This document shows, in pieces, positions 1 through 64,000 of a stretch of 64,000 nt of DNA. The DNA is from a virus (Duplodnaviria; Caudoviricetes). Within the stretch, counting starts at the first letter, position 1, and every line of letters starts with the position of its first letter. Under the pieces are notes generated by a model that saw only the letters and a program-made list of their open reading frames with translations, had not been told where the DNA came from and made no database searches. The translations under genes were made by a program, and so were the position numbers. The stretch lies in IMG/VR virus record IMGVR_UViG_3300028914_000059, positions 64,001-128,000 of that record, one strand, 5' to 3'.

Positions 1-12
1 ATTGGTTACCTC

Positions 13-519
13 TTACTTCTTATATGGAACATAGGTGTTGGGACCTATCTTTTCCAGCATACTCAGTTCAGTGCGAGTGTTGCGATTGTCTACATGGATA
101 AACGGAGTTCTTGTCACACTGGGTCTTCTATAAATAATAGCTGTCTTGATACCTTTAGACAATTCGGGTATCTGTTCAAAAACTTTTTTAACATCAGCTT
201 TTAAAGGAACAATATCAGCGGCTGCACCTACAACAGAAATGCCGTGGCTGTCCATTACTTTATGGATAGAATTGGATACACCACCAACTGCACTGTTCAA
301 CCTGGTATTTCTATAACCGGAATTAACTCTAATGGGACCAAACTTATCTCTGATTGGTTGAAGAACATCCTGACAGAGAACTCTTAAAGCTTCTATAACT
401 TCATCAATAGGGTAAGTAACTAATTCTGGGTGGCTGTCGCTTCGAATCAGCTCATATAAAGTAAAGTTATCTGACAACTTCGTATTTTTTGCTTTGGTTA
501 TTTGTTGTGCTGTAAGCAT
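13..519 (-). CDS. Peptidase M15A-family endolysin
   Basis: LSDNFTLYEL, LQPIRDKFG-PIRVNSGYRN..LNSAVGGVSNSIH, AADI and FIHVD motifs are typical of Peptidase_M15_3; GAGGAGG SD upstream. Confidence 0.9.
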   Translation of the reverse strand: MLTAQQITKAKNTKLSDNFTLYELIRSDSHPELVTYPIDEVIEALRVLCQDVLQPIRDKFGPIRVNSGYRNTRLNSAVGGVSNSIHKVMDSHGISVVGAAADIVPLKADVKKVFEQIPELSKGIKTAIIYRRPSVTRTPFIHVDNRNTRTELSMLEKIGPNTYVPYKK

Positions 520-898
520 CTAACTTTCCCTCCTCTATGATTTCACGTATCACTTCACCTACTCTGGCACAATCAAAAGGCTTCTGCAGACATAGAGGAT
601 ACTCTGGTTCTGCAATATATTCTTTAAAGTAATCCACATGAGATGAAGTCAGAACAATATATTTGACTGAGGTATGAAATCGCTTGAACAGTTCCACACC
701 TGACATTCCTGGAATAACCATATCCAGAAATACAATATCATAAGTATAATATTTTAGCAACTCAGCAGCCTCTTCACCCGAGGTGACCATATCTATAACG
801 ACAGGGGCCCTGAAATTGTATTCAGACAGGATTCTAGGCATCCAGTCCTTATAAAGAGAGGACAATAGTGAATCATCTTCTACTATAAGAAGTCTCAT
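467..898 (-). CDS. Single-domain response regulator receiver (CheY-like)
   Basis: MRLLIVEDD, YDIVFLD (phosphoacceptor Asp), PGMSGVEL, LTS and KPF motifs all present. Confidence 0.88.
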   Translation of the reverse strand: MRLLIVEDDSLLSSLYKDWMPRILSEYNFRAPVVIDMVTSGEEAAELLKYYTYDIVFLDMVIPGMSGVELFKRFHTSVKYIVLTSSHVDYFKEYIAEPEYPLCLQKPFDCARVGEVIREIIEEGKLDAYSTTNNQSKKYEVVR

Positions 899-899
899 A

Positions 900-1418
900 T
901 TACCACCAGCCTTTGGCAGTGCCGAACATTTTTACTACCCAGATAATAAAGCCTACAAAACTGCTCAGTAATACACCTGATATATAATTATATCTGGTTT
1001 CCAGCTTTTCATAGGACTTCCTGAGCATATCCAGCTCCAGTTCAAGCTTTTCCACACGCAGAGATTCCTCTTTATGTGTATGCTCGAGAGTGTTGGCAAT
1101 GTTCGTGAACTTTTCATTGCATACAGCTTCAAAAGATGCTACCTGACGAGCAGATTCCTTGGCAGAGTCTACAGCAGACATAAGTTTACTCCTCTGGTCT
1201 GAAATCTCGTTGATCTGTTCTGTGAGATACTGCATAGAAGCAGTGGTTGTTCCCAAAGACAGCTTTAAATTGCCTATTTCAGTGATCTGTAACTCATCAT
1301 TTATTTCTATCTTTCTAACCTGTTCCTTCAGTGCGGAGACAGATGTGAGTAGGGTGCGCTGTTCTTCACTGACCCTGTCCAGCATACTGTAAAGTCGTGT
1401 TGTTTCCTGTTCCGCCAT
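900..1418 (-). CDS. Coiled-coil protein with C-terminal TM helix (holin/XhlA-like candidate)
   Basis: Likely start MAEQETT at 1418; heptad-rich body; hydrophobic ISGVLLSSFVGFIIWVV tail; first gene of the endolysin operon. Confidence 0.55.
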   Translation of the reverse strand: MAEQETTRLYSMLDRVSEEQRTLLTSVSALKEQVRKIEINDELQITEIGNLKLSLGTTTASMQYLTEQINEISDQRSKLMSAVDSAKESARQVASFEAVCNEKFTNIANTLEHTHKEESLRVEKLELELDMLRKSYEKLETRYNYISGVLLSSFVGFIIWVVKMFGTAKGWW

Positions 1419-1632
1419 AATAAAAGTCCTACATAAGATATACTTTAATATAAAACCTAGAGAGCTTTTCGTCAATACTTAAGCCCACTATAACATATAC
1501 TCCGAAGGCAACATTTTTTCAACAGGTAAAAATTTATGGTATAAGAGAAATGTAATTCCAGGAAGTACAATATACTTTCTAAACTAAAGGTTGCTGTCTC
1601 AGCCTCCACGCAAAATATTTGAGTCAAACTAG

Positions 1633-1857
1633 ATAATAGTTTACTCACCATACACTGCCGCGTTCCAGGAGAACAGCATGCATCCTGGATCCCGAATATT
1701 CGGGGATCATGTAAACCGGTCTCAGAATTCGAAACTCGCTCCTTACAGTAGCTTCCTTTCGAACTCTGAAGACCGGTGAACACTTCCCCCGAACTTCAGG
1801 ATCCAGGATGCATGCTTTACTCCTTGCACGCGGCAGTGCACTCGCGTAAACTATTAT
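1633..1857. ncRNA. Long rod-like imperfect hairpin 1 (225 nt)
   Basis: Nested pairs ATAATAGTTTAC/GTAAACTATTAT, CACTGCCGCG/CGCGGCAGTG, AGCATGCATCCTGGATCC/GGATCCAGGATGCATGCT, ACCGGTCT/AGACCGGT, TTCGAAA/TTTCGAA. Confidence 0.7.
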
Positions 1858-1962
1858 GAATAGAAAGTTGACGGCTTCCTGGTTTTACCTTTATGGGGAC
1901 CCCCGGAATAACCTTATTTGAAGAGGTTTCCTCTTCATAGTATTATGGAAAATACATACTAT

Positions 1963-2078
1963 TATAGTTCATACTGGCGCTTGTCTTCCATGGGTGATCT
2001 GGATAGCTGCTCCTTCTCTGGATCAGAAGGCTCAGCTCTCCAGATCACCCATGGAAGACGGCTCTAGTATGAACTATA
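1963..2078 (+). ncRNA. Long rod-like hairpin 2 (116 nt)
   Basis: TATAGTTCATACTGG/CTAGTATGAACTATA plus a perfect 21-bp helix 1983-2003/2039-2059; G-U pairs favour the + strand. Confidence 0.7.
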
Positions 2079-2106
2079 GAATATTCCGGGACTACTCCCC
2101 TCCTAA

Positions 2107-2185
2107 GAGAACTTCTGCTAAATGGTCTAAGCCTGGATTATGCGCGCTCTATCCAGAATGGCAGGTTCGAATCCTCCAGTTCTCA
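2107..2185 (+). ncRNA. tRNA-like element with a 12-nt anticodon loop
   Basis: Acceptor GAGAACT/AGTTCTC-A; D arm GCT..TGG..AGC; stem CTGGAT/ATCCAG around TATGCGCGCTCT; T loop TTCGAAT. Confidence 0.7.
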
Positions 2186-2258
2186 TTGGCTGCTTTGTCG
2201 ATAAAGCAAACTATTGCAGCGGATTCCGCTGCAGTGTATAATATCAGTTATGAACTAT

Positions 2259-2427
2259 AAGATAACTGCAGAGCTAAATTCCCTGACATATGTCCACCGA
2301 GCTGGAACAAATCGACGGGTCTTTGTTCGGAATCCTGCCTTGTGGGGCAGGATCCTTCACTGCAAACCCGTCGATTTTTATCCAGCCAGGTGGACATCGT
2401 CAGTGAAATTAGCTCGCCAGTTATCTT
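2259..2427 (+). ncRNA. Long rod-like hairpin 3 (169 nt)
   Basis: AAGATAACTG/CAGTTATCTT, GAGCTAA/TTAGCTC, ATGTCCACC/GGTGGACAT, AAATCGACGGGT/ACCCGTCGATTT, ATCCTGCC/GGCAGGAT; possible promoter TTGCAG-17-TATAAT at 2214-2242. Confidence 0.7.
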
Positions 2428-2520
2428 GAATGCTGATATCGACAGGTACCTCTGGTAAGATATTTGCTAGACTTGTGGATGAGGATACCTCATCCGGGTG
2501 GATTGCAACTAACACACTCG

Positions 2521-2676
2521 TTTATATACAGGTTATCCAGTGCACAGCTGGCCACGGCGCTACGGATGAGAAGGAATACCCAGTACCTTACGCAGGTAAA
2601 CCTTCTCCAGGACACTGGGTGCTCCTTCACATCCGCTGCGCCATCGGCCCGCATAGCACGGATACCTGTATATAAA
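2521..2676. ncRNA. Long rod-like hairpin 4 (156 nt)
   Basis: TTTATATACAGG/CCTGTATATAAA, GGCGC/GCGCC, CGGATG/CATCCG, GAAGGA/TCCTTC, ACCCAGT/ACTGGGT. Confidence 0.7.
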
Positions 2677-2789
2677 AAGTAGCATATGAACTTCCAGACT
2701 CGATAGCGGGATTGCCTTAAAAGGCAATCCTGTCTGTCATTATTAAATCTCAAACTAAAGTATAATTTTTACATATAAGGAGTAAGACA

Positions 2790-3482
2790 ATGGCTGCTAA
2801 AACATATGCAGGAGCTATGGCTCACATTAACTCTCTGGCTTCTGCAGTAACTACCAAGCTGAACTCTATTAATGTGTCAGGCACAAACTCAGGAAGAGCT
2901 GAACAGGTAAGAACAGCTAAAGCCTGGTATACTGAACAGTTCGGTAATCTGAAAGAAGCTCTGTCCGGTTATATCAACGGTGGAACCGGCTGGTTCAGAG
3001 TGGAGGGGCAGAACAAGAAGACCATGGAAAATGACATCTATGAGCTGATCACAGCAGGTGTTAACAAACTGTGCATATCTCTGGAACCGGAAGAAGGCGA
3101 AGAACCAATCAACTTCTGGGATTATTTCGGAGCCGAAGATTCGCTGGGGACAATTCTCAGCTGGACTATCAATGATGTCTATCTAGGCTATGCAAATCTT
3201 CCTACAAACCATACCCTGTTCGCACCCGTAATACAGAAGCTGAACAATGCACCCGCACAGGAACATGCTCGCAGAGAAGAGCTGCAACTGAAGCTTATGG
3301 GTGATTACATGATGTACAACCTGCCTGAGCTGTTGGAACCAGACTATCAGGTATTAGGGCCTGACGAAGACCCACCCACTATTCAGGAAATAGGTACTGT
3401 AATTTACATAGATTGGAAGTTAAAGGAAGTTATAGAAGCTTTCAATCTGGACATTTATATCCCAACTTATGTAAGGAGCTGA
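2790..3482 (+). CDS. Hypothetical protein
   Basis: 230-aa ORF, AAGGAG SD. Confidence 0.8.
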   Translation: MAAKTYAGAMAHINSLASAVTTKLNSINVSGTNSGRAEQVRTAKAWYTEQFGNLKEALSGYINGGTGWFRVEGQNKKTMENDIYELITAGVNKLCISLEPEEGEEPINFWDYFGAEDSLGTILSWTINDVYLGYANLPTNHTLFAPVIQKLNNAPAQEHARREELQLKLMGDYMMYNLPELLEPDYQVLGPDEDPPTIQEIGTVIYIDWKLKEVIEAFNLDIYIPTYVRS

Positions 3483-3487
3483 CAAAT

Positions 3488-3706
3488 ATGGCCAAACAAA
3501 AATCCAAACCTAAAATAGCAGAAAAGTATATACATCCCTGCTCATATTGTGCTAACATGAGTAAGGACCCTGCTACGAACCAGATGTCCTGCATCATCAA
3601 TGATCCTACATTCTGGGCCGAATATCAGGGCTTTAAAGATAAACTCTGTCTGGAGGCATGCGATGGTTGGAAAGGTATTAGAGAAAGTAACCGGATTCAA
3701 TACTGA
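3488..3706 (+). CDS. Small Cys-rich hypothetical protein
   Basis: ATG after GTAAGGAG; CSYC...C...C...C. Confidence 0.65.
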   Translation: MAKQKSKPKIAEKYIHPCSYCANMSKDPATNQMSCIINDPTFWAEYQGFKDKLCLEACDGWKGIRESNRIQY

Positions 3707-3707
3707 T

Positions 3708-4175
3708 ATGTATATAGTATCGGTGGAACTAAAGGACAAGAAAACCGGTGAAACTGACGTATTTGTATTGAGCAGAGAAGTAGAGGGCTGTGAGATGCCT
3801 AAGATAATGACATTCCTGGATGCCAGTGAATTTCAGAAATTCGTAAAAGATGTCTCCAGGTCTGCCTGTCCTACCTTCGACCTGTTCAATAAACTCTTCT
3901 ACAAAGGCAACCCCAGACTACACCCTATATGGACATTCGACACCTCTGTATTCAAGAACAGCGGTCCGATGGATGTCCTTTCTTTCTGTTTCGATACAAT
4001 GAGCCTGGCCTATATCAAATGTGACGGACTTACTGCCGGAATATGGAGGATGGGCGGAGAGCCTGTAGAACTGCCTAAGATAGAACTGCCAAAATACTAT
4101 GTGGATCCCAAGCTGGACGAAAAGGTAGCTGCCGGAGATATCTTCATGGGAAAGCTTAATAGAAGACCTCAATAA
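3708..4175 (+). CDS. Hypothetical protein
   Basis: Likely start MYIVSVEL immediately after the upstream stop. Confidence 0.65.
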   Translation: MYIVSVELKDKKTGETDVFVLSREVEGCEMPKIMTFLDASEFQKFVKDVSRSACPTFDLFNKLFYKGNPRLHPIWTFDTSVFKNSGPMDVLSFCFDTMSLAYIKCDGLTAGIWRMGGEPVELPKIELPKYYVDPKLDEKVAAGDIFMGKLNRRPQ

Positions 4176-4226
4176 TAAGTATATTTTGGTATAAGCAAAG
4201 TATACTTACCAAGGAGGTACTTTATA

Positions 4227-4970
4227 ATGTTTCAAACTGTTGCTAATAAACAGATAGAAGCAGTTCAATTTCGCGGGACTCTGGAAAGCGCGGCAGAATG
4301 CTGCAAACTCCTGGCCCATCTTAGCATCCCAACAAGCATAGAAGTGCAGAATGAGAAAGTAAAATTAATTATTGCTGGCATGTCTCTGCCAAAGTATATG
4401 TTTGTTATTAAAAGAAATACGGATTTCGCAGTAGTCGGGGCTTCAATCTTCACAGAATGTTTCTCTACTATAGAAGAAGAAAAACCGGCTGAAGAAAACA
4501 AAATCACAGGTGAGGCTACTCCGGAAAACATAGCCAGAATCCTGGCCCAGCTGAAGCAGCAGGAAGCCGCTCCCAAAAAAGACGAAGGCATTTGGGATAA
4601 AGCTCCGACAGGACCTAAAATGCAAGTAGTCTTAAGCCCAGAGCAGGAAGAAATGGTTAGCGATATCATCGACAATCTTGTCGAAGATATCCAGATCAAT
4701 GATAACAAAAGAGAAGACCTGCGCAGACAGGAATGGGAAGAACAATTCGGAGGTATAGACGACGATGATGAAGACTACCAGGAATTCGAAGAGTTCTCAC
4801 CGTTAGAGTTCACTACTAATCCTGGAAGTCTTACAGTAAACTTGAACGGTCGTGATAAGTCTGTAGTTACAGAAGTTCTCGATACTAAAATAAAAGACAT
4901 CATGGATAAGAAGCTTAACCCACCGAAGGTAATTACCAAGGATGGATGCATAACCTTAGACTTCCGCTAA
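4227..4970 (+). CDS. Hypothetical protein with acidic C-terminal half
   Basis: AAGGAGG SD; followed by terminator-like hairpin at about 4975-5008. Confidence 0.8.
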   Translation: MFQTVANKQIEAVQFRGTLESAAECCKLLAHLSIPTSIEVQNEKVKLIIAGMSLPKYMFVIKRNTDFAVVGASIFTECFSTIEEEKPAEENKITGEATPENIARILAQLKQQEAAPKKDEGIWDKAPTGPKMQVVLSPEQEEMVSDIIDNLVEDIQINDNKREDLRRQEWEEQFGGIDDDDEDYQEFEEFSPLEFTTNPGSLTVNLNGRDKSVVTEVLDTKIKDIMDKKLNPPKVITKDGCITLDFR

Positions 4971-5081
4971 GAGTAAAAGAGTCAGCCTGTATGTGCTGGC
5001 TCTTTTTTAGCTGGTATTTTTAGGTATAAGATAACTGTAAGTTCATGTTGAGCTTACTAACTCAAATTAAGGAGACAGACA

Positions 5082-6272
5082 GTGAAAGACTCTAAACACA
5101 CAAAAGATTTGATCAAGCGCGCTGCTCTTGATCTGGGAACTAAAACCGGTGGTGTTCCCACCACCTTCAATTTCTCGGTTTTTAAACGTAACATCAGTGA
5201 TGAAGCTGAGCTGGTCAGGAACATAGCTACTGTTATAGAAGCTACTTTCCCAGGCATGGGTAACCCATATCTCTGGGCACCGGCTCAGTATGACGTCGTT
5301 ATTAAGACTCAGGACAAGATGGGTGAATATGATGCCACCCTTTTTACTGAGCAGGCTTTGAACAGGGCTTGTGGTGAACTGGGATTGAAACGACAAGAAA
5401 AGACTCCAGACAGGGATTCTGGGATTCTTGAAATTTTAAACCACTTTAAAACTACCGGTTTTACTAGTGGGAGAATATCTAGAATTAACGGAATCCTACG
5501 TAAAAGTTCGCGCTATATGTTCTGGGATGACAACTGCAGTTGCCAGAGCGTAATAGAAACCATGGTCGAAGCTGGGCTTCTTGGCCTGGACAATAATGAC
5601 TATGGTGCCTCAGAAATTGCATACCTGACTGAATTAGGACGTGAGATCCTTAAGCTCTACGGGGATTCTATGACGGATCTGACTGTTATTACTGACCTCA
5701 TAAAATCAGTAGCCTTCTTTAAGCTGAAAAGATACTGGGCAGAAGCAGTAGCTCATCAGATTATCGAGGACAGCGACGGTCCGTTGCTGTACTCGGTTGA
5801 AAAGCGACTATTGGAACGTAAACCACGTAAAGACAACCTGGCCCCAATGCAGAAGATTGAGACTCCGAAGTATGACTATGTTAAACCTGCTGATAAACCT
5901 AGGGTTAAAGAAATCGAAATCAAACACGATGAGCTTAATCCTCCTAAGCTGGAGCTCAAGCCTAAAACTAGAGCAGCTATGCCAATAAAGATAGAACAGC
6001 CAATGGAAGTCCATAAACCAGCAGCCAAGACTATCGAAGTTGAAGAAGTATTCGTAGCACCCAAACCAACAAAGGAGAATATCGTGGTTAAAAATCCAGA
6101 TCTCGTAGAACAACTAGGAGTAGATACCCAATATCCGTCTATCTTTGAAATGGAAGATATTCAGGATGTTGTTCTCAAGCTGACAATGCTGCAGTTAAAA
6201 TGTGAAAGCAAAGGTCAGCCTGGCAAAGCTGACACAATTTCAAATATGATAAAATTCTTGATGAAAGGGTAA
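5082..6272 (+). CDS. Hypothetical protein, possible winged-helix segment
   Basis: GTG start with AAGGAG SD; EAGLL...YLTELGREIL resembles a wHTH wing; K/P/E-rich linker. Confidence 0.7.
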   Translation: MKDSKHTKDLIKRAALDLGTKTGGVPTTFNFSVFKRNISDEAELVRNIATVIEATFPGMGNPYLWAPAQYDVVIKTQDKMGEYDATLFTEQALNRACGELGLKRQEKTPDRDSGILEILNHFKTTGFTSGRISRINGILRKSSRYMFWDDNCSCQSVIETMVEAGLLGLDNNDYGASEIAYLTELGREILKLYGDSMTDLTVITDLIKSVAFFKLKRYWAEAVAHQIIEDSDGPLLYSVEKRLLERKPRKDNLAPMQKIETPKYDYVKPADKPRVKEIEIKHDELNPPKLELKPKTRAAMPIKIEQPMEVHKPAAKTIEVEEVFVAPKPTKENIVVKNPDLVEQLGVDTQYPSIFEMEDIQDVVLKLTMLQLKCESKGQPGKADTISNMIKFLMKG

Positions 6273-6400
6273 GATTGTATTATGAAATATGTAGCCGGAC
6301 TGTTAATAATATTAGCAGCCGGCTGCTTTCTAGCCGTCAGGTTATGGAAACGCAGCCGACTAATTATAGTATATAAACTAAGAAAAGTAGGAGGAATATA

Positions 6401-6517
6401 ATGGAAAAGTATGCAGCAGGAAAAGAAGTAATCTGTAAATGTGGTGAAAAGGTAACACTGTTTGCGGGCGAAATAGCAACCTGCCCTAAATGTGGCGCTA
6501 AGATTTCAGGAGATTGA
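6401..6517 (+). CDS. 38-aa zinc-ribbon peptide (not in the ORF track)
   Basis: AGGAGG SD; MEKYAAGKEVICKCG...TCPKCGAKISGD. Confidence 0.6.
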   Translation: MEKYAAGKEVICKCGEKVTLFAGEIATCPKCGAKISGD

Positions 6518-6588
6518 AACTATGGAACAAGAACTCCTGAAAGCTGTAATGCAGGGCGAAGCTAATCAAATTCTATCACAGATAAACA

Positions 6589-6900
6589 ATGACTAAGCCA
6601 AGACCCAAACATTGCATTTTCTGTAACGAACGTAGCGAGGAGATCTTCCCTTGCCAGGCATGCGAAAAAACATGGCCTGCAGGGATGACCGCCATAGTGG
6701 ATGAAAATAATAGATGGATGATGCTGCCCACTACATATTGCCAAAATGTTATAAGGGACTTAGCTAACATGAAAACCGAAGATCCTCGAATACAACTCAC
6801 CGGAGTAGATTTGGTTCAATATGTGAAAGACTGGGCTGCCATGCGTAAGCAGGAATTTCTAGAGCGTGGGCGAGCTGCATTCGCCCCACCTCAAGATTGA
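6589..6900 (+). CDS. Zinc-finger hypothetical protein
   Basis: CIFC and CQAC pairs. Confidence 0.65.
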   Translation: MTKPRPKHCIFCNERSEEIFPCQACEKTWPAGMTAIVDENNRWMMLPTTYCQNVIRDLANMKTEDPRIQLTGVDLVQYVKDWAAMRKQEFLERGRAAFAPPQD

Positions 6901-6925
6901 CTGAAAGGCATAAATCAGTTATACT
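6897..6925 (+). promoter_or_regulatory. Sigma70-type promoter
   Basis: TTGACT-17 nt-TATACT upstream of 6962. Confidence 0.6.
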
Positions 6926-6961
6926 ACAGTGTAACTGATTTTTTTATCTGGGAGTTTTAAT

Positions 6962-7384
6962 ATGTTTGAAAAATTAGCTGAAGATATAGCTTACATGGCA
7001 CAACTAAAACTTGCTGCTCTTACTGAACAAGTAGAAAAAACAGCAGACGCTAGCCATTATCTTAGACAAATGCTAAATATGGCAAAAAATGCACCTGCAG
7101 GTACGGCTAGCATGGGGGATCTGCCAGGATATAACGCTTTAGCTGGTAAATTAAAGGCGATCGCAGGCCGAGCCTACAGTGGAGCAAGAAATGCTGCTAA
7201 TTCACAGCTACCATACTCACTCAAAAGTAAAATAGTTAATAATGTCGGACAAATGGTTGGTCAGGAATCAAAATATGGAATAAAACCATATGATTTTACA
7301 CAATTTCTAGGCTCAAGTAGTCCTCGGGCTGCTCTAAGTCCACAACAATTTCTAGATCTCGCTGCCTCTAGAAGAGTTGGATAA
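6962..7384 (+). CDS. KLAxDI-leader family protein (putative internal virion protein)
   Basis: MFEKLAEDIAYMAQLKLAA...EKTA. Confidence 0.75.
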   Translation: MFEKLAEDIAYMAQLKLAALTEQVEKTADASHYLRQMLNMAKNAPAGTASMGDLPGYNALAGKLKAIAGRAYSGARNAANSQLPYSLKSKIVNNVGQMVGQESKYGIKPYDFTQFLGSSSPRAALSPQQFLDLAASRRVG

Positions 7385-7494
7385 AATAACTAAAAACGCA
7401 AAAATATTCAATCTAAAAAGTCTACGAAAAATGCTCTTTTCGTAGACTATTCTGGCACACCTCAACAAATCAAACAAAAATAAAGGGGATTAGC

Positions 7495-7743
7495 ATGACT
7501 TTCTGGCAATCATTTATAGGTATGTTCAAAGGACCTGACGGTTATTTCAGCAGCAGCAAAATAATGAGCTTCTGCGGATTTTTCGCTTTTATTATCGTCA
7601 GCTGCATTTTATTATATATCAACCCAGCCAAATTCAACTATGAGATCTTCGCCTGCCTGAGTGCTGGCGGAGCTGCTGGACTAAGGGCTATGGACAAGTA
7701 TACCAATATGCTTGGAGCAAAAGCTAAAGTAGAGGACAAATAA
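7495..7743 (+). CDS. Putative holin (two TM segments)
   Basis: 82 aa, two hydrophobic helices, charged C-tail; near the spanin-like pair. Confidence 0.6.
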   Translation: MTFWQSFIGMFKGPDGYFSSSKIMSFCGFFAFIIVSCILLYINPAKFNYEIFACLSAGGAAGLRAMDKYTNMLGAKAKVEDK

Positions 7744-7744
7744 T

Positions 7745-8002
7745 ATGATAGAAAAACTGGCACAAGATATATATAATGCTGCTATTATCAAACTGGCTGC
7801 TTATGACTTTAATAAGGGACCTTATGGTAAAGAAAACGCTGAGTTAATTTTAAAAGAATATCCTAAAACTTTAAAATATATAGAAAACCTAAGATCAGAC
7901 CCTAAAACTGATCCAAGGATGCTGAAATTTGAAGAAGATAATCTCCCATATTTAACAAAACTACACGAAGATGCTCAGGCATACTTAGCCTCACTTAAAT
8001 AA
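7745..8002 (+). CDS. KLAxDI-leader family protein
   Basis: MIEKLAQDIYNAAIIKLAA. Confidence 0.75.
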   Translation: MIEKLAQDIYNAAIIKLAAYDFNKGPYGKENAELILKEYPKTLKYIENLRSDPKTDPRMLKFEEDNLPYLTKLHEDAQAYLASLK

Positions 8003-8005
8003 GCA

Positions 8006-9733
8006 ATGTTCCACAAACTAGCCCACGACATATATACAGCTACATTGATAAAGCTGGCTTTTAAAGCCAACCAGAATAACTTTACTCATGGCACCTCTGC
8101 TGTATTCTCAAAGACCACTAAGCGCCCCGACAGAGAGCCCGATAAAAAGTCACCCAAGAAAGGAAGCGATTCCGAGTACTGGGTAACTCCTATGGGGATA
8201 GTCAGGGGCAGTGACCACTGGGGCACTGTCGGGACCTGTAACTGGGATCTTGCCGGGTCGCCTGATCACCCCGGCAAGAAAGTCTATGGGTTTAGTCCGT
8301 GGGAAAACTTCAATAAGAAAACCGCAGCCTTAGATACTATCCAACACTACACTAAAAGTGGCCCAAAAGATCAGGTAAGCAAGTCGGTATCACAATGGCA
8401 TGATGAGAACCCTGAAGCTGCCGAAGCCTTTCTCCTAGATTTATATAATAAACTTGGTTGGAAAAACAACAACCCAGCAAAATATATGAAGACTAGACAT
8501 GAGTTGGAAAACTGGATGTATGAACAACTTCCTCAGTTAGGTATTAAAGCTGATACTAAATATCCAACGTATGGCAGTTTAGATCTGGGGTATACTCCTG
8601 AAGTATTCCAGGATATGAACTCTCATTTAGATATACCATTAAAAGGACTAGAAGATAAAGTTACCTTTAGTATTGGTGACTCTATACCAGTACTTGGAAA
8701 GGCAGACCCTGCCAGCAGAAAATTATACAGTCTTAAGGACATACAGAGCATGCCTTTAAATGAAGTTATAGAGAAAGTAAAGGCTAGTACAAATAATAGC
8801 AGAGGTCAGAATTACCTTGAAGCTCAGATATGGACTACCCCTGAAGAACTTCAACAGGTTGCTAAATTAATCGAAAAAACTGGCTCTAAAAAAGTTCTTA
8901 AAGGCTATTATGATATGACCCCAGAAGAACAGGAGGCTGCTCGTAACTCCCTTAAAGACAATGAAGTAGTCTACTTATCTTCTAAACCTATCGGTCGTGG
9001 GTATGAGGGATCTGCTTATCCAGTACTGACTAAAGACCTGGGTGAAGCTATCAGGAAAAACTTTAACGGTTGTTATGGCGAGACACCTCACCTTCAACGC
9101 ATGATAGAATTAAAAGGTAACAAAATAGACCAGCAGGTAAGAGATTTATTTGATGCTGGGGAATTTGAGAAAGCATATGAACTATATGCTGCAGACAATC
9201 CACGCAAACGGATGAAAAACAGGCTGGCTGAAAGAATGCAAGTACTAATGAATCCTGATAATGCTGATCTGTTTGCTGCATTAGCTAAAGCCCAGCCGAG
9301 AAGAGTGCATGAAAATATAGGTGGGGGTATAAGAGCTGTAGAACCAGGATTAGGTAGTCTTATTATGGAAAAGCTAAAAGTTCAAGATGACTCGAAAGGG
9401 TTCACTGAAGCTGACTTTATATCCATGAATACAGACCTAGCTGAAAGAATCATGAAAGCTCATATCGGAGACAAGCCGGCTTATGGAACGGACTTCCCGG
9501 AAAAATTTACAACACCCAATGGTAAGATAGGGCCCAACATGCGTTTTGCACCTATACTACGTGGCGCTGATGGTAAACTTTACCAGGTCAAGGATATACG
9601 AAACGTCTTTGATAAAATGGCTCTGCCAGAAATGTTCAGAAGTCACGAGACGGCCTTTCACAATGCCGGACTCAATGATAACAATCAGCTGAAAATATTT
9701 GATTTTGGTACTAAACCAATAGAGGAGGCCTAA
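8006..9733 (+). CDS. KLAxDI-leader multidomain protein with C-terminal protein-kinase-like domain
   Basis: Leader MFHKLAHDIYTATLIKLA; internal KTA (aa105) and KTG (aa291); IGRGYEGSAY glycine loop, AIRK, LIMEKL, LKIFDFG. Confidence 0.7.
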   Translation: MFHKLAHDIYTATLIKLAFKANQNNFTHGTSAVFSKTTKRPDREPDKKSPKKGSDSEYWVTPMGIVRGSDHWGTVGTCNWDLAGSPDHPGKKVYGFSPWENFNKKTAALDTIQHYTKSGPKDQVSKSVSQWHDENPEAAEAFLLDLYNKLGWKNNNPAKYMKTRHELENWMYEQLPQLGIKADTKYPTYGSLDLGYTPEVFQDMNSHLDIPLKGLEDKVTFSIGDSIPVLGKADPASRKLYSLKDIQSMPLNEVIEKVKASTNNSRGQNYLEAQIWTTPEELQQVAKLIEKTGSKKVLKGYYDMTPEEQEAARNSLKDNEVVYLSSKPIGRGYEGSAYPVLTKDLGEAIRKNFNGCYGETPHLQRMIELKGNKIDQQVRDLFDAGEFEKAYELYAADNPRKRMKNRLAERMQVLMNPDNADLFAALAKAQPRRVHENIGGGIRAVEPGLGSLIMEKLKVQDDSKGFTEADFISMNTDLAERIMKAHIGDKPAYGTDFPEKFTTPNGKIGPNMRFAPILRGADGKLYQVKDIRNVFDKMALPEMFRSHETAFHNAGLNDNNQLKIFDFGTKPIEEA

Positions 9734-10174
9734 ATGTGGAAAACCTTACTAGTTACATTATTGTTAGTTTTGTCTCTTTCATTGCAGGGTTTCTGCTCGA
9801 CCTATACCTTCACCGAAGAACAGATGGCCGGGTTGAAGACAGAATTGACGAGGCTCAAAACATCAATAGCCAGCTTGACTCTGGCACTGGACAACTCGAA
9901 GAAAGAACTGTTACTGTCAAAAGAACTATTGTTAACGCAAAAAACCGAACTGGAGAAATGGCAGAAGTCGCACAGAGAATTGCAGACGGAACTGATAAAC
10001 TCAATAAATCAGTTGAACGAAGTACAGAAGCTATTACAAAAGCAGAGGGAGCTATTAGGACAGCAGAAGACAGCATTGCAAAAATCGAAGAAATACTCTC
10101 AGCAGCAGAAATACAATCGAAGGATTGAGCGATTAGGCTGGGCAGCCTTAACTATCTTTCTTGCTGTAAAATAA
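9734..10174 (+). CDS. Spanin-like exported coiled-coil protein with C-terminal hydrophobic anchor
   Basis: Signal-like N-terminus MWKTLLVTLLLVLSLSLQGFC, heptads, GWAALTIFLAVK end. Confidence 0.6.
   Translation: MWKTLLVTLLLVLSLSLQGFCSTYTFTEEQMAGLKTELTRLKTSIASLTLALDNSKKELLLSKELLLTQKTELEKWQKSHRELQTELINSINQLNEVQKLLQKQRELLGQQKTALQKSKKYSQQQKYNRRIERLGWAALTIFLAVK
9736..10128 (+). CDS. Inner-membrane spanin-like (Rz-like) protein nested in another frame
   Basis: GTG start; N-terminal TM YIIVSFVSFIAGFLLDLYL followed by coiled coil. Confidence 0.55.
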   Translation: MENLTSYIIVSFVSFIAGFLLDLYLHRRTDGRVEDRIDEAQNINSQLDSGTGQLEERTVTVKRTIVNAKNRTGEMAEVAQRIADGTDKLNKSVERSTEAITKAEGAIRTAEDSIAKIEEILSAAEIQSKD

Positions 10175-10175
10175 A

Positions 10176-10210
10176 GAAACCCTGGGATAATCTCCCAGGG
10201 TTTTATTTTT
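10176..10210. terminator. Bidirectional intrinsic terminator
   Basis: AAACCCTGGGA/TCCCAGGGTTT flanked by A and T tracts between convergent genes. Confidence 0.8.
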
Positions 10211-10567
10211 TTACATAGTAATTGGCTTGAATGCTTTGGCTACGTTAGGCCTAGCTGCCTGCTGATAAGCCGTGTTATTCAACATATTCTGGATTTGAGA
10301 GAGGAAATTAAGCTGTCTGCCAGTAGTGGCCAGCTGTGGGTTTTTCATTATTCCATTATGAAATAACTTGGCAGCAGCAGGGTATGGGATGGTTCCGTTC
10401 TGCATTCCAGAAATGAATCTTGTAAAGGCCTTATTTGGCTGAGTTTGGAAAAAGTTAAGGAACTGCTGCATATTTCCAGCAGCAGCATACTTTTCGAACA
10501 AGTCATCCAGAGCAGCCAGTTTAACGTTAGCCATAAATGCTATATCATAAGCTAATTTATTCATCAT
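10211..10567 (-). CDS. KLAxDI-leader family protein
   Basis: MMNKLAYDIAFMANVKLAA...EKYAA. Confidence 0.75.
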   Translation of the reverse strand: MMNKLAYDIAFMANVKLAALDDLFEKYAAAGNMQQFLNFFQTQPNKAFTRFISGMQNGTIPYPAAAKLFHNGIMKNPQLATTGRQLNFLSQIQNMLNNTAYQQAARPNVAKAFKPITM

Positions 10568-10579
10568 AATAACTGCTCC

Positions 10580-11788
10580 TTAGAATACATTGGTTCCGCC
10601 GTAGGCTTTCCACTTAGTAAGATTAATGGCTACCCAAGTAAAAGTTGCAGCTGCGTTAGATCCAGAATTATAGACAGTAAATTTAGTAGCGCTATTGTTA
10701 ACAACATAAATCTCGCCAACATTACCCACGGTGGCTGGTGCACTTGTTCCGTCTACACTGATGAATACTGCATAATCCCCAGCAGCTGAAGCGAAGCCAG
10801 ATGGCAGTGTTATTGCTCTTCCAGCTGTCCCCTGCAGAGTAGTCGCTGTAGTAGCAGTATAAGTAGTACCTTTACCTGCCAGAATAACTTTTTTAACTTC
10901 CGTTAATATAGCATTTTTAATGGCTGTTGCAACCTGCGTAGCGGTCTGTCCGCCGGCAGCTGTAATATCATCCATAGTGGCCAGCTGCTTAAATGTATTA
11001 GAAGAACCAGCTTTACGGACAGCCCATCCGCTGCCTGTGCTTGAACCGGAGTATACCAGCTGAGGATTATAGGTGCTGTTACAGTCTATTTCAATACCTG
11101 AGTTAACTGCTGAGGTACCACCCTTATTAAGGAGAATAACCTGATCGTTAATTTCAGTATTAGTCGTAGTAGTATTTACAACGGAGTTGAGAATAACATT
11201 ACCGGTCACTTCCAAGTCACCAAATACTCTCAATTTCTTAGTGGCTCCAGAAGCACCTATATCCAAATTACCAGCAATCTTATTACTGCCAGTACCAGCA
11301 ATAGTAAGATTCGAGCTTGTGCCAGTAGTTGTAAGAGCACCTGCAAAAGTACCTGCCTTAGCTTCCACAGCCTGTAAAGTGGTCTTACCACTTGTTACAT
11401 TAATAGCGGCTGCTGTGGAAGAACTTGCAGAGAACTGAGTGGTTACACCCTTAAAATGTTTCACAGCTGTAATTTCCTGAGCTGTTCCGGTGCGATAAAC
11501 TATATCTCCAGCCAGATCAGAATGAAGCATGGCTTTAGTAATATAATTATCCCCCACGATATGTGGGGAAGAAGCTGCTGCAGATATTGTAGAGCCCACA
11601 TGAGTATCCATATCAGCCTTGAAGTGCATCAAATTGGAACTGCTGGGGGCACTTAAATTTTCAATATTAGAGATCCTATTATTAAGCTCTGTGTGTGCCT
11701 GGGCGGCATCACCAGCTGTCATTGGCTGGGTTTCCAGCCTGTTTAACGGGATACTGCCCTCTTCAATATATTTGCCATCTACTATCAT
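10580..11788 (-). CDS. Tail fibre protein
   Basis: G/T/S-rich; GDLEVTGN...DQVILLN motif; C-terminal GEIYVV..FTVYNSG domain shared with 11802. Confidence 0.7.
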   Translation of the reverse strand: MIVDGKYIEEGSIPLNRLETQPMTAGDAAQAHTELNNRISNIENLSAPSSSNLMHFKADMDTHVGSTISAAASSPHIVGDNYITKAMLHSDLAGDIVYRTGTAQEITAVKHFKGVTTQFSASSSTAAAINVTSGKTTLQAVEAKAGTFAGALTTTGTSSNLTIAGTGSNKIAGNLDIGASGATKKLRVFGDLEVTGNVILNSVVNTTTTNTEINDQVILLNKGGTSAVNSGIEIDCNSTYNPQLVYSGSSTGSGWAVRKAGSSNTFKQLATMDDITAAGGQTATQVATAIKNAILTEVKKVILAGKGTTYTATTATTLQGTAGRAITLPSGFASAAGDYAVFISVDGTSAPATVGNVGEIYVVNNSATKFTVYNSGSNAAATFTWVAINLTKWKAYGGTNVF

Positions 11789-11801
11789 ATTTTATCTCCT
11801 A

Positions 11802-13805
11802 TCAACCTATAGCGATATAATCAAATGCCACAGTGGCAGTACCGGTGTTATAAACAGTAAATCTGTCTGTGGACTTGGAAACCCAGACATCACCAAGTTG
11901 TCCATCGGTGTTTGCTGTTGGTGTAACAGCAACGGTATAGTTTGTATTTGCAAAAGCAGCTGGTAGCATTACAACCCTGCCAATAGTTCCGTTAAATGTA
12001 GAGGAGCCTCTCATAGGCTTCAGATTGTTAACCTTATCATGAACGTGAGAGTTTTTCACGGTTCCACCAAGAGCCAATATCTGAGTTGCAAAGTTAGCTG
12101 GAGTATAGTATCTGATGTAACCATCATATGAAGCATACACTCTATCCATAGTAGTAGTGCTTGCATTTCCGCTGGTTGTATTTATCCAGCCGCATTTTGT
12201 ATGTCCACTTGCATCGGTCTTTACAAGCTTATTGGCTTCATTGTTTACACTGCCGGAAGTCACATGCAAACCATCGACCTTGTCTGAATCCAGAACAGTC
12301 ATAGTGAACGTAGAATTGCCAAGATTAGTTATTGTAGTGCTGCCTGATACATTACCGGCTGCTGTTATGGTAAAGTCATTAACATCGAAGTTCAACTTGC
12401 CGGAATTATCATCATATGTAACAGCAATTCCACTTTCGGTGTTTCCACTAATCATGCCACCGACATAATCCTGAACAGTTTCCATATGGCCATCGAGAAA
12501 TTCCTGCAGGCCTATTACAGAAGTAGCTGGAATGCGTTCGCCATGACTAGCAACACCAGAGTGGTCGTGAATACCAATATCAACACCATCAACTGTGGCA
12601 TTAAGAGCAACAGTGATATCACCTGTGAAGCTGGAAGTTCCATGAACAGCCAGATTCTGAAGTGAGGTATTAGTCTGAGCTATGGTAACTTCATTTTCTG
12701 ATATTTCAAACTTAGGTGCATTCTGAACACCGAAATATAAACTTACAGAGGAGTGGGCATTGAATATCTTCCAAGGCGTATTATTGCCTGAAGCCAGAGT
12801 CAGTATGCTGTCGTCAAGGGTAACAGCATTGTTAGTAAAAGTTACGTCAGCCTGGGTGCCATATTCGTTACCAGCATAGTAGATCGGGTCACTGGCACCA
12901 CCTAATGTAAGAGTGCCACCAACCGAAGCATCACCATTACCACCGACTGTAAACAAATTATTATTGCTACTGTTCTTACAGGAAATTACAGTACTACCAG
13001 GGGTAGCGGCTGAGTTGGCCTTATATATAAATCCCTCATCTGTAGTAGTTACAGAAGGAACTGTTATGTCAGAAGTGAAGTTGATACCGTTGGCGGTAAC
13101 ACCGAGCTTGTTGCCCTGAATAGTTACATCACCCTTAAGGATGTTAAGGTTACCATTCCTGTCAACAATTACAGCGGCTTCGTTAAGACCCATGGTTCTG
13201 GTCTGCAGTTCGAGAAGATTTCCAAGGAAAGTATCCTCGACTGGCTCTCCTGCTTCTTCGTCGAGACCAGTCCCATCCGGAGCCACAATAATACCAGTGT
13301 GATTAGTTGCAGATGAAGGTGTAACTAAAAGACTGTCATAGTCTATTGTTTCTGACTCAACTTTAGTTGTGGTACCCACAACAGTGAGGTCACCATCAAT
13401 AACAACACTGCCGGAAATATGTGTCTGACCACCTATACTGGTAACTCCACTTATATTAACATCCCCATCCAAAGTAGCATTGTCTGCTTTAAGGTCACCA
13501 TCTATATCTAAAAGAACATTACCATCTCCGGCATTCGTGACAGTTATAGTCTGTTGAATTGAAGATGGGGCTGATTGTATATCTTCAGAACGGATAGTGG
13601 ACTGGGTCAGTATCTGGCCATGTGGATCTGACGAGGTGGCTTCATGTGCAGACAATCGCTGGTCTACAGCCGAAGCGCGATCGTTCAGCTCAGTGGTATT
13701 ATAAGTAAGAGCTATCTTGCTTTCAGATATTTGAGCATCCTCAGCAATAACAGCATCTGTTATTGTCAACGGTTGAATTGAATGGGTTCCGTGTAATTTT
13801 TTCAT
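11802..13805 (-). CDS. Tail fibre protein
   Basis: GDLTVVGTTT, HDH and DSDKVDGLH fibre motifs; C-terminal GDVWVS..FTVYNTG domain. Confidence 0.75.
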   Translation of the reverse strand: MKKLHGTHSIQPLTITDAVIAEDAQISESKIALTYNTTELNDRASAVDQRLSAHEATSSDPHGQILTQSTIRSEDIQSAPSSIQQTITVTNAGDGNVLLDIDGDLKADNATLDGDVNISGVTSIGGQTHISGSVVIDGDLTVVGTTTKVESETIDYDSLLVTPSSATNHTGIIVAPDGTGLDEEAGEPVEDTFLGNLLELQTRTMGLNEAAVIVDRNGNLNILKGDVTIQGNKLGVTANGINFTSDITVPSVTTTDEGFIYKANSAATPGSTVISCKNSSNNNLFTVGGNGDASVGGTLTLGGASDPIYYAGNEYGTQADVTFTNNAVTLDDSILTLASGNNTPWKIFNAHSSVSLYFGVQNAPKFEISENEVTIAQTNTSLQNLAVHGTSSFTGDITVALNATVDGVDIGIHDHSGVASHGERIPATSVIGLQEFLDGHMETVQDYVGGMISGNTESGIAVTYDDNSGKLNFDVNDFTITAAGNVSGSTTITNLGNSTFTMTVLDSDKVDGLHVTSGSVNNEANKLVKTDASGHTKCGWINTTSGNASTTTMDRVYASYDGYIRYYTPANFATQILALGGTVKNSHVHDKVNNLKPMRGSSTFNGTIGRVVMLPAAFANTNYTVAVTPTANTDGQLGDVWVSKSTDRFTVYNTGTATVAFDYIAIG

Positions 13806-13911
13806 CTTGGTTTCCTAGGAAATAAAGCTTTACTTAATATTACTATTTAACAGTGGAAAAGTAAAGGGTAAAAGAAAACCAGGATCTATGGGGTCCTGGT
13901 TTTCAGCTGAA

Positions 13912-15054
13912 TTATTCAGCAGCTAAACGTAACTTAGGTCTAATACCTACGTTTAGTGTATAGCTAGTATTTGGCATGTTACCATCCAATCTGAAGAGAA
14001 TAGTTACACGATCACCTGCGTGTATTTCAAACTCCTGATTCCAGTCATATCTAGTACTATTTACTATGCACTTAGAAGAATACACATGAAAGTTAATGCC
14101 AAAAGAAGGCATATTAAGTCCATATATATCCCAATAAGTAGGAGAAGCCGCGAATTTACTGTTATCACTAGGATAGTATTTATAATCGTGCTGAGCTATA
14201 TAATATTCCGGAGAAGTTCTATATACTGAATAATCAGGAGATGCTGAAGGATTTTCTCCCCAATCTACTAAGTTACCATAAAAATTTGAATTCCCGGCTA
14301 CAGAGCTATTACATTGACAGTAAAAACCAAAAGGGGCGTCTGCAAACTTATATTTGCTGGCAGGTCTCAATTTAGGATACCAGCCATAGGTAAATGCTGT
14401 AGCTCCGCTATCCTCCTGTGTATTAAAACCACCAAACATGACAATAACAGACATAACATCGTCTGTTTCAAACAAGATAGGTGTCGAGGTTCCCTTGTAA
14501 GAATACAGAGATTCTCCATTCTTCAATACATCCAATATATAGGTTTCTCCACCATGAGCATGCGTATACAAAGATGTAGACTGATCTGTCCATACAAAGT
14601 AAAGGGGTTCTGTCATTACATATTCAAAAGTAGGGGGTGTGGTTTTATAGTCACTGTACGGTTCTGTCTTATACATTCTGAACGGACCCGTTCCTCCCCA
14701 TTGATTATAATAGTATTCGTGACCACCCACGTTATAAGTAGTTTTGAAGGCTTTGTTATTTTCTTCGTCTGTACCCCAGTCATAATGATCAGCATCATAC
14801 TGTGATCTTGCGAAATGCATGTCACTCAACCTGACTGGATCTGTCATTTCTACGGGGAGTATTTTTTCAGAATAGGCATAATAGGTCTTCCCCTGAACTC
14901 TCAGACTTAATTCTCCACTCTTGGTTCCCTGCTTCAACGGGAGGTACCTGGTATACCCACCTTGTTTTACAGCCAGTTTAGGTGATGAAGAAACGCTGTC
15001 CTTGAGTTCATATTTCTTTATTGTTCCATTTTGTCTTATACATAAGTCTGCCAT
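13912..15054 (-). CDS. Putative receptor-binding/fibre-tip protein
   Basis: N-terminal repeated LxVxxGGxTxY docking-like motif; aromatic-rich body; lies in the tail block. Confidence 0.55.
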   Translation of the reverse strand: MADLCIRQNGTIKKYELKDSVSSSPKLAVKQGGYTRYLPLKQGTKSGELSLRVQGKTYYAYSEKILPVEMTDPVRLSDMHFARSQYDADHYDWGTDEENNKAFKTTYNVGGHEYYYNQWGGTGPFRMYKTEPYSDYKTTPPTFEYVMTEPLYFVWTDQSTSLYTHAHGGETYILDVLKNGESLYSYKGTSTPILFETDDVMSVIVMFGGFNTQEDSGATAFTYGWYPKLRPASKYKFADAPFGFYCQCNSSVAGNSNFYGNLVDWGENPSASPDYSVYRTSPEYYIAQHDYKYYPSDNSKFAASPTYWDIYGLNMPSFGINFHVYSSKCIVNSTRYDWNQEFEIHAGDRVTILFRLDGNMPNTSYTLNVGIRPKLRLAAE

Positions 15055-15076
15055 AATTTATTTCTTCCTTTGTTTA

Positions 15077-15517
15077 TTAGTAGGTGGCCCAGGTTACACT
15101 GGTTGCTCCACCATAAGTAGAGGTCTTTACTGAGGACGTCCAGTTGGAATTGTTGGCTTTGTGATAGATTGTAAGGGTAAGACCTGAAAAAGCTGATGAA
15201 GATAGTGAAGTAGGGGGGTTACCTGCAAAATACACTTTTTTCAAGTTAGAGCAGCCATAGAAACAATAGTTACCTAAAGAGATGACTGATGACGGGATTG
15301 TGATAGAAGGGAGGGAGGAACAGTCTCTGAAACAATTATTAGATAAAGAAGTGATTGATGATGGGATTGTGATAGAAGTAAGGGAAAAAAAGCTGCTGAA
15401 ACAAGCTTCTTTCAAAGAAGTGACTGATGATGGGATTGCGATAGAGCTTATGTCCGATAATTTAGCTGATGACTTAACCTCAGCAAGTGGAATGTTTCCG
15501 TAATATATAGTTGGCAT
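15077..15517 (-). CDS. BspA-type leucine-rich repeat (LRR_5) protein
   Basis: SITIPSSVTSLGxxCFxxCxSL repeats (about 3). Confidence 0.85.
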   Translation of the reverse strand: MPTIYYGNIPLAEVKSSAKLSDISSIAIPSSVTSLKEACFSSFFSLTSITIPSSITSLSNNCFRDCSSLPSITIPSSVISLGNYCFYGCSNLKKVYFAGNPPTSLSSSAFSGLTLTIYHKANNSNWTSSVKTSTYGGATSVTWATY

Positions 15518-15518
15518 A

Positions 15519-16319
15519 TTAATATGTACTCCATGTTACACTTCTAGCTCCGCCATAATTAGATGTTTTTATTGAAGAAGTCCAGTTAGAATTATTTGAT
15601 TTATGATAAATAGTAAGGGTTAAGCCTGGGAAAGGACTACCTAATGTGGGAGGATTACCTGCAAAATACACTTTTCTTAAGCTACGGCAGGTGCTGAAAC
15701 AATAGTCACCTATAGAAGTGACTGATGATGGGATTGTAATAGAGGCGAGGGATTCACAGAGATAAAAACACGCTATTCCCAAAGAAGTGACTGATGATGG
15801 GATTGTGATGGAAGTAAAGGCAGGACAGCCATAGAAACACTCTTTTCCCAAAGAAGTGATGGATGATGGGAGTGTGATGGAAGTAAGTGAATAACAGTTG
15901 TAGAAACATGATTCTCCCAAAGAAGTAACTGATGATGGGATTGTAATGGAAGTAAGAGAAGAGCAGCCAAAGAAACAATAGTCACCTATAGAAGTGACTG
16001 ATGGTGGGATTGTGATAGAGGGGAGAGAAGAACAATCCATGAAACAATAGTTACCTAAAGAAGTTACTGATGGTGGGATTGTAATGGAAGTAAGAGAAGA
16101 ACAGCGATAGAAACACTCTTTTCCCAAAGAAGTGACTGATGGTGGGATTGTAATACTAAACAAAGGTCCACAGCTATCAAAAGCTCTATCCTCTAATGCA
16201 GTGGTACCTGATGGCACATCAATATACAATCTATAAGCTCCGCTATAAAATGGTATGAAGTTCATTCCTGGAGGTTTAATCCCTTTTATCTGGGTGCCTC
16301 CCCAATATAATTGGGCCAT
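15519..16319 (-). CDS. BspA-type leucine-rich repeat (LRR_5) protein
   Basis: About seven 23-aa repeats (69-bp tandem DNA repeats); C-terminal cap paralogous to 15077. Confidence 0.88.
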   Translation of the reverse strand: MAQLYWGGTQIKGIKPPGMNFIPFYSGAYRLYIDVPSGTTALEDRAFDSCGPLFSITIPPSVTSLGKECFYRCSSLTSITIPPSVTSLGNYCFMDCSSLPSITIPPSVTSIGDYCFFGCSSLTSITIPSSVTSLGESCFYNCYSLTSITLPSSITSLGKECFYGCPAFTSITIPSSVTSLGIACFYLCESLASITIPSSVTSIGDYCFSTCRSLRKVYFAGNPPTLGSPFPGLTLTIYHKSNNSNWTSSIKTSNYGGARSVTWSTY

Positions 16320-16321
16320 GA

Positions 16322-17773
16322 TCAGCTCCCTGTTACAATATATAAAGTATTGGCATCTGGATTAGCCGGCAGGCTTGCAACACTTTCAACCTTGAAACCA
16401 CAAGCTGTCGGAGTACCGGCATTGAGATACATTGGCTGCTTTGAGCTTCCTACATTACTACTTCCTAACTTAGAGGCCGTAGTTGCTGTCGTTGCTGATG
16501 TAGCTGTAGTTGCAGATGTAGCTGTAGCGGCATTACCCGTAATATCAATAGCCAGACTGTTCCCACAAGCAGTCGGAGTACCAGCATTAAGATAAACAGG
16601 TTGGTTGCTACTACCTACGGTAGCTACGCCTACTTTAGCTGAAGATCCGGTTATATCTACAGCAAGGGAGCTTCCCACAGCGGTAATTGTTCCATTATCG
16701 AGATAAACAGGGGTAGTCGATGAACCTACTGTTCCTGATAATAAGCCACTTGGAAGCTGGTTACTATCAAGTTTCCCGGTACTATCCAGGGTTGCAATCC
16801 CACTCGCCTGGCCTATGCTTCCTACAACATCAGCTACTGTGATTGCTCCTACAGCATTGTTGGAATCAACACCAATGTGGCTGGCACCTGTAGTAGCGGA
16901 AAAATAGGATTTAATGCTGTTCCACATGGTGATAAGATTTTCTCTGGCCAGATAAATCAACCCGTGTGCAGTTGATACAAAGTTAGCCCTGCACAAAGTA
17001 TCTGCAGATATAATGAAAGTCTTCTGAGTACTGGTGTCACCATCTGTCCATCCTATGAACCTGCCTCCGGATACTGGACTGGCTTCCACTGTAACCGAAG
17101 AACCTCCGGTATAATTTCCGGCACCTGTTACAACGCCATAACTGGTGTTATTGGACTTACAGGTAACAGTATACAGATCTTCGGCCACGTAACCATTGAT
17201 TTCATAGACATACCAGACAGATGTAATGTCATCGGCTGAGCTGAAACCAAACTCAGAGGCATCTGCACCAGCAGATAATACTTTTCCTGCAACACCTTCT
17301 GTGAATCTGACAAAGGATGAGTTGCTTGCCATAGCATTTACGGCTATTCCTGTGGTATCTGATATGATCGGAGAGCTTAATGTAAACTCTTCGGGAATTT
17401 CTACCCAGGCTAAACCATTGGTTCCTTCGGCGTCATATCTCGGGCTGTAAAAATTGTATCCCACATTTCTTAGAGTATACATGGATATACCTGTCTTAGT
17501 GAGAACAAAGTGAGCTGTGGGCTCAGAATAAACGGAAGAAACTGTGGCATCCAACTCACTGTCACTTCCGCTTGCTGTAATTCCGTTCTGAGTAAAAGCA
17601 GAAGAAGAGCCTGATACACATCGTGGGTAATAGGCTCCTGGAGATACCTGCGGACATATGATAGCTACAACCTTCTTTTCATTGATTTCCATATTCTGGA
17701 TATCTGAGAAGGTCAGAAGTGTAGATGATAAAGGAGTTTCGAGATCTGGTCTGGATACCTGTAGTGTGGCCAT
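16322..17773 (-). CDS. Tail fibre with one InlB-B/Flg_new-like repeat
   Basis: GVVTGAGNY..VTVEASP..GRFIGWTDG; GSSxxPVYLNAGTP repeats; VASLPANPDANTLYIV end. Confidence 0.75.
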   Translation of the reverse strand: MATLQVSRPDLETPLSSTLLTFSDIQNMEINEKKVVAIICPQVSPGAYYPRCVSGSSSAFTQNGITASGSDSELDATVSSVYSEPTAHFVLTKTGISMYTLRNVGYNFYSPRYDAEGTNGLAWVEIPEEFTLSSPIISDTTGIAVNAMASNSSFVRFTEGVAGKVLSAGADASEFGFSSADDITSVWYVYEINGYVAEDLYTVTCKSNNTSYGVVTGAGNYTGGSSVTVEASPVSGGRFIGWTDGDTSTQKTFIISADTLCRANFVSTAHGLIYLARENLITMWNSIKSYFSATTGASHIGVDSNNAVGAITVADVVGSIGQASGIATLDSTGKLDSNQLPSGLLSGTVGSSTTPVYLDNGTITAVGSSLAVDITGSSAKVGVATVGSSNQPVYLNAGTPTACGNSLAIDITGNAATATSATTATSATTATTASKLGSSNVGSSKQPMYLNAGTPTACGFKVESVASLPANPDANTLYIVTGS

Positions 17774-17832
17774 GTTAGTTATCCTGATAATGAATATATA
17801 ATCAATATACTCTGTCTTGAGTTAAAAATCAA

Positions 17833-18372
17833 CTATCTGACAGTGATCTTATAGCACCAGGAACCAAAAGGTGAGGGGTACTTCTTCGCTAAATCCACAG
17901 ACCGCAGTGAAACCACATCCCCGTCTCCCATGTGCAGCATACCATTTTCGTAAGCTATCCAATGCTGGTTCAGGATATGAGCAACTCTATCGTCCTCCCA
18001 GTTATCCCAGTGAATAAGAATAATAGCTCTGTCATTAAGAGATAGCTCATCCGGGTCTACTCTGTCAACACAATATCCCAACTCTTCCAGGGAGGCTTTA
18101 ACGTTCCATGGATTTCCATACATGGGGTTCTGCAGCCAGCCCAGCCAGCGTAATCTTAACAAGGCAGCCTCTATCTTATCGTAAGAATCTGTATCTTTTA
18201 ACGACAATGCATTTATAATTGCAGCGTTCTCGCAATCATACTCTGTTCTCATCTTATAAGTGGGATGCCGTTGATTAAGAAATACAAGTTTTATCGGGGG
18301 CAACTTCCCATTAAAACGAGAAAACAGCTTATATAATAACTTTAAAAAATACCTGTATATTCTTACTAACAT
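17833..18372 (-). CDS. Papain-like (C39-like) cysteine peptidase
   Basis: YDCENAAIINAL (Cys), QHWIAY (His), MGDG (Asp) in the expected order. Confidence 0.55.
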   Translation of the reverse strand: MLVRIYRYFLKLLYKLFSRFNGKLPPIKLVFLNQRHPTYKMRTEYDCENAAIINALSLKDTDSYDKIEAALLRLRWLGWLQNPMYGNPWNVKASLEELGYCVDRVDPDELSLNDRAIILIHWDNWEDDRVAHILNQHWIAYENGMLHMGDGDVVSLRSVDLAKKYPSPFGSWCYKITVR

Positions 18373-18445
18373 AGAAAAACTCCTTATATGTTCAGCCTAA
18401 CATATAAGGAGTCTTTACGCAATAGGTTATTCCTCCGACAGTAGG

Positions 18446-18907
18446 TTATTCCTCTATCCATATCATCCCGGGCTGGAGACTGGAAGGTTGGGCTGTCGGG
18501 ATTCTGACAGGCAGAGACCCTGTGCCTAATGACGTAACAGCAACTGGCTGTCCGTTGGAAAAATAAACAGGGGTATTAGCTGCTCCACCATTAGAGGCAA
18601 GCTTTGTGGCAGTTGTAGCGGTGGTTGCACTTGCTGCACTTCCACTACAATTACCAGTGACATTACCCGTTACGTTTCCAGTAAGTGGTCCTACAAAGGA
18701 ACCTGCCTTGATGGTGTCAGGCAATTTAATAACAATATCGGCACTGCCGTTAAATGATGTAGCCGGGCCGGCATTGGTTGCACTGTTATCTTTTATTGTA
18801 ATAGTCCTAGCTGTAGCAAGAGTCTTGGCTGTTTTAGCCGTAATATCATTTTCCCCCTTGCTCCAGGAGACTAGATCTTTATAACTTAATTTGGTGGGAT
18901 CAGCCAT
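18446..18907 (-). CDS. Short tail fibre-like protein
   Basis: LATARTI..FNGSADI, GNVTGN and PVYFSNG motifs; PGMIWIE end. Confidence 0.75.
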   Translation of the reverse strand: MADPTKLSYKDLVSWSKGENDITAKTAKTLATARTITIKDNSATNAGPATSFNGSADIVIKLPDTIKAGSFVGPLTGNVTGNVTGNCSGSAASATTATTATKLASNGGAANTPVYFSNGQPVAVTSLGTGSLPVRIPTAQPSSLQPGMIWIEE

Positions 18908-18920
18908 AATAAACTCTCCT

Positions 18921-19409
18921 TTATGATTCTATCCATACAGCACCACTTGGATAAGCGTTTTTCTGCACTGTTGTGGGATTCACTGGTAGCTTTGATAAAG
19001 TTGCAGCTACAGGTACACCGCCAGAAAAATATACAGGAGTATAAGTATCCCCAGCATTTGTAGATAACTTGGATGCTGTAGCTGCGGTTCCAGTAATGCT
19101 TACTGCTAGAGAAGACCCACAAGCTACGGGCTTCCCCCCTGAAAAATATATAGGAATGGTACCGCTCCCAGCATTACTACCTAACTTCGTAGCCGTAGCC
19201 GCATTCCCACTAATATCTACAGCAACAGTTGCAGGTAATTTCAACGTAACATCGGCACTCCCGTCAAAATTCCCGGAAGCCAATGATGTTCCTGCATTAT
19301 TTGTAATACTTATAGACCTGGGCGTAGCCAGTTTCTTAGCAATGATATCGTTAGACGTGCCCTTTGCCCAGGTTATAATATCGTTATAACTTTTCTTAGG
19401 ATCTGCCAT
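18921..19409 (-). CDS. Short tail fibre-like protein (paralog of 18446)
   Basis: MADP..SY.D...W.KG start; LATPRSI..FDGSADV; SGAVWIE end. Confidence 0.75.
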   Translation of the reverse strand: MADPKKSYNDIITWAKGTSNDIIAKKLATPRSISITNNAGTSLASGNFDGSADVTLKLPATVAVDISGNAATATKLGSNAGSGTIPIYFSGGKPVACGSSLAVSITGTAATASKLSTNAGDTYTPVYFSGGVPVAATLSKLPVNPTTVQKNAYPSGAVWIES

Positions 19410-19478
19410 GACGGGCTGTTCTCCTTTTAATACATATATTCTTATAATACTTTATTTTGGAAGGTTAGTAAAGGTCTC

Positions 19479-20396
19479 TTACAATTCCAGCTTATATAGG
19501 AATGTAGAATCAGAGGCACCTCCCGTAAACACGAAAGTATCTCCGCCACAGTTCATTATACTAAAAGCAAATATATCAGAGGCTACTGTTTCTTCGGCTC
19601 CGGTTGCTATTATTCTCTTCTGTATTCTCTTGTTTGTATTATCAACATATACTAAATAAGTATTATCCCCAGATAAGGCTATGCCTTGAGTACTACCAGA
19701 GGCGCCTCCAGAATAAATAGTTTCAGTAGAAGAAGCAGTGGTGTCAGAAGCTGATGCAAATGTAGACTTTTTTATAGTTCCATAGTAACCTGTATAATAC
19801 AAAGTCTTGCCATCTGTCGTCATAGTACTTCCTATCTGTAAAGATACAGAAGCTAAAGATATATAGGAGGATAGATCTCTTGGTACCTGTACTACTTGTC
19901 CCCCACCATAACAACTGACAATCAGCCTATCTCTAGTCGTATTATAGCTTATCTGATGTCCACTGCCTGAAGGCATCTGAAGCTTAGATACATAGGTTAG
20001 AGCTGTACTGGTATACTTTAATTTTCGTAAATACCATGAAGCACTTTGACCCCTCCAATCGGTTACATAAATATAACCATCCTTATCCTGACATATACCG
20101 TAAGGATTTGTAAACTGACTGTCTCCAGTTCCACTGCTACCAAAACTATATTTTAAAGCACCTGCAGAAGAAAAAACTCTAACACAAGCATTACTCCAGT
20201 CTGTAGCTGCGTAATTCCCATCCTTCAAAAGAGTAATACCTCTACTGGATGACCCTAGTGTGTAAGTACCTATTCTAGTAAGAACAGGTGAAGGGGCCGT
20301 CCATATTAAAGTACTTCCAACATATACCTTTTTTATTGGAGTACTTTCTATAAATACTTTTTTAACTGCTGTACTTCCTATTTTTATACTTCCCAT
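19479..20396 (-). CDS. NHL-type beta-propeller, putative receptor-binding protein
   Basis: FGSSGTGDSQFTNPYGICQDKDGYIYVTD NHL repeat; N-terminal KKVYVGSTLIW motif. Confidence 0.75.
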   Translation of the reverse strand: MGSIKIGSTAVKKVFIESTPIKKVYVGSTLIWTAPSPVLTRIGTYTLGSSSRGITLLKDGNYAATDWSNACVRVFSSAGALKYSFGSSGTGDSQFTNPYGICQDKDGYIYVTDWRGQSASWYLRKLKYTSTALTYVSKLQMPSGSGHQISYNTTRDRLIVSCYGGGQVVQVPRDLSSYISLASVSLQIGSTMTTDGKTLYYTGYYGTIKKSTFASASDTTASSTETIYSGGASGSTQGIALSGDNTYLVYVDNTNKRIQKRIIATGAEETVASDIFAFSIMNCGGDTFVFTGGASDSTFLYKLEL

Positions 20397-20397
20397 A

Positions 20398-23300
20398 TTA
20401 TTTCACCAGATATACAGTTTTAGCATTCGGACTACTTGGTAAAGCAGAAACCACTGAAATATTATACACCGTTGAATCTGAAGATACAACTGCTAATCCA
20501 GTGATGTCTGGAAGTGTGAAGGTTCTAGCTGTAGTAGCAACACCACTGACTATTTCTGAATAAGAAGTATTAACACCGTATATTCTAAGATGTCCTCTCT
20601 TGTTAGCTGCCGTAGCCGTAGCTTTAGCATTACCTAATTGCATATAGCAATGTCCCTGAGTACCTGCTGCTGGAGCAGTCCCTGGATAGGCAAGGATACT
20701 ATCTGCATCGACACGGGCAACATAGTTTGTGGATGCTGCAGAACCAGAAGAAAGGACTATTGGGTACCAGGTATTGCTGTCAGTATCCGTTACACGAATG
20801 TTTGTTGCATAAGTAGCTGATGCTGCGTTTCCAGAACAGGCTGATGCAGTAGTTGCTGTAGCGGCGTTTCCTGTGCAGGATGCAGATGAGCCTGTGATAT
20901 TAGATGAAGTTAGGGCGATTGTTCCACTAGCATCAGGAAATACAATTTCTCTATCTGTATCAGATGACGTTGCACACATAGGTGGTTTTATTTGTATTTT
21001 TGCAGGATTTTTATGTGAAGAATCTGACTGCTTGTATAGATTTATAAATCCAAATGCGTTTCCTGCTGTACCATATGCGGTAGAAGTTCCCAACGATAAT
21101 GCACAATATCCATTTGATGTTGTTGGTGTTGTATAAGCTTGTATTTTAAAACCTGTATTTGCATAAGGTGCATAATTAGTACTTGTTGTCATTCCTGTTG
21201 TAAATACTGGATAATACCAAGAATTTGCTGATTTTGATGTCGGTCTTATGTTGCTTGCGTATGTCGCTGATGCGGCATTACCAGAACAAGCCGACGCTGT
21301 AGTAGCTGTAGCGGCGTTTCCAGTACAGGATGCAGAAGAACCAGTGATATTTGATGATGTAAGAGCGATTGTACCTGTAGCTGAGGGAAGTGTTAGTGTA
21401 ACATCTGCTGGTGCAACAAGTGTTACAGTTTTATTAGCTGTCTGGTCACCTGCCTGAAATTTAGCCCAAGTTGTACCAGTACCATATAAATATAATCCGC
21501 CTCGTGAATTATTCGCATCGGTTTTTGCAATGTTATTACCTATAACAATATAAGATTCACCCTGAGTGTTAGCGGCGGCACAGTAGGCTTTAGCTCTTAA
21601 AGCACAGTTTGCCGCTGTTGCTGTAGGAGTTCCGATTCTAAGTGCCTGTTGAGCATCTGTGATTACAAAAGAGGTGCCGAACACTAGTGGATATTCTGTG
21701 TTACCTACAGTATGGGTAAGCTTGGCATTATTGGTGTTTGTAGCTGTAGTTGCAGTAGCGGCATTACCACTACATGCTGCTGCAGTAGTAGCTGTAGCGG
21801 CGTTACCAGTACAGCTACCGGATGAACCAGAACAGTTACCTGTTACATTTCCCGTCAATGCCCCACTGAATCCGTTGGGAGCTGATACCGTTCCATTTTC
21901 ATTTATAGTTAAACAAGTTTTTGTTACAGTGTTTGTAGTTACAGTATCAGCAACGTAGTAGAACTGATAATCAGCATTATATACACCGTGCATGAATTTA
22001 CCATTTGTCGATTTCATACGTGCCAGCATATTAAAGCCTTTTGCGGCAGTACTCACTATGATAGCACCACTTTCGCCGTAACCATTCTGATATGTAGAGG
22101 TTGTTTTAGATGAAGAAAAGCCGCCTGTAGAAAAGATATAACCAGTAGATGGATTTGCATAAAAACTTCCACAATAGACACCCTGCTCTTGCTTATGCGA
22201 AGTATCTGAGACTGTGGTACCATCAACCATCATTAATGGTCTATTAGCATTACCCGTAGAATACCATACTTTTACACTTTCTGAATCTGTTGCTGTAGCT
22301 GCATTTCCAGTACAAGCAGCAGCAGATGTTGCAGTAGCAGCATTACCAGTAATATCAACAGCAAGACTCCCACCACAGGCAGTCGGTGTTCCTGCATTAA
22401 TATACACTGGTTCAGTGCTGCTGCCTACGGTAGTTGTTCCCACTTTATCCGCAACACTCGCTGTAGCTGCATTTCCAGAAGTATCATTGCTCAGCGTCCC
22501 ATCTATATCAGCTGCGGCTACTTTTCCACTGTTATTGAGTATAGCAATACCACCAGGCTGACCCGCACTGTTTACTACGTCTGCAAGAGTAGTTGCACCG
22601 AGAGCGTTGTTAGCTGGAGCTCCTATTTTGCTGGCACCTGTGGAGGCGGAGAAAAAAGATTTTATAGTATTCCAGGCGTGCTGAAATATTTTCTTAGTAA
22701 CTAAGATAAGCCCTGTGGCAGGATAAAAATTAGCTCTTATAGTTTCATTTCCATGAACATTAACAGTTATCTCAGTGGCCGCCTGTCCTGTGCTCCAGTT
22801 CAAAAACCTTCCGCCCTCAGTGGTCACAGCCTGAAGATTTATAATAGTTCCATCCGGCCATATATTATGAGCTTCACCCCTAGGTTCCGCAGTAGCTGAA
22901 ACGACAGAAATGCTTCCACAGTCAACGTCATTTGTTATCAAAGTAACCTGATAGAATACTATGGCAGAAAATACAGCTATAATGTCCATCTCCTGGCCAT
23001 CAACAATAAAGCTGGCTGTAGGGGAGGCAGTCACTATTTCACCATCCACCTGCCAGCCGTCAAATTTATAATCAGTAGCCGGTATAGCAGTTAGTGTTAT
23101 TGTTGTTCCAGTCTCAATATTACCAGAAGTTGCGCCGCCTACTGTCCCCCAGGACACGTCATTGCTCGCTATAGTAACATCAGTATACTGGATTTCCTCG
23201 AACGTTGCTGTATATGTAATATCAGCACTTGATGTAAATATCCTGGGGTTATCAGTATTACCATCATTCCAGCTTACAAACCTGCAGCCTGTTTCCGGGA

Positions 23301-23820
23301 CAGCTGTAAGTGTAACGGTATCACCTTCATCGTATTCCCCTGAGCCGGTTACGCTTCCCAGATTAGCATCATTCACAGCTGTGCTGATAGTAAAATAATT
23401 AACTGCTTCGAAAATGGCCTTGTATGTAGTAGCTGCAGATACTGTTATAGTTCTTGGGTTATCAGAATTACCATCTTCCCAATTCACAAATCTGGAATGG
23501 ACATATGGTGTAGCACTTATCTGGGTACTAGTGCCTTCTCTGAAAGTTCCAGAACCGCTAACGGTCCCAAGACTATTATCATTAGTAGTGACAGAAATGG
23601 CATACTCTGGAATTGCCTCCAAAGTGGCTACTAAGGTAACATCTTCAGAAGCATTAAAGACTCTTGGGTTGTCAGTACTACCGTCATCCCATGATACAAA
23701 TCTGTAACCGTCATTAGCAGTTACTTCCAGGGTTACTTCAGCCCCTTCCACATAACTACCGGAACCGCTTACACTGCCATATACAGCATTATTTACACCA
23801 GCGACTATATTAAAGGCCAT
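20398..23820 (-). CDS. Tail fibre with about five InlB-B/Flg_new repeats
   Basis: GSVSGSGSY.EG..VTL..GYRFVSW.DG..DNPR repeats; CTGNAATAT repeats; VSALPSSPNAKTVYLV end. Confidence 0.8.
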   Translation of the reverse strand: MAFNIVAGVNNAVYGSVSGSGSYVEGAEVTLEVTANDGYRFVSWDDGSTDNPRVFNASEDVTLVATLEAIPEYAISVTTNDNSLGTVSGSGTFREGTSTQISATPYVHSRFVNWEDGNSDNPRTITVSAATTYKAIFEAVNYFTISTAVNDANLGSVTGSGEYDEGDTVTLTAVPETGCRFVSWNDGNTDNPRIFTSSADITYTATFEEIQYTDVTIASNDVSWGTVGGATSGNIETGTTITLTAIPATDYKFDGWQVDGEIVTASPTASFIVDGQEMDIIAVFSAIVFYQVTLITNDVDCGSISVVSATAEPRGEAHNIWPDGTIINLQAVTTEGGRFLNWSTGQAATEITVNVHGNETIRANFYPATGLILVTKKIFQHAWNTIKSFFSASTGASKIGAPANNALGATTLADVVNSAGQPGGIAILNNSGKVAAADIDGTLSNDTSGNAATASVADKVGTTTVGSSTEPVYINAGTPTACGGSLAVDITGNAATATSAAACTGNAATATDSESVKVWYSTGNANRPLMMVDGTTVSDTSHKQEQGVYCGSFYANPSTGYIFSTGGFSSSKTTSTYQNGYGESGAIIVSTAAKGFNMLARMKSTNGKFMHGVYNADYQFYYVADTVTTNTVTKTCLTINENGTVSAPNGFSGALTGNVTGNCSGSSGSCTGNAATATTAAACSGNAATATTATNTNNAKLTHTVGNTEYPLVFGTSFVITDAQQALRIGTPTATAANCALRAKAYCAAANTQGESYIVIGNNIAKTDANNSRGGLYLYGTGTTWAKFQAGDQTANKTVTLVAPADVTLTLPSATGTIALTSSNITGSSASCTGNAATATTASACSGNAASATYASNIRPTSKSANSWYYPVFTTGMTTSTNYAPYANTGFKIQAYTTPTTSNGYCALSLGTSTAYGTAGNAFGFINLYKQSDSSHKNPAKIQIKPPMCATSSDTDREIVFPDASGTIALTSSNITGSSASCTGNAATATTASACSGNAASATYATNIRVTDTDSNTWYPIVLSSGSAASTNYVARVDADSILAYPGTAPAAGTQGHCYMQLGNAKATATAANKRGHLRIYGVNTSYSEIVSGVATTARTFTLPDITGLAVVSSDSTVYNISVVSALPSSPNAKTVYLVK

Positions 23821-23885
23821 AACTTTGTCCTATTATTCACGAGTTAAAGGAGCTGATGTATTATCAGCTCCATATTAGTATACCA

Positions 23886-26800
23886 TTAAACTATTATAGC
23901 TTCAACCTCTTCTGCCGACATCAGGCTAAACTGGTTTGCAGCTATAGCTGGAATAGTTACATTAAGAGTAACATTCATACTACCATCAATAGATACACTT
24001 CCTTCAGCATCTCCAGTTAATGAAAGCTCAAAAGCTTCACTTAAAGCATCAGCTTCCGCCGCACTTGCTGCCGTTGTAGCAGTATCTGCTGTAGTAGCAC
24101 TGTCTGCAGTTGTTGCATGACCAGCTGTAGTTGCTGATACTGCAGTAGTGGCACTATCTGCTGTGGCTGCTGCTATATTCAATGGCAACTGCGCTGTTGG
24201 CAATCTCCCTGTGCTGTCCAATTCAGCATATCCATCCGGCTGACCCTTATTGGAGAGAACTTCATTGCCAGCATGGGCTGTAAATGATTCCAGATGAGCC
24301 TTTATTGCGGCAGCAGTAACTTCATTATTTCCACCATAATCAAGGGCCTGGTCTGTATTCTGATCATGAGCCTGACCTACAGCTGTATCTATAGCTGATA
24401 CTGTAGATACTGGCTTATTCTGCAAGTTGCTCCAGTCAGTAACCATATCCAGGCTTTCCTGTTCAGCAAGTTTTACCCAGACGTCCTGATCTGCATAATA
24501 TGTATATAAAGCCCATCCACTATTTACACTTGCATCAGCGCTTGCATCGAGAACTCTTACCTGAGCACCATCAGCTACGTTAGTCATAGCATCACGAGCT
24601 GCTATATTGGCAACATTCGGAACTGCACTTGCAGTTGACAACGGCATCTGTGATAATGGAATACGACCATTAGCATCCAGACTTGCATAGCCATCAGCCT
24701 GACCACGACGAGCTGTTACTTCATACTGAGTAGCATCATTGATAAACTGATCAATATCATCATGATCATAAGTACCCTTATCACTTAAGTCATTGTGAGA
24801 CAGCTTATGGAATCTAGTTCTAAGAACGGTTTCGCTATTTTCTTCGACAGCTACAGTGCCTAGAACATAAGTATCTGCACTGTTAGCTACTCTGAGATTT
24901 GGGCCAAGGTCACTATTATCAGCAAGTAACATGCTGATTGGGGCGTATGCCGAATCATGGTTGTGATTACCTGCTGCTGCCTGATTAGCACCTGATCCTA
25001 TAGTGTGGTGAATAGCCGATGTAGATGAATCAGTATCAGCACTATCATGGCTTCTTGCCTGAGTAAGATTTCCTGCAAGAGTGCTGATAGTAATTGGATC
25101 ACTGCCTTCTGCTGCATGGTACTGGGCATGTGCGGAAGGTGGTCTGGCATTAGTAAGTCTAGGGTCATTGCCTTCGCAAACGCTACCAGAACCAGTACCG
25201 AAACTTATCTCCTCGGACTTTATCTTACCTAAAGCGTTCAAGCCGGCATATCCATTAGGAATATCTTTATTAGCTTTATCTTCGTGGCCACTATGAGGTG
25301 TTGTTGCTTCTATATGAGCATCAATCTGAGCGTGTGTATAAACACCTTTATTGATCAAATTGGCATGGTCTACCTTAGCAGTATCTTCGCCATCATGAAT
25401 GTGATTGTTACCGCCAAGAACACCCTGATCTATTGGAGCATATCTTTCATCATGCAGGTGGTCACCAGGAGCTGCCTGAGTATGGCCATCACCTAGAGTA
25501 TGATGTATAGCTTCTTCACTGTCATCAGTATCCACATTATTATGTGTTCTATCCTGAGCCAGATTTCCTGCCAGTGTGCTCAAATATAGAGTGTCATCAC
25601 CATCACTAGTATGTGAATGCGCATGTTCAGTTGGATATCTATCGTCACTAAGTCTTGGATCAGAACCAAGAACAAGCTGATCATCATCACCACCAATAGG
25701 TAAATGTTCAATAGGGACATTAGCATCGTCGTCTAACCCAGCGTATCCATTTGGAACATTCTTGTCTGATATAACCTCGTGGCCTGGATGAGGGTTTGGG
25801 TCATCCAAATGAGCATCTATTTCTGCATGAGTATGGTCTCCACGGTTGGCCAGGTGCATGTGGTCGCATCTGTTCAAGCCTGCAGGCATACTTTCTATAT
25901 AAGATGGAACTTCAGTAGTGTCTATGTAGGCTTCCTGACCTTCAAACCAGCTTTCATCCTCAATGCCTAAATTCTGTATAACTACCTGGAAATCCAGCTC
26001 ATCTCCACCTGTAAGTCTTTTCAGTCTAAGTGCTGCACTAACACCGTCAGACTTAACTTCCAACTGGAATTCATTGGAAGCCAGGTCACTGGAATCCAGA
26101 GGATCTGCTCTGAACCATTCTCCACTGGTATGATTATGGTTCAAAGAGAGCGAATATTGTTTAAGAATATATCTTGTAGCATCTTTGACGCTGACAAATA
26201 TAAAATGCTTACCTGTATTTGTATCGAACTGTCCCAGTTCTACACAAGCGTTTTCAGCTAAATCCAGAGAACGATATAAAGTGATGCTGGAATAAATCTT
26301 ACCATTGGCTTTCATACGGCCAACCTTGCCATCATAGCGGTAAGTATTGACCATTCTATGATAAAGCTTCATGAATATAGCATGGAAAGACTTATTCTCA
26401 TCCAAAGTAACTGTTCTACTGGCAGACAGCACACCATCACTCCAGGCAGAGAATGCATATCCTTCTTCTGGGACAGCTGTCAAAGTTATCTGACTACCTT
26501 CTTCAAAGATACCAGCACCGTCTACATGACCAAATACCGGGTCATTAGAGGTAGCCTCGACTGTGAAGTATATTATTTCTTCGAACAAAGCTGTATATGT
26601 AGCGTCTCCGGTTACCAGAACACTTCTAGTTGCCTGCATATCACCGTCATTCCAGCCAATGAATCTTGCACCAGCTCTTGGAACAGCTGTTATAGTAATA
26701 TAACTGTCTTCCTGAGCATAGCCCTCACCAGTTACATTTCCAAGTTCAGAATCATTCGTTTCTACATTGATGTAGAAAGTCCTGAGAATCTTGGAGAACA

Positions 26801-29800
26801 CAGCTGTTACTGATAAGTCGTCGTTCACAGTGATGGTTCTGGAAATTCCGGAGCCACCGTCACTCCACGAGGACAACTGATACTGCTGAGCAGGAGATGT
26901 ATAAACTGTTACTTCAGTGCCAGGCACCACCATAGTTGTTATACTGTTTTCAAATGGCCCTTCTTCCGAGAAGGAAACTCCGCCATTAGCTCCATTGCTA
27001 GACTGCACAGTAAGAGATTTCTTCATTCTGAATACTGGCTCGTAGGAAACATCAGCATCTACAGTAACAGTTCTAGGATTGTCTGTGTTGTGATCAGACC
27101 ATTCTGCAAAATAAAAGTTTTCCACAGGAGTAGCTGTCAGAACAGCCGTTGAACCTGCAGCATAAGCACCTTCTCCAGATACTGTCCCATATTCTGACTG
27201 GAATATCTGGAGCATGTAACCGAACAAAGCTGTAATAGTCTGATTACTATTGACTGTCACACCTCTTGGATTTGCAACAGAGCCATCACTCCAACCGACA
27301 AAAGATACACCCTGCGCAGCTGTAGCTTCTATCTCTGCTACTTCACCAGCTTCATATTCACCACCACCGGTAGCTGTACCCAAATTATTGTCGTTAGAGT
27401 TAACAGTAAGCGTATAAACTGGGATATCCCTGAATGTAACAGCAGTAAGGCTCACAGGATTAGCTGCTGATATTATTCTTGATAATGATGTAACACCATC
27501 ACTCCATGCTGACAGGTCTCTGTCTTCACCTGGAACTAGAGTCACATTAAGGTTACCAGTAGGATCACACCAGCCTGAATAAGTATTATTTTCACGAGTA
27601 AGATTGCCTGCATTACTTGTATATGTAATAGTATCGGATTCATCTGTAACGCTTATTTCTATATGAGACTGGAAAAATGCTCTGATAGTCTGATCACTGG
27701 ATCCTATAGTAACATTCCTTTCAAGATTAGTGTTAAGATCATCCCAGTATTTTAATCTGAAACCATCGTCCGGTACAGCTGCAATATGAACGACTGTACC
27801 TGTTGGATACAATCCAGCACCGACGAATGATGCACACTGAGCGCCACTTCTACTTTCCAGAGTCAAACTGTACAGCTGTTCAAATGTAGCTGTCAGTGAT
27901 AGATCATCAATAAGCACCACTGTTCTAGTTGGATCGGTTTCACCATCACTCCAACCGTTAAATCGGACGTGATCAGAAGCTGGGGTAGCAACCAGGGTAA
28001 CCTGAGTACCGTGTTCATATGTTCCGGAACCGGCGACAGACCCAAGATTGGCATCGTTGGATGTTAGTGTAACTGTATGTGTGACTATCTGAACGAAAGT
28101 TGCTGTATATGTTGTATTATCTGCCCATACATCTCTTGGGTTATCTGTATTGTCGTCGTTCCATTGCGAAAATCTATATCCTGCATTTGGCACAGCTGTT
28201 ATTGTGGCGTGTTCACCGGGACAGTAATTACCACCACCAGTGACACTACCCATAGTGGCATCTGCTGAAACAGCATTTAAAGTAAAACCGAAACCTGCAG
28301 TGTATGTAACACTACTAGCTGGCATTATTATAGTTCTTGGGTTTTCAGTAACTCCATCATGCCATCTTACAAAAGCATAGCCAGAAGCTGGTGTTGCTGT
28401 AATGACAACTGAATCGCCTTCTGCATAATTGCCTGCACCTGTTACTGTGCCATAATTATTATAATTTTGATGTAAAATAAGCTCGTAGGTGGAAACTACT
28501 GGTGTAGCTGCTTGAGACAGTAAGGTATCGCCATTGACATATGCAGGAACACCTTCTATAGTATCTGATAATATTGGTCTGCCTTTAGCACTGCTCATTT
28601 CCCATGTGTCATTATAGTCCAGTGTAGATAAATTAGCGGTGTTAGCAAAGGCCTGAGATGTAAGCTCTGTATTAGTTCCATACTGCGGGGCCTGAAATGA
28701 GGGTGTGTTTTCAACATAAAAACAGTTATCTGAATGGACATCCTGTGTGTCTAAGCCACCAACAGCTCTGAATATAACATTATTACCAGTGCCAGTAAAA
28801 GCAGAGCCTAAATCAACAGAGTCAAAGTTATAGCTATCTTCGATCTGCAGCTCATTATTGTTATTATAGCTGGAACAGAACCCTGCATAAGTGGTTTGTG
28901 ACGGTACAGCAGCTAAAGTATAATTACATATAGAATAACAATCTCTCAGTTCTCTAGTTGGCTCTTCACCAGCGTTAAAGCTTCCTGCTGAAATAGAGAA
29001 TGAACTTTGAGAGTAGTAATATAAACCGGATAAATCCGCCCTGTTTACCACACTGGTGTTCTGCCCATTTACTGTTAGAGCCCCAATACACTCTGACATG
29101 TAATCTACAGCTGCAGCACTACTGTTAATTATAAAGGGTGCTACATACAAATAATTTATAGTTGCTGGAGCTAAATTAATGGTTCCACCCAGATACATCC
29201 GAGTAAATGCCAATGACTCCTCAGAAATACCTATAGATGTAAGTTGTGGTTGTGTCACTTTTTCATATTTGCCAGTAGCACTATTATATTTATAAAGACT
29301 ATATACGTTATTTCCATCCACGATAACTGGCGCTATAGTCAGATATTCCCTTGTGTAAGCATTATCCACAACATTTATAACAGGATCTACATAAATATTA
29401 TCTGCGCAGATATTACAGTAGACGCAAGAGAACATAGTGGTACCAACATTTATTATATTAGTATTGTCTACATAAATATGATCTACACAATCAGCTCTGA
29501 ATAAAGCGGGGTAATAATATCTTCCTGTAAAATTAAAAACAGAATTTGTTACTTCGACATTACTAATCCTACCCGGAGAGGAGCTGCTATATTGAACATA
29601 GTGTCCAAACATGCCATAAATCAATACGCCAGTGCAATCCTCATAATCGTAGTTAGTACCTGTATTTATATTAAAATAACAGTGGTCAAATTTTAAATTA
29701 CGTATTACACCATTACGTCCAGCAGACGTAATTAAGGATAACCAGGAAGACCACTGACCCTCTGTGTCCTGATAAACATAAGCTCCCCTGATGGTGTGAT

Positions 29801-30077
29801 TGTTACCGTTAAATTCTTTCAGGTACACCCATGTTCTATAGTCATAATCGCAGCTATCCATAGGCCCTGTTGGATTAGCCGGGGGTGTGGTTCCCCAGGA
29901 TGCAAAATCAGTTATATCATTAAATTCTAAATCTGTGTCCAAACATAGATAAGCGTCAGTAAGCTCATTTCCATCCTGAGAGGAACAATTAGCTATTAAC
30001 TCGTTCCATGCATCTATACTACCTATTGAATAAGGATCCTGCTGGGTTCCTGACCCTGTTATATATGTAAAAGGCAT
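23886..30077 (-). CDS. 2063-aa long tail fibre/adhesin
   Basis: GSGTQQDPYSI N-terminus, about 11 Flg_new-like repeats, HxH metal-knot motifs, NGYAGLD repeats. Confidence 0.8.
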   Translation of the reverse strand: MPFTYITGSGTQQDPYSIGSIDAWNELIANCSSQDGNELTDAYLCLDTDLEFNDITDFASWGTTPPANPTGPMDSCDYDYRTWVYLKEFNGNNHTIRGAYVYQDTEGQWSSWLSLITSAGRNGVIRNLKFDHCYFNINTGTNYDYEDCTGVLIYGMFGHYVQYSSSSPGRISNVEVTNSVFNFTGRYYYPALFRADCVDHIYVDNTNIINVGTTMFSCVYCNICADNIYVDPVINVVDNAYTREYLTIAPVIVDGNNVYSLYKYNSATGKYEKVTQPQLTSIGISEESLAFTRMYLGGTINLAPATINYLYVAPFIINSSAAAVDYMSECIGALTVNGQNTSVVNRADLSGLYYYSQSSFSISAGSFNAGEEPTRELRDCYSICNYTLAAVPSQTTYAGFCSSYNNNNELQIEDSYNFDSVDLGSAFTGTGNNVIFRAVGGLDTQDVHSDNCFYVENTPSFQAPQYGTNTELTSQAFANTANLSTLDYNDTWEMSSAKGRPILSDTIEGVPAYVNGDTLLSQAATPVVSTYELILHQNYNNYGTVTGAGNYAEGDSVVITATPASGYAFVRWHDGVTENPRTIIMPASSVTYTAGFGFTLNAVSADATMGSVTGGGNYCPGEHATITAVPNAGYRFSQWNDDNTDNPRDVWADNTTYTATFVQIVTHTVTLTSNDANLGSVAGSGTYEHGTQVTLVATPASDHVRFNGWSDGETDPTRTVVLIDDLSLTATFEQLYSLTLESRSGAQCASFVGAGLYPTGTVVHIAAVPDDGFRLKYWDDLNTNLERNVTIGSSDQTIRAFFQSHIEISVTDESDTITYTSNAGNLTRENNTYSGWCDPTGNLNVTLVPGEDRDLSAWSDGVTSLSRIISAANPVSLTAVTFRDIPVYTLTVNSNDNNLGTATGGGEYEAGEVAEIEATAAQGVSFVGWSDGSVANPRGVTVNSNQTITALFGYMLQIFQSEYGTVSGEGAYAAGSTAVLTATPVENFYFAEWSDHNTDNPRTVTVDADVSYEPVFRMKKSLTVQSSNGANGGVSFSEEGPFENSITTMVVPGTEVTVYTSPAQQYQLSSWSDGGSGISRTITVNDDLSVTAVFSKILRTFYINVETNDSELGNVTGEGYAQEDSYITITAVPRAGARFIGWNDGDMQATRSVLVTGDATYTALFEEIIYFTVEATSNDPVFGHVDGAGIFEEGSQITLTAVPEEGYAFSAWSDGVLSASRTVTLDENKSFHAIFMKLYHRMVNTYRYDGKVGRMKANGKIYSSITLYRSLDLAENACVELGQFDTNTGKHFIFVSVKDATRYILKQYSLSLNHNHTSGEWFRADPLDSSDLASNEFQLEVKSDGVSAALRLKRLTGGDELDFQVVIQNLGIEDESWFEGQEAYIDTTEVPSYIESMPAGLNRCDHMHLANRGDHTHAEIDAHLDDPNPHPGHEVISDKNVPNGYAGLDDDANVPIEHLPIGGDDDQLVLGSDPRLSDDRYPTEHAHSHTSDGDDTLYLSTLAGNLAQDRTHNNVDTDDSEEAIHHTLGDGHTQAAPGDHLHDERYAPIDQGVLGGNNHIHDGEDTAKVDHANLINKGVYTHAQIDAHIEATTPHSGHEDKANKDIPNGYAGLNALGKIKSEEISFGTGSGSVCEGNDPRLTNARPPSAHAQYHAAEGSDPITISTLAGNLTQARSHDSADTDSSTSAIHHTIGSGANQAAAGNHNHDSAYAPISMLLADNSDLGPNLRVANSADTYVLGTVAVEENSETVLRTRFHKLSHNDLSDKGTYDHDDIDQFINDATQYEVTARRGQADGYASLDANGRIPLSQMPLSTASAVPNVANIAARDAMTNVADGAQVRVLDASADASVNSGWALYTYYADQDVWVKLAEQESLDMVTDWSNLQNKPVSTVSAIDTAVGQAHDQNTDQALDYGGNNEVTAAAIKAHLESFTAHAGNEVLSNKGQPDGYAELDSTGRLPTAQLPLNIAAATADSATTAVSATTAGHATTADSATTADTATTAASAAEADALSEAFELSLTGDAEGSVSIDGSMNVTLNVTIPAIAANQFSLMSAEEVEAIIV

Positions 30078-30088
30078 CTTCTATCTCC

Positions 30089-31801
30089 TTAATCTATTAC
30101 TGGCATAAACATAGCTACTTCGCTATTATCTAAAACGTGATCCAGCATTGCAAATACTGCCAGGCCTATACTTGCGCCAATAGCTGTGTCGTCCTGGGGA
30201 CATCCCAGAGCTACAAGACTTGTCGTATCTTCTACTTCTGCCGGGATATCCCAGCTTCTCACTATATTATTATAGCGTATGGTAACTGCATCATCAAATA
30301 TAGAAACAGATATAACTGCGGGACCTGTAGAAACAGGGCCGGGCTGAACACCGAGAACATAAGAGTTATTATGATTATCTGACAGCTTTATCTGGAACAA
30401 ATCATATCCAGCAATCAGGTCTATCTTATATTGTTCAGTAGTTAGCAGCCTCTGTGGCTCAGCTGTCTGAGACATTTCTCTGACATCTGTTGAAAACAGA
30501 TAGGTTACATTCCTCATGTTATAGCCAGTCGAGGTAACCAGCTTATCAGTTGGTCTGAAGTAAACATGATAACCAAGACTCTGTGAAAAAGCTCTGCGTG
30601 GATGCAGTGTGGGAGTGGCTATCATAGTTTCACTCTTATCGCCAACCCACATATAGTCTGAAGTACTGTAGCCAAATCCCTTGAAGCTTGCTATAGTACT
30701 ACCTTCGTCATATTCATATACCGGAGCATACGGACTGACGGGGCTAGAGAAGGGCAAACCTCGTGGATCTATATAAACAGCATTCATCACCTGCCCTGAT
30801 AGTGTAACCACCTGACCTTCAGCCGGTACTTCACCTTCAAACTTAATAAGGCCTATACCATTGCCGGAACCAAGCTCCTTATAATCTTCTCCTACGAACT
30901 GTTCTACACCATCAACATAAGCATGAGTTGAATCCTTGATATATTCAACATCGAATGTAAACTCGGAGCGAATACCGTCACCCAGTTCTCTAGCCTTTAT
31001 ATTAAAGAACGGGCGGCCGGATGAGGATCTCTTCAGGTTGGATATTAAAGTATTAGACGGTCTGAGTATATCAGTATCCGCAGCTATAGAAATATAGGCT
31101 ATAGGCAGCATATCATCATGCAATACCGGAACAGCACCGAAACTTGCTACATCACCTTCCACTACAACTATCTGAGGCTCACAGACTTTGCCGAACCTGT
31201 CATAAAGGTCTTCATTGTATTTAATGCACACAGCATCTGTTCTGGGAAATTCCCCAGTAGGCTTAATAGTAAAAGCCTGCTTGATATCTTCGGTCAACAC
31301 TATCTTGGCTCCCTGCCTGCTCAAAGCAATGCCGGAACTTACATCAAAAGAATTAGTGTCCTGACCATAGCTTACATTGAAGCCAAACTTAACACCTGGA
31401 TCCACCAGATCCTTAAGGTAAGTGCGCAGTTCGTCATCTGTGATGTTCTGCCTGTTCATGTAAGATACCTGGAAAGAGTTTCTCTTATTGGTTATCTCTA
31501 CTGGCAGATAAATTAAATTAATTATGTTGTAGGAGCCATTAACAGAAATAAGCAGTCTGTAGTTACCAGGCTGCAGGTTGTTCCCGTCTCTGTTGACATA
31601 GGCGGTCCCAATAAAAACAGTGGTATCAGATATCTGACGAACTTCTTTCAAGTCCACAGCTGTATCTACGTTTACCACCGCGTTATCATTTTCACTATAT
31701 AGATTGACTGTCAGCCTGGGATTATCTCCAAGATCCTGGATATAACCGTTATAGCATGCAGTAAAAGGATATACTATCGGCAGCTGTCTGTAAAAAATCA
31801 T
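30089..31801 (-). CDS. Baseplate/tail structural protein
   Basis: PRTDAVCIKY and VDGVEQ..GEDY motifs shared with neighbouring genes. Confidence 0.6.
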   Translation of the reverse strand: MIFYRQLPIVYPFTACYNGYIQDLGDNPRLTVNLYSENDNAVVNVDTAVDLKEVRQISDTTVFIGTAYVNRDGNNLQPGNYRLLISVNGSYNIINLIYLPVEITNKRNSFQVSYMNRQNITDDELRTYLKDLVDPGVKFGFNVSYGQDTNSFDVSSGIALSRQGAKIVLTEDIKQAFTIKPTGEFPRTDAVCIKYNEDLYDRFGKVCEPQIVVVEGDVASFGAVPVLHDDMLPIAYISIAADTDILRPSNTLISNLKRSSSGRPFFNIKARELGDGIRSEFTFDVEYIKDSTHAYVDGVEQFVGEDYKELGSGNGIGLIKFEGEVPAEGQVVTLSGQVMNAVYIDPRGLPFSSPVSPYAPVYEYDEGSTIASFKGFGYSTSDYMWVGDKSETMIATPTLHPRRAFSQSLGYHVYFRPTDKLVTSTGYNMRNVTYLFSTDVREMSQTAEPQRLLTTEQYKIDLIAGYDLFQIKLSDNHNNSYVLGVQPGPVSTGPAVISVSIFDDAVTIRYNNIVRSWDIPAEVEDTTSLVALGCPQDDTAIGASIGLAVFAMLDHVLDNSEVAMFMPVID

Positions 31802-32460
31802 CTGGTTACACCAACTCTCCCTAAATATATTCTGGCAGTGATATCTGTACCAGCTGCCGGTACTTCGTTCAAAAACTCAATGATAGAAATGTATTTGCCG
31901 TCAGGGCCTACTTCAGACCTTATCACATAATCTTCGCCTTCCACCTGGGCAACTCCTGCGACATGCAGATCCAGTGCCTGGTTGGCATATACTGTTTCTG
32001 CCAGGAAGAACTTGGAGGTATCGCCATCAGGGGCTGGGAATACATTTCTAAAGCCTACCAAATGATCTTCGGTAGTATCGACGTGTTCGAATACCTGAGC
32101 CATCTTGCCATCCCATCTTATTCTGGCAAGTGGAACCATGTCAGGCTGACCCTTAAGAAGGCTTCCGTTAGGCTTTGTCACAGATAATGTTCCTTTTCGG
32201 CAATTAAATGTGACGCCTGCTGGTCCGACTACTGCTTCTACATAGTAAATGCCTGGCTCTACTGGTATCTTGCATGCGTTTATAATCTCATGCTTAATAG
32301 TGGCAGAACGTGAGTTTGGAAAACTCAGTCTGCCTGGAAGTACGTTTATCCATACTCTGTCGTGAATGCGCACTCCACAACCAGAAACAACACCCGGATC
32401 TCCGATCCAGGTGCTGCCTGTTAATTTATCTCTTAATAATGTGGAGACTTTAAGTGCCAT
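31798..32460 (-). CDS. Baseplate/tail structural protein
   Basis: PDGDTSKF..VAGVAQVEGEDY Ig-like motif; translationally coupled. Confidence 0.6.
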   Translation of the reverse strand: MALKVSTLLRDKLTGSTWIGDPGVVSGCGVRIHDRVWINVLPGRLSFPNSRSATIKHEIINACKIPVEPGIYYVEAVVGPAGVTFNCRKGTLSVTKPNGSLLKGQPDMVPLARIRWDGKMAQVFEHVDTTEDHLVGFRNVFPAPDGDTSKFFLAETVYANQALDLHVAGVAQVEGEDYVIRSEVGPDGKYISIIEFLNEVPAAGTDITARIYLGRVGVTR

Positions 32461-32463
32461 GCG

Positions 32464-33957
32464 TTATACTCTTCTGTATTTTACCCAGAAATCGGCAGGT
32501 CCGTTGCCAGACACATTGCCTTCTGAGTCAGGAGCTGGAACATTTTCCTGCAGAGTGATTACATTGCCCTGAATAGTGTAGCCTTTCTGGTGTGGACTAT
32601 CCTTCATCAAGACGATACCATCAAGAATCACAGTTTCTGTTCCTTCCTTAGGCATGTCGTTCATTACAAATACCTTGTTATAACCGTCGGCTCTTCCATT
32701 AGTGGTCAAGTCTTCAACCACTTCAGCAAAGCTGTCAGTTATCCAGCGCTGCATTTCAATAACCTGATGCTCGTCAGTTATGGCATAACCTAAAAACAGC
32801 TTATTTACCGGAACTGGAGACAATCTTTCATAGACGGCTTCGAACAATGGGCGACCGCTGTTAGTACCTACAGCATAAATATAAGCAACGGGGCTGTCCT
32901 TAATCCACAGTCGACATGCGGCATCCTGATCTTCAAGGTCTTGTGCATCAATGCCTTCGTGATCTATAGAACGAAATGTAGTAGATGTTACAAACTCATA
33001 TACCTGATTGGCATGTGGACAGGCAACGTGCAATATCTCATTGTTTCTGTAATTACCTGCTATGTCGTAACCACTTATGTATATGTCACCCTCAACGTTA
33101 TCTACTGAAGGCTGAATATAGAAGCGTAGTGTGCTTGGGTAATCAGGATCCCTGTCCAGAGTCATGTTATCACAGGCATATCTGATATTACCGGTGAACA
33201 GTCCAGTGTCTGGATGTCTGTCTCTTTCGTTATAGAGATATTCACGAGCTCTCAAAGTTGTGATGGTGTAATCTTCTTCACTGGTATTAGCAACACCGGC
33301 AAGAAAACCAGTACCTGGGCTTACTGTTACATTGAGCATGCTGGAAGACAACTGCCATCCGCTGAAAACGAAGTTGCCCAGACAGATATAAAGAGCGTTA
33401 GCTACCTGATCCATTAACTCTGTGGTTGTCATAGTTCTGGTTCTATTGAAGATATCTGCACGTCCTATAGTAGTCATGCCTGGACTTACCAGGATTTCAG
33501 CCATTGGAATGTCACCTGGTTCCATGTCACTCAGTTTTGCCTGAGGTTCACCCTGAATATATGGAGTAGGTGTGCCCTTGATAACTACATAAGATGCCGG
33601 GTTAACAGCTGGAGTAGCTCTTGTCCATGTGCCGTTGGGATTATATCTGTGGCGCATGACAATAAGATCACGTCGTGGATAGTCAGCGTCAGGATCATCT
33701 ATCTGTAAGAACTTAAGTTCTGGCCAATAGGTTGGATCATCGCCAAGCTCAACGCCTACATCTTCGGTTTCTTCTATCTTGACACCTTCATCTGTTAGAG
33801 CATAGCCTGCGGTAAGACCAACATACATAGACTGTGGTGCAGTTGGAACTATCATGAGACCATGATATAGGCCTGGGGCTACAAGTTTGGCGATGTGATC
33901 ATTATATGTTCTGGTGCTCGGAGGAGCTTTATATACGAATGTCTGTTTCTGTGCCAT
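32464..33957 (-). CDS. Baseplate/tail structural protein
   Basis: PRRDLIV..Y...KGTP motif; C-terminal DGYNKVF..LDG domain. Confidence 0.6.
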   Translation of the reverse strand: MAQKQTFVYKAPPSTRTYNDHIAKLVAPGLYHGLMIVPTAPQSMYVGLTAGYALTDEGVKIEETEDVGVELGDDPTYWPELKFLQIDDPDADYPRRDLIVMRHRYNPNGTWTRATPAVNPASYVVIKGTPTPYIQGEPQAKLSDMEPGDIPMAEILVSPGMTTIGRADIFNRTRTMTTTELMDQVANALYICLGNFVFSGWQLSSSMLNVTVSPGTGFLAGVANTSEEDYTITTLRAREYLYNERDRHPDTGLFTGNIRYACDNMTLDRDPDYPSTLRFYIQPSVDNVEGDIYISGYDIAGNYRNNEILHVACPHANQVYEFVTSTTFRSIDHEGIDAQDLEDQDAACRLWIKDSPVAYIYAVGTNSGRPLFEAVYERLSPVPVNKLFLGYAITDEHQVIEMQRWITDSFAEVVEDLTTNGRADGYNKVFVMNDMPKEGTETVILDGIVLMKDSPHQKGYTIQGNVITLQENVPAPDSEGNVSGNGPADFWVKYRRV

Positions 33958-33974
33958 GGTGTTTCTCCTTTAGA

Positions 33975-34517
33975 TTAAAACTGGATTGTCCATCTGGCGA
34001 CAAAGAAAACGCCATTATCTTTATAGCGGGGGCGAACAGTCTTTCTACAGAAAAGTCTGCCTGAGGCTGTCTTCAAACCAAATTCTGTCAAATTGCCTAT
34101 GGACTCTGTCTCTGTAATTGTAGTCACAAAAGTAGTGGCCAGAGCATTTGGATGTGATATTGAAGATATCTCTTTCTGGAACAGGGGCTGATATAAATCT
34201 AAATCTGCTCCTGTAGGTGGTTCCGGATCTGAATCCGGGTCTGGTGTTCCAATATATCCACCTGTACCTGTACAGAAATATTTAATAGGATCAGATGTGA
34301 TTCCTGGGGGCAAGGTTCCTGACATAGTTTCGTTTAAAATTTTACGTCCTTCGTCAACAACCAGATTCTGGCCCTTTTCCCTGAATAGGATCTGGGTCTT
34401 TGCGGGATCTATTAAAATATCAGACCCCATTATAATCGGATATTCGCCCTTCATATAGATGAGCTGGAGCGTGCCTCTTACTGGAACACGATCCTTGAAA
34501 TTAAATGTTTCTGACAT
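33975..34517 (-). CDS. Tail-collar/fibre-attachment-like baseplate protein
   Basis: NLVVDEGRKIL..GTG..TEFGL..LFCRK..WTIQF pattern. Confidence 0.65.
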   Translation of the reverse strand: MSETFNFKDRVPVRGTLQLIYMKGEYPIIMGSDILIDPAKTQILFREKGQNLVVDEGRKILNETMSGTLPPGITSDPIKYFCTGTGGYIGTPDPDSDPEPPTGADLDLYQPLFQKEISSISHPNALATTFVTTITETESIGNLTEFGLKTASGRLFCRKTVRPRYKDNGVFFVARWTIQF

Positions 34518-34550
34518 TACTTTACTCCGGAGTTTAGATATCTACAATGT

Positions 34551-34579
34551 AATATAGCTTATGGCGGGCAATATGTCAA
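34551..34579 (-). promoter_or_regulatory. Sigma70-type promoter of the tail operon
   Basis: Minus strand TTGACA-17 nt-TATATT. Confidence 0.7.
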
Positions 34580-34653
34580 TGCTACTAAATTTCTAGTAAT
34601 TTTGTGGTTATAAATATAATGTAAAGAAAAATATCTATGAAAGGAGTAATGCT

Positions 34654-34764
34654 ATGGATAAAGCATTCAAAGGTATCGCACTGATCTGCTTAGCGATCAT
34701 AAGCTTCGTAAGTAGTGCTGCACTAGGATGTCTGCTTACCATTCTAGAAAAAGAACAAAAGTAA
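34654..34764 (+). CDS. 36-aa membrane peptide
   Basis: AAGGAG SD; MDKAFKGIALICLAIISFVSSAALGCLLTILEKEQK. Confidence 0.5.
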   Translation: MDKAFKGIALICLAIISFVSSAALGCLLTILEKEQK

Positions 34765-34922
34765 GCTTAATCAGGCCTGCACATAAAAGTGTAGGTCTGG
34801 TTAATTTTTTACATAGTACTAGGTATAAGAATAATGTGAATGAAGAACATAGATCTTAGATCATCAGGTGTTGCCTGGGGCTAAGACAAGAATGAGTCTT
34901 CATTATACAGGAAGGACTTATT

Positions 34923-35228
34923 ATGAATAAGTTCGCTAAAATATATCTGGTTTCCTGTTTCGTTTCCTGCCTCATCTGTTTCGTTGCCTATTTTGTAATC
35001 TGGCTGTTAGGCTGCTCGGGAAATAAGATATGTAGGGCCTTCTGGAATAATATTTCTAGTCAATACCATATGAGTTTCCTAATTCTTGCCCGTCCATGGA
35101 TGACGCAGAAGGGTTATGACGAGAAAATGAAGCAACAGCAAGATAGATTTGCTGCAAGCTTCACTGAATTTCTCAAGGCCGTCGGAATTGTAGAAGCAGC
35201 CAAAAAAGAAGGCTACAAAGAAGCGTAA
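34923..35228 (+). CDS. Small membrane protein
   Basis: N-terminal TM; GGTATAAG motif upstream; terminator at about 35232-35270. Confidence 0.65.
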   Translation: MNKFAKIYLVSCFVSCLICFVAYFVIWLLGCSGNKICRAFWNNISSQYHMSFLILARPWMTQKGYDEKMKQQQDRFAASFTEFLKAVGIVEAAKKEGYKEA

Positions 35229-35284
35229 AAAATAAACTCTCAGATTTTCTAGTCTGAGAGTTTATTTTTTAACTGGTAATTATT

Positions 35285-35971
35285 TTATAAGGTCATACGC
35301 CATGCCCTACGGATTTCACTAGGAGCAAGTCTTAATGGATACATAATATCGCCACCCCGGCGAAAATTTTGACTTGGGGAGAAATCATAGTACAATTCTC
35401 TAGCTTTCGACAAGGCATCCCTCTTCAAGGTATCTAGATCAGAACCCTCCAAATACGAAAATGGTACACCAGGATCAGGTGTAAGACCGCCAAATACGCT
35501 ATCCAGAAGGTGTTTACGCTTGTAATTATCACCATTATCATTCAAACCTTCAAGGTAAGATGCTAACCTTTTGCTATTATTGCCTAAATTCATGAGGTCA
35601 ACATCTCCACGTTGTCTCATTCTACCTATCTGCCCCAGAACATCGGCTACCGCTCCCCTACTGGATAACTCATCACTTAATAATGCCGCTGAAGACCCCA
35701 GTCCAGCACCAACACCACCACCTATTAATCCGCCTTTAGCTCCACCTCTCAAGCCTCCGGTAAGTCCTGCTTTAAGTCTGTTACCAAAGGTTCCAGCAGA
35801 ATTTCTATAGTTCTTGACAGCTCCAATAGTGCCGCCTAAAAGAGAACCTAAGCCAGCACCGGCTATACCTCCAGAAGTAGCTCCTCCTAAAGCAGAAAAC
35901 AGCATTCCTTTAGCTATACCGGCTAGTTTTACATTAGCTGAATTTATAATATCCTGTTCTAGTTGATTCAT
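35285..35971 (-). CDS. Glycine-zipper protein with type-1 (DI..ANVKLA) leader
   Basis: GGATSGGIAGAGLG and GGLIGGGVGAGLG; core nearly identical to 36006. Confidence 0.8.
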   Translation of the reverse strand: MNQLEQDIINSANVKLAGIAKGMLFSALGGATSGGIAGAGLGSLLGGTIGAVKNYRNSAGTFGNRLKAGLTGGLRGGAKGGLIGGGVGAGLGSSAALLSDELSSRGAVADVLGQIGRMRQRGDVDLMNLGNNSKRLASYLEGLNDNGDNYKRKHLLDSVFGGLTPDPGVPFSYLEGSDLDTLKRDALSKARELYYDFSPSQNFRRGGDIMYPLRLAPSEIRRAWRMTL

Positions 35972-36005
35972 TACACTATTCTCCCTGTATTCCTGATTAA
36001 TTATT

Positions 36006-36695
36006 TTATAAAGTCATGCGCCAACTATTAATAGAACTTTTAGGAAATAATAAGGGGTACAATGCACCCGCTGGGGCAAGAATGCTCCCTTCAAAAAATG
36101 AATCCGAAAAACTATCCGAAAAACCATCAGCGGCTATTAGTTCTCTAGCTTTTCTTAAAGCATCTCTTTTTAAAATAGGTAGGCTGGGCCCTTCACCCTT
36201 AGCGCTGTTAGCAAATACATCGTCTAACAGGTGTATGTTCTTATAATTATCCCCATTACTGTTTAATCCTTGGAAATAGAACAGTAAATCCTTTGTGGGT
36301 CCATATACGTTCTTGGTATTAGCATATCCTAGATGTTTCATATTGCCTAACTCACGTAAAGCGTCAACCGCGGTCATTCTAGCATCTAATTCCTCTGTGA
36401 ACGATGGAAGTATAGATCCTAACCCTGCACCGATACCACCACCTATCAATCCACCCTTAGCTCCACCTTTCAAACCTCCGGTAAGTCCTGCTTTGACCCT
36501 GTTGCCAAAGGTTCCAGCAGAATTTCTATAGTTCTTAACGGCTCCAATAGTACTACCTAAAAGAGAGCCTAAGCCAGCACCGACTATACCTCCAGAAGTA
36601 GCTCCCCCTAAAGCATTGCCAATTATATTTTTAGCTGTTCCGGCTTGCTTTACAAAACCTGATGCTAATTCTTTACTTCTCATTGCTATTTCCAT
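36006..36695 (-). CDS. Glycine-zipper protein with type-2 (SKELASGFVKQA) leader
   Basis: Two GxxxGxxxG helices. Confidence 0.8.
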   Translation of the reverse strand: MEIAMRSKELASGFVKQAGTAKNIIGNALGGATSGGIVGAGLGSLLGSTIGAVKNYRNSAGTFGNRVKAGLTGGLKGGAKGGLIGGGIGAGLGSILPSFTEELDARMTAVDALRELGNMKHLGYANTKNVYGPTKDLLFYFQGLNSNGDNYKNIHLLDDVFANSAKGEGPSLPILKRDALRKARELIAADGFSDSFSDSFFEGSILAPAGALYPLLFPKSSINSWRMTL

Positions 36696-36712
36696 AAACC
36701 ACTAGTATCTCC

Positions 36713-37312
36713 TTATATAAATATCTTAACAAAGTCATTGGCATTACTAATAAAATCTGGTGCTGTACCTATAGCAGCTCTAAGCACTGGGCTACCCACA
36801 TTATAAATACCATTTCCAACGCCATCTAAGAAACTAAGACCTTTATATCCGACTTTATCAGCTATTGCTTGGGCAATTCTCAACTCTTTACCCTGTAACT
36901 TATCCAAGGGCAGCACAGAGTTAATCGCCTTAGTTACATGAGGGATCGGGCCATATGCTGCGCCAGCAACACCACCAATACCAGAACCAGCTAGAGCACC
37001 GTTGCCAAAATCCCGGGCCATAGCTTTCAGCCTATCTGCAGCTGTAACTTTAGGACCAAACAACTTATCATGCAATATAGATAAGCCTACTTTCAGCTTG
37101 GACTTTTCCCCTTTAGTTGCGGCCATAACATCAGGAATATAAGATCTGTTTATCAAACCCCTGGCAGTATTTATAGTGCCACCAAGCAAACCGCCCATAA
37201 GAGCACCTGTGGCACCACCACCAGCCATTTCACCTAGAAGGGCTTTGTAATTTATACCTGCACTTTTAACAAAAGTACAAGCCAATTGAGTGCTTTTATC
37301 TTTAATATTCAT
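36713..37312 (-). CDS. Glycine-zipper protein with type-2 leader (FVKSA)
   Basis: MNIKDKSTQLACTFVKSA; GGGATGALMGGLLGG. Confidence 0.8.
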   Translation of the reverse strand: MNIKDKSTQLACTFVKSAGINYKALLGEMAGGGATGALMGGLLGGTINTARGLINRSYIPDVMAATKGEKSKLKVGLSILHDKLFGPKVTAADRLKAMARDFGNGALAGSGIGGVAGAAYGPIPHVTKAINSVLPLDKLQGKELRIAQAIADKVGYKGLSFLDGVGNGIYNVGSPVLRAAIGTAPDFISNANDFVKIFI

Positions 37313-37342
37313 AATATTTTGCTACCCTCTATTACATGTAAA

Positions 37343-37975
37343 TTAAAACGGCTTAGTTCTTGGCCTTCCCAATAACCGAGCAAGAGTCCCGGCAGGAGTT
37401 AAAAGGCCGCTTGCAAAACTACTCTTCAGTACAGAATCAACTAATGAGCTATCCTCAGAATGCCTGAGCAAGCTGGCAACTTCACCTTTCTGAAGGCCAT
37501 CTAGGCCTAACGGTAATATCTTATCAGTGATAAAGTCTTGAGCTCCTTTAGGCATCGACCACCATTGAATATCAGAAATGGAGCTGTTGGGTCTTGCTAA
37601 GTGCTTTAAAATCTCGCTGGAATCCTCAAAAAGCCGTCGCCTTGCGCCATTTGCTAACGAACCAATACCGTAAGGTACTTGTGATGCACCTAACCCAGCA
37701 CCTACACCTGTACCTATAAGGCCGCCTTTTAGTCCACCCTTAGTGCCCCCACGTAATGCTGCCTTAAGCTTATTGCCTAAACCTGGATCAGCGGCTATGA
37801 CAGAGCTTACAGCTCCCTTGAGTCCGCCTATCCCAGAGCCTATGAGACCACCTAGTATTCCACCAGAAGTAGCACCACCTAAATATGTATTCAAAGGCTG
37901 ATTCCAATTTACTGCAGCCTGTTTGACAAAACCTGACGCTAATTCTTTACTTCTATTTTCAATATTCAAAGTCAT
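37343..37975 (-). CDS. Glycine-zipper protein with type-2 leader (FVKQA)
   Basis: NIENRSKELASGFVKQA; GGATSGGILGGLIG. Confidence 0.8.
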   Translation of the reverse strand: MTLNIENRSKELASGFVKQAAVNWNQPLNTYLGGATSGGILGGLIGSGIGGLKGAVSSVIAADPGLGNKLKAALRGGTKGGLKGGLIGTGVGAGLGASQVPYGIGSLANGARRRLFEDSSEILKHLARPNSSISDIQWWSMPKGAQDFITDKILPLGLDGLQKGEVASLLRHSEDSSLVDSVLKSSFASGLLTPAGTLARLLGRPRTKPF

Positions 37976-38000
37976 AATAACTCTCCTTAATTAGTATATA

Positions 38001-38600
38001 TTACCATAAACCGTTTGGAAATAAAGGATTCTTAGTTTGTAATGGAAGTGTTCCATATCTAATATGATTTAAGGGTGTGTTAAGACCTGCAGTAAAAGAT
38101 GGAATAATATCACCACGTAGCCTTCCTATAGAATCAGTATACTGTTTTCTAGCTTTTGCAACAGCTTCTGGGCCACCCATGATAGCTCCCATAGAAGACT
38201 CGTCCAGTAGAGATCTGGAAAGTTCCAACGCAGCTATATTAGAACTTTTACCACCTGGCGATTTGGCAAAAATTCTTTCAGCATTGATTGCATCCACTAA
38301 ATTAGATAACCCCCCTATACCAGCACCTATTTCGGCTCCGGTAAGACCGGTTCTCAAACTACCTTTAGCACCGCTGCTCAATCCAGCCTTTAATCTCTGA
38401 GCCAAACTACCTTCTGCCGATCTATACCCTTTAATAGCATCCTTAATACCGCCGATACCCATGCCAATACTGCCACCGATAGCTGCACCACTGGCTGCTC
38501 CCCCTAAGGAATTGGCCACGACACCTTTTATATCTGACAGTAATCCGGCGGACTTTACGAAACCAGTTGCTAACTGCTTACTTCTATTTTCAATATTCAT
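38001..38600 (-). CDS. Glycine-zipper protein with type-2 leader (FVKSA)
   Basis: MNIENRSKQLATGFVKSA; GGAASGAAIGG. Confidence 0.8.
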   Translation of the reverse strand: MNIENRSKQLATGFVKSAGLLSDIKGVVANSLGGAASGAAIGGSIGMGIGGIKDAIKGYRSAEGSLAQRLKAGLSSGAKGSLRTGLTGAEIGAGIGGLSNLVDAINAERIFAKSPGGKSSNIAALELSRSLLDESSMGAIMGGPEAVAKARKQYTDSIGRLRGDIIPSFTAGLNTPLNHIRYGTLPLQTKNPLFPNGLW

Positions 38601-39460
38601 GGTTTAAAAATTCTCCCATCTAATTCCTTCAAATAGTGTCTCATATCTTTGATTGGAGACATTTTCATATTAGACATAAATTGATCCATCAGTTCTGGAG
38701 TTCTATAAGAACTAGCAAAAGTGCCCTTTAGCTTTCTCTTAAATAAGCGATCCCCAGCACGTAAGCCAAGACCAAACTTGATCCCGCTGGGTAATGTACC
38801 TGGAGGAGGCGGTACCAGACTTTCATACATATCACGAACAGCAGACATCATAGCTAAATTCTGTTGCTTAGTGTCTGCCTGCATAAAAGTATCATTCATA
38901 AGTGCTTTGTATCTAGCTTTAAGATCTGCTGCTAAACTATCAGAGATGCTACCTCCGTGAAATTTATCTTCAGCGGCGTTGGCCATAGCTCTCGCAAGGT
39001 TGACAAACTCCTGCGCTTTCTGACTGGCAACATCTGTTATTCCTTGTATTCTCATAGGCTCAGCCCTATATCTTAATGCAGCACTAACTACTGGACTCAA
39101 TGGAGAAGTTGCTGCTCCTATGCCAGCGCCTACACCTGCACCCTTTAATGCATCTATAGAACCACGCCTCAGTGCACCCACTACCTTATCTTCAAAACTG
39201 GCTGGGACTACCTGTTCAGGAATCCACAGATTCCTAGGCTTAATAGTAGTCTTAGCAGCTGCATCGCGCCAACCTTTAATAGCGCCACGAGTTCCATTAA
39301 TACCAGCGCCTATCAAGGCACCTATCCCGGCATTGCGGGGTAAGGCTGCTAATGAGTCTTTGGCCCAGTTAGTCTTAAGAGCGTTTAGTATCTCTAACTT
39401 TTTATCAGCTACAGCCTTATCTGTATATTCAATAAGAGCATCTTTAAATGGATTAGCCAT
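38597..39460 (-). CDS. Glycine-zipper protein with no obvious leader
   Basis: AGIGALIGAGING and GAGVGAGIGA. Confidence 0.75.
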   Translation of the reverse strand: MANPFKDALIEYTDKAVADKKLEILNALKTNWAKDSLAALPRNAGIGALIGAGINGTRGAIKGWRDAAAKTTIKPRNLWIPEQVVPASFEDKVVGALRRGSIDALKGAGVGAGIGAATSPLSPVVSAALRYRAEPMRIQGITDVASQKAQEFVNLARAMANAAEDKFHGGSISDSLAADLKARYKALMNDTFMQADTKQQNLAMMSAVRDMYESLVPPPPGTLPSGIKFGLGLRAGDRLFKRKLKGTFASSYRTPELMDQFMSNMKMSPIKDMRHYLKELDGRIFKP

Positions 39461-39462
39461 AT

Positions 39463-40380
39463 TTAGTAACCACCTTTAAGCTTCTTAGATACATAATACC
39501 AAGGATTGGAATCTCCAGACTGTAAATCACCCCAGATATTATAGAGCGAGGGGTTATTTAACTTCAAAGAATCATGCCCGGATAAACTACTATTTATAAA
39601 ATTAACTCGTTCTTTAACTTTATCCCTAAGAGTAGTGTTAAAATTATCAATATCATCAAGAAATCTCTTGCCGCGCTCCTTACCAGCCCTATAAATATCT
39701 GGATCTGGCGGATTATCTATATGCAAACTGTTAGAAAATCTAAGTTCCGGAACAGTTAAGTGTCCATCTCCAATAACGCCTTTGGTGACAGCTGACAATA
39801 GCTTCTCTTTCCTTCGATTAACCAAATATTCTGGAATGTCTCTAAACATATGGCCATCATTTTTTATTCCTTTAAGTTTCTGCAAAAGATTACTATTATA
39901 ATTACCCAGAGCCCTGTCGGCATAGCTTAAACCTGCGCCGAGCCCACCTCCAACAGCACCGCCAATAAGACTATTTTTCCCATAAGTTCCAATGTTATCT
40001 TTAAAATACTGTTTAATATTATTTCTATTAATTTTTCCAGCGTGCATGTCTCCACGCAATTTTGCCATTGCTGGAAATAGAGCACCTATGCCAGCACCAA
40101 TGGCTGTAGCCTTAGCGCTTGGAGCTACACTTTTCATAGCATCAAACAACCTGGCTCTATTTTCCGGAGAAGCTAACATTTCTCCCATATACTGTAGCCC
40201 AGATGACACATTAAGTTTATCCCCGAGACCAGAGATTGTCTTGTTCTGTAAAAGATTAAACAAATTGGAATTAGCTATAGGACTAGCTACAGCATTACTA
40301 AGTCTTGTAAGACTAGACAAAACACCTGCTGTCTTAACAAATCCTATGGCTAATGTTTTACTTCTATTTTCAATATCCAC
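39463..40380 (-). CDS. Glycine-zipper protein with type-2 leader (FVKTA)
   Basis: Probable GTG start at 40380 after AAGGAG; DIENRSKTLAIGFVKTA. Confidence 0.75.
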   Translation of the reverse strand: MDIENRSKTLAIGFVKTAGVLSSLTRLSNAVASPIANSNLFNLLQNKTISGLGDKLNVSSGLQYMGEMLASPENRARLFDAMKSVAPSAKATAIGAGIGALFPAMAKLRGDMHAGKINRNNIKQYFKDNIGTYGKNSLIGGAVGGGLGAGLSYADRALGNYNSNLLQKLKGIKNDGHMFRDIPEYLVNRRKEKLLSAVTKGVIGDGHLTVPELRFSNSLHIDNPPDPDIYRAGKERGKRFLDDIDNFNTTLRDKVKERVNFINSSLSGHDSLKLNNPSLYNIWGDLQSGDSNPWYYVSKKLKGGY

Positions 40381-40393
40381 GTTATTCTCCTTG

Positions 40394-40606
40394 TTATAAC
40401 CCATTAACACTATCTGCCATACTCTTTAACAGTGGTAGCTTTATTCTATTATAAAAAGTATCCAGGTCATCATTATTATCATACGCGTTTCTTATCTCAG
40501 GGGCAATGTTCTGAATGAGTGAAGAACCACCCTGATTTACAACCTGTAGTAATTTTTTGTAGAAGGTCTGTGCCTTATTTCTTGCTAAATCTTCTATGCT
40601 AGCCAT
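40394..40606 (-). CDS. Small hypothetical protein
   Basis: 70-aa ORF within the operon. Confidence 0.55.
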   Translation of the reverse strand: MASIEDLARNKAQTFYKKLLQVVNQGGSSLIQNIAPEIRNAYDNNDDLDTFYNRIKLPLLKSMADSVNGL

Positions 40607-40610
40607 AATA

Positions 40611-43067
40611 TCACACCGTAGTCTTTATTATAATATCACCAAGTACAGCGGTTCCTCGTTTACCTGGTGTTGCAGATACTATAATAGTTTCATCAGCTGC
40701 CATCGGGACAGTCACTATATGGACTCCGCCGTTTAGATCTGCCGGGACATTTATACTCAGGTTAGTTCCTGATATCAGCATAGCGTTACCTATGCCACTA
40801 TTTATTATAGCATAACAGTCCTTCTGTGTGTTAATCTGAGCAACACTATCTTCTGGAGCAGCATTAACTTCATAGATACCATCAGTAGTTATGGCTTCCC
40901 ACTCAGGACTCATATAAACCTTACCGGCATCCCTGTCTGCTTCCCATTCGGACTGTCCACCTGTATACTCATTATAGACATAATAGCCGAAACGATTTCT
41001 GTTATAGTAACTTACATCATTCCTATACACCATAGAACTTTCAACTTTTTCCATTTCCGGGGCTGCTATCATACTGTATGTGGGATCGTTTCTAAGATAA
41101 TAAGTAACATTAGGATCTAATGGATCGGTAGATGGAATAACGGTGTATACCCCACTAGCTTCGGTATATAATGGTATCGTATATGTTGTATATACATTGC
41201 CAGCTGCAAGATCGGATTCCCAGGTTTCCTGATCTACATAAGTATAGGGTTCAACACTGGAGGTTACATACTGCACATTAGAATCATAGACTGTATCTTC
41301 CGGGACCACCTGTAAATATATGTTCTGTGCGTAGTATTCCAGTTCTCCCGAAGCTGCATCTGTTTCCCAAGTTTCCTGATCCACATATGTATATGATGTC
41401 CAGGAACTTTCTCCAGTCCTGGTATAGTATACCCTTGAGCCATCGTATTCATCTCCGGCACTGACTGTAGACGGGGATATGTAAGTCTGTGAATAGGTAT
41501 AGTCATTTCGTATAAAATAGGGCTTGGTGTCATCATAGGGAGCCCCGGATGATACCGGTTGGTAATTCAATACGGACGCACTTAAAACACTGTAGCCTGA
41601 ACCTAATCTTTTAGATGAACTGTTCTGCAGGTTCTGCATCTCCTGCGAGATAGAGGATATATTTCTAGAGTTAGTGTCTATGCCGCTGTATATAGAAGTC
41701 AAATCACTGTTGATACTGGAAACATCTGCAGCCACCCCTGCTATAGCATCTGTATTGGAAGATATATCGCCACTAAGACTTGTTTCTAATTGGGTAATAG
41801 AACTATTAATACCTGGTATTGTTGTATTGTCTAAAGTAGACAACCTGCTTAAAGCTAATGATGAATCTGTCTCTAGCTGAGTGACTCTTGTGTCAATAGC
41901 ACCTATGCTATTATTTATAGCAGTCTCTGCCAGACCACGATTAGTTACCTCATCAGCCAGGTCACTAGAAACCTGTGATATATTGCCAACAGCAGTATTT
42001 AAGTCATCAGCCACACCTGATGTAGCTTCCTGCAGGTCAGATATGTCAGACTGAGCCTGAGTCATATCTCCCTGTAAAGCATCAACATCTGTTCTCAAAT
42101 CAGCAATACCTGAATTGCCAGACCCTTCGCCGATACCTGCAGCATTCTCAAGAGCCAACACACGACCTTCTACAAACGATATAGAGTTCCTTGTAGACAA
42201 AATACCCTGTTCTGCTCCAGCTATACGCTGTTCGTGGCCAGCAAAATCGGGTTCCCCCTCTGGATCATTTGTTCGTCCATTCACAGTAAGTTCTAAAGCA
42301 TCGAGACGGTCCCCATTACCATCTATACGTAAACCTATAGCAGTATCAGCACTTTCCAGATCCTGAACGTCGAGTTGCAAATCACTGATCTGAGTTCCAT
42401 AACCACCCAATGTGCTATCCAGGCCAGAAAACTCATTAATGAAATCAGTGTGTCCGGCCACAGTCTGTTGCAACTGGCCTATATCAGTAGCTTGAGATAC
42501 CAGACTCTGTGTGTGACCTGCAACAACATCCTTGAGGCCAGTAGTTGTAGTATTCAAATCATGCTCAATGTCAGAAATCCTGGTCTCGATACCAGGCTGT
42601 GCATTTTCAAGAGTTGTTATCCTATTACCCTGACTAGTTATGTTGCCTTCCGCTATTCCAAGGTCAGTTTCAAGAGTAGTGGCCCTGCCTTCTACAGCGG
42701 TAGCTCTGCCTTCCAGGGACGACACTCGCATTCGTACAGAATTCAGATCTGACAGGCCTAACTCATATCTATCCCTGTCTCCATCCCGAAACTGCGACTG
42801 AAACATAACGGCACTTATTGTCAACTGGCCATTATCATCTTCATTTATTATAATATTATCTCCAGCATTGTATAGTGCTGTGGACACAGTCATCTGGCCT
42901 TCACTGTTAAATAGTATAGTATTCCCATCACATTTAGCTGTTATCTGATAAACTTCGTTATCTACATTGATACCATCGCCACCGATATATCTATAACCTG
43001 CAGGGTTGGTGCTGGCGTTCATAGAGGCGCTGGTTCTTTCTATTGACATGTTTGTTAATAAAGACAT
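40611..43067 (-). CDS. Long coiled-coil fibre (fibritin/whisker-like)
   Basis: About 380 aa of heptads (RxxxLE) followed by Tyr-rich repeats (YTYVDQETWE twice). Confidence 0.65.
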   Translation of the reverse strand: MSLLTNMSIERTSASMNASTNPAGYRYIGGDGINVDNEVYQITAKCDGNTILFNSEGQMTVSTALYNAGDNIIINEDDNGQLTISAVMFQSQFRDGDRDRYELGLSDLNSVRMRVSSLEGRATAVEGRATTLETDLGIAEGNITSQGNRITTLENAQPGIETRISDIEHDLNTTTTGLKDVVAGHTQSLVSQATDIGQLQQTVAGHTDFINEFSGLDSTLGGYGTQISDLQLDVQDLESADTAIGLRIDGNGDRLDALELTVNGRTNDPEGEPDFAGHEQRIAGAEQGILSTRNSISFVEGRVLALENAAGIGEGSGNSGIADLRTDVDALQGDMTQAQSDISDLQEATSGVADDLNTAVGNISQVSSDLADEVTNRGLAETAINNSIGAIDTRVTQLETDSSLALSRLSTLDNTTIPGINSSITQLETSLSGDISSNTDAIAGVAADVSSINSDLTSIYSGIDTNSRNISSISQEMQNLQNSSSKRLGSGYSVLSASVLNYQPVSSGAPYDDTKPYFIRNDYTYSQTYISPSTVSAGDEYDGSRVYYTRTGESSWTSYTYVDQETWETDAASGELEYYAQNIYLQVVPEDTVYDSNVQYVTSSVEPYTYVDQETWESDLAAGNVYTTYTIPLYTEASGVYTVIPSTDPLDPNVTYYLRNDPTYSMIAAPEMEKVESSMVYRNDVSYYNRNRFGYYVYNEYTGGQSEWEADRDAGKVYMSPEWEAITTDGIYEVNAAPEDSVAQINTQKDCYAIINSGIGNAMLISGTNLSINVPADLNGGVHIVTVPMAADETIIVSATPGKRGTAVLGDIIIKTTV

Positions 43068-46000
43068 TAGAAATGACCTACCCTTTCATTGCTTAAGTCA
43101 GTGGCACTGTCTACAATATAGAAAGTGTCATTGAATGAGGCTGCAACCATAGGAACAGAGCCTCTGTTGTCGTATACACCTATATTAACCTGGAACTGTT
43201 CACCAGGAAGTCTCCAGGTTTCTACATTACTAGTTAAAATATATTTACCAGGCTGAGTTGTATCTTTTTCTATATTTAAGGTTATTCTCAAGCCATTTTC
43301 AAATAAGGCATCAGAATACATATCCGAAACTGGATAATCTACCAGCTCACCCTCTTCATATAGAGTTGTTTCTATCTTAAACGTTTCACCACGTATAATA
43401 GTTTTTGCTCTGTCTAATTCCACGGTCCGCCTCCATTCCAGCTCCAGTGTATCTGCATAGGATGATTCATCCAGTGTCAGTGCACTATCATCCATCGTAA
43501 TATCTGACTCTTCATCATGTATAAATCCCTGTGGCACTATGTCGTCAAAGCCCATTTCACCATCGGAAGTAAAATAAAAAATAAACTGGAGATCGTCATC
43601 CATCTGTGGCGTTGTGTCTAACAAGCCATCATCACAAGTGTGGACATCACCTTCATCATCGTGATACCACAAGCCTGCACCATACTCAGGCAATATAATC
43701 CATTTGCCTGTGGCAGAGTCATACTCTTTGACCCCTAATGGATAATCTGCAAAATTCTCAGTCCATGTAAAATGAATGTCTGAGTCTACTGCAAATACAT
43801 CATCAGATATATTAAAAGCATACTGAAAAATATATTTAGTATATGCCGGCTTAACCGCATCCAGGAATGCCCTGAGCACTCCCATCTGGGCTTCATCGCC
43901 AGCCCACTTAGAGCTGTCTATTTTTACAGTAAATGTAAAATGCTGCAGGAAATACTTGTCCAAACATTCTTCAGAAGCGAATGAGTCCAAAGTGCCGGTA
44001 GTATCGTTAGGTATATTGCCATCCAGATACATGCCGCCGGCTAGTTCACATGTGTCACGGTTTTCATCCTCATTACCAGAGTATTCATCCCACCAGGCCG
44101 GATAGTTGATATAGTCATATACCTTTACAGCATTAGTCATCGGATCAAACTTGACTACATTCTGACCCCTGACTATCTCAACTGACTCATTACCTAAATA
44201 AGTATAATCAGTACCATTGATGTTAACTATGGTGCTAGCGTCTTCCAGCTTTTCAACAATGTCACCAACCTGAATAAAGTCAAATGCCTCATCCGGCAAT
44301 CTCACCAGAGTTTCATACTGCATTACTATAGAGTCTGCAGTGAGATCATGTATTCTATATTCAGTCTTGAGTTGTGCCCTGATGGCATCAGGTATATCAT
44401 CCACTGTTACTGTGGATCTGACAACTTCTACATCAGTGCTGCCATCTTCATGAGCTTCTACATCATTTATCACATCACCAGCCTGGAACTGAGATGCTAT
44501 ATCAACTGGCAGGATGCAGGTTGTGGCGTTGGCAAATGTCACTGACATCTTATAGTCACGATTGATTGGATCCGGCTTATGAACTTCCTTTATATATGAG
44601 CCGATCATTATCTTATCCATAAGTTCCTTAGCATGATTCCTGGCCTGGGGTGTGTCTTCCAGAGCTACAGGAATCACATAATCCTTATAGATAGATATGA
44701 ATGGATCGTGCACAGATGCTATAGTATAATCCTTGGCATACGCAGAAATACATGGGTCATCAGGAACCTGAGTTCCAACTTCCAGACCTTCTGTGGTCTC
44801 TGGTCTCAAGCCATTGATAACATGCGATATGGTTATAGTGTAGTTTTCATAGTCTACATCTATAACCGGAGCATTCAACGGTATGACATATGACTTCTGC
44901 AGGGCCATGTAAGGCCAGCTGGTTGGGACTACAGTGTAGTCACTGGCATAGGCTGGGACGCATGGGTCAACTGGTGCAGGATCACCGACATCTGGATGAT
45001 TTCCATCCTGAGGATAGAGTCCATCTATCTTATGGATAATGCTGAATACTCTGTCATCTTCATAATCTTCGCCAAATGATAGTCCTGAATGTTCCAGTTC
45101 TATCTCAACATCCGGTGTCTTGATATAGTATTCACCGTCTTCAGCTGTGACACCATCACCAAGACATAATTTGCCTTCCTGCCATGAAGTGAATGCAACA
45201 TCTTTATCGGCTGTGAAGCTTGCTGCTTCTACATTTGACATGGTTATTTTCGAAAAAATCTTGAAACTAACGCTGTCTTCAGATGCTAAATTTACGATTT
45301 CTGTACCCTTTGTCAATTTTGCGATCAATTCTGAGTCTGCTGGCACAGAAATGGTGGTTATATACTTCACTCGATGGTAGGCTGCATCAACAGCGGATAT
45401 GCGGGCACCCTGAATCAATGAATTGAAGCAGTCCTGAGACACCTCAAAGGAATGCCCACCAATAGCGGCTTTGTGCTTGTTTATAGTGATATCTGAAACG
45501 ATACCAGTAGTTTCAACAAATGGCAAATCAGTTAAAATGGTTATGCCCTTAGTCATACTATCTACAGATGCACCATTCCAGAATGAATACCACAAGCCCT
45601 GCACTTGTCGCAGATATGAATATGAGTCAGTGCCATAAATGCCAATAAGACAGCCGAAGTTGTCGTATATAGTGTGCAGGTCACGTATGGACTGATTAGT
45701 CCATAGGTTTTTATATGGCTGAGTCTTAAAACTTATAGTTCTAGCATCCTGGTCAACAACAAAATCGGTGCCAGGATAATATTTTACAGCATCTACACTG
45801 ATGCCTGCAGGGAAAAAGAACCTGTCCTCGTAGGATATTACGTCATCAGGGGCATATATCTTATCACCAGGCAATCTGTTCTCTCCAGACGGCAGTGTCA
45901 ATACATCGGAATCAGCGCCAACAGATGTGTAGTTAGGTAGAACAGTTACTTCTCTAGGCCCTTCGGCAAGCATGACTACGTCACGTATGCCGTCAGGCAG

Positions 46001-46267
46001 AGAATAAGTATATGGATATGAGGCTTCAGCGTCATAGGAAACAAGCGTACTGCTATCACATGTGACTTTTTCCCAGTCACTTATCCAATCATAAGGTATT
46101 GTCTCGATAGATTTTGATAATTCTACCTGATACATCTGATAATACAGATTTTCCACAACTTTGCAATAGCCTCTCCAAAGCTGTGAGACTGATTCTGTAT
46201 CATCAAAAGACTGCCAGAAATCAGATACTGCATCCCAGATATAATTTACATTAAGTTCGTTCTTCAT
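43067..46267 (-). CDS. Baseplate wedge-like structural protein
   Basis: FLDAVKPAYT motif typical of baseplate proteins; acidic; internal duplication (HxIxGLxP...DPCxxAYAxDYT). Confidence 0.6.
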   Translation of the reverse strand: MKNELNVNYIWDAVSDFWQSFDDTESVSQLWRGYCKVVENLYYQMYQVELSKSIETIPYDWISDWEKVTCDSSTLVSYDAEASYPYTYSLPDGIRDVVMLAEGPREVTVLPNYTSVGADSDVLTLPSGENRLPGDKIYAPDDVISYEDRFFFPAGISVDAVKYYPGTDFVVDQDARTISFKTQPYKNLWTNQSIRDLHTIYDNFGCLIGIYGTDSYSYLRQVQGLWYSFWNGASVDSMTKGITILTDLPFVETTGIVSDITINKHKAAIGGHSFEVSQDCFNSLIQGARISAVDAAYHRVKYITTISVPADSELIAKLTKGTEIVNLASEDSVSFKIFSKITMSNVEAASFTADKDVAFTSWQEGKLCLGDGVTAEDGEYYIKTPDVEIELEHSGLSFGEDYEDDRVFSIIHKIDGLYPQDGNHPDVGDPAPVDPCVPAYASDYTVVPTSWPYMALQKSYVIPLNAPVIDVDYENYTITISHVINGLRPETTEGLEVGTQVPDDPCISAYAKDYTIASVHDPFISIYKDYVIPVALEDTPQARNHAKELMDKIMIGSYIKEVHKPDPINRDYKMSVTFANATTCILPVDIASQFQAGDVINDVEAHEDGSTDVEVVRSTVTVDDIPDAIRAQLKTEYRIHDLTADSIVMQYETLVRLPDEAFDFIQVGDIVEKLEDASTIVNINGTDYTYLGNESVEIVRGQNVVKFDPMTNAVKVYDYINYPAWWDEYSGNEDENRDTCELAGGMYLDGNIPNDTTGTLDSFASEECLDKYFLQHFTFTVKIDSSKWAGDEAQMGVLRAFLDAVKPAYTKYIFQYAFNISDDVFAVDSDIHFTWTENFADYPLGVKEYDSATGKWIILPEYGAGLWYHDDEGDVHTCDDGLLDTTPQMDDDLQFIFYFTSDGEMGFDDIVPQGFIHDEESDITMDDSALTLDESSYADTLELEWRRTVELDRAKTIIRGETFKIETTLYEEGELVDYPVSDMYSDALFENGLRITLNIEKDTTQPGKYILTSNVETWRLPGEQFQVNIGVYDNRGSVPMVAASFNDTFYIVDSATDLSNERVGHF

Positions 46268-46273
46268 ATCAGA

Positions 46274-46302
46274 TATATACCTTTACTGATCACATATGTC
46301 AA
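46274..46302 (-). promoter_or_regulatory. Sigma70-type promoter of the baseplate operon
   Basis: Minus strand TTGACA-17 nt-TATATA, only a few nt before the ATG (possibly leaderless). Confidence 0.6.
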
Positions 46303-46344
46303 TGATTGACCTGACTGCCACAAGTGTGGTAACTTATATCTATT

Positions 46345-46794
46345 ATGCCCCAAATCAACAAAAATATCAATACAAAACAATATAGCACAGGGCTATATAG
46401 CTCTGAGCATAAGTTTGATGATACTATGGCACGCCTGGCAGCTGTAATAACCTCATCAAAACGAGATTTTTGTGATATTATAAGGGGCAGAAGAGATATT
46501 TTTCCATCATATATCACCAAAAACCTCCATCAAACCTTGGATAAGTCAAAGAACAAGGACGAAATATTATATTGCTGGGAACTTTTCAAACATCCAGAAG
46601 AACTATTTGATGTGGGCACAAGCTTGAGCAGAGATGATGAAGTTCAAATAACAGTTAAAATCAACGATTTTTGCCAAAAAAAGACAAAAAATACAGATTT
46701 AGTGTCAAATTTTATTAAAAATGTGTCATTTTACGGCCAAAGCTTCATTTTTTATAACATTTTTGATAGAATTGGGATTCGACCCACCCTTTAA
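46345..46794 (+). CDS. Hypothetical protein next to the DnaA boxes
   Basis: 149-aa ORF divergent from the baseplate operon; no clear SD. Confidence 0.45.
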   Translation: MPQINKNINTKQYSTGLYSSEHKFDDTMARLAAVITSSKRDFCDIIRGRRDIFPSYITKNLHQTLDKSKNKDEILYCWELFKHPEELFDVGTSLSRDDEVQITVKINDFCQKKTKNTDLVSNFIKNVSFYGQSFIFYNIFDRIGIRPTL

Positions 46795-46820
46795 ACCTAG
46801 CATCCAGAGCCGATCCTAGA

Positions 46821-47804
46821 AGTTATCCACAAGTTATCCACAAGTTATCCACAACCCTAAAACATTTATCAATTTTTTGATAATAGTAAAAATGTGCACT
46901 TTTCACACGTTTTAGCCTTTTCTAATAAAATTAGAATATTATAATTAAATTTATTTGTATCTAATTTGTGAATTATGTACGAAAAAATGCAGGTACGAAT
47001 ACAAAGGGTACAGAAAAATTTGTCCCGCATTATCAGACACTTCTATTCGTACCCTTGGCACTCTTTAGAACTTTAAGCCAAAAAATAAATCGCCAAAAAC
47101 GACAAAAATGTGAATGGAGTTTCAAAAAATGCTGTTTTTTAAGGTACCCTGCATGAATTTTCTATAAAAATTTCTCAAAAAGTGAGATTTTTAACAAAAA
47201 GTAGCCTCTGTAACAAGCATAAACAGCCAATTTTTAAGCAAAAATATGACAACCATGCACCTTAGCTAAAAAATGTGAATTTGCTTTTTGAGGGTCAATG
47301 TACGAACTTTTGAAAAAATGCCTAGCTCAGAATAATAAAAAGATAGACTTTCGAGTTATTCAAACTTTTTAAAAACAAAAAGTAGGGATTTTTTGATTTT
47401 TTACACCTATATAAGTATATTAGAGATTTTTTAATATATATTTATATAAATTTAATAAAAAAATAAAATAATATATGCCTATATAGTTGGTGAAAGTGCC
47501 AGAATCCCTACTTTTCCAAAATTTTTCCTTTATTTTTGATATTTTTCTTTACTCTTTTTATTATGTATAGTATACTGTAGCTGGTTGGTCCTTCTAAAAT
47601 GCCGTACCATAGGGGTACACCACCAAATTCACATTTATATGCCTACCCCAGTATTTTCTATACATTGCTACGCTAGGGTATAAGCAAAGTAGTTTATAGT
47701 GCGGGTTTCAGCCCCTCACAATTTTTAAGGAGGTCAAAGATGACTATCAAAAAACTGATAACAGATAAAAAGTTATCCACAAGTTATCCACAACCTGTGG
47801 ATAA
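46821..47804. other. Putative DnaA-binding origin-like region
   Basis: TTATCCACA at 46823, 46834, 46845, 47773, 47784 and inverted at 47796; very AT-rich core at about 47400-47570; coding strand switches here. Confidence 0.7.
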
Positions 47805-48711
47805 CTCTTACAATGAAAACCTGGAAGCCGTTCTGGATCTTATTTTTGGTCCAAAACAGGATATAGGTAAGGCTAAGGCTATATTTTTCTCAGAACTGGA
47901 CAGAGCGAATGTTCAGGGCGAAATTTATGATCTTGCCAACACCGTTTTTAATGCTGTCAGTACTTATCTAGGTAATCGTTCTTGTGAAAGCAAGGATTTA
48001 TCCGATAAGGATAAACAGCTTCTTAAAGATTTAGACAATGTCGGCAATGCTGTAAAGATTGAACCCGTTAAAGATGATGTTAAATCCCGATTGGTTCGTA
48101 TTCTTAGTAGTAATATAAAAGAGGGGAAGATTTTAGGAATGTTTCCAACAGGAGATTGCCTCTATATCTGTAAGCACTGGGATGAGGCCAAGACTATTCC
48201 TGGTTTTGTTAAATTTACAGAAGATGGATTGGAGCCAGTTGTTAAAGACGATGAATCTAATTTCTCTACAGCATATGCTATAGTAGTAGACGCGGAAGAT
48301 CTTCCGAAGCAGTTTGTAGAGGACATGGACCCTATAAAAGCTCTAGAACAGCTATTTACTAGTAGTAAAATAACTAAGACTGAAAATGATGAACTCATTA
48401 ATAATGTATTTGCTACAGATGGTAAACTTATAGATGTTGTTATAGACTGGCCAAGCGGGACAGTCTCCATCGACAACACCAACGAGATGTTCAGTTATAT
48501 AGACTTTGGCGGAATTGCTACATGTCTGAGTAATATAGCCTATGATAAAGAAAGTGATAAATGGCCTGCAGGATCTTTCAAATTCATGGGTTATCGTTAT
48601 GCTGACAGTAATACCATCAGATACCCTGTCTCTATCAGCGAACTTTGTGACTTTGGCAGCAAGAAGCCAATATCTCTTGTCTTCAAGTTTACAAAGGATC
48701 CTAGAGCATGA
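47740..48711 (+). CDS. Hypothetical protein
   Basis: 323 aa; AAGGAGG SD; 5' end overlaps three DnaA boxes. Confidence 0.75.
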   Translation: MTIKKLITDKKLSTSYPQPVDNSYNENLEAVLDLIFGPKQDIGKAKAIFFSELDRANVQGEIYDLANTVFNAVSTYLGNRSCESKDLSDKDKQLLKDLDNVGNAVKIEPVKDDVKSRLVRILSSNIKEGKILGMFPTGDCLYICKHWDEAKTIPGFVKFTEDGLEPVVKDDESNFSTAYAIVVDAEDLPKQFVEDMDPIKALEQLFTSSKITKTENDELINNVFATDGKLIDVVIDWPSGTVSIDNTNEMFSYIDFGGIATCLSNIAYDKESDKWPAGSFKFMGYRYADSNTIRYPVSISELCDFGSKKPISLVFKFTKDPRA

Positions 48712-48968
48712 AAGACTATGCCGGAAATACTCTTAAGAAAGATTCTATAGTGCTGTTTCCGGTAGGTGCTCCGACTGAGCATGTGCTGGCCCCTCTATAT
48801 GAGGGGACAGTAGATGATATAGACGAGGACCTTGATATAGTAACAGTGCTGTATAAGAGCTCTAAGGGTAATATGCACTACTGTCGCAAGCCATGGCAGT
48901 GTGTCATTATAGGAGGTCCAGGCCATGCGGGTTCTCCCGGCAGACAACCAGACCAGGCCCATGAATGA
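48708..48968 (+). CDS. Small SH3-like hypothetical protein
   Basis: KDYAGNTLKKDSIV pattern; coupled ATGA overlap. Confidence 0.65.
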   Translation: MKDYAGNTLKKDSIVLFPVGAPTEHVLAPLYEGTVDDIDEDLDIVTVLYKSSKGNMHYCRKPWQCVIIGGPGHAGSPGRQPDQAHE

Positions 48969-49221
48969 TGGGTTCAGCCTGGATAACTTGCAGGAAGATT
49001 TTGAAATGAGTTCAAGAGTCCTTGTGCAGAATGCTATGTATGAGGTCAACAGGATTCAGGACAAGATCTTATCTTTACGTAAAGAATTACATCGGGTCAC
49101 TGAAGATCTCAACAATCTATCCAGTGACCTGGATGTATTAACCAACATGTTAAGTAAAGCGGATGACAGCATGCTGACTGCTGGACATCTGCAGATGATA
49201 TCAAAAGGAGGAAAACAATGA
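48961..49221 (+). CDS. Small coiled-coil protein
   Basis: Likely start MNDGFS; heptads. Confidence 0.6.
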   Translation: MNDGFSLDNLQEDFEMSSRVLVQNAMYEVNRIQDKILSLRKELHRVTEDLNNLSSDLDVLTNMLSKADDSMLTAGHLQMISKGGKQ

Positions 49222-49574
49222 CATCGTTAGAGCGTGAACATTTCATCTCAGCTAATATGTTCCCAGTCAAAAGTCTTTCTGATTCTAAAAAATCAATTAT
49301 CAGAATGACTGACAATCTTACAGAATCGCCAGTATCTATATCTGCTGACAAGCAGGCCGCGGATTCCTGTTGTGGTGATCTTCTGGTAAAGCTTGACAGC
49401 ATGAAGGATTTGAAAACTTTTGCTAAGGCTGTGGCAGATGATATTGTTATAAAGGTAGACAAGGTCAATGGGGATATCCTAGGCCTTCTGGTTCTAAATA
49501 AAGATCTGGATCGTAAAAGTCTTGAGGTCCTTGATGAAGCATTCTATGAAAGCAGGAGATCTCATGATAGATAA
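49218..49574 (+). CDS. Hypothetical protein
   Basis: AGGAGG SD; coupled. Confidence 0.65.
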   Translation: MTSLEREHFISANMFPVKSLSDSKKSIIRMTDNLTESPVSISADKQAADSCCGDLLVKLDSMKDLKTFAKAVADDIVIKVDKVNGDILGLLVLNKDLDRKSLEVLDEAFYESRRSHDR

Positions 49575-50199
49575 TTTTGATAAGATTCAGAAATTTATAG
49601 AAGGCAGGAGCAGATCCTATAATACAGATCTGTTCTATCGTGTAGAAATAAAGCGTCATAAATATGATTATCCTGATGAGAATACTGAATGGCGCAATCG
49701 CACTATCACAACGTTCTGTGTTGCTAATGCTAAGGATCTGTTAAATTTGAAACCACGTATAGTTGAAATCTGTGATAGAATGTCTGCCAGAGCCGGCATT
49801 AAGGTGAACAGGACCAGCTATATGGATGCAGCAATAGGTGCCATGCGCAGAATATTGCAGTGTTTCCCGTTATCTTCTGAAGGTGCTAAGTCCGCATGGG
49901 ATTTCTGTGCTATGACTCTGAACAGCGAAGAAAAGGATGACAGATACTGGATTACCTATGTGCCGAGCTCTAGTGTAATGTGGTCTAAGGATGAAGATGA
50001 GCTGATCAGTAATTTCATTGACCATACGCAGATTCATTCTACATTGGATAAAATATTTGTTCTGAATGACAGTGAAGGAGTTCAGATACTTCATCCCCAG
50101 TTCAGAATGAATCAGGCAACTGAAACGATTCATGACCTTAAGGAAGAAGGCAAACTGGTAAAGAACAGCAGTGCTCTTCTATACTATAAGGGAGATTGA
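49564..50199 (+). CDS. Conserved phage protein (MIDNF..FY.V.I.R.K family)
   Basis: Motif pattern recalled from large gut-phage hypothetical proteins; AGGAG SD. Confidence 0.65.
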   Translation: MIDNFDKIQKFIEGRSRSYNTDLFYRVEIKRHKYDYPDENTEWRNRTITTFCVANAKDLLNLKPRIVEICDRMSARAGIKVNRTSYMDAAIGAMRRILQCFPLSSEGAKSAWDFCAMTLNSEEKDDRYWITYVPSSSVMWSKDEDELISNFIDHTQIHSTLDKIFVLNDSEGVQILHPQFRMNQATETIHDLKEEGKLVKNSSALLYYKGD

Positions 50200-50263
50200 C
50201 AGTAATGGCAGGGGCATGGTAACATGTCCCTGTTCAATTTTTTTACCATATGGAGGCAATAAT

Positions 50264-50821
50264 ATGTTGATTGGACTGTGTGGATATGCCAGATCCGGGA
50301 AAGATACTGTGGCATCCATGATGCCTGGGTTTCTTCATCATTCTTTTGCTGCAAAGCTTAAAGAGGAAGTGTCCACTATGTTGAATTCTGTTGGTATAGA
50401 AGCTAATTTTAATAACGAAGATACAAAAGTAGCCCTTAGGCCATTTCTTGTGTTCTGGGGCGCATTTAAACGTAAAGAAATACCGCTTTACTGGGTGAAC
50501 GGAATGCAGACTCACCTTACACCACATGAAGATCACGTCATTACTGATGTCAGATATCTCAATGAAGCTCAGTGGATAAAGGAACATGACGGTGAAGTCT
50601 GGTATATAGACAGACCTGGGATCGGTCCTGCCAATGACGAAGAAGCAAAGAGCTTTGCTGAAATCTTCAGGGAATGTGCTGTAGGCCATAATATATTTGA
50701 CAGAGTTATCCATAATAGAGCAGATCTGGAATATCTGAAGGGTGTTGTAAAGATGGAAACGGAACTTGCCAAAGGACATGAGCGCAGAAGACTGGACCCC
50801 GAATATCGTGTAGATTTTTAA
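50264..50821 (+). CDS. Deoxynucleoside monophosphate kinase (T4 gp1-like)
   Basis: LIGLCGYARSGKDT P-loop, FAAKLKE, YWV, VITDVRYLNE, IHN. Confidence 0.88.
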   Translation: MLIGLCGYARSGKDTVASMMPGFLHHSFAAKLKEEVSTMLNSVGIEANFNNEDTKVALRPFLVFWGAFKRKEIPLYWVNGMQTHLTPHEDHVITDVRYLNEAQWIKEHDGEVWYIDRPGIGPANDEEAKSFAEIFRECAVGHNIFDRVIHNRADLEYLKGVVKMETELAKGHERRRLDPEYRVDF

Positions 50822-50829
50822 CGAACCCG

Positions 50830-50858
50830 TTGAATCATCATATAAATGATGGTATAAT
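50830..50858 (+). promoter_or_regulatory. Sigma70 promoter of the RNA array
   Basis: TTGAAT-17 nt-TATAAT with TG extended -10. Confidence 0.7.
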
Positions 50859-50865
50859 ATATTTG

Positions 50866-51088
50866 TAAACTTCCGGAACACGACATTAGCTGACGGGCTT
50901 GAAGCGATGTCAGGACCGAACCCATGATATCCTAGGTGACGATTATAATCATGGCAGTAGCTCCTGAAAGAACGGAAGAAACCGGTTGTTTAACGAGAGT
51001 GTCAATCTGCAAAGGCACTATAAACTGCACAGACTCAAGTGAGCCTATTATCGAGGCTTTGCAAAACGGGAGAGCAGAAGGAAGTTTA
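50866..51088 (+). ncRNA. Unassigned multibranch structured RNA (about 220 nt)
   Basis: Closing stem TAAACTTCC/GGAAGTTTA; internal helices GACATT/GATGTC, CCATGAT/ATCATGG, AGTGTC/GGCACT. Confidence 0.55.
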
Positions 51089-51123
51089 AATGCAGGTTTC
51101 ACCTTCACCAGAAACCTCTTAAT

Positions 51124-51197
51124 GGCAGGGTAGCTCAGATGGCTAGAGCACACGGTTCATACCCGTGATGTCGTGAGTTCGATTCTCACCCCTGCCA
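51124..51197 (+). tRNA. tRNA-Met(CAT), elongator-type
   Basis: GGCAGGG/CCCTGCC; CACGG-TTCATAC-CCGTG; canonical D and T arms; CCA not encoded. Confidence 0.92.
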
Positions 51198-51202
51198 TAT
51201 GT

Positions 51203-51415
51203 GTCCTGGCAGCCTAATGGGCAGGCGGCCATAAGCAGTCCACTATTTTTATCCATCCATTTGAAGCTCCATCTATATTGATTAAAACTTTAGTGGATTA
51301 GCAGGAAGATGTCAGTTCGAATCTGACATGCTCCACATCGGGGCTATAGACTAACTGGCAAGTCGTCCTACTTGCGTGCTTATGGTGAAAGCTGGTTCGA
51401 TACCAGTCCAGGACT
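51203..51415 (+). ncRNA. Double-headed tRNA-like RNA 1 (outer tRNA, inner permuted tRNA, third arm)
   Basis: GTCCTGG(51203)/CCAGGAC(51408); GCCATAAGCA/TGCTTATGGT; inner ATGCTCC-A/GGGGCTA; AGCAGGA/TCCTACT; two D arms and two TTCGA T arms. Confidence 0.85.
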
Positions 51416-51430
51416 TTCTTAATAATTTTC

Positions 51431-51515
51431 GGGTAGGTGCCGGAGTGGTTAATCGGAGCGGACTGTAAATCCGCTGGTCTAACGGTCTACGGTGGTTCGA
51501 ATCCACCCCTGCCCA
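51431..51515 (+). tRNA. tRNA-Tyr(GTA)
   Basis: GCGGA-CTGTAAA-TCCGC; long variable arm; A73. Confidence 0.92.
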
Positions 51516-51581
51516 TTTGATGGAGGGAAAAGGATACTACAAAGGCTAAGTTTGGAGTATCCTGGAACCTACATCAACAAA

Positions 51582-51729
51582 GAACCAGTAGCTCAAGTGG
51601 ATAGAGTATCCATGGAATCAGGAAGCAACGTGAGTTCGAATCTCACTGTCGTTGGTAACAAAACGACATGGCCAAGCGGCGAGGCACCTGTCGATTGGGA
51701 GGTTCTGGGTTCGAACCCCAGCTGGTTCA
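51582..51729 (+). ncRNA. Double-headed tRNA-like RNA 2
   Basis: Outer GAACCAG/CTGGTTC-A; inner TGTCGTT-G/AACGACA; connectors TCC/GGA and CAGG/CCTG; two D arms and two T arms. Confidence 0.85.
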
Positions 51730-51730
51730 A

Positions 51731-51876
51731 TGGTTATTTCTGGATGTGTCAAAGTGATACCCCTGTGTTCGATAGGATGCATACATCGGCATGGGTAGTA
51801 TAGCAGAAGACACAGGTTGCTGCAGCAACTACGTAGAGCCATAGTGCTCTTTGGGTAAAACCCACCAGGATAATCA
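51731..51876 (+). ncRNA. Unassigned multibranch structured RNA
   Basis: TGGTTATTTCTGG/CCAGGATAATCA closing stem; CCTGTGTT/GACACAGG; several short hairpins. Confidence 0.55.
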
Positions 51877-51879
51877 CCT

Positions 51880-51963
51880 GGAGGAATGTCCGAGTGGTCG
51901 ATGGTGAGAGTTTGCTAAACTCTTGGATCAAAAGTCCCGCAGGTTCGAATCCTGCTTCCTCCG
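51880..51963 (+). tRNA. tRNA-Ser(GCT)
   Basis: GGAGGAA/TTCCTCC-G; AGAGT-TTGCTAA-ACTCT; variable arm. Confidence 0.92.
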
Positions 51964-52079
51964 ATGATTATTGTTTGAGCAGTGTGCACTATGACAACAG
52001 CGGCGAAGTGTCAGGCTGAGACGTCAGCATTGTCCCAGTAGCCGGCATGAGTCATACATTGGCTGTTCATGCAATATGA

Positions 52080-52175
52080 GGACGACAGACCGAGTTGGAG
52101 AACGGGGAGGCTATTTAAGCCTCTGCTCATTTGGTAGATGAGCTATAGTGTGGTTCGAATCCACACTGTCGTCCT
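52080..52175 (+). tRNA. Atypical type-II tRNA-like RNA, anticodon undefined
   Basis: GGACGACA/TGTCGTCC; GAGG-CTATTTAAG-CCTC; 8-bp variable arm; 6-bp T stem. Confidence 0.6.
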
Positions 52176-52462
52176 TGACGGGTACAGCGGTACAGCCTAG
52201 GCCCTACACTAATGGATAAGAGTGCGCACTCTTGAGTGTATTATGGCCGGACGTAGAGTGGTTATCCTTCCCAATGAAAACGTCCCCTTGAGATTTTCGA
52301 CGGTTTGCTGGATGTGCCGGCCAGCATCATTTCCAACGCGGAACCCTGATCAGATTGCGTAAGTACGAAATGCGTTCACACAGAAAGAACACCGTTGGCT
52401 GGGTGTATGAGGTAGCGGTTGGCGCTACGTCTCGTGCCCAGCCTTCCTGCCCTGCAGGGATT

Positions 52463-52518
52463 AGACCTCCACGCGGGAGCTTAAGCCTTGTAAGCACCGT
52501 ACCATGTGGAGGCCGCTA
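52463..52518 (+). repeat. Structured motif copy 1 (AGCCTTG loop)
   Basis: AGACCTCCACGCGGGA...AGCCTTG...CCGTACCATGTGGAGGCCGCTA; second copy at 53934. Confidence 0.75.
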
Positions 52519-52519
52519 T

Positions 52520-52604
52520 GGGGCGGTAGTTGTAATGGTAGAACGTGCAGATAGATAATTCCGCGGTTGTCTGCAAGGTCGTGGTTCGATTCCACGTCGC
52601 CCAT
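52520..52604 (+). ncRNA. tRNA-like RNA with elongated anticodon arm and no 7-nt loop
   Basis: GGGGCGG/TCGCCCC-A; TGCAGATA/TGTCTGCA around 14 nt; CGTGG-TTCGATT-CCACG. Confidence 0.75.
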
Positions 52605-52625
52605 TTTCTGAAAAGGAGAATTACT

Positions 52626-53255
52626 ATGCCTAAACTTTGTGCAAAAATTGGCGGAGAAACATATAAGTTTGGTTTTAACGGGGGGGTACTTCAAGAAAAA
52701 ACTTTAAACCAAACTGTAAATGATGAAGCCACTGCTTACTTTATAGAGGCTTATAAGGTAACTAGTCATAATCCATGGCAAGCCATGAGTTATACTATAG
52801 CAAAAGATTTAAAGTATAATTGTCCTTGTAAATGTTACTTTAATGACTCAATGCTTATATGGACAGCTGGATGGAACAGAGACTTCTTTATTAGTGATAA
52901 AAATGTAAGCAATACGGTGAGCGAATATAGAGTCTATATAAAAATACCGAAGTTTATTGAAAACTGGGGGAGGCCTGATGCTGACACCTCTTTTATGCTT
53001 AGTGAAATATACTCCAGATGTGACAGGAATATAATATGTTCAACAGATGGTGATCCCATGCATGAGTTAGATATAGGTGATGATCATATAGCTAGAAGCT
53101 TACTGACAGACTGGACTAATTATATATTTGATGGTGACAGGGATTATTACATAGCATTTGTGATAGAGTTAGATACTACTCACTCCAACATTCACCTGTT
53201 TGTACCATCTTTTAAAGCGACATTTTACAGATATACAGGAAACTATATAGCATAA
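52626..53255 (+). CDS. Hypothetical protein (tandem duplicate A), possibly fibre-tip-like
   Basis: Start MPKLCAKIGG after AAGGAG; closely similar to 53281. Confidence 0.75.
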   Translation: MPKLCAKIGGETYKFGFNGGVLQEKTLNQTVNDEATAYFIEAYKVTSHNPWQAMSYTIAKDLKYNCPCKCYFNDSMLIWTAGWNRDFFISDKNVSNTVSEYRVYIKIPKFIENWGRPDADTSFMLSEIYSRCDRNIICSTDGDPMHELDIGDDHIARSLLTDWTNYIFDGDRDYYIAFVIELDTTHSNIHLFVPSFKATFYRYTGNYIA

Positions 53256-53280
53256 TCTATATAAAGGTAGGAGAATTACT

Positions 53281-53886
53281 GTGCCTAAACTTTGTGCAAA
53301 AATTGGTGGAGAAACATATAAGCTTGATTTTAACAGTGGGGTACTTCAGGAAAAAACTTTAAACCCAACTGTAAATGATGAAGCCACTGCTTACTTTATA
53401 AGGGCTTGGGGGGCGACTACTGGTCGGACTGTAGCAGAAGATTTAAAGTATAATTGTCCTTGTAAATGTTACTTTAATGACTCAATGCTTATATGGACAG
53501 CTGGATGGAACCAAAACTTCTTTATTAGTAATAAAAAGGTAAGCGATACGGCGCTAAAATATGAAGTTTGGATAAAAATACCTAAGTTTATTGAAAACTG
53601 GGGGAAACCTGATGATAGCACCTCTTTCATGTTTAGTGGAATATATTCCAGATATAATAGGAATATAATATGTTCAACAGATGGTGACCCTTTGCATGAG
53701 CTAGACATGGGTGATGACCATATAGAGAGAAGCTTAATGATAGACTGGACTAATTTTTTTGATGGAGACCATGATTATTACATACTATTCAGAGTAGAGT
53801 TAGATGGCACTCACTCCAACATTTACCTGTTTGTGCCATCTTTTAAAGTGACCTTTTATAGATATACAGGAACCTATCTAGCATAA
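53281..53886 (+). CDS. Hypothetical protein (tandem duplicate B)
   Basis: GTG start; shared GCATAATCTATATAAAGGTAGGAG junction. Confidence 0.75.
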   Translation: MPKLCAKIGGETYKLDFNSGVLQEKTLNPTVNDEATAYFIRAWGATTGRTVAEDLKYNCPCKCYFNDSMLIWTAGWNQNFFISNKKVSDTALKYEVWIKIPKFIENWGKPDDSTSFMFSGIYSRYNRNIICSTDGDPLHELDMGDDHIERSLMIDWTNFFDGDHDYYILFRVELDGTHSNIYLFVPSFKVTFYRYTGTYLA

Positions 53887-53933
53887 TCTATATAAAGGTA
53901 GGAGTTCAGCCTTGGAAATAAAGACTGCCAATC

Positions 53934-53986
53934 AGACCTCCACGCGGGAATCCAGCCTTGGGATCCGTACCATGTGGAGGCCGCTA
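53934..53986 (+). repeat. Structured motif copy 2 (AGCCTTG loop)
   Basis: Same flanks as copy 1; inner stem changed to ATCC/GGAT. Confidence 0.75.
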
Positions 53987-54141
53987 AATTAAAAGTGCCA
54001 AACGGGAAAGGCACTCTAAACATGGACACATCAACCATGGACCCGGTACCGGGTCCCAATGAAGCACCGCCAGAAATGGCTACGGCACTGGTTACAAAGC
54101 CGTAGTACCTGCCTCTCGAGCGCATGAGACAGGAACAAACT

Positions 54142-54292
54142 GAAGTAGAGGTAGGCTGGTAGCCCAGCTGGTTAAGGCACCCGGAGGAAAGTTAGCGGGG
54201 GATTATATTCCGTCACGCATTAGCTTTCTGCAAGGGAGATCAGGGGTTCGAGTCCCTTCCAGGCGACAAGACCGAAAGGTCCCCTCTACTTC
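54142..54292 (+). ncRNA. tRNA elbow embedded in a larger RNA
   Basis: Outer stem GAAGTAGAGG/CCTCTACTTC; D arm GCC-CAGCTGGTTAA-GGC; T arm AGGGG-TTCGAGT-CCCTT; anticodon arm replaced by long stem GGAAAGTTAG/TTAGCTTTCT. Confidence 0.7.
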
Positions 54293-54298
54293 TCTTTA

Positions 54299-54371
54299 GC
54301 CCCAATCGTCTAATATAATAGGATAACCGGCTTCTAGCCGGAGATGCGGTGAGAGTCCGCAAGGGGCGCCA
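54299..54371 (+). tRNA. Degenerate tRNA, anticodon TCT (Arg) on a Glu-like body
   Basis: GCCCC/GGGGC-G-CCA; CCGG-CTTCTAG-CCGG; D loop lacks GG; T loop TGAGAGT. Confidence 0.5.
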
Positions 54372-54372
54372 A

Positions 54373-54466
54373 GACGATTTATCCGAATTGGAAATAGGGG
54401 GAGGCTGTGAGCCTCCGGATATATGTTAATGTATATCCTGTGGTGGTTCGATTCCACCAGTCGTCA
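54373..54466 (+). tRNA. Type-II (long variable arm) tRNA with GTG (His) anticodon and A73
   Basis: GACGATT/AGTCGTC-A; GGAGG-CTGTGAG-CCTCC; variable arm GGATATAT/GTATATCC. Confidence 0.8.
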
Positions 54467-54470
54467 ATCT

Positions 54471-54541
54471 GGGTCGGTAACCAAGCGGTTAGGTGCTGCT
54501 CTGCAAAAGCAGCTAGATCAGTTCGACTCTGATCCGGCCCT
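54471..54541 (+). tRNA. tRNA-Cys(GCA)
   Basis: GGGTCGG/CCGGCCC-T; CTGCT-CTGCAAA-AGCAG; U73. Confidence 0.92.
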
Positions 54542-54598
54542 CTCATTTATTCATGAGATAAAATTTCTTTTCGTTGGCCAGCGCTGGCCAACATTTTT

Positions 54599-54760
54599 GA
54601 CTGCCTCGTCTAACGGATAAGACACAGGATGGGTTACGTAAAGGGTCATTTCTATCTCCTTAGTTTGATCTCAGAGTCTCATTCCTTCCTTTCATTAACG
54701 GTGTTTTTAGTCAAGTCAAGTTGCTCCGCCTGAATGCCGGTTCGAATCCGGCGGCAGTCT
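54599..54760 (+). ncRNA. tRNA scaffold with a 100-nt insert replacing the anticodon loop
   Basis: GACTGCC/GGCAGTC; GTCT/AGAC D arm; CAGG(54625)/CCTG(54729); GCCGG-TTCGAAT-CCGGC. Confidence 0.8.
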
Positions 54761-54895
54761 CTGGAGCCCGTATGAAATATGATGGGTTACCAATAAGGCA
54801 TGCTTCCGCCTGTAATGGGGCAGAGTATGTTTTAATTCGATGTCCTCCTTTTAAAAATTGTCATCGAGCATGCTGGGAAACTGGTATGCTCTTAC

Positions 54896-54979
54896 GCCCG
54901 GTTGGCGAAACTGGCAGACGCATATGATTCAGGTTCATATGTCCGCAAGGACGTGCGGGTTCGACCCCCGTGCCGGGTA
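54896..54979 (+). tRNA. tRNA-Leu(CAG)
   Basis: TATGA-TTCAGGT-TCATA; GTCC-GCAA-GGAC variable arm; A73. Confidence 0.92.
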
Positions 54980-55017
54980 CTGTTGTTTGTAGTAATCATT
55001 AAAAAACTCTATGCCTT

Positions 55018-55057
55018 GGTGCAGCTGTAATATTTTATTGCCGCTGCACTTTTTTTA
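55018..55057 (+). terminator. Intrinsic terminator closing the RNA array
   Basis: GGTGCAGC/GCTGCACT followed by a T tract. Confidence 0.65.
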
Positions 55058-55096
55058 TCTGTACATTTACGCTATAATATTAAAGAGGAGAGCACT

Positions 55097-55375
55097 ATGA
55101 GCAGAAGTTATAAGAAGACATCATACAGTGGTGATACTAATGATAAGGCTTATAAGAAGGTTTCTAATAAAAGGATTCGCAGTTACCCGGAAATTCCGGA
55201 TGGCTCGTTCTTTAAGAAGATAATGTGCTCCTGGTTCATTAAAGACTACTGCTCATATATGACTGAGAAGGAGTTTATGGAGGATTGGTATGATCCTGAG
55301 TCGTACATGAGGAAGTTGTGGCCAACCTATGAAGAAGCCCACCAGAACTATATGAAATATTACAGGAGAAAATGA
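55097..55375 (+). CDS. Conserved basic phage protein (MSRSYKK family)
   Basis: MSRSYKK..K..NK.IR...G..KK...SW.I.DY pattern; GAGGAG SD. Confidence 0.75.
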   Translation: MSRSYKKTSYSGDTNDKAYKKVSNKRIRSYPEIPDGSFFKKIMCSWFIKDYCSYMTEKEFMEDWYDPESYMRKLWPTYEEAHQNYMKYYRRK

Positions 55376-55378
55376 CCG

Positions 55379-55732
55379 TTGAAAGACATTATAATTGATG
55401 ATGTTCCAAATGCTGTAACCGTGGCTATAAATACCCTGGCTGATTATTGCAGAAGTATTCAGGGTGATAAGTATAATCCGTTCAAATGTAGAAAATGTCC
55501 TCTGTACGGCAGGAACACAGATAAGAGAGCAACAGCAGTAAGTGGTGACTATGAGGATTGCTTCTTCAGCATGTATCATAACAGTGTTCGAAGATGGGAT
55601 AATATACTAAGAGGCAAGCATCCTGACAGTGGGCATTCAGCATTCGAAGTGATGACATCATCCATGTCTCCCGACGATAAGGTTCCTGAAGACAGAGGCA
55701 GCTTTCAGATTAAAGATAAACCCTTAGAATAG
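55379..55732 (+). CDS. Cys-rich hypothetical protein
   Basis: YC...CRKCPL...C. Confidence 0.6.
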   Translation: MKDIIIDDVPNAVTVAINTLADYCRSIQGDKYNPFKCRKCPLYGRNTDKRATAVSGDYEDCFFSMYHNSVRRWDNILRGKHPDSGHSAFEVMTSSMSPDDKVPEDRGSFQIKDKPLE

Positions 55733-56002
55733 GTATAAGTAATCTGGAAGGAAGGTGACGTTAAATGGCAGAAGAAATAATTCTTTTGACAGTTAACGGG
55801 ATCCTGGAAGACTTGCTTGTCCAGGGTTCCATGGTTGTTTATGCCTTAGCGTTAAGCTATGGCGTAATCAACTATAATAAATAAAAAATCCGGCTCTAAA
55901 TGGGCCGGATTTTTTTACCTGTCAGTTCTGTAGAATTAGGTATAAGATCTATAGTTATTCCAGGACTAGTTTCCTGGAAATTTAAGACTAAGGAGATTTT
56001 AT

Positions 56003-56323
56003 ATGAATGAAAAAGAAGTGATGTCTAAAAAATTATTACCCGCCAGACCAGAGATGGAATTCATCTCCTACACTGGCAGATATCCGACTTTGTGTTCTGG
56101 AGCACTCACTATACGTGTTGGTGATGAATATTACCACCTTGATCATATTCTCAGATCCGGTGGCAGTATTCATGATCCTGTTACTGGTGACTATGATGCT
56201 GTAGAAGGTGACTGGTATATTGATGAAGATGACCTGCCGGAAGAACTCAGACCTTATGTAGATGACATTGTCAGATTGGTGAACGATAATGTTGAGCATG
56301 GCTGCTGTGGAGGTTGCATATGA
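56003..56323 (+). CDS. Conserved phage protein ending in GCCGGC
   Basis: SYTGRYPTLCSG...NDNVEHGCCGGCI; AAGGAG SD. Confidence 0.75.
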   Translation: MNEKEVMSKKLLPARPEMEFISYTGRYPTLCSGALTIRVGDEYYHLDHILRSGGSIHDPVTGDYDAVEGDWYIDEDDLPEELRPYVDDIVRLVNDNVEHGCCGGCI

Positions 56324-56589
56324 TAGAACCTGATTGGGAATATAATCATCTTTATGATAGAGGTATTCTCCATCTTGACAAAGATGAGCTGGAGCTGTTA
56401 GCCAATCAGATCATTCCAGTAGGTTTTGAGCATCATCATCCTCAGGAGCTTTGCCCGGTATTTTCAGCCATTGTAAAGATGGCTGTAGAAGCAGGTGTCA
56501 TGGATGAAGATGACGATCTGGTCAAGGAATTTCTGGATGATATGGAAAATTATGAAAATACAGAGCCACCGCAGGAGGATTTAAAATGA
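56320..56589 (+). CDS. Acidic hypothetical protein
   Basis: Coupled ATGA start. Confidence 0.6.
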   Translation: MIEPDWEYNHLYDRGILHLDKDELELLANQIIPVGFEHHHPQELCPVFSAIVKMAVEAGVMDEDDDLVKEFLDDMENYENTEPPQEDLK

Positions 56590-56816
56590 CCGAAAAGGAT
56601 ATAGAAGCATATCTGATTAATAATGAGAAGATAGGTGTCATATTTGGATTAATGCCAGCTCCAGTTAGAAAGTGGCTGAAAGATAAATATGATAATAAGG
56701 ATTTTTCAGAAAACATATTAGTCTACAGATATTCTGACTGGACTGTATGGAATGAAGATCCCTTCTCAGACGATGAAGCTGTTGCTATGATAAGGAGCAA
56801 ATTCAATGACAAATGA
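56586..56816 (+). CDS. EKEI..L..N..G..F.P paralog family member (short)
   Basis: N-terminus shared with 57588, 58097 and 59532. Confidence 0.65.
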   Translation: MTEKDIEAYLINNEKIGVIFGLMPAPVRKWLKDKYDNKDFSENILVYRYSDWTVWNEDPFSDDEAVAMIRSKFNDK

Positions 56817-56945
56817 GGCTTTTGAAGTGTTAAGAGAAATGTACTCTACTTGTGCAACTTACCCTGAGAAGTATTCTGGAGACTTCTACGAGTTTTACAA
56901 GGACTTCATAAATGAAACTTCCAGGAGAATCAAGGAGAAGTCAAA

Positions 56946-57239
56946 ATGAAAGGTAAAGATCTGATAAAATGGATCAAGGACAACCATGCCGAAGACCTGG
57001 AACTCTACATGGGAATCGACTGGAAATATCATGAACTCAACCCCGCCATAGAAAGAGCCGGGTATGGAAAGCAAGATTATCCAAAGCTTTGTGTGTTATC
57101 GAATAAGGCTTTGGAAGATGGTTTTGGCGATGAAGCCAAGGCAAATCTATATGACGAAAGTAATATAGATGAATGTATACGGGAAGGAACCCTGGAAAAG
57201 GTTCTGGACGTATGGGTTAATCTTATGTCTGTTCAGTAG
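56946..57239 (+). CDS. Hypothetical protein
   Basis: MKGKDLIKWIKDNHAED; SD present. Confidence 0.65.
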   Translation: MKGKDLIKWIKDNHAEDLELYMGIDWKYHELNPAIERAGYGKQDYPKLCVLSNKALEDGFGDEAKANLYDESNIDECIREGTLEKVLDVWVNLMSVQ

Positions 57240-57248
57240 GAGGACTAA

Positions 57249-57575
57249 ATGGCTGGATTAGATGCTGAAAAAGAAGAATTTGACCTGATGACTTTATTTG
57301 ATCACTGCGTGCTGTTTACTACCAATAGGATCGACAGGAAAACAGTCCCCAACAATATGTTCATGTATGAGACTAGGGACGGTTCTCAGGATGGCCATAT
57401 CCATGAATTAGCCTACAGGATAATCGCGGATTTCTTTGGAACCGTTATCAGTAAGGAGCCCTTATTACCTACGGATGATCTGGACTCCTACAGCTACGTG
57501 AGTTTCGATGCTTATGGTTTTGAGCCTTGTGGCTCAATAACTTTGCAGCAGTATGCAGATTCTAATTTGCATTAA
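57249..57575 (+). CDS. LPD28-like domain protein
   Basis: LFT..RIDR.TVP.....YE.R...D......I..DFFGTVISKEPL matches my recollection of large polyvalent protein domain 28. Confidence 0.7.
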   Translation: MAGLDAEKEEFDLMTLFDHCVLFTTNRIDRKTVPNNMFMYETRDGSQDGHIHELAYRIIADFFGTVISKEPLLPTDDLDSYSYVSFDAYGFEPCGSITLQQYADSNLH

Positions 57576-57587
57576 GGAGGGAAACAA

Positions 57588-58094
57588 ATGAGTGAAAAGG
57601 AAATAGTACAGTGGCTTATGGATAACCAGACAAGAGGCGCAGCTTTTGCCTTTTGTCCTAAAGAGGTGCAGGACTGGATTCAGAATAACTATAAGAAGTA
57701 TCCCATTCTCAATCTCAGTTTGAACAAGGTACCTTTGGATGATTCGGTAACCGATTGGCAGATTCCTGCACTTCCATTACAGTTCAGACTTCCGGCCCAT
57801 AAGTCCTGGGTAGAGTTTGAGATAGATGGAGATGGCGTGTTTATCATAAATCCTGCAGAATTCGGTGGATATGGAGCTACAAAAGCATTCATGTGGTGGG
57901 AGTATCTGGAAGTACTTAAACACATGGAATACGGCCTTACCAATTTTGGTGGATGGCAGTATGAAGATAGTAAACGATGGTATCTTTCTCCAGCGGTTAA
58001 ATTACATAGTGATTTGTGGAACTCGTATGTAATTGAAGAAAGCGAAGACGCAACATCAGTTATACCGGTTAAGATACGATTCTGGAGGGAATAA
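57588..58094 (+). CDS. Trp-rich paralog family protein
   Basis: WVEF.ID.DG.F, GGWQY, P.KIRFW. Confidence 0.7.
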   Translation: MSEKEIVQWLMDNQTRGAAFAFCPKEVQDWIQNNYKKYPILNLSLNKVPLDDSVTDWQIPALPLQFRLPAHKSWVEFEIDGDGVFIINPAEFGGYGATKAFMWWEYLEVLKHMEYGLTNFGGWQYEDSKRWYLSPAVKLHSDLWNSYVIEESEDATSVIPVKIRFWRE

Positions 58095-58096
58095 TT

Positions 58097-58666
58097 ATGA
58101 TGACGGAAGAAGAAATTGTCACCCAGCTGAAACGAAATTGGAACTGTGGAGTAGTATTGTCTTTCATGCCTCAGGAAATAAAAGACTGGGTGCGTGAGAA
58201 CGCCGAGCACTGTTACTACTTTATGGGTCCTGGTGATTGGCGTAGCATGGAACATAGTGAACAGGTAGATGAAGAGTATGTCCACGCACTTCCCCCAACA
58301 TTCACTATGTCTATGTTGCAGAACAGACGTAGGTGGGAGCAGGAAGCATCTAATGATCACTGGGTAGAATATATCATTGATGAAGACGGCTTCTTTACTC
58401 TGGGAGATGCTGATTCAACACGCTACCACTGGTCGCAGTGGGAACGGGCTCTGGTCAATAATCTGGATACATTCCTGAGCTGGGGCGGTTGGTATTATAT
58501 CGAAAGTGGTGATTACTGGTACATGCGTCCACAGCTGATAGATTATGATCCCAAGCATACAGACTCCCCAAGCACCACAGACTTGGGAACTGTAAATGAT
58601 GGTGATGAAGATTATTATCCTGATTTGCCAGGTGTTCCTACAAAAATCAGATTCTGGAAGCGGTAA
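58097..58666 (+). CDS. Trp-rich paralog family protein
   Basis: WVEY.ID.DG.F, GGWYY, PTKIRFW. Confidence 0.7.
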   Translation: MMTEEEIVTQLKRNWNCGVVLSFMPQEIKDWVRENAEHCYYFMGPGDWRSMEHSEQVDEEYVHALPPTFTMSMLQNRRRWEQEASNDHWVEYIIDEDGFFTLGDADSTRYHWSQWERALVNNLDTFLSWGGWYYIESGDYWYMRPQLIDYDPKHTDSPSTTDLGTVNDGDEDYYPDLPGVPTKIRFWKR

Positions 58667-58692
58667 AAATGACTGAATAGGAGGAAGTTATA

Positions 58693-59100
58693 ATGAAGAT
58701 AGATGTAGAAATAAAAAATGCCACGATGGAAGAGGCTAAAAATATAAAATGTCTGGACATAAACTATATACGGTTCTATGATCCTAAAGAGCAGGGCATA
58801 GATGCCGAGGTGTGTATAGAACCTATCTCAGCCTCTGTGAGTAAAGTAAACGGGCACCCATTTTCGAGGAAGTATTCCGTAGAAGAATGGGGTATCATAC
58901 ATAAGGATGGGGAAATAGAAGAAATGTATGAGGAAAATGATGAATACCTCATGGATATCGCCAACAAGTATAAAAGAGTAGAGTTGGTTCTGGAAGATGA
59001 TGTATCATATAATCCTGACATAGAAATTGTAGTAGACACTTTATGGTTCAGCTGGCCGGTTACGGAATGGGAAAACCATAGAAAACGATATTCCTGGTGA
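58693..59100 (+). CDS. Hypothetical protein
   Basis: AGGAGG SD. Confidence 0.65.
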   Translation: MKIDVEIKNATMEEAKNIKCLDINYIRFYDPKEQGIDAEVCIEPISASVSKVNGHPFSRKYSVEEWGIIHKDGEIEEMYEENDEYLMDIANKYKRVELVLEDDVSYNPDIEIVVDTLWFSWPVTEWENHRKRYSW

Positions 59101-59111
59101 GGAGAAATAAA

Positions 59112-59291
59112 ATGAAACGTGGAGATGCTATGAAACTTCACAATGAAGACGAAGTTATAGTTAAAAAAACAGGACAGGTTCTTCGGGTCATAAAAGCTTG
59201 GGGGCTGAATCTGGATAAACACAGAAATCCCAGCGTAATAGCTTTACTCCTGGATGATGGAATCTGGTATACTCACAAGGAGGTAAAATGA
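59112..59291 (+). CDS. Small hypothetical protein
   Basis: GAGGAG SD; KLHNEDEVIVK.TG. Confidence 0.6.
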   Translation: MKRGDAMKLHNEDEVIVKKTGQVLRVIKAWGLNLDKHRNPSVIALLLDDGIWYTHKEVK

Positions 59292-59539
59292 ACAAAACTT
59301 ATAGAATATTGTTTTATGGTCTGGAAGGGTCTCAGAAATGTCCTGTTGCTTACCGATTGAACAGGAGTATACCGCTTCGAGACGCTAAAAAGATGTTAGG
59401 GATCGAAAAGTGGACTGGGGACGGTATCCGCCTGACCTATGATGGTGGAGCCCTTCTCTCAATTGGTAAGCATGGACTAAGTAACCGTCTGGTATTTGCT
59501 TATCACAGCTATCAGATGAAAGGTAGAAAGTATGGCTGA
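59288..59539 (+). CDS. Hypothetical protein
   Basis: AAGGAGG SD; coupled. Confidence 0.6.
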   Translation: MNKTYRILFYGLEGSQKCPVAYRLNRSIPLRDAKKMLGIEKWTGDGIRLTYDGGALLSIGKHGLSNRLVFAYHSYQMKGRKYG

Positions 59540-59780
59540 ACAGGAAATTATTAAATTACTTAAAGAGAATGTAGATAAGGGTGTGTGTCTGGGCTTCATG
59601 CCTGATGATGTAGTGCGCTGGTGCAATAAGAACAAGGAGAAATTATATTTCTTCTTTGATTATATGATGACAGACGATGGAAGTATGGAGCACGAATGGA
59701 TAGGGTATGCTGATGCTGCTTTCGTGATAGAGGATGACTTCGGTCATTTAAGCGAAAGAAATATTGTTGCTATATATTAA
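59532..59780 (+). CDS. EKEI-family paralog (short)
   Basis: MAEQEIIKLLKEN..KGV.LGFMP. Confidence 0.65.
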   Translation: MAEQEIIKLLKENVDKGVCLGFMPDDVVRWCNKNKEKLYFFFDYMMTDDGSMEHEWIGYADAAFVIEDDFGHLSERNIVAIY

Positions 59781-59792
59781 GGAGGTAAAAAA

Positions 59793-60125
59793 ATGACAGA
59801 TGTAATGATAGAGCTACAGTTCGCTTTGGATAAGTTCGGTTATAAATGGGAAGATATCGAGTGGGCACATTTAAACAATAAAGCCAATGAGAGGGATGCT
59901 ATAATAAAGCCCAGTTATTCTAAAGATGATATGGATAAATTTAAAGAGGACATCATCAATATGGGTCAATATGACGATGGCTACGGTGGTCAGGAACTCT
60001 TCGGAGATGTCGTATTCAAAGACGGAACCTGGTTAAGTAGAGGGGAATACGATGGTTCCGAATGGTGGCATTATAACATCAAGCCCACATATGAAGCTTA
60101 TATAAAAGATTTGGGCAGGGATTAG
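59793..60125 (+). CDS. Conserved phage protein
   Basis: YDDGYGGQELFG.V.FKDGTWLSRGEYDGSEWW. Confidence 0.75.
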   Translation: MTDVMIELQFALDKFGYKWEDIEWAHLNNKANERDAIIKPSYSKDDMDKFKEDIINMGQYDDGYGGQELFGDVVFKDGTWLSRGEYDGSEWWHYNIKPTYEAYIKDLGRD

Positions 60126-60257
60126 GAGGATAAATATGAGCAGAGATGAAGATAAAAGCCTGCAGTCAAATACAGACCCAGGCTTCACCCTGACTTTCCT
60201 CAGCGCCTTAGTTATAATGCTGGCAGTATCTCTCATAGTTATGTATCTGGTAGGTGC

Positions 60258-60530
60258 ATGATGTATAGATACCGCAGAAAAGGAAAAGACGGGCTGCCCC
60301 TATATACCTTCACCTGTGACAGATGTGACAAGTGGGTGTGGGATAGTCACGGGGGCAAGGCTGTCGGTACTAAGGACGAACTTATCCGCAGGGCCGTTCG
60401 GGATCTTGGCTGGCAGATTCTTGAAAATACAGAATCAAAAGCCAATCATGTATTCTGTAAGGAATGCATGGAAGAGCTCGAACGGCTCAGGCCTGGTATA
60501 TTTGACGGAGGAGGCGATTCTAATGTTTGA
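60258..60530 (+). CDS. Zinc-finger protein
   Basis: CDRC...GW...CKEC. Confidence 0.65.
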   Translation: MMYRYRRKGKDGLPLYTFTCDRCDKWVWDSHGGKAVGTKDELIRRAVRDLGWQILENTESKANHVFCKECMEELERLRPGIFDGGGDSNV

Positions 60531-61065
60531 AACTCCCTTGCTACCTATAGTAGATCCGGACAGTGAGAGGAACGGCTTTATAAGAACATGCGCTGACTTA
60601 GCCTATAGGCTGCAGGACCCAAGAACTGTAGCTACAGCGCATTCATTGGAACAGGCAAACAGACTACCCGATGGTATAATAGCTACTTTGTTCACACCAG
60701 CGACATGCCAGAATGCTACAAGCACTGGTGATACTGATCCAGGAAGGACTTCTCTGAGGATAATACCAAGATCTGTAGAAGTATCTACCCTGAAGATGCT
60801 GTATGTATATGGCATGATGGCTAAGCCTGTATGTGCATACTGCAAGAAGAAGTATGACGGGTGGAATGATAATAATGTTACCGGTGAAGAGCTTGCCAAG
60901 CATCTTAAGGAAGATGGGTGGACAGGCATATGTGAGTCCGGCTATTTCATTCCACGTGAACAGGGAATCCCGTCAGGTATCTTCCTGGCATGTCCTGAAT
61001 GTGCGAGGCAAAAACAGGAAAAATGCGTGGCTGGAGGGACACTTCTGGCCATATGGGAATTATAG
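60523..61065 (+). CDS. Protein with C-terminal zinc finger
   Basis: Start MFETPLL after GGAGG; CAYC...GW...CPEC. Confidence 0.6.
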   Translation: MFETPLLPIVDPDSERNGFIRTCADLAYRLQDPRTVATAHSLEQANRLPDGIIATLFTPATCQNATSTGDTDPGRTSLRIIPRSVEVSTLKMLYVYGMMAKPVCAYCKKKYDGWNDNNVTGEELAKHLKEDGWTGICESGYFIPREQGIPSGIFLACPECARQKQEKCVAGGTLLAIWEL

Positions 61066-61210
61066 GAGGTAATAAAATGAGTAAGGTTTTGGAACAACTT
61101 CAAAACTATATAGACTATCTGCAGGACGATGATGATCCTGCTGTAGCTAATGAACGCGCTAGCCTGGAACGCAAATGGGCTGACATTTATATGAAAGGAG
61201 CTAATAACTA

Positions 61211-62233
61211 ATGGGACGACCAAAAAAGGGAGCAACAACTAAGGAAGGAAAACAGCCACAGGCTCAACCCTCCAGAAATGAACTGATAACGAAACTAAGA
61301 GTTAAGTATTCCAGAGATCTTAATAAACTGGATAAAGTTAAGTCTGAGCAGCTTGAAGAAACTAGGTATGAAATAGAGAAAGCTTATAAAATTAATCGAG
61401 AAAGACTGGAAGATAAGTTCAACAAGAACCTTGCAGCTATTAATGAAAAGTATCCTGCGAAACATAGCTCACCCACAGGTAAAATCAGGGACGAAATGCC
61501 CAACATATACGAGATGATGTATCTGGGTTATAATAATAACCATCTTAGACATATGAATCCCTGGATAAAGGAAGTATGTGATGATGAGCATTATGGTGTG
61601 TCTGCTAAGTACATGGTTTCACTTCGAGAAGAATTTAAAACTGTGATAGAACCAATGTTCAAACAGTTTCATGAAACCGGTATAGGTCCTATTATATTTG
61701 GGAGACACATGTCTAACAGGCCTCATGCTAATGGTTGTGGTTATTCTGATGATATGATGGACCCATGTAAAGAACCCGTAGACTCAGATTACTACGTGGA
61801 GTTTACAATCCTGTCTCTCGAGGGTCTGGATAGACTTCTGAATATAATGGACACAGCTTATGTGTATCACAACACAGATCAGGCTAAACGTAAAGGTTAC
61901 ATGTGGTATGTTGTCTTCACATATCCTAATGAACGTAATCATATGGTTCTGAGATTGTACTGGAGACCTCAGTATGATCCAATGTATGTATTAGGCAGGT
62001 TTCTACAGATATTGCAGCGTAACAGGACGTTTTTCTCTGAGAGAGTCTGGCAGGAGTTTCTTAAGAGATACGAGGATGAAATTCAGTATATCGGTGGGCA
62101 TGGTTTCGAAGACTATACCTATTATAATGCCTTTTGTCGATACGAGGAAGATTTACATAAAAAATACTGGGTTACTTTATACAAGGAACCTAGAACAAAA
62201 CCACTTCAGATGGAGATAAAACCAGAATATTAA
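61211..62233 (+). CDS. Hypothetical protein with N-terminal GRPKK (AT-hook-like) and coiled coil
   Basis: 340 aa; AAGGAG SD; terminator at 62240-62271. Confidence 0.75.
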   Translation: MGRPKKGATTKEGKQPQAQPSRNELITKLRVKYSRDLNKLDKVKSEQLEETRYEIEKAYKINRERLEDKFNKNLAAINEKYPAKHSSPTGKIRDEMPNIYEMMYLGYNNNHLRHMNPWIKEVCDDEHYGVSAKYMVSLREEFKTVIEPMFKQFHETGIGPIIFGRHMSNRPHANGCGYSDDMMDPCKEPVDSDYYVEFTILSLEGLDRLLNIMDTAYVYHNTDQAKRKGYMWYVVFTYPNERNHMVLRLYWRPQYDPMYVLGRFLQILQRNRTFFSERVWQEFLKRYEDEIQYIGGHGFEDYTYYNAFCRYEEDLHKKYWVTLYKEPRTKPLQMEIKPEY

Positions 62234-62276
62234 AATAAAATAACCAGGCTGTGATGGCCTGGTTATTTTTTAGCTA

Positions 62277-63101
62277 TTATTTGTTCTTTTTATTTTTCTT
62301 AGTGTTTCCGCTGTCTGACTGACTTGCGCCGGATCCTCTGAGTGAGCCTAGACCTAAGCCACCAAGTCCACCAGCAAGAGCTCCTCCGGCACCAAGAGCA
62401 TACCCTTTATTTTCAAGACCGGATATAAGCTGTGATAAGTTATCATTAATGCCCGAAGTGCTTCCCTGAAGTTCTTGTACGATACTTGAAAGATCTTTAA
62501 TGCGCTTTTGTTTATTAGTATAATTTAACAATGCTTCATTTATGTTGTTAGCTTTTGCACCAGCGCCACCATTACCTGTAAGGTTTAATGTATATGCTAA
62601 GGTAGCGTCAGATGAGTCTTTAGATAAAGCATCACGAAGTTTACCTAATCCAGTATCTGTTTGAGCTAAACTGTTATTAATTCTATCCTGCATTACCGGA
62701 ACATTTTCAATAGACTGCTTGAAAGCCTTTGCCTGGTCTACTGCAGTATCAATTCCCTGTTTTGTCTTAGCACCAGCTGCTGACAGTCCTTCCTTGGCTT
62801 TAGCACCAGCTGCTGATAATCCTTCCTTGGCTTTAGCACCAGCTGCTGATAATCCTTCCTTGGCTTTAGCTATATACGGGGCCAATGCTTCAGAAGTTTG
62901 TGCTCCAAAGTTTCTTAAACTTTCCCCAGCTGCTGTACCAAAGTTTCTTAAGCCGTCACCCGCCTGTGCCCCCAAAGCCCTTAAAGTTTCCATAAGGTCT
63001 GCCTGCTTTTGCAGTTCTGCCTGTTTTTCCATTTCTGAATTTATCATGACAAGCTTAAGCTGAGCTGCTCTGGCTATATCATTAGCTAATTTATTAATCA
63101 T
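62277..63101 (-). CDS. KLAxDI-leader protein with 11-aa repeats and C-terminal glycine zipper
   Basis: MINKLANDIARAAQLKL..EKQAELQKQA; AKAKEGLSAAG three times (33-bp repeats); GAGGALAGGLGGLG. Confidence 0.8.
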   Translation of the reverse strand: MINKLANDIARAAQLKLVMINSEMEKQAELQKQADLMETLRALGAQAGDGLRNFGTAAGESLRNFGAQTSEALAPYIAKAKEGLSAAGAKAKEGLSAAGAKAKEGLSAAGAKTKQGIDTAVDQAKAFKQSIENVPVMQDRINNSLAQTDTGLGKLRDALSKDSSDATLAYTLNLTGNGGAGAKANNINEALLNYTNKQKRIKDLSSIVQELQGSTSGINDNLSQLISGLENKGYALGAGGALAGGLGGLGLGSLRGSGASQSDSGNTKKNKKNK

Positions 63102-63131
63102 TATTACATACCTCCGGAGGTTATATATAGT

Positions 63132-63160
63132 AATATAGGCTACAATTCTGCGTATGTCAA
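63132..63160 (-). promoter_or_regulatory. Sigma70-type promoter (duplicated at 63737-63765)
   Basis: TTGACA-17 nt-TATATT within a duplicated 5' cassette of about 125 bp. Confidence 0.7.
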
Positions 63161-63229
63161 TATAGAACTTAATTTCTATAATTCACCGGGTTATAACAGC
63201 CTGGTTATTTTTAGCTATGGTTAGTTAAT

Positions 63230-63706
63230 TTAATTGTCATTGCCTATGAGATATCCAGTACCTAGACCGCCTAAAGCACCAGCACCGAGCCCAGCTGCGC
63301 CTAAAGCAGTGCCTCGATTCCTGAGGCCTTGAACTAAATCAGTCAGTGTATCCCCTGAGGCACCCAAAGTGTCCTTAAGTGTTTTCCCGGCTTTATCTAT
63401 ATTGTCCAACATTTCATATGTTTGGTTATTTATTAGTCCCGGAGCAGGATTAGCTGTAAGTAATCCTGACAGGGAGCTTAAAACACTACTAGTGTGAGCT
63501 TGATCTGCGAGATCAAGGATGTTGTCAATTTCGCTAGCCCCACCTTGCAGTGCGGTTCTTAATTTCTGTTCCAGAGCTTTAGTTTTAGCAATTCCCTTTA
63601 TAGAGTCTATTATCCCAGCTTGTTTTTCCATATCTGCAGAATATCCCAGACAGGCTAATTTATACTGAGCTGCTCTGGCTATATCATTAGCTAATTTATT
63701 AATCAT
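63230..63706 (-). CDS. KLAxDI-leader protein with C-terminal glycine zipper
   Basis: MINKLANDIARAAQYKLA..MEKQAG; GAAGLGAGALGGLG. Confidence 0.8.
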   Translation of the reverse strand: MINKLANDIARAAQYKLACLGYSADMEKQAGIIDSIKGIAKTKALEQKLRTALQGGASEIDNILDLADQAHTSSVLSSLSGLLTANPAPGLINNQTYEMLDNIDKAGKTLKDTLGASGDTLTDLVQGLRNRGTALGAAGLGAGALGGLGTGYLIGNDN

Positions 63707-64000
63707 TGTTACATACCCCCAGAGGTTATATATAGTAATATAGGCTACAATTCTGCGTATGTCAATATAGAACTTAATTTCTACAACCCATCAGGTATAA
63801 GTATAATGTTCAAAGGAAACTTAGATTAAGCTTGCTGCTGGCTGTGCCGGGCAACTTAACGATGAAGCCCTTTAGAACAAATGGTGATTAATATGGTAAA
63901 AAATATCGTTAAAGTTATTATTGGATTTGCTGCTATGGTCATTTGCTACAAGAAGTATACAGACCTTACAGACTGGACTGTTGAAGCTTTTCTAGAACTG

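Follow-up and report, generated by a model that had tools for sequence, protein, structure and literature searches.

Background

The internal proteins IPI-III and Alt of bacteriophage T4 carry a capsid targeting sequence, which is removed by gp21 (Mullaney & Black 1996, as cited in PMC9024508 and PMC10052503; the T4 head is reviewed in PMC3012670 and PMC9026906). In phages phiKZ and SPN3US the motif of the prohead protease (gp175/gp245) is A-X-E, and ejection proteins bear N-terminal propeptides (PMC10052503, PMC7411985, PMC5694885). In case of phage P1, the N-terminal 30-residue segment of DarB is sufficient for capsid entry and for delivery with DNA (PMC9024508). The herpesvirus assemblin (pUL26N/VP24) has R and M sites (PMC4498786), and the cut sites of pseudorabies virus are YLQA-T and VQA-S, with Ala before Ser/Thr.

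In this work, we are presenting the analysis of a 64,000-nucleotide stretch of an uncultured tailed phage (the window; positions 64,001 to 128,000 of IMG/VR record IMGVR_UViG_3300028914_000059), together with the whole 180,070-bp genome. A sequence-only reading of the window had suggested that proteins with short common leaders are packaged, cleaved after K-x-A and injected. We found two conserved tags which end in a probable protease cutting signal, and this makes it most likely that 18 leader proteins would be loaded into the capsid and trimmed inside it, in a T4-like way with a different, herpesvirus-like cutting rule.

Materials and methods

Leader HMMs were run against the six-frame translation of the whole genome, and the first 45 residues of every ORF were compared all-vs-all as a de novo check. 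Bodies of the leader proteins, with tags removed, were compared by BLAST with the low-complexity filter on. Motif enrichment is given as observed versus expected counts, corrected for composition, in three genomes: this phage, Salmonella phage Arash and a 156-kb IMG/VR phage of 63% GC (G002).

Results

Two leader families

The leader genes of the window and one neighbour are given below in window positions; a slash separates the leader end from the following residue.

6962..7384, plus strand: type-1 leader protein, 140 aa; KLA/A ends at residue 18, VEKTA at residue 27
7745..8002, plus strand: type-1 leader protein, 85 aa; KLA/A ends at residue 18
8006..9733, plus strand: type-1 leader protein, 575 aa, the largest cargo; leader end KLA/F; no family match
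10211..10567, minus strand: type-1 leader protein, 118 aa; KLA/A ends at residue 18, EKYA/A at residue 28
35285..35971, minus strand: glycine-zipper protein, 228 aa; variant type-1 leader MNQLEQDI...VKLA/G; body paralogous to that of 36006-36695
36006..36695, minus strand: glycine-zipper protein, 229 aa; type-2 leader ending RSKELASGFVKQA/G
36713..37312, minus strand: glycine-zipper protein, 199 aa; type-2 leader variant ending KSTQLACTFVKSA/G
37343..37975, minus strand: glycine-zipper protein, 210 aa; type-2 leader, FVKQA/A
38001..38600, minus strand: glycine-zipper protein, 199 aa; type-2 leader, FVKSA/G
38597..39460, minus strand: glycine-rich neighbour within the array, 287 aa; no recognisable leader
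39463..40380, minus strand: type-2 leader protein, 305 aa; GTG start at 40380 with an AAGGAG ribosome-binding site upstream; FVKTA/G
62277..63101, minus strand: type-1 leader protein, 274 aa; EKQA/E at residue 28
63230..63706, minus strand: type-1 leader protein, 158 aa; EKQA/G at residue 30; C-terminal glycine zipper

All twelve leader starts of the sequence-only reading were borne out on inspection of the sequence. The type-1 leader, M-x-x-KLA-x-DI-x6-KLA, was confirmed at 6962(+), 7745(+), 8006(+), 10567(-), 63101(-) and 63706(-), with a variant at 35971(-), while the type-2 leader, (I)ENRSK-x-LA-x-GFVK[QST]A, has minus-strand starts at 36695, 37312, 37975, 38600 and 40380. The element EK[TYQ]A, described earlier as often following the type-1 leader, is present in just four type-1 genes of the window. 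The type-2 array is surrounded by tail-fibre-like genes and lies outside the head module.

The whole-genome HMM search, a check proposed with the sequence-only reading, gave matches to both leader types. For type 1 there were 10 with E of 1e-9 to 1e-11 and two weaker ones (3e-5 and 0.0035), for type 2 there were five with E about 1e-10, and everything ranked below them had E>1. In the de novo N-terminus comparison a single component corresponded to 18 real genes, with every leader placed at an ORF start; thus the earlier estimate of at least 12 leader proteins stands for all the twelve named, and the genome-wide count is 18. The six genes outside the window, all on the minus strand, start at genome positions 14964, 36065, 43903, 44345, 129806 and 137253. 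Ribosome-binding sites are good in most leader genes. The leaders are charged and are not hydrophobic signal peptides. Their amphipathic-helix signal was weak in the hydrophobic-moment test (mean z 0.7), and therefore we do not claim them as amphipathic helices. A megablast search of GenBank phages with 8.6 kb of the window gave no match.

Cargo and exchange of leaders

As proposed before, the cargo downstream of the leaders is mostly unrelated: BLAST of the filtered bodies detected one related pair among 18, and 16 bodies had no detectable similarity to any other. The T4-type situation, a short N-terminal sequence common to otherwise unrelated proteins, is therefore found here with 18 members. 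With the low-complexity filter off, glycine-rich sequence connects five of the bodies.

Glycine-zipper composition (GxxxG runs) was noted in 13 of the 18 bodies. The best score to the glycine zipper Pfam families PF13488/PF13441 was 18.9 bits, under the gathering cut-off of 25, and the resemblance is compositional. Against PHROGs and Pfam the leader proteins gave only sub-threshold glycine-zipper matches and one synuclein-like repeat match. The protein at 62277..63101 combines synuclein/apolipoprotein-like amphipathic repeats with a glycine zipper at the C-terminus and a tail rich in Lys. An ESM Atlas search with the 575-aa cargo returned nothing beyond viral clusters without a name and a weak lead to Kinase-PolyVal.

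The related pair is formed by the proteins at 35285 and 36006, formerly called near-identical. Their identity is 54% overall and reaches about 90% only across roughly the first 90 post-leader residues. The claim that they carry different leader types was confirmed, as the alignment begins precisely at VKLAG = VKQAG. Between these paralogous bodies leader types 1 and 2 have thus been exchanged, and the junction falls right at K-x-A/G.

The leader was also found on differing cargo in other phages. In the syntenic slot adjoining the terminase gene, relatives have leader cargo of 192 aa, of 209 aa, and of 414 plus 397 aa. KLA-x-DI is retained on unrelated bodies and across phages whose proteases are 50-57% identical, and the leader of the 63230..63706 protein is nearly unaltered in metagenome orthologues.

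The K-x-A motif at leader ends

All leader proteins but one (17 of 18) have a K.A[SAGE] at the leader end, its end falling within residues 17-33, and 15 of these have no other copy. The canonical P1' residue is missing at the first site of three leaders (KLA/F, KLV and KLA/C). Using a P1' set [SAGE] picked after inspecting this genome, we noticed the motif within residues 9-40 of 23 of 176 proteins versus 8.0±2.8 after shuffling, the controls being 4 proteins (reversed motif) and 8 proteins (internal window). This choice leaves untouched only the tests made with Arash, G002, the protease family and the capsid protein. No leader ends with aliphatic-x-Glu: the T4 motif is (Leu/Ile)-x-Glu, while the motif here is Lys-x-Ala.

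The candidate head-maturation protease

The candidate protease gene lies outside the window:

genome 30062-32002, minus strand: candidate head-maturation protease, 646 aa; match to phrog_18299

The match to phrog_18299 (head maturation protease) has E of 2e-11; against PDB chains and Pfam the protease sequence gave no match, and the protein was classified by fold comparison only. Its architecture is an N-terminal assemblin/gp21-fold domain followed by a long C-terminal extension of roughly 400 aa. The AlphaFold (AF2) model has pLDDT 85, and its 34 best structural matches all belong to herpesvirus assemblins and T4 gp21, with Z from 10.9 to 6.2, while the next unrelated fold has Z 5.7. Among them are the VZV protease 1vzv (Z 10.9, rmsd 2.9 Å over 116 residues), the pseudorabies virus protease 4v08 (Z 10.6) and T4 gp21 5jbl (Z 10.0, rmsd 3.1 Å over 130 residues). 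The predicted N-terminal domain is, according to this model, of the herpesvirus-assemblin/T4 gp21 fold, an assignment made with VIA-align, Foldseek alone giving E≥0.01.

The family of this protease comprises at least 3,950 sequence clusters. Candidates for a Ser-His-His catalytic triad were seen in an alignment of 78 family sequences: S151 and H99 do not vary at all, and H177 is kept in at least 90%; K30 and A32 are likewise at least 90% conserved. In the protease, where 150 family representatives were compared, 127 of 149 sequences have K-x-A-[S/A/G/E] in a single alignment column (residue 29 as the median), and a second occurrence follows the protease domain in 95 of 146; the commonest form is K-T-A-S. 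In the capsid protein, K-x-A falls at a single column in 40 of 41 homologues; the N-terminal arm around that column is conserved in general, and K-x-A may be structural there. Across the protease family the motif occurs 2.0 times per 100 aa within residues 1-45 and 216-275, compared with 0.17 times in the core, and the reversed-motif control does not exceed 0.28. Motif sites of the protease lie at residues 222-252 and 585-623, and the flanking sites map to low-confidence linkers of the model. The P4 position of the protease site is occupied by V, E, I or T, in agreement with the leader ends V/I/L-K-x-A and E-K-x-A.

Motif enrichment in three genomes

In the own genome 147 motifs were observed versus 82 expected, the reversed motif giving 94 versus 83. 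The peaks are found in genes around the protease and portal (12 vs 1.3, 10 vs 1.0, 7 vs 1.1 and 8 vs 1.4), and in scaffold-like proteins the motif is repeated 7-12 times. Head-module proteins adjoining the protease are 6-10-fold enriched in all three distant genomes. In Arash, gp220 (9 vs 1.2) and gp223 (7 vs 1.3) flank the protease gp222, and both were found by mass spectrometry in the virion preparation (PMC10585845), the proteomics table of which lists 116 proteins at protein level and thus speaks neither for nor against trimming; it gives 100% coverage with just two peptides, and its coverage column was set aside. In G002 the protease has 8 motifs vs 0.9 and its neighbour 9 vs 1.4. A 297-aa protein of our phage is 24% identical to Arash gp220, and the K-x-A sites of the two proteins align; for the K-x-A-rich 672-aa protein (genome 36932-38950) no similarity to Arash gp218 was detectable.

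The leaders themselves are distributed more narrowly. G002 has a distinct family of at least six leaders ending K-x-A. In Arash, neither leader HMMs nor de novo N-terminus clustering revealed a leader family, there is no N-terminal excess of K.A[SAGE], and tblastn with the leader proteins gave nothing below E 0.3; its glycine-rich head-module proteins have K-x-A near their N-termini with no common leader. Because Arash has the motif without a leader family, leaders are not required by the protease system. All five IMG/VR contigs retrieved solely by the leader DNA pattern encode the protease, versus none of five chance-hit contigs. A large RNA polymerase of virion type is also encoded by this phage, as by its relative Arash, and the Arash homologue ranks first in abundance in mass spectrometry of the virion (PMC10585845). 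A literature search for the K-X-A phage protease motif and Arash-like phages found nothing relevant beyond the Arash isolation paper.

The central idea of the sequence-only reading, that leaders end at a putative prohead-protease site and mark capsid-loaded proteins, is thus supported by the comparative tests as a prediction; its particular leaders are not general, Arash having none and G002 another family.

Discussion

Leader ends, protease flanks, head proteins and the capsid protein carry one motif, and we infer that its copies may serve as cutting sites. The leaders are then probably N-terminal propeptides ending at the site which the head-maturation protease encoded by this phage would recognise, a reading in which we place moderate confidence. 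In the proposed site, P3 is Lys, P1 is Ala and the next residue is Ser, Ala, Gly or Glu. Leader proteins would enter the prohead core alongside the K-x-A-rich scaffold-like proteins. Motif conservation suggests that the protease would release itself through K-x-A sites on both sides of its catalytic domain, cut up the scaffold-like proteins and take off the leaders of 17-33 residues. The trimmed cargo, mostly of glycine-zipper and amphipathic membrane type, might perhaps stay in the head and exit with DNA. Beyond being a mere propeptide, the leader has a candidate role as a targeting signal.

This last role is denied if the leaders are only cleavable pro-sequences, keeping membrane-active glycine-zipper proteins harmless or soluble until prohead cutting, with another part of the protein responsible for packaging. 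The zipper segments of 13 of the 18 cargo proteins would suit such a function, as would the synuclein/apolipoprotein-like lipid-binding repeats of one of them and the Arash glycine-rich proteins, which have K-x-A in the N-terminal region and no common leader. We find this unlikely: conservation upstream of K-x-A far exceeds the needs of a cutting site, with KLA-x-DI on unrelated bodies, and the non-zipper cargo (the 575-aa and 85-aa proteins) bears leaders as well. Cleavage itself would be absent if the leaders were docking helices of a paralogous virion family, with portal, inner capsid surface or tail as the partner and K-x-A as a shared binding motif. Tail fibres are known for conserved N-terminal adaptor segments, and the position of the type-2 array, outside the head module and surrounded by tail-fibre-like genes, together with the conserved capsid-protein arm containing K-x-A, could be read in this way. 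What makes docking quite improbable is that the motif has a direction, its reversed control being flat, that it is concentrated in disordered linkers on either side of the protease domain, and that its 7-12 repeats in scaffold-like proteins follow the cleavage-motif pattern of T4 and phiKZ/SPN3US, unlike a docking site.

Strict co-occurrence of the leaders with the head protease family, the identity of the leader-end motif with that flanking the protease, and the charged, not hydrophobic, character of the leaders all speak against targeting to a non-capsid place, such as the host membrane or a phage-made compartment, and against recognition of the leaders by host proteases. The membrane-type cargo, the virion-type RNA polymerase shared with Arash and the resemblance of a freed peptide -KLAA to an ssrA-type degradation tag give this explanation some content, and we still hold it to be very improbable. 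Chance, composition or ordinary recent gene duplication, with an N-terminus of no special role, would account for the two clear paralogues and for the glycine-rich low complexity which joins five bodies when unfiltered. It would leave unexplained HMM E values of 1e-9 to 1e-12 with next matches above 1, the 16 of 18 dissimilar bodies, and a leader conserved on different cargo in other phages; its probability is negligible, and it was rejected by the leader HMMs, the de novo N-terminus comparison and the body BLAST.

Returning to protease-trimmed, capsid-loaded leader proteins, a wider reading is possible, which we put forward tentatively. A large, almost entirely uncultured clade, defined by the assemblin-fold protease and having Salmonella phage Arash and Vibrio phages D69/D148/D181 as cultured members, may mature its heads by cutting at Lys-x-Ala↓Ser/Ala, while within lineages interchangeable 20-residue address-and-cut leaders may load membrane-active glycine-zipper proteins for delivery with DNA into the host envelope. 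Were it true, the leaders would be a portable packaging tag in phages of gut and environmental bacteria, and a candidate tag to load foreign proteins into capsids of the clade. If the main reading holds, the motif would be a third distinct head-protease cutting code in tailed phages, beside (L/I)-x-E of T4 and A-x-E of phiKZ/SPN3US, and Ala at P1, as in the same-fold herpesvirus enzymes, would bear on the evolution of specificity in an ancient protease lineage. The virion-internal proteome would become predictable from sequence for thousands of uncultured phages, and a class of packaged glycine-zipper proteins with a possible part in DNA entry or host takeover would be indicated.

Comparison with known systems

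P1 DarB resembles the proteins described here by its N-terminal capsid localisation signal, a candidate one in our case; the Dar proteins, in turn, are without a consensus leader, and signal removal is not linked to a motif (PMC9024508). With phiKZ and SPN3US, genomes distantly related at most to this phage, the putative system shares one protease removing N-terminal propeptides of many head and ejection proteins, propeptides that may contain several motif copies, and a packaged large RNA polymerase (presumed here from the Arash homologue found in virions). It differs by Ala at P1 where those phages have Glu, and SPN3US propeptides form no single conserved leader family.

Herpesvirus assemblin is the best structural match (VZV Z 10.9, pseudorabies virus Z 10.6). 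Its cutting follows Ala before Ser/Thr, and the commonest predicted site in the protease family here is K-T-A-S. In both cases the protease domain forms the N-terminal part of a longer protein, which has sites directly past the domain and more near the C-terminus, these sites being predicted ones for our phage. Sequence similarity is absent (9-16% identity), and Lys at P3 is near-invariant here, while Leu or Val occurs at the two pseudorabies sites.

The T4 system is also unlike ours in several respects. Its motif is (Leu/Ile)-x-Glu in place of Lys-x-Ala then S/A/G/E; its leader has about 10 residues, compared with 17-33 in two families; it has a handful of members instead of 18; and its cargo consists of basic DNA-binding proteins or enzymes, while here it is mostly glycine-zipper/amphipathic. 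Our protease has the C-terminal extension of roughly 400 aa. In common with T4 there is a short N-terminal tag on otherwise unrelated proteins, which ends at the putative cutting motif of the phage's own head protease, a protease of the gp21 fold (Z 10.0), and scaffold-like proteins saturated with the motif. The predicted system is thus a variant of the T4/phiKZ capsid-targeting system, new in its motif and leaders: T4-like in its putative working, yet a non-member by motif.

Leader family in the phage genome

The window covers bases 64001-128000 of one phage contig of 180,070 bp with 41% G+C, to which the genome coordinates below refer. Bases 1-532 of the contig are repeated at 179539-180070 with about 90% identity (52 mismatches). 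Rather than a clean assembly overlap, this is either an imperfect repeat of the termini or a gene segment present twice.

The leader observation is confirmed. At all twelve starts given by the sequence-only reading the stated leaders are present, of type 1 (M-x-x-KLA-x-DI-x6-KLA) or type 2 ((I)ENRSK-x-LA-x-GFVK[QST]A); the minus-strand gene at 40380 has a GTG start with an AAGGAG ribosome-binding site ahead, and most other leader genes also have good ribosome-binding sites. The search with leader HMMs proposed in that reading, run on all reading frames of the genome, returned 12 type-1 and 5 type-2 matches, all at ORF N-termini, the following matches having E>1. Unsupervised clustering of all ORFs by their 45 N-terminal residues placed 18 real genes in a single component. 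In 17 of these 18 proteins the motif K-x-A-[SAGE], the presumed cutting site of the phage's own head-maturation protease, has its end within residues 17-33, and 15 of them contain no other copy. The leader ends read V/I/L-K-x-A or E-K-x-A. Over the entire genome a copy within residues 9-40 was counted in 23 of 176 proteins, versus 8.0±2.8 after shuffling, 4 for the reversed motif and 8 for an internal window. Clear amphipathic-helix character was not detected in the leaders by a hydrophobic-moment test.

The cargo was described as mostly unrelated, and this holds: without leaders the bodies form 17 BLAST groups, 35285-35971 and 36006-36695 being the sole related pair. These two do carry different leader types on related bodies, but "near-identical" was too strong, as identity is 54% overall and about 90% just past the leader. 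Their alignment opens exactly at VKLAG = VKQAG, so that one body carries two leader types, joined at the junction between K-x-A and G.

Head module and protease

The head genes lie outside the window, at the following genome coordinates:
27372-28274, capsid protein (match to the capsid protein of Salmonella phage Arash, E 2e-44)
30062-32002, minus strand, protease of 646 aa (match to PHROG 18299 'head maturation protease')
33913-35469, large terminase
57510-60044, portal (match to Arash portal, E 5e-72)

Pfam and PDB sequence searches with the 646-aa protease gave no match; its family comprises 3,950 clusters (50% identity) at E≤1e-3. The AlphaFold model, built on a 78-sequence alignment, has a mean pLDDT of 85, with residues 40-220 above 94. 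The top 34 structural neighbours of the model are all capsid-maturation proteases, among them T4 gp21 (Z 10.0, with 130 residues aligned at rmsd 3.1 Å) and the assemblins of varicella-zoster virus and pseudorabies virus (Z 10.9-10.5); Z drops to 5.7 at the following match, which has an unrelated fold. His99 and Ser151 are invariant in the alignment. The domain also has a conserved Cys-x2-Cys ... Cys-x-His cluster (C161, C164, C175, H177), which looks like a zinc-binding insert; we know of no comparable insert in T4 gp21 or herpesvirus assemblins.

K-x-A motif in the protease family and head proteins

Judged from the sequences, the K-x-A motif is part of the protease system. In 127 of 149 protease-family representatives K-x-A-[S/A/G/E] falls at a single alignment column, whose median residue is 29; a second column, just past the protease domain, has it in 95 of 146. 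Its density per 100 residues is 2.0 at 1-45 and 216-275 and drops to 0.17 over the catalytic core; for the reversed motif it stays at ≤0.28. In the model, sites ahead of the domain and beyond residue 244 fall in low-confidence linkers. Further K-x-A sites of the 646-aa protein cluster near its C-terminus (residues 585-623). The family consensus is [V/E/I/T]-K-[T/V/L/S/Q]-A-[S/A/E/G], with the P4 classes of the leader ends.

With expected counts corrected per protein for its own composition, the motif occurs 147 times in the genome versus 82 expected (reversed motif, 94 versus 83). The excess is clustered near the protease and portal genes (12 vs 1.3, 10 vs 1.0, 7 vs 1.1, 8 vs 1.4), the protease itself having 7 versus 1.3. 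In Arash the same test picked out gp220 (9 vs 1.2) and gp223 (7 vs 1.3), which flank the protease gp222 and were both found in the virion preparation, and in the distant relative G002 (IMGVR_UViG_3300042898_006838; 63% G+C, 96% complete) the protease (8 vs 0.9) and its neighbour (9 vs 1.4). A K-x-A-rich 297-aa protein is 24% identical overall to Arash gp220, and single K-x-A sites of the two line up. Of 41 capsid-protein homologues, with identities as low as 33%, 40 have K-x-A at a single column, that of residues 28-30, and the motif is rare in the rest of the protein; the column may be a capsid maturation site, which we take as consistent, not as proof, because the entire N-terminal arm is conserved.

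Cargo of the leaders

Glycine-zipper-like segments occur in 13 of the 18 leader proteins. Individual members include:
window 62277-63101, minus strand, leader protein of 274 aa with repeats matching Pfam Synuclein (E 5e-7, above the gathering score)
genome 43514-44345, minus strand, outside the window, two tandem leader genes for 129-aa glycine-zipper proteins with the extended leader MEKFAEQVTQQLA-x-DI...YKLA
genome 136666-137253, minus strand, outside the window, leader protein of 195 aa with eight K-x-A-[SAGE] sites (KQA in six)

The repeats of 62277-63101 follow the leader and are amphipathic, like apolipoprotein helices; then come a glycine zipper and a Lys-rich KKNKKNK tail. The design looks lipid-binding, which is odd for a presumed capsid-internal protein. 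The tandem genes lie directly downstream of the gp206 homologue gene (2,071 aa, genome 44347-50562, minus strand); its Arash counterpart gp206, a subunit of RNA polymerase, ranks first in abundance in virion preparations by mass spectrometry. The sites of the 136666-137253 protein sit in an Ala/Gln/Lys-rich helical region ahead of a C-terminal glycine zipper, and the protein may be scaffold-like or cut at several sites.

Arash gp4 (OQ632216 2528-5821), second in virion abundance, has a long glycine-zipper-like stretch, so packaged glycine-rich hydrophobic proteins may be a clade-wide trait.

The type-2 leader array adjoins two minus-strand genes at window 20398-30077, coding for giant proteins of 1,140 and 2,063 aa with 4 and 9 Listeria-Bacteroides / InlB B-repeat domains (Flg_new_2, E 1e-34 and 1e-81), probably tail fibres or adhesins.

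Leaders in other phages

The closest cultured relatives, Arash (180.8 kb) and Vibrio phages D69, D148 and D181, are all distant, with identities of about 30% for terminase and 37% for protease; tblastn against Arash matched only 13 proteins, including terminase, portal, capsid protein, protease and the gp206 homologue. Scanning IMG/VR with a degenerate DNA pattern for KLA-x-DI-x6-KLA gave 27 matches, near the chance estimate of ~17, of which 6 were genuine N-terminal leaders, on four kinds of contig. A protease homologue (E 1e-183 to 1e-26) was present on 5 of 5 true-leader contigs tested (of 6) versus 0 of 5 chance-match contigs. The slot flanked by the terminase gene and the 297-aa gene carries leader-tagged cargo whose length varies among close relatives: 192 aa in this phage, elsewhere either 209 aa or 414 plus 397 aa.

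G002 (155,932 bp), whose host differs strongly in base composition, carries its own divergent leader family, found de novo, in which at least six members follow the pattern M-x-x-(A)F-[ED]-[IV]-G-x3-G-φ-x-K-x-A-[AGS]; its genes 59175-60506 and 81440-82240 both have an AEAEKTA motif near the N-terminus. In Arash neither leader HMMs nor the N-terminal clustering of ORFs revealed a leader family, and the motif is present without N-terminal excess (residues 9-40). As Arash has the motif without leaders and G002 a different leader family, the cutting code would be older than the leaders, which on sequence comparison are lineage-specific expansions.

Proposed mechanism and comparison with known systems

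The proposal of capsid targeting and cleavage is supported in part: leaders, protease flanks and head proteins share the motif, and leaders co-occur with the protease. The evidence best fits an arrangement like that of T4, using another code. Leader-bearing proteins would get into the prohead; the assemblin-fold protease would release itself at K-x-A sites on either side of its domain, break down K-x-A-rich scaffold-like proteins and trim the leaders off the cargo. Injection, also proposed, is a tentative extension drawn from analogy and the membrane-type composition of the cargo.

Our literature search found no paper on a Lys-x-Ala phage protease code or on how the heads of Arash-like phages assemble. 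The leaders themselves may be the address, a role shown for the capsid targeting sequence of T4 and for the N-terminal 30 residues of P1 DarB (PMC9024508). The T4 sequence with gp21 and the phiKZ/SPN3US propeptide system (motif A-X-E) work in the way proposed here, but differ in the defining motif, so that the present system belongs to neither. Closest in fold and in Ala at P1 is herpesvirus assemblin, pseudorabies virus pUL26 cutting after Ala (YLQA-T, VQA-S; PMC4498786), and the herpesvirus pUL26 layout is resembled as well: the protease is N-terminal, sites follow immediately past its domain, and the long C-terminal extension has a cluster of sites near its end.

Follow-up and report, generated by a model that had tools for sequence, protein, structure and literature searches.

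Circularly permuted tRNA bodies are found in several described RNAs. The YrlA RNA of Mycobacterium smegmatis contains a permuted tRNA-like domain whose closed acceptor stem has 7 bp; RNase P cuts this domain in vitro, and the RNA is cleaved and CCA-tailed in vivo (PMC4201824). In this family (RF02553), copies of which occur in phages, the permuted module consists of a T arm, a closed acceptor stem and a D arm, and its 'anticodon' side extends into another helix. That closing helix is the Ro60/Rsr-binding stem, and the gene lies beside rsr. The two-piece tmRNAs (RF04321; PMC11915505), including forms without a coding sequence (CDS), have a permuted alanine-type acceptor/T-arm domain; tRNA enzymes mature them into two base-paired strands, and alanyl-tRNA synthetase (AlaRS) charges them without an anticodon. 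Circularly permuted tRNA genes are present in Cyanidioschyzon merolae and other algae and archaea (PMC3978253). They encode the 3′ half ahead of the 5′ half, the acceptor strands being joined by a short linker and the break lying in the anticodon loop, and their transcripts circularise via a bulge-helix-bulge and a splicing endonuclease to yield decoding tRNAs.

The present study concerns a 213-nt locus, RNA1, in which a permuted tRNA body appears to take the place of the anticodon loop of another tRNA. The analysed DNA is a 64,000-nucleotide stretch (the window, to which all positions refer) corresponding to bases 64001-128000 of a 180,070-bp IMG/VR virus record with a CheckV completeness of 93%. 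The source is an uncultured phage; strains close to it were found in buffalo and cattle gut or rumen assemblies. Pfam and PHROG families are matched by a minority of the phage proteins, and most are without a match. The window contains a tRNA array at 51123-54980 on the + strand, in which ARAGORN calls seven tRNAs (Met, Tyr, Ser, 'Lys', 'His', Cys and Leu); Met, Tyr, Ser, Cys and Leu are also confirmed by Rfam. A motif scan of the same interval returned 14 T arms, 7 of them outside any tRNA called by ARAGORN, and 4 of these 7 unassigned arms fall in RNA1 and in a second locus, RNA2. RNA1 is closely packed in the array, as tRNA-Met ends 5 nt before it and tRNA-Tyr begins 15 nt after it; no tRNA-related partner gene adjoining it was found. 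Encoded CCA is absent from RNA1 and from all five of the Rfam-confirmed array tRNAs checked. Terminator-like sites are present at 54573-92 and, as read from the sequence, near 55020-55055 after tRNA-Leu.

The features of the locus and its surroundings, with the evidence for each, are as follows.

50830-50858, + strand: best promoter-like site upstream of the array, TTGAAT-17-TATAAT with TG, 10/12, a consensus match only; putative start of a polycistronic precursor
51203-51415, + strand: RNA1, the whole double-headed tRNA-like gene, 213 nt (sequence, ARAGORN, folding, helix check)
51203-51209, + strand: outer acceptor 5′ strand, GTCCTGG; 7/7 Watson-Crick with 51408-51414, pair probability 0.67-1.0
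51212-51226, + strand: outer D arm, 4-bp stem 51212-15/51223-26 and 7-nt loop AATGGGC (folding, helix check)
51228-51237, + strand: extended outer anticodon helix of 10 bp, 5′ strand; pairs with 51377-51386, probability 0.9-1.0
51238-51298, + strand: hairpin H3, 8-bp stem 51238-45/51291-98 (8/8) with a 45-nt A/U-rich loop, 51246-51290 (helix check, pair probabilities)
51300-51306, + strand: inner anticodon-stem 3′ strand, AGCAGGA; 6/7 with 51366-51372, low thermodynamic probability
51311-51327, + strand: inner T arm, GTCAG-TTCGAAT-CTGAC, stem 51311-15/51323-27 (T-arm scan, helix check, pair probabilities)
51328-51335, + strand: inner acceptor 3′ strand, ATGCTCC, plus discriminator A73 (A51335); holds U70 of G3·U70
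51336-51339, + strand: linker CATC closing the inner acceptor (sequence); predicted excision piece of RNase Z and RNase P
51340-51346, + strand: inner acceptor 5′ strand, GGGGCTA; bacterial tRNA-Ala shares the first ten bases, GGGGCTATAG
51349-51364, + strand: inner D arm, GACT / AACTGGCA / AGTC, stem 51349-52/51361-64 (sequence, helix check)
51366-51376, + strand: inner anticodon-stem 5′ strand plus relic half-loop C32 U33 U34 G35 C36 G37, with the Ala anticodon UGC (ARAGORN on the re-joined construct)
51377-51386, + strand: 3′ strand of the 10-bp helix, TGCTTATGGT (helix check)
51391-51407, + strand: outer T arm, GCTGG-TTCGATA-CCAGT, stem 51391-95/51403-07 (T-arm scan, helix check, pair probabilities)
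51408-51415, + strand: outer acceptor 3′ strand, CCAGGAC, plus discriminator T51415; CCA not encoded (sequence)
51582-51729, + strand: RNA2, 166 nt downstream of RNA1, with the same crossed topology and a sequence unrelated to it (folding, homolog comparison)

The first-pass annotation had described RNA1 as two tRNA bodies with crossing helices, and every strand that it listed is present where it had been placed. The outer acceptor closes over the entire gene without a mismatch, and the strand after the outer D arm pairs 10/10, with one G·U, with the strand before the outer T arm. The third helix with its 45-nt loop (8/8) and the imperfect inner anticodon stem (6/7) were likewise recovered. 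The inner unit has its 3′ half first, as had been claimed, and runs in the order anticodon-stem 3′ strand, T arm, acceptor 3′ strand with A73, the 4-nt linker CATC, acceptor 5′ strand, D arm and anticodon-stem 5′ strand. The supported architecture is thus a tRNA body in normal order, a permuted Ala-type body and a third hairpin, which meet at a three-way junction, and it is very probably real. The 10-bp helix continues into H3 with zero unpaired bases between them, and because the 5′ strand 51228-51245 runs unbroken through both, H3 and the outer anticodon helix most likely stack into a rod of 18 bp from which the Ala-type body projects as a side branch. The inner acceptor (51328-34/51340-46) pairs in 5 of 7 positions, U6·U67 and A7·A66 being unpaired. 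A66 is able to pair with U48 instead, lengthening the inner T stem to 6 bp, so the acceptor/T stack still has 12 layers.

Comparison with YrlA shows both a likeness and a difference. The inner head of RNA1 (51300-51372) follows the YrlA-type permuted order, and ARAGORN accepts it after de-permuting, but what closes it is a second tRNA body's anticodon stem rather than a Ro60/Rsr-binding stem. RNA1 was rejected as a member of the YrlA family: the best RF02553 match in the phage genome reaches 15.1 bits, where the gathering score is 69, and lies at 51169-51226, outside the inner head; the model finds nothing at E <= 10 in 51195-51425; and the neighbouring gene typical of YrlA is missing, with no TROVE/Ro60 match (PF05731) in the 180-kb phage genome (93% complete). 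With the two-piece tmRNAs, RNA1 shares the alanine identity elements on a permuted acceptor (G3·U70 and A73), but it has a full D arm. The permuted tRNA genes resemble it in the order of their halves, the short linker and the position of the break, but the permuted unit of RNA1 is embedded in another tRNA. The double-headed design was not found in Rfam 15 or in the literature searched, in agreement with the initial remark that no described RNA of this architecture was known; the permuted module, however, is shared with YrlA and two-piece tmRNA. The novelty lies in the source of the closing stem: a second, complete tRNA body supplies it as its anticodon stem.

Standard tRNA finders do not recognise the locus. 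ARAGORN calls neither a tRNA nor a tmRNA on native RNA1, and the Rfam tRNA model (RF00005) gives 15.5 and 12.1 bits on the two linear readings, neither of which reaches the threshold of 29; read in this way, 5 of the 7 acceptor pairs are broken. RNA1 does not qualify as a canonical tRNA on structural grounds either, since there is no 7-nt anticodon loop on a 5-bp stem; the outer stem runs for 10 bp into the junction, and the inner loop is opened after position 37. Once re-joined in silico, each of the four heads of RNA1 and RNA2 was called as a tRNA by ARAGORN. Both loci lie in the phage tRNA array and consist of a tRNA body in normal order with a permuted body standing in for its anticodon loop.

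Folding points to the same topology. The unconstrained minimum-energy structure of RNA1 (RNAfold) has a free energy of -73.1 kcal/mol (z = -3.5), which none of 200 shuffles equalled, and includes the outer acceptor, the 10-bp helix, H3, both T arms and the inner acceptor. For these six of the nine helices, pair probabilities are ~0.8-1.0 (outer acceptor 0.67-1.0). The linear halves folded separately reach -40.3 and -17.6 kcal/mol, together -57.9 kcal/mol, so the crossed topology is worth ~15 kcal/mol, and the crossed fold proposed from the sequence is the one that the program prefers. Two elements are weak in the fold, the inner D arm and the inner anticodon stem: their pair probabilities are 0.06-0.18, as both compete with a 6-bp hairpin at 51358-63/51370-75, though only 3.5 kcal/mol is lost when the two are enforced. 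In a control, RNAfold also misfolded 3 of 5 genuine array tRNAs, so the weakness of these two elements is within the error of the method.

The two heads differ in how clearly they can be identified. In the inner head, U8, A14, G18, G19 and A21 are all in place and the T loop is canonical. From its letters, this head is a tRNA-Ala(UGC) opened at 37/38 and circularly permuted; the reading rests on the 5′ half, which keeps C32 U33 U34 G35 C36 G37, and the re-joined head is called as tRNA-Ala(tgc) by ARAGORN. The alanine identity elements that had been proposed are indeed there, with G3·U70 formed by G51342·T51332 and A73 by A51335, and the end pairs are G1-C72, G2-C71, G3·U70 and G4-C69. The chief recognition element for AlaRS is G3-U70, and minihelices made of acceptor and T arm are charged by the enzyme (PMC6451123, PMC11392972). 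By analogy with such substrates, the inner end should be chargeable by AlaRS with no need of an anticodon, since it has these end pairs and A73. The outer head has G1-C72, U2-A71, C3-G70 and U73, a C rather than a U at position 8, the D loop AATGGGC and no A21. Given C8 and the missing A21, its elbow may be imperfect. It gave no nameable match to the synthetase identity sets, and an anticodon remnant is not visible in it. The earlier description of RNA1 as anticodon-less holds for function, since there is no anticodon loop and RNA1 is for this reason unable to decode, but not for sequence, where the relic C-U-UGC-G half-loop persists. The TGCG of this relic is single-stranded within the three-way junction.

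A second example of the design in the window had been proposed, and RNA2 does show the same topology. It lacks the third hairpin, and its two anticodon stems join at a 5x4-nt internal loop with GGAAT opposite TCGA. Two ENA contigs (L035/L036) derive from another phage, in which part of this array lies in a different genomic context and includes an RNA2 homolog of 93% identity. The two RNA2 sequences differ by 10 substitutions, of which 3 lie in loops or the linker and 7 in stems, where no pair is broken. There is one two-sided compensatory change, from A-U to G-C in the crossed inner acceptor; four further stem substitutions preserve pairs via G·U or C-G, and one converts a U·U mismatch to G·U. 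In register, 98.8% of cells pair; shifting the partner by one to three columns lowers this to 33-46%. A two-sequence shuffle control was not significant (260 of 500 shuffles were as good), significance being out of reach with two sequences. A pattern scan of IMG/VR for RNA2 gave a normal tRNA-Ser as its sole match. The double-headed design is supported by the conserved sister RNA2, and for RNA1 the case is made by its own sequence and by analogy to RNA2.

RNA1 itself is an orphan among the collections searched. A blastn search of 50,697 phage records matched the flanking tRNAs only and gave no relative of RNA1, and pattern scans of IMG/VR, JGI metagenomes and GTDB genomes gave none either; because no homolog was found in these collections, RNA1 is without covariation support. 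Contigs of close strains, approached via the neighbouring proteins, end just short of the array, and the relatives that share the capsid region are absent from IMG/VR. Five cultured jumbo phages (Ralstonia FLC1-1B, BcepSauron, Erwinia pEa_SNUABM_29, Serratia Kodama and Proteus phage 10) showed no permuted junction in their tRNA regions. An exact-protein look-up with spurious open reading frames across the RNA1 region matched two JGI contigs only. A second JGI contig (L038, 50.5 kb), which was assembled independently, carries the identical RNA1 stretch and has 1 mismatch in 20.6 kb. Local mis-assembly, which had been named as a possible source of the structure, is unlikely for this reason.

We put a rough probability of 0.45, slightly short of even, on the reading that RNA1 is a real gene of the phage tRNA array whose product is a non-decoding, tRNA-shaped RNA, processed into a two-strand mimic. 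That it is a functional gene rather than debris is, taken separately, probable. Recombination might instead have left a permuted piece of a tandem tRNA-Ala pair inside another tRNA gene, to be tolerated in a fast-changing array. The orphan status of RNA1 is in keeping with such an origin, as is its absence, together with the preceding tRNA-Met, from the related array in L035, where a gene for the IS605 protein TnpB adjoins the array. The array is mosaic, and RNA1 does show blemishes in the two mismatches of the inner acceptor, the one of the inner anticodon stem and C8 of the outer head. All outer stems are perfect, however, and a 10/10 helix continuing into an 8/8 hairpin is not a product of decay. 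The sixth T-stem pair offsets the two inner acceptor mismatches, and the topology recurs in RNA2, whose sequence is unrelated and which is kept by compensatory change. On this balance we regard an origin as debris as unlikely.

RNA1 could also be the precursor of a working tRNA. Position 37/38 is the canonical position of tRNA introns, and the break in the inner head falls exactly there, with C32-U33-UGC-G37 in register. In this reading, RNA1 would be cut near 51300/01 and 51376/77, the excised unit would be circularised by the phage RNA ligase, and RNase P and RNase Z would then release a tRNA-Ala(UGC). The alanine calls obtained by ARAGORN on re-joined constructs fit the proposal, the array holds no other tRNA-Ala detected by ARAGORN, and the phage does encode an RNA ligase (PF09414 plus a PHA02142 OB domain), but the ligase gene lies 110 kb from RNA1. 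The locus was rejected as a gene spliced at a bulge-helix-bulge: 51300/51376 lacks a 4-bp helix flanked by 3-nt bulges, and neither RtcB nor a tRNA splicing endonuclease (PF01974) was found in the phage genome. The re-joined stem would carry an A31·C39 mismatch; the outer unit would retain H3 and still have no anticodon; and the RNA2 junction offers 9 unpaired bases for two 7-nt loops, so that two tRNAs are impossible there. The splicing reading is very unlikely because of the missing bulge-helix-bulge, the A·C mismatch, the outer unit devoid of an anticodon and the small RNA2 junction.

A search of the phage genome for SmpB, a CCA-adding enzyme and RlaP found none of the three. A ligase together with RlaP is present in more distant relatives of the phage. 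RNA repair thus seems to be a trait of the phage lineage; this is consistent with pressure from defences that damage tRNA but proves nothing about RNA1.

The 45-nt loop of H3 raises the question of whether the tRNA bodies are a scaffold and the loop the active part. It contains CAT-N6-CTCC, and as RNA this motif (CAU-N6-CUCC) would be complementary to a Shine-Dalgarno-plus-AUG region, the reverse complement of 51258-51270 being GGAG-N6-ATG. The motif recurs in a 100-nt insert of a tRNA-like gene at 54647, and the non-coding array has 3 occurrences against 0.75 expected, but this enrichment is weak, with 33 of 1000 shuffles doing as well. The longest complementary target in the phage genome is 11 nt, whereas shuffles give a median of 12; a match of 4+3 bp would be outcompeted by ribosomes; and RNA2, which has the same design, lacks such a loop. 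A guide function appears quite improbable on these grounds.

A tmRNA-like rescue or anti-rescue RNA, in which a permuted, two-piece, alanine-charged domain would enter stalled ribosomes or block host trans-translation, a role of the kind reported for the CDS-less tmRNA-like RNA of phage DS6A (PMC11915505), is extremely unlikely, for although the acceptor is of the permuted Ala type (GGGGCUA.../...GCUCCA with G3·U70 and A73), would mature to two pieces and is accompanied by an open frame in H3 (GCU start, 11 codons to UAG), RNA1 gave no tmRNA call by ARAGORN and no RF04321 match even at E <= 10, has a full D stem in the inner head, unlike tmRNA, lacks pseudoknots and belongs to a phage without SmpB, and the missing model match together with the atypical frame, which ends ...LVD and not in the usual ...AA degron, led us to reject a tag.

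The preferred reading, of RNA1 as a processed two-strand mimic, suggests the following course of events. RNA1 would be co-transcribed with the array from the promoter-like site near 50830, and its outer ends would be cut by RNase P and RNase Z, as for the neighbouring tRNAs. The closed inner acceptor would be opened by the same enzymes at 51335/51340, with release of CAUC; by analogy with YrlA of M. smegmatis, cleavage at 51340 followed by 3′ trimming is a plausible route to a two-strand RNA. A CCA-adding enzyme would extend both 3′ ends. The expected product is a complex of ~133 + 76 nt with two acceptor ends, its strands held together by four crossed helices, and its inner head would be charged by AlaRS. 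RNA1 would thus depend on tRNA processing, may be chargeable with alanine, and is probably a tRNA mimic.

As a model of function, mimicry of the acceptor end and elbow is tentative. In its likeliest role, RNA1 would occupy or divert proteins that recognise these parts of tRNA, as a conjectural decoy. AlaRS, EF-Tu and tRNA-processing enzymes are candidate targets, as are toxins of host defence whose modifications fall on the acceptor stem or CCA end. Since RNA1 has no anticodon loop, readers of the acceptor end or elbow are the likelier targets; anticodon nucleases are unlikely ones, because for them it would be poor bait. Antiphage-linked toxins whose recognition of tRNA is confined to the acceptor stem or CCA end are known, among them toxSAS enzymes, which inspect the acceptor stem and pyrophosphorylate CCA (PMC11559606), and MenT-type nucleotidyltransferases (PMC10435456). 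A wider proposal, which we consider somewhat doubtful, is that RNA1 and RNA2 belong to an undescribed class of phage counter-defence RNAs. Its members would be bivalent two-strand mimics, matured by the tRNA enzymes of the host, with two CCA ends, one of them alanine-chargeable, that offer no anticodon for cleavage. They might soak up or misdirect effectors acting on the acceptor end, such as toxSAS/CapRel-type pyrophosphokinases, MenT/AbiEii nucleotidyltransferases and acceptor-stem nucleases, or else translation factors that bind tRNA.

The tRNA genes of phages are now seen partly as weapons against host defences that destroy or disable tRNAs. If RNA1 is a mimic, it would represent a different tactic, in which a tRNA is imitated rather than replaced and a second acceptor end stands in the place of the anticodon. 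It would also show that a full tRNA can accept, as a graft, the permuted module of YrlA and two-piece tmRNA, and the design would amount to a natural, self-processing two-strand RNA scaffold. Double-headed genes are invisible to tRNAscan, ARAGORN and Rfam, and 'intergenic' stretches in phage tRNA arrays are for this reason probably under-annotated.

The pattern scans of IMG/VR, JGI metagenomes and GTDB genomes returned two-piece tmRNAs, tandem tRNA-Ala genes and single-headed permuted modules. Two modules of the last kind, from the metagenome scan, lie at 4349-4436 and 6378-6498 of an IMG/VR phage contig (L044), beside ordinary phage tRNAs. Like the inner head of RNA1, they have the order T arm, acceptor hairpin, D arm, and one is of the Ala type (GGGGCUA/UGGCUCC-A); they have no sequence similarity to RNA1 and are closed by a plain 7-bp stem in place of a second tRNA body.

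Three more tRNA-shaped bodies with oversized anticodon regions lie in the window's tRNA array on the + strand, and none of the three was called by tRNA finders. A cloverleaf-like RNA, likewise uncalled, has CUUCUAG as the sequence of its anticodon region.

Uncalled tRNA-like features in the window (+ strand array)
52520-52605, tRNA-shaped body; the anticodon region is an 18-nt loop
54140-54265, tRNA-shaped body; ~55-nt insert in the anticodon region
54299-54370, cloverleaf-like RNA; 5-bp acceptor, encoded GCCA end, atypical T loop
54599-54760, tRNA-shaped body; ~100-nt insert in the anticodon region

The ORF at 52626 has its ribosome-binding site directly at the 3' end of the first body, an arrangement suggesting that a tRNA-like body punctuates the transcript. 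Two paralogous ORFs without an assigned family (52626-53255 and 53281-53886) are located within the array, and the pair is flanked by a ~57-nt repeat, the copies of which (52460-52518, upstream of the first, and 53931-53986, downstream of the second) are 83% identical. The 345 nt of non-coding sequence ahead of the first ORF (52175-52520) are 91% conserved in L035, a contig of another phage carrying part of the array. A conserved hairpin, AGGATACT ... AGTATCCT, found between tRNA-Tyr and the double-headed RNA2 (51516-51581), retains 88% identity in the same contig.

Type II bodies are not expected for Lys or His tRNAs. The genes called by ARAGORN as tRNA-Lys(ttt) and tRNA-His(gtg) (52082-52174 and 54373-54466) both display long variable arms, and their acceptor stems are alike. 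At the place of the 'Lys' gene, L035 contains a tRNA whose anticodon loop has 8 nt (9471-9553; ARAGORN anticodon 'caga'), and an IS605 OrfB/TnpB gene (11959-13227) adjoins the related array.

Single-headed permuted tRNA-like modules were found in the phage contig IMGVR_UViG_3300003319_000064, where two of them occur amid 22 ordinary phage tRNAs; CCA is encoded in one and the other has an alanine-type acceptor.

Single-headed permuted tRNA-like modules in IMGVR_UViG_3300003319_000064
4349-4436, closed by a 7-bp stem
6378-6498, closed by a 7-bp stem

In two further contigs, L030 (a soil contig, its entire 1034 nt) and L034 (1-300), tRNA halves are arrayed with repeated ~50-nt units (CAATTTCGTCG ... 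GAATGC ... ACTACAT) as spacers. Acceptor strands pair between units, not inside one unit, and the array may represent a further type of tRNA gene that is disrupted or permuted.

Outside the window, the phage record encodes an RNA ligase (4652-5809) with PHA02142 OB and PF09414 domains, immediately followed by an AEP-TOTE primase-like gene (5809-7272).

What the first reader, a model, noticed from the sequence alone, without database searches (positions are those of the whole stretch)
51582..51729. Second double-headed tRNA RNA with unrelated sequence: the architecture recurs
Seen: the same crossed topology with different sequence. Outer acceptor GAACCAG (51582-88)/CTGGTTC-A (51722-29) is 7/7. 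Inner permuted acceptor TGTCGTT-G (51647-54)/AACGACA (51662-68) is 7/7, closed by a short linker. There are two D arms (GCTC-AAGTGGATA-GAGT; GCC-AAGCGGCGA-GGC) and two T arms (GTGAG/CTCAC; CTGGG/CCCAG). The anticodon-arm strands TCCATGGAATCAGG and CCTGTCGATTGGGA lack a normal self-paired stem but pair with each other at both ends (TCC/GGA, CAGG/CCTG), giving a minimal dumbbell. Inference: two sequence-unrelated instances under 200 nt apart, with perfect swapped acceptor stems here, argue for selection rather than decay. The D loops look Arg-like (outer) and Gln-like (inner), which is tentative.
Basis: partly seen in the sequence, partly recalled or inferred. Interest (0 to 1): 0.92.

Follow-up and report, generated by a model that had tools for sequence, protein, structure and literature searches.

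The report
Two-headed anticodon-less phage tRNA mimic
A 148-base gene in a phage's tRNA operon folds into two complete tRNA bodies joined tail to tail with no anticodon loop; related phages keep the fold through compensating mutations, so it is a real RNA that looks like tRNA but cannot read codons, a design I did not find in the papers or RNA library searched.

Summary
Window 51582-51729 (+) lies in the tRNA operon of a 180-kb uncultured tailed phage. It folds as two tRNA bodies joined tail to tail:
- an outer acceptor stem (7/7) formed by the two ends;
- an inner acceptor stem (7/7) closed by an 8-nt loop;
- two D arms and two T arms carrying the universal core bases;
- two crossed 4-bp 'anticodon' stems around a small internal loop, with no 7-nt anticodon loop.

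Nine homologues in related phages keep the fold. They fall into three lineages: B, its 71%-identical orthologue D, and paralogue C. In total 96.9% of cells are paired and 24 of 40 pairs changed on both sides, including all four long-range helices.

ARAGORN's 'tRNA-Asp with a 74-nt intron' does not hold up. The would-be anticodon reads GTC, GGC or GAC, or lacks U33, among relatives, and its middle base tracks pairing in the inner stem. Nothing in Rfam matches, neither tRNA nor YrlA.

Best reading: a non-decoding two-domain tRNA mimic matured by tRNA-processing enzymes, with an unknown target. The closest published things are YrlA Y RNAs and the 'tRNA inside a tRNA intron' of Lak megaphages, which has a different arm order. 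This scan has already noted the same design in at least eight other phage genomes.

The parts
51582..51588 (+). outer acceptor stem, 5' strand
   Evidence: Pairs 7/7 with 51722-51728. Helix 1 has 6 of 7 pairs changed on both sides among 9 homologues.
51591..51607 (+). D arm 1 (4-bp stem, 9-nt loop with A14, G18 G19, A21), preceded by U8 at 51589
   Evidence: invariant core bases. Helix 2 is 100% paired.
51609..51612 (+). outer 'anticodon' stem, 5' strand (TCCA)
   Evidence: Pairs with 51696-51699. Helix 3 is 100% paired, with 3 of 4 pairs changed on both sides. A C-G to U-G to U-A series occurs within element B variants.
51613..51618 (+). junction strand J1 (6 nt), ending in a conserved A-A/U-U before the inner stem
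   Evidence: Comparison of B, C and D variants.
51619..51622 (+). inner 'anticodon' stem, 3' strand (CAGG)
   Evidence: Pairs with 51687-51690. Helix 4 has 4 of 5 pairs changed on both sides.
51623..51629 (+). variable region of the inner body (7 nt)
   Evidence: Position between the inner stem and T arm 1.
51630..51646 (+). T arm 1 (5-bp stem, TTCGAAT loop); belongs to the inner body
   Evidence: Helix 5 is 100% paired.
51647..51654 (+). inner acceptor stem, 3' strand, plus 'discriminator' G
   Evidence: Pairs 7/7 with 51662-51668. An A-U to G-C compensatory change occurs within element B variants. Helix 6 has 6 of 7 pairs changed on both sides.
51655..51661 (+). linker loop closing the inner acceptor stem; the most variable segment
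   Evidence: 3 of 7 positions vary among B variants, against about 12% elsewhere. In element C it is a hairpin whose sequence is replaced with compensation.
51662..51668 (+). inner acceptor stem, 5' strand
51671..51685 (+). D arm 2 (3-bp stem, 9-nt loop with GG), preceded by U8 at 51669; the most conserved block across B, C and D
   Evidence: Helix 7 is invariant.
51687..51690 (+). inner 'anticodon' stem, 5' strand (CCTG)
   Evidence: helix 4.
51691..51695 (+). junction strand J2 (5 nt; conserved C-G-A). Its first base is T, G or A in relatives and tracks pairing with the T at 51618.
51696..51699 (+). outer 'anticodon' stem, 3' strand (TGGG)
   Evidence: helix 3.
51700..51704 (+). variable loop of the outer body (5 nt)
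51705..51721 (+). T arm 2 (5-bp stem, TTCGAAC loop); belongs to the outer body
   Evidence: Helix 8 has 3 of 5 pairs changed on both sides.
51722..51729 (+). outer acceptor stem, 3' strand, plus discriminator A; no CCA is encoded, as in the neighbouring tRNAs
51203..51415 (+). sibling element A: the same two-headed topology with a 10-bp connecting stem, an extra AU-rich arm, and an inner acceptor carrying G3-U70 and A73
   Evidence: It is 96-98% conserved in all relatives, with changes concentrated in the extra arm's loop.
50830..50858 (+). sigma-70-like promoter match (10 of 12, with TG) ahead of the + strand tRNA array
   Evidence: This is a consensus match only.

Best explanation
The element is the gene for a structured, non-decoding RNA made of two tRNA-like bodies.

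The outer body uses the two ends of the RNA as its acceptor stem, together with D arm 1 and T arm 2. The inner body is circularly permuted: T arm 1, then an acceptor stem closed by a loop, then D arm 2. This is the arm order of the tRNA-like domain of YrlA Y RNAs. The two bodies are joined through their 4-bp 'anticodon' stems and a small conserved internal loop, so neither presents an anticodon.

Shown:
- the fold, and its maintenance by compensating changes in three lineages of related phages;
- its place in the + strand tRNA array;
- the lack of a conserved anticodon.

Inferred:
- It is transcribed with the neighbouring tRNAs.
- Its outer ends are matured by host RNase P, 3' trimming and CCA addition, as for the CCA-less tRNAs beside it.
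- The 7-bp inner acceptor hairpin may also be cut by RNase P and receive CCA, as happens in M. smegmatis YrlA. That would give two ~70-nt strands that stay paired.
- The RNA acts by shape, occupying or bridging proteins that recognise the tRNA elbow and acceptor rather than the anticodon. Examples are tRNA-directed defence nucleases, or tRNA repair, modification and surveillance factors.

My odds: fold under selection about 0.9; non-decoding about 0.8; decoy or adaptor for tRNA-binding proteins about 0.35.
For: Anatomy: read directly.

Ordinary detection fails:
- No standard tRNA call.
- No Rfam match at E<=1.
- No YrlA match at E<=10.

Homologues:
- Found in related uncultured phages through the dNMP kinase cluster.
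- There are 5 variants of B, one orthologue D at 71% identity, and 3 variants of paralogue C.
- Model R1 finds them all at 80-182 bits, against 46 bits or less for ordinary tRNAs.

Covariation:
- 96.9% of cells are paired.
- 24 of 40 pairs have changes on both sides.
- 0 of 500 shuffles reach these values.
- Slid controls give 30-47% paired.
- All four long-range helices covary.
- Many G-U pairs occur on the + strand only, which indicates an RNA of this strand.

Crossed versus uncrossed acceptors: uncrossed pairing is 1-3 of 7. In the control of 43 tandem tRNA pairs, none is crossed.

The would-be anticodon varies: GTC in two B variants, GGC in three, GAC in D, and no U33 in C. Its middle base goes T-T, then G-U, then A-U with the opposite strand.

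Other support:
- The universal core bases of both bodies are invariant.
- The two pieces cofold at -53.0 kcal/mol against -14.4 and -19.0 alone.
- M. smegmatis YrlA, with a 7-bp acceptor hairpin, is cut by RNase P and gets CCA in vivo (PMC4201824).
- Free-standing permuted modules of the same kind sit beside the tRNA array of a distant 198-kb phage.
Against: - No expression or end-mapping data.
- The covariation rests on only three independent lineages and on an alignment fitted to the model.
- Nearest-neighbour folding does not prefer the cloverleaf arms. The proposed fold is -43.4 kcal/mol against an MFE of -52.9, because the two T regions can pair with each other. This is common for tRNAs but remains a caveat.
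- One variant (L050) has a C-C mismatch at the first outer acceptor pair.
- No partner protein is identified. The phage has no Ro60/TROVE, RtcB or CCA-adding enzyme, and the neighbouring ORFs match no family.
- The family was found only in this phage lineage.
Confidence: 0.55

Rival explanations
1. It is an intron-containing tRNA, as ARAGORN reads it: tRNA-Asp(GTC) with a 74-nt intron at 32/33. The tRNA-like insert is removed by an unknown endonuclease and the exons are joined, perhaps by the phage RNA ligase, to give a decoding tRNA. This would parallel the 'enigmatic introns' reported in Lak megaphage tRNAs.
For: - ARAGORN with introns allowed gives a cloverleaf with loop C-T-GTC-G-A.
- The phage encodes an Rnl-type RNA ligase (PF09414, phrog_968).
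- Phage tRNAs with introns, one predicted to encode a tRNA, are published (10.1101/356790).
- Other tRNA-like genes in this array also carry inserts at the anticodon position.
Against: - The 'anticodon' is GTC, GGC or GAC in close relatives, and paralogue C has no U33.
- The variable middle base tracks pairing in the inner stem.
- The outer body lacks bacterial tRNA-Asp features. It has A73 and A2-U71, read against identity rules known to me.
- The junction has no bulge-helix-bulge geometry, and the host type is bacterial, given a long-arm tRNA-Tyr.
- RNase P or RNase Z cuts in the inner body would remove only the linker, not the insert.
- ARAGORN's intron mode also makes a false call inside the ribonucleotide reductase ORF.
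- No intron-less copy of the outer tRNA was found in any relative.
Confidence: 0.08
2. The mature product is a two-piece heterodimer whose two CCA ends are aminoacylated. It would act as a bivalent aminoacyl-tRNA mimic, for example titrating EF-Tu or synthetases, or feeding an aminoacyl-tRNA-dependent enzyme, rather than as a passive decoy.
For: - Both acceptor stems are 7 bp with a single unpaired base after them, and are stacked on 5-bp T stems.
- The pieces cofold strongly.
- M. smegmatis YrlA is cut and receives CCA in vivo.
- Sibling element A keeps G3-U70 and A73 in its inner acceptor in all relatives.
- Two B variants have G3-U70 with A73 in the outer acceptor.
Against: - G3-U70 is polymorphic in B and absent from its inner stem.
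- The discriminator differs among B, C and D (A, T; G, T), so no single identity set is conserved.
- No charging data exist.
Confidence: 0.15
3. It has no function in trans. It is a cis element of the tRNA operon, serving as a processing punctuation mark, a transcript stabiliser or an RNase P entry site.
For: - It sits inside a tRNA array between tRNA-Tyr and tRNA-Ser.
- Its presence varies as a cassette among otherwise 94-97% identical relatives.
Against: - Ordinary tRNAs already provide processing sites.
- A punctuation mark would not need two complete elbows with all core bases, nor two crossed stems that covary.
- The lineage keeps two or three such genes per genome.
Confidence: 0.07
4. 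It is two decayed tandem pseudo-tRNAs, or a chance arrangement.
For: Standard tRNA finders reject it.
Against: - Both acceptors are 7/7 in the crossed sense only.
- Compensatory changes occur in every long-range helix.
- Core bases are invariant while the flanks diverge completely.
Confidence: 0.02

Closest known systems
YrlA (Y RNA-like A, Rfam RF02553), the tRNA-like Y RNA of bacteria and mycobacteriophages (Chen et al. 2014, PMC4201824; structure preprint 10.1101/312249)
   Same: - The inner body has YrlA's arm order: variable region, T arm, acceptor-like stem closed by a loop, D arm, all closed by a helix in place of the anticodon stem.
- The tRNA core bases are kept.
- A 7-bp closed acceptor stem, as in M. 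smegmatis YrlA, which RNase P cuts and which then receives CCA.
   Different: - No match to the YrlA model, even at E<=10.
- No Ro60/TROVE gene in the phage.
- The Ro60-binding 5' motif is not at the YrlA position. Only variant D carries a matching heptamer, and it lies on the other strand of the connecting helix.
- The Ro60 'handle' is replaced by a second, complete, open-ended tRNA body.
Lak megaphage tRNAs with 'enigmatic introns', one predicted to encode a tRNA (Devoto et al., bioRxiv 10.1101/356790)
   Same: A phage tRNA-like gene whose anticodon position carries a second tRNA-like body. It is conserved among related phages and has no known splicing route.
   Different: In Lak-A1 (MK250016) the inner body is in normal order, so the arms run D-D-T-T, and it has its own long anticodon-arm hairpin. 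Here the inner body is permuted (D-T-D-T) and shares the connecting helix. Model R1 does not hit the Lak elements.
Circularly permuted and split tRNA genes of Cyanidioschyzon merolae and Archaea (PMC3218864, PMC3728597)
   Same: A 3' tRNA half is encoded upstream of the 5' half, with the acceptor strands joined by a short linker.
   Different: Those genes yield decoding tRNAs through bulge-helix-bulge splicing and circular intermediates, in eukaryotes and archaea. Here there is no anticodon loop, no such motif, and the setting is a bacterial-type phage.
Two-piece (permuted) tmRNA
   Same: The tRNA-like part has a permuted gene order, and linker removal gives two paired strands.
   Different: - ARAGORN finds no tmRNA.
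- There is no tag reading frame or pseudoknots.
- Element B's inner acceptor lacks G3-U70, although sibling element A has it.
Phage T4 stable RNAs rnaC and rnaD (species 1 and 2), function unknown
   Same: Small stable RNAs encoded at the end of a phage tRNA cluster downstream of the dNMP kinase gene. rnaC ends in a tRNA-like T arm and acceptor.
   Different: rnaC has a single T arm and no second body. R1 scores only 14.9 bits on it.

Membership tests
canonical tRNA (Rfam RF00005) | Cloverleaf detected by standard tRNA models | tested here: not met
   No ARAGORN call in default mode. No RF00005 match at E<=1, while seven neighbours score 37-68 bits.
canonical tRNA (Rfam RF00005) | 7-nt anticodon loop with U33 and an anticodon conserved among orthologues | tested here: not met
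   Only a 6 x 5 nt internal loop joins the stems. The candidate triplet is GTC, GGC or GAC, or lacks U33, in relatives.
canonical tRNA (Rfam RF00005) | Acceptor, D and T arms with the universal core bases (U8, A14, G18 G19, A21, T54 T55 C56 A58, G53-C61) | tested here: met
   Present twice, and invariant in 9 homologues.
YrlA (RF02553) | Match to the family covariance model above 69 bits | tested here: not met
   No match on the element at E<=10 or E<=1.
YrlA (RF02553) | Arm order T arm, closed acceptor-like stem-loop, D arm | tested here: met
   Inner body 51630-51685. Definition from PMC4201824.
YrlA (RF02553) | GNCGAAN0-1G motif near the 5' end, ahead of the T arm (the Ro60 contact) | tested here: not met
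   Absent ahead of T arm 1 in B, C and D. A matching heptamer occurs only in D, and it lies after D arm 2.
YrlA (RF02553) | Encoded within about 4 kb of a Ro60/TROVE gene | tested here: not met
   No PF05731 match in the 180-kb phage record. The host genome is unknown.
intron-containing tRNA spliced at a bulge-helix-bulge motif | Two 3-nt bulges separated by a 4-bp helix at the exon-intron borders | tested here: not met
   By inspection of 51609-51622 and 51687-51699, the junction is an internal loop between two 4-bp helices. ARAGORN's 3' border falls inside a helix.
bacterial group I intron in a tRNA gene | Intron of about 200 nt or more with a group I core | tested here: not met
   The insert is 74 nt and there is no Rfam intron match.
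permuted (two-piece) tmRNA | Tag reading frame and G3-U70 alanine identity | tested here: not met
   No tmRNA found by ARAGORN -m. There is no room for a tag. The inner pair 3-70 is C-G.
Lak-type nested tRNA 'intron' | A complete inner tRNA-like body in normal order inside the outer anticodon stem | tested here: not met
   The Lak-A1 elements run D-D-T-T. This element runs D-T-D-T.

The most novel reading that the evidence does not exclude
Host RNase P, a 3' processing nuclease and the CCA-adding enzyme open the inner acceptor loop. The phage would then make a stable heterodimer of two half-swapped ~70-nt strands with two CCA ends. This would be a bivalent tRNA look-alike that can be charged, or can bind two tRNA-recognising proteins at once, and the phage would use it to jam or bridge host tRNA-directed defence, repair or surveillance machinery. 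Together with the other anticodon-less tRNA bodies in this array, it would mark a class of phage counter-measures built from tRNA shape alone.
Probability: 0.15. Interest if true: 0.85.

Novelty: new variant of a known kind. Interest (0 to 1): 0.7.

Why it matters
Phage tRNA arrays are usually read as codon-usage helpers or as replacements for tRNAs cut by host defences. This array carries genes that keep every part of a tRNA except the part that reads codons, and it doubles the body. That points to a function based on tRNA shape: binding, blocking or bridging proteins that handle tRNAs.

The permuted inner body links these phage RNAs to YrlA Y RNAs, whose tRNA-like domain still has no known partner. 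A partner found for one could explain the other.

The result also matters for annotation. Such genes are missed by tRNA finders, or miscalled as intron-bearing tRNAs with arbitrary anticodons.

The fold is small, with defined ends, and is directly testable in vitro with RNase P, CCA-adding enzyme and synthetases.

Tried and rejected
- **Rfam.** A scan of 50500-55500 at E<=1 gave nothing on the element. YrlA in the own genome at E<=10 gave nothing on it.
- **blastn.** A search of 51000-52300 against 50,697 phage records hit only the ordinary tRNA-Tyr and tRNA-Met.
- **IMG/VR scans.** None gave a relative of the element. These were an exact 24-mer, two degenerate patterns and three neighbour proteins. 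Terminase relatives at 64-71% identity are short fragments without the tRNA region.
- **Metagenome scan.** The single scan, with a degenerate D-arm-2 pattern, returned only chance matches in GC-rich coding DNA. The pattern was badly chosen and the scan wasted.
- **First contigs.** The first two Logan contigs end before the array. The 44-46% kinase relatives are not syntenic.
- **Cultured phages.** Model R1 found no two-headed element in BcepSauron, Ralstonia FLC1-1B, Lak-A1 or T4.
- **Phage-encoded partners.** There is no TROVE, RtcB or CCA-adding enzyme. Pfam and PHROGs gave nothing for the ORFs around and inside the array.
- **Motifs considered and rejected.** A kink-turn or sarcin-ricin motif in the junction does not fit consistently across B, C and D, judged by eye. 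Cross-ligation of the junction strands into two anticodon loops is not possible, because only 11 unpaired bases are available. A DNA-level hairpin or attachment site is unlikely, because the G-U pairs are strand-specific.
- **Isotype of the two bodies.** The best matches are weak.

Full report
**Setting.** The window is bases 64001-128000 of a 180-kb IMG/VR virus record with 41% G+C. It is a tailed phage.
- It encodes a large terminase, a baseplate J protein, a split family A DNA polymerase, an AEP-MCM primase-helicase, ribonucleotide reductase and an Rnl-type RNA ligase.
- A + strand array of tRNA and tRNA-like genes runs from about 51120 to 54980, directly downstream of a dNMP kinase gene. 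A sigma-70-like promoter match lies at 50830-50858.
- The array includes a long-variable-arm tRNA-Tyr, which is the bacterial type.

**The observation.**
- The first seven bases pair 7/7 with the seven bases before the final A.
- The seven bases after T arm 1 pair 7/7 with seven bases that follow an 8-nt loop.
- There are two D arms and two T arms, each with the universal tRNA core bases.
- Between D arm 1 and T arm 1 there are 22 nt, the normal tRNA spacing, yet no local anticodon stem can form.
- Instead TCCA (51609-12) pairs with TGGG (51696-99), and CAGG (51619-22) pairs with CCTG (51687-90). A 6 x 5 nt internal loop is left between them.

The whole structure is nested. It consists of two four-way junctions joined by a short rod.

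**Chance.**
- The uncrossed acceptor pairings reach only 1-3 of 7.
- In 43 tandem tRNA pairs taken from other phage arrays, the uncrossed acceptor is 7/7 in all but one. None has both crossed pairings at 6 or more.
- Both acceptor helices have probability of about 1.0 in the thermodynamic ensemble.

**Relatives.** IMG/VR and INPHARED gave no homologue. The 90%-identity protein cluster of the neighbouring dNMP kinase led to ENA and Logan contigs of sister phages. In these phages the array is a mosaic of cassettes.
- Element A (51203-51415) is present in all of them at 96-98% identity.
- Element B, this finding, is present in the window and in five further lineages at 93-96% identity.
- B is replaced at the same position by a 71%-identical orthologue, D, in L057.
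- B is absent from the L041 group. That group instead carries a paralogue, C, between element A and tRNA-Tyr.
- Conservation starts and stops at the ends of the element, while the flanks are unrelated.

**Covariation.** A covariance model built on B and D with the proposed structure finds B, D and C at 80-182 bits. Ordinary tRNAs reach 46 bits at most, and only by deleting the inner body. On the nine-sequence alignment:
- 96.9% of cells are paired.
- 24 of 40 pairs have changes on both sides.
- No shuffle out of 500 reaches these values.
- Sliding the partners drops pairing to 30-47%.
- Each of the four long-range helices covaries: outer acceptor 6/7 pairs, outer stem 3/4, inner stem 4/5, inner acceptor 6/7.

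Stepwise changes are also visible within the close B variants alone. The inner acceptor shows A-U to G-C. The outer stem shows C-G to U-G to U-A. The many G-U pairs exist only on the + strand, so the constraint is on an RNA of this strand.

Caveats: only three independent lineages are represented, the alignment is fitted to the model, and the nearest-neighbour MFE prefers pairing between the two T regions (-52.9 against -43.4 kcal/mol).

The same mode also calls a 'tRNA-Thr' inside the reductase ORF. The would-be anticodon is not conserved.
- It reads GTC in two B variants, GGC in three and GAC in D. In C the loop has no U33.
- The variable middle base faces a T across the inner stem and goes T-T, G-U, A-U. 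That is the pattern of a helix end, not of a decoding base.
- The junction is not a bulge-helix-bulge, and the insert is far too small for a group I intron.
- Cuts by RNase P or RNase Z in the inner body would remove only the linker.
- No relative carries an insert-free copy.

I put this rival at about 0.08.

**What it resembles.**
- *YrlA Y RNAs.* The inner body has the arm order of the tRNA-like domain of YrlA: T arm, closed acceptor-like stem, D arm (PMC4201824). The M. smegmatis YrlA, whose closed stem is 7 bp as here, is cut by RNase P and receives CCA in vivo. Membership nevertheless fails. There is no match to RF02553 and no Ro60 gene in the phage. The Ro60-contact motif is not ahead of the T arm.
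- *Lak megaphage.* The Lak paper reports phage tRNAs with 'enigmatic introns', one predicted to encode a tRNA. I located two such genes in Lak-A1. Their inner body is in normal order (D-D-T-T), which is a different topology from the D-T-D-T order here.
- *T4 rnaC.* It has a single T arm.
- *Free-standing modules.* A distant 198-kb phage (terminase 31% identical) has two free-standing permuted modules of the inner-body type just upstream of its 34-tRNA array. The permuted module is therefore a unit that exists on its own and is here mounted on a tRNA body.

**Earlier notes of this scan.** Notes by AI agents, unchecked by me except as stated, report two-headed anticodon-less tRNA-like RNAs in at least eight other phage genomes. 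Several are said to keep the two bases read by valyl-tRNA synthetase. In this family only variant D has A-C at that place, so that feature does not carry over. I did not find the design in the papers searched.

**Mechanism.**
- *Shown:* a + strand RNA fold with two tRNA-like bodies, under purifying selection, inside a tRNA operon and without a conserved anticodon.
- *Inferred from the known behaviour of RNase P, 3' processing and CCA addition on CCA-less tRNAs and on M. smegmatis YrlA:* the outer ends are matured like a tRNA. The inner loop may be opened, giving two ~70-nt strands that remain paired (cofold -53.0 against -33.4 kcal/mol for the strands apart).
- *Speculative:* the RNA works by shape on proteins that read the elbow and acceptor. 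The phage keeps two or three such genes, plus further tRNA bodies with plugged anticodon arms at 52520-52604, 54153-54266 and 54599-54760. That suggests a broader strategy built on non-decoding tRNA shapes.

No partner protein is identified, and no expression data could be obtained.

**Verdict.** The element is a real, conserved, non-decoding two-domain tRNA mimic. I class it as a new variant of known tRNA-mimic RNAs, with the function still open.

Noticed in passing
window 51203-51415: Element A is a larger two-headed tRNA-like RNA. It has a 10-bp connecting stem and an extra AU-rich arm, and its inner acceptor carries G3-U70 and A73 (alanine-type). It is 96-98% conserved in all sister phages, with changes concentrated in the extra arm's loop.
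   Followed up: partly
L041:7268-7428, L059:6276-6435, L057:4105-4267: Element C is a paralogue of this finding that sits between element A and tRNA-Tyr in sister phages. The linker between its inner acceptor strands is a hairpin. The hairpin's sequence is wholly replaced in L057, but the pairing is kept.
   Followed up: yes
window 52520-52604, 54153-54266, 54599-54760: Three further tRNA bodies have intact acceptor, D and T arms but an elongated or replaced anticodon arm. ARAGORN's intron mode labels two of them Asn(GTT) with a 13-nt insert and Ser(GCT) with a 91-nt insert. Homologues are present in relatives.
   Followed up: partly
window 52082-52174 and 54373-54466: Two tRNAs of 93-94 nt have long variable arms but Lys (TTT) and His (GTG) anticodons. 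The first has a 9-bp acceptor stem. These are unusual bodies for those anticodons.
   Followed up: no
window 50900-55100 compared with L041-L063: Among phages that are 94-97% identical in the flanks, the tRNA array is a mosaic of cassettes. B with its flanks (51577-51872) is absent from the L041 group. A 373-nt block holding C is inserted there. The two ORFs at 52605-53886 are present in only some relatives.
   Followed up: partly
L191:1538-1700 and L191:1749-1833 (a 198-kb IMG/VR phage; terminase 31% identical): Two free-standing circularly permuted tRNA-like modules lie just upstream of a 34-tRNA array. Each runs T arm, 7-bp closed acceptor hairpin, D arm, and is closed by a stem. A further anticodon-less tRNA-like gene lies at L191:546-670.
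   Followed up: partly
L196 complement 7832-8018 and 15484-15648 (Prevotella phage Lak-A1, MK250016): These are the published 'tRNA inside a tRNA intron' genes. The inner tRNA-like body is in normal order and is flanked by the two halves of an outer tRNA-like body. The record carries no annotation.
   Followed up: partly
genome 10400-12337 and 13266-14390 (L006): The family A DNA polymerase is split into two ORFs, with a 226-aa ORF (12481-13161) between them. This may be an intron or a mobile insertion.
   Followed up: no
genome 4652-5809 (L006): An RNA ligase with an N-terminal OB fold (PF21189 plus PF09414; phrog_968). No RtcB, Ro60 or CCA-adding enzyme was found in the phage.
   Followed up: partly
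L185:8103-8211 (Ralstonia phage FLC1-1B, right after tRNA-Tyr): An unannotated 109-nt tRNA-like gene in a cultured jumbo phage. It scores 30 bits with model R1 as a single body with an insert.
   Followed up: no

Follow-up and report, generated by a model that had tools for sequence, protein, structure and literature searches.

In the tRNA operon of a rumen or bovine-gut phage, one gene combines the anticodon of tRNA-His with the long variable arm of a class II tRNA. This combination raises the question whether the encoded RNA decodes histidine codons, inserts another amino acid at these codons or is not a decoding tRNA at all. The window, which is the whole stretch of 64,000 nucleotides that was analysed, corresponds to bases 64001-128000 of an IMG/VR virus record of 180,070 bp with an estimated completeness of 93%. 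Bovine, sheep and goat gut metagenome runs hold this stretch, and the size of the phage genome is about 180 kb. All coordinates refer to the window unless another contig is named.

The tRNA operon and the structure of the His gene

The gene with the His anticodon (His gene) is part of an operon with the following elements:

51.1-55.0 kb, + strand: tRNA operon with Met, Tyr, Ser, 'Lys', His, Cys and Leu genes (ARAGORN)
about 52081-52175, + strand: paralog of the His gene (sequence comparison), 2.3 kb upstream of it, called as tRNA-Lys(ttt) by ARAGORN
52527-54468, + strand: strain-specific insert of 1.94 kb (BLAST of the operon against the relatives L120 and L129)
54299-54371, + strand: degenerate tRNA-like (Arg-like) gene with the palindromic arm CCGGCU-UCU-AGCCGG (Arg UCU triplet) and an encoded CCA
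54373-54466, + strand: His gene, tRNA-His(gtg), class-II-shaped, 94 nt (ARAGORN call; Rfam tRNA model 37.3 bits; fold z = -4.7)
54471-54541, + strand: canonical tRNA-Cys(GCA), present in all relatives (ARAGORN, Rfam)
54573-54592, + strand: terminator-like hairpin GTTGGCCAGCGCTGGCCAAC with ATTTTTG behind it, 31 nt from the end of tRNA-Cys (consensus match only)

Five of the seven operon tRNAs called by ARAGORN were confirmed by Rfam at default filters, and many tRNA-like pieces between the operon tRNAs are weak matches to the Rfam tRNA model. The default-filter run missed the His gene, which was recovered with relaxed speed filters (37.3 bits at a gathering score of 29). The terminator-like hairpin behind tRNA-Cys may divide the operon. 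Two ORFs inside the operon (52626-53255 and 53281-53886, both on the + strand) are paralogs with about 84% nucleotide identity. Searches for a Pfam or PHROG family were negative for both, and their homologs were found in related phages only, with 70-99% identity. In relatives, positions 53910-54269 are covered by contigs from the RNA libraries of two studies, one a size-fractionated small-RNA library and the other a metatranscriptome; DNA carry-over is possible in these libraries. The covered stretch takes in most of a tRNA-like element at 54142-54292.

A Shine-Dalgarno-like motif precedes 67% of the long ORFs of the phage, compared with a background of 9.5%. This is a hint that the host is probably a bacterium that uses Shine-Dalgarno motifs rather than a member of the Bacteroidota; similarity of the tRNA-Tyr gene gave no signal for the host. 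A search of the phage genome for Thg1, HisRS, a class I synthetase core and a CCA enzyme revealed none of them. An ORF of 390 aa located about 58.8 kb ahead of the window (G000:C1:5183-5773) matches the RNA_ligase family PF09414 with 44 bits, which would fit a phage that copes with tRNA damage.

The His gene itself consists of the following parts:

54382-54398, + strand: D arm with a weak stem and the loop AAUUGGAAA; A14, A15, G18G19 and A20a at canonical, Leu-type positions
54400-54416, + strand: anticodon arm GGAGGCU-GUG-AGCCUCC, a perfect palindrome with two alternative folds
54417-54438, + strand: variable-arm hairpin GGAUAUAU-GUUAAU-GUAUAUCC, 22 nt, 8 pairs including one U.G
54442-54458, + strand: T arm GGUGG-UUCGAUU-CCACC, with U48 just before it at 54441

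The acceptor stem comprises 7 bp from G1-C72 to U7-A66 with one G.U pair, and the 5-bp anticodon stem GGAGG/CCUCC encloses the loop C-U-GUG-A-G. The anticodon GTG is located at 54407-54409, the discriminator A73 at 54466 and the -1 base, an A, at 54372; CCA is not encoded. Thus, the 7-nt loop CT-GTG-AG, the long variable arm, A73 and the A at -1 described in the original prediction could all be read from the sequence, and ARAGORN placed the gene at exactly 54373-54466. The class II (long-armed) shape was borne out as well: in addition to the hairpin with 8 pairs, the variable region amounts to 25 nt, compared with a maximum of 23 nt in 70 sampled class II tRNAs.

Less secure was the description as a clean cloverleaf. 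The minimum free energy of -39.1 kcal/mol (z = -4.7) was not reached by any of 200 shuffled sequences, and the other helices are intact, but the D stem is weak: ARAGORN shows one Watson-Crick pair, two G.U pairs and one mismatch, and Rfam two non-standard pairs. The tRNA core is retained with U8, A14, G18G19, the UUCGA T loop and the 7/5 arrangement of acceptor and T stems. The gene starts 1 nt past the encoded CCA of the Arg-like gene and ends 4 nt before tRNA-Cys, and such tight spacing is typical of co-processed phage tRNA clusters.

Two ideas about the variable arm were rejected. The hairpin occurs only once in the genome and is not a repeated mobile element. The resemblance of variable-arm loops to anticodon loops (UGUUAA to an Asn loop, UGGUAG to a Thr loop) would suggest spare anticodon loops, but 15 of 68 normal class II tRNAs and 29% of random 25-mers contain a 6-mer match of this kind.

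Palindromic anticodon arm, paralog and strain variation

The palindromic anticodon arm can be drawn with a 5-bp stem and the 7-nt loop CUGUGAG, or with a 7-bp stem and a GUG triloop, in which C32:G38 and U33:A37 are paired. Folding of the isolated arm predicted the 7-bp form (-10.7 kcal/mol, 79% of the ensemble), and the minimum free energy structure of the whole gene agrees. The combinations U32:A38 and U33:A37 are common among working tRNAs, and the open state of such loops can be kept by modifications. C32 together with G38 was present in 2 of 177 distinct tRNAs from bacterial genomes; though rare, it is found in apparently normal tRNAs. A class I tRNA-Trp(CCA) on two JGI metagenome contigs (L148 and L174) shows this palindromic design too, GGAGGCU-CCA-AGCCUC, with C32 and G38.

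All three irregular genes of the operon share the design GGCU-NNN-AGCC with C32:G38, whereas G38 is present in none of the five canonical tRNAs. The corresponding arm of the Lys-like paralog is GGAGGCU-AUUUA-AGCCUCU, and that of the unrelated Arg-like neighbor is given above. Since the His and Lys-like genes are paralogs, the shared design represents two independent occurrences and not three. This pattern is the main reason why we lean to a non-decoding role. On the other hand, the His gene in its own register has a textbook spacing that is compatible with decoding (N26, a 5-bp stem, a 7-nt loop, U33 and A37).

In the paralog and the His gene the acceptor begins with the same GACGA, and the two genes agree in the D loop (CCGARUUGGARA), in the GGAGGCU/AGCCUC helix and in the T arm. 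The variable hairpin of the paralog (7 bp, GCUCAUU/GAUGAGC) is also paired, but its sequence is unrelated to that of the His gene. Comparison of the two genes revealed compensatory changes at the pairs 7-66 (U-A to A-U) and 49-65 (G-C to U-A). Both paralogs have therefore been kept as cloverleaves, as also the pairing of both hairpins indicates. Between the shared CU...AG flanks the paralog contains AUUUA and the His gene GUG. In its own register the loop of the paralog reads UAUUUAA with A33 and can be drawn with N26 and a 5-bp stem; by homology of the helices, this leaves either the His gene or the paralog with a loop of 5 nt or 9 nt. A15 and A20a are missing in the paralog. Its discriminator is C in the window and A in the L120-type relatives, and because of this A73 we rejected its G-1:C73 as a sign of His ancestry. 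The paralog is 98% conserved in L120-L126 and is also present in L153. As judged by these comparisons, the His and Lys-like genes form a phage-specific paralogous pair in which both variable hairpins are oversized.

The Arg-like neighbor has a 5-bp acceptor stem, a D loop without GG and the T loop UGAGAGU, and neither ARAGORN nor Rfam called it. It accompanies the His gene in a second haplotype. This haplotype, contig X3 from an independent DNA run of another study, spans 54137-54494, and its sole listed change in the His gene is C54416T, which converts the first anticodon-stem pair from G-C to G.U; 3 of the 17 differences in this interval are not displayed, and identity of the anticodon to the window cannot be stated. 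Contig X4 from a third study contains the His gene from 54379 on, behind a different upstream sequence (...CTCTACTTCTCT). In its 5' acceptor strand GACGAT is replaced by GACGGC, and with an unchanged 3' strand A5-U would become G.U and U6.G would become C-G. All 8 differences of X4 within 54379-54529 are not displayed, and the same restriction applies to its anticodon. The -1 base in X4 is T, so G-1 is again missing. The His gene of an additional contig, L175, is identical, but this contig matches the window at 99.99% over 8.6 kb and was therefore not counted as independent. The number of genomic contexts of the His gene is two to at least three.

A sequencing error, which the original prediction had named as a possible objection, is contradicted: the gene is found in X3 and X4 and the visible changes preserve pairing, with the limit given above for the letters of the anticodon. 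The presence in two independent metagenomes and the retained pairing indicate that the gene is no sequencing slip.

Relatives of the operon were reached via a 92-aa ORF just 3' of it and via an ORF inside it. The closest ones, L120-L126 (flanks 92-97% identical), have kept the Met, Tyr, Ser, 'Lys', Cys and Leu genes, but positions 52527-54468 are missing and with them the His gene. The missing insert comprises a tRNA-like RNA, the two paralogous ORFs, the tRNA-like element, the Arg-like gene and the His gene. In L129 the place ahead of tRNA-Cys is occupied by another filling of repeat units. No further copies turned up in pattern scans of IMG/VR and of the JGI metagenomes or in a BLAST search of GenBank phages, and these phages have no tRNA similar to the His gene; the JGI scan recovered only the Lys-like paralog, once (L153). 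Searches of IMG/VR with the proteins of the in-operon ORF and of an upstream 323-aa ORF gave no relatives, and the tRNA operon was absent near the kinase-like gene in L117 and L119 (48% identity to this gene). The absence from close relatives and from the scans points to an accessory, swappable cassette that is rare.

Further observations concern the exchange of cassettes in this region. The motif CTCTACTTCT(C/T)T occurs directly 5' of tRNA cassettes in the window (54284-54295), in L129 (about 5336-5348) and in X4 contigs, and may be a cassette-swapping junction or a processing signal. In L129 (4483-4566), and also in L176, L177 and L179, the slot after tRNA-Ser is occupied by a Leu-derived class II tRNA-like gene whose loop of 6 or 8 nt is closed by C...G (ARAGORN 'caga') and U73 in place of A73. 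In a more distant relative an IS605 OrfB/TnpB-like gene (Cas12f1-like_TNB; L176:5959-7227, - strand) adjoins the tRNA cluster.

Isotype identity and possible functions of the RNA

To compare the His gene with class II tRNAs we used covariance models for Leu (R1, n=10), Tyr (R2, n=22) and Ser (R3, n=21), which were run on the operon:

Leu model R1: His gene 39.7 bits, phage tRNA-Leu 83.6 bits
Tyr model R2: His gene 42.9 bits, phage tRNA-Tyr 90.4 bits
Ser model R3: His gene 35.6 bits, phage tRNA-Ser 71.8 bits

Non-cognate canonical tRNAs reached 26-63 bits with these models. Anticodon-masked profile HMMs for Leu, Tyr and Ser gave 6.0, 8.1 and 7.7 bits for the His gene, compared with 47.8, 66.4 and 40.0 bits for the cognates, and a His HMM gave 1.5 bits. 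Because the training sets were small, the models are rough stand-ins for the isotype models of tRNAscan-SE. The body had been called Leu/Tyr-like; this holds for its shape and for the LeuRS determinants described below, but not for its sequence (36-43 bits against 72-90 bits for the phage cognates). As to a conflict between isotype and anticodon, which the original prediction had proposed as a check, the His score is very low, and the models matched no isotype. Bacterial Ser identity depends on G73, acceptor pairs, C11-G24 and a large variable region (PMC9976931); the His gene has A73 instead of G73, and its score with the Ser model is low. Taken together, its predicted body shows a class II shape, an orphan sequence and a Leu-type core.

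With neither G-1 nor C73, no match to an isotype and a closable arm shared with irregular genes, a tRNA mimic or stand-in, and not a routine decoder of CAY codons, is the most likely explanation, and we favor it tentatively. The closable palindromic arm, the paralog and the tRNA-like neighbors shift the odds in this direction. The RNA would be released in the same way as its neighbors, by RNase P, 3' trimming and the CCA-adding enzyme of the host, and charging by HisRS would be inefficient. With the 7-bp palindromic arm closed around GUG, the RNA could act as a decoy or as a nuclease-resistant stand-in toward host enzymes that act on tRNAs, such as anticodon-arm nucleases, modification enzymes and synthetases. 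Phage tRNAs have been described as counter-measures to tRNA-cleaving defences (PMC10264068, PMC12409363, PMC13056530), and the strain-variable nature of the cassette would fit a counter-defence gene. In irregular tRNA polycistrons, some members are charged and have no use in translation (PMC5389517).

An alternative that we consider unlikely is a missense tRNA charged with leucine by a host LeuRS, which ignores the anticodon and the variable arm, so that leucine would be inserted at CAC and CAU. In E. coli, Leu identity depends on A73, A15:U48, G18G19, A20a and D/T tertiary contacts, and the anticodon arm and the variable arm are dispensable (PMC9976931). By inspection, A73, A15:U48, G18G19 and A20a, i.e. 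the full set of LeuRS determinants listed there, are present in the His gene. A15, U48 and A73 occur in all 12 sampled tRNA-Leu genes, whereas the 14 listed tRNA-Tyr genes have mostly C48 and in no case U48, and position 73 of the listed tRNA-Ser genes is G or, in two cases, U. The likeness to bacterial tRNA-Leu also includes the class II shape and the AAUUGG context of G18G19. The loop can be drawn with 7 nt, including U33 and A37, the acceptor and T stems are arranged 7/5, and natural tRNAs with mismatched anticodons are known (PMC5389517, PMC10404621, PMC11415595). Such a tRNA could serve deliberate mistranslation or could keep ribosomes moving when tRNA-His is depleted. Against this reading stand the low Leu scores of both model types, the GUG anticodon, the weak D stem, the ability of C32:G38 to close the loop and a variable region of 25 nt instead of 12-17 nt in tRNA-Leu. 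The nearest relatives lack the gene, the paralog lacks A15 and A20a, and the 773 His codons in the long ORFs of the phage itself would suffer from the exchange. That the phage deliberately makes a Leu- (or Tyr-) accepting class II tRNA for His codons as a swappable cassette is conceivable, if hardly probable. The effect would be recoding of CAY codons at a low level, or rescue of stalled ribosomes when a defence destroys tRNA-His.

Quite unlikely in our view is an unorthodox but real tRNA-His, charged weakly via GUG or by a host HisRS with no requirement for G-1, which would serve as a spare unrecognised by the tRNA-cutting defences of the host. Bacterial His identity consists of G-1, C73 and the anticodon (PMC9976931), and GUG is itself a HisRS determinant. 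With canonical bacterial tRNA-His the gene shares GUG, U33 and A37, but it is long-armed, whereas the canonical variable loop has 4-5 nt, and it lacks G-1 and C73. The six control tRNA-His genes (from Blautia, a Ruminococcus flavefaciens MAG, a rumen Lachnospiraceae MAG, a Bacteroidales MAG, Streptococcus and one metagenome contig; 75-78 nt) all possess G-1 and C73. With A or T at -1, A73 and the long arm, the gene clearly deviates from a canonical bacterial tRNA-His, as had been predicted. Some alpha-proteobacteria and their phages have a tRNA-His with A73 and without G-1 (PMC5389517), and altered anticodon loops of phage tRNAs were proposed as an escape from nucleases (PMC10264068). The G-1-less system relies on A73, U72 and the anticodon (PMC9976931) and its tRNAs have a short variable loop and a 7/5 or 8/4 arrangement, whereas the His gene has G1-C72 and an 8-bp arm. 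Moreover, the frequent Shine-Dalgarno motifs suggest an ordinary gut host that uses them, the phage encodes neither Thg1 nor HisRS, and a long variable arm was found in no known tRNA-His in a full-text literature search.

Improbable is also a decaying duplicate, i.e. a functionless tRNA pseudogene that rides in a recombination-prone operon. The absence from the closest relatives, the weak D stem and the lack of a matching isotype would agree with decay, and expression could not be shown, as the RNA runs X12 and X20 reach from 53910 to 54269 only, derive from relatives and leave the His gene outside. In contrast, all helices except the D stem are intact with a fold z of -4.7, compensatory changes distinguish the gene from its paralog, two independent haplotypes in two genomic contexts show changes that preserve pairing, and the gaps of 1 nt and 4 nt to the neighbors are exact. 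These data argue for a genuine phage gene for a tRNA-shaped RNA, which is selectively maintained yet dispensable.

Charging with tyrosine, and thus Tyr at His codons, is highly improbable: the bacterial Tyr set of A73, G34 and U35 (PMC9976931) and the long arm are present and the Tyr model gave the highest of the three isotype scores, but this score is equal to those of the non-cognate tRNA-Cys and tRNA-Ser and far below that of the phage tRNA-Tyr, A15:U48 is of the Leu type in place of the G15 and C48 of most listed tRNA-Tyr genes, and with 8 bp the arm has about double the length that is usual for Tyr.

Relation to known systems

The His gene was also compared with three groups of unusual tRNAs. 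Allo-tRNAs share with it the long variable arm and a misfit anticodon; like the irregular polycistrons they come from metagenomes and from tRNA clusters of phages, and their role has been proposed to be regulatory or non-coding (PMC5389517). They differ by an 8/4 or 9/3 arrangement of acceptor and T stems and by G73 or U73 (serine identity), whereas the His gene has 7/5 and A73, and no sequence relationship to allo-tRNAs was detected. Phage tRNAs that evade nucleases, e.g. the T5 tRNA-Lys in the case of PARIS AriB, likewise have unusual anticodon-arm sequences in phage clusters and belong to the accessory, strain-variable gene content; a function against tRNA-cleaving defences has been proposed or shown for them (PMC10264068, PMC12409363). 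Otherwise these tRNAs are canonical and correctly charged, whereas the His gene lacks isotype identity marks and contains an additional long hairpin. The mistranslating tRNAs of the tRNAProX type from Streptomyces (PMC10404621) show a similar conflict between anticodon and identity elements, but their body is that of a class I tRNA-Pro and they work with a dedicated synthetase, whereas no synthetase partner is encoded by the phage. Full-text literature searches revealed no class II tRNA with a His anticodon, and the combination of a 7/5 class II shape, a His anticodon, a complete Leu core and a closable arm was not found in the literature and libraries searched.

Natural tRNAs in which anticodon and identity disagree are rare and bear on how the genetic code is kept or bent, and phage tRNA clusters are now viewed as weapons against tRNA-cutting defences. 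The His gene sits among other tRNA look-alikes in an operon that swaps cassettes. Should it decode, it would be a viral missense tRNA; otherwise it would extend, as a compact member, a set of phage tRNA mimics that is apparently undescribed.
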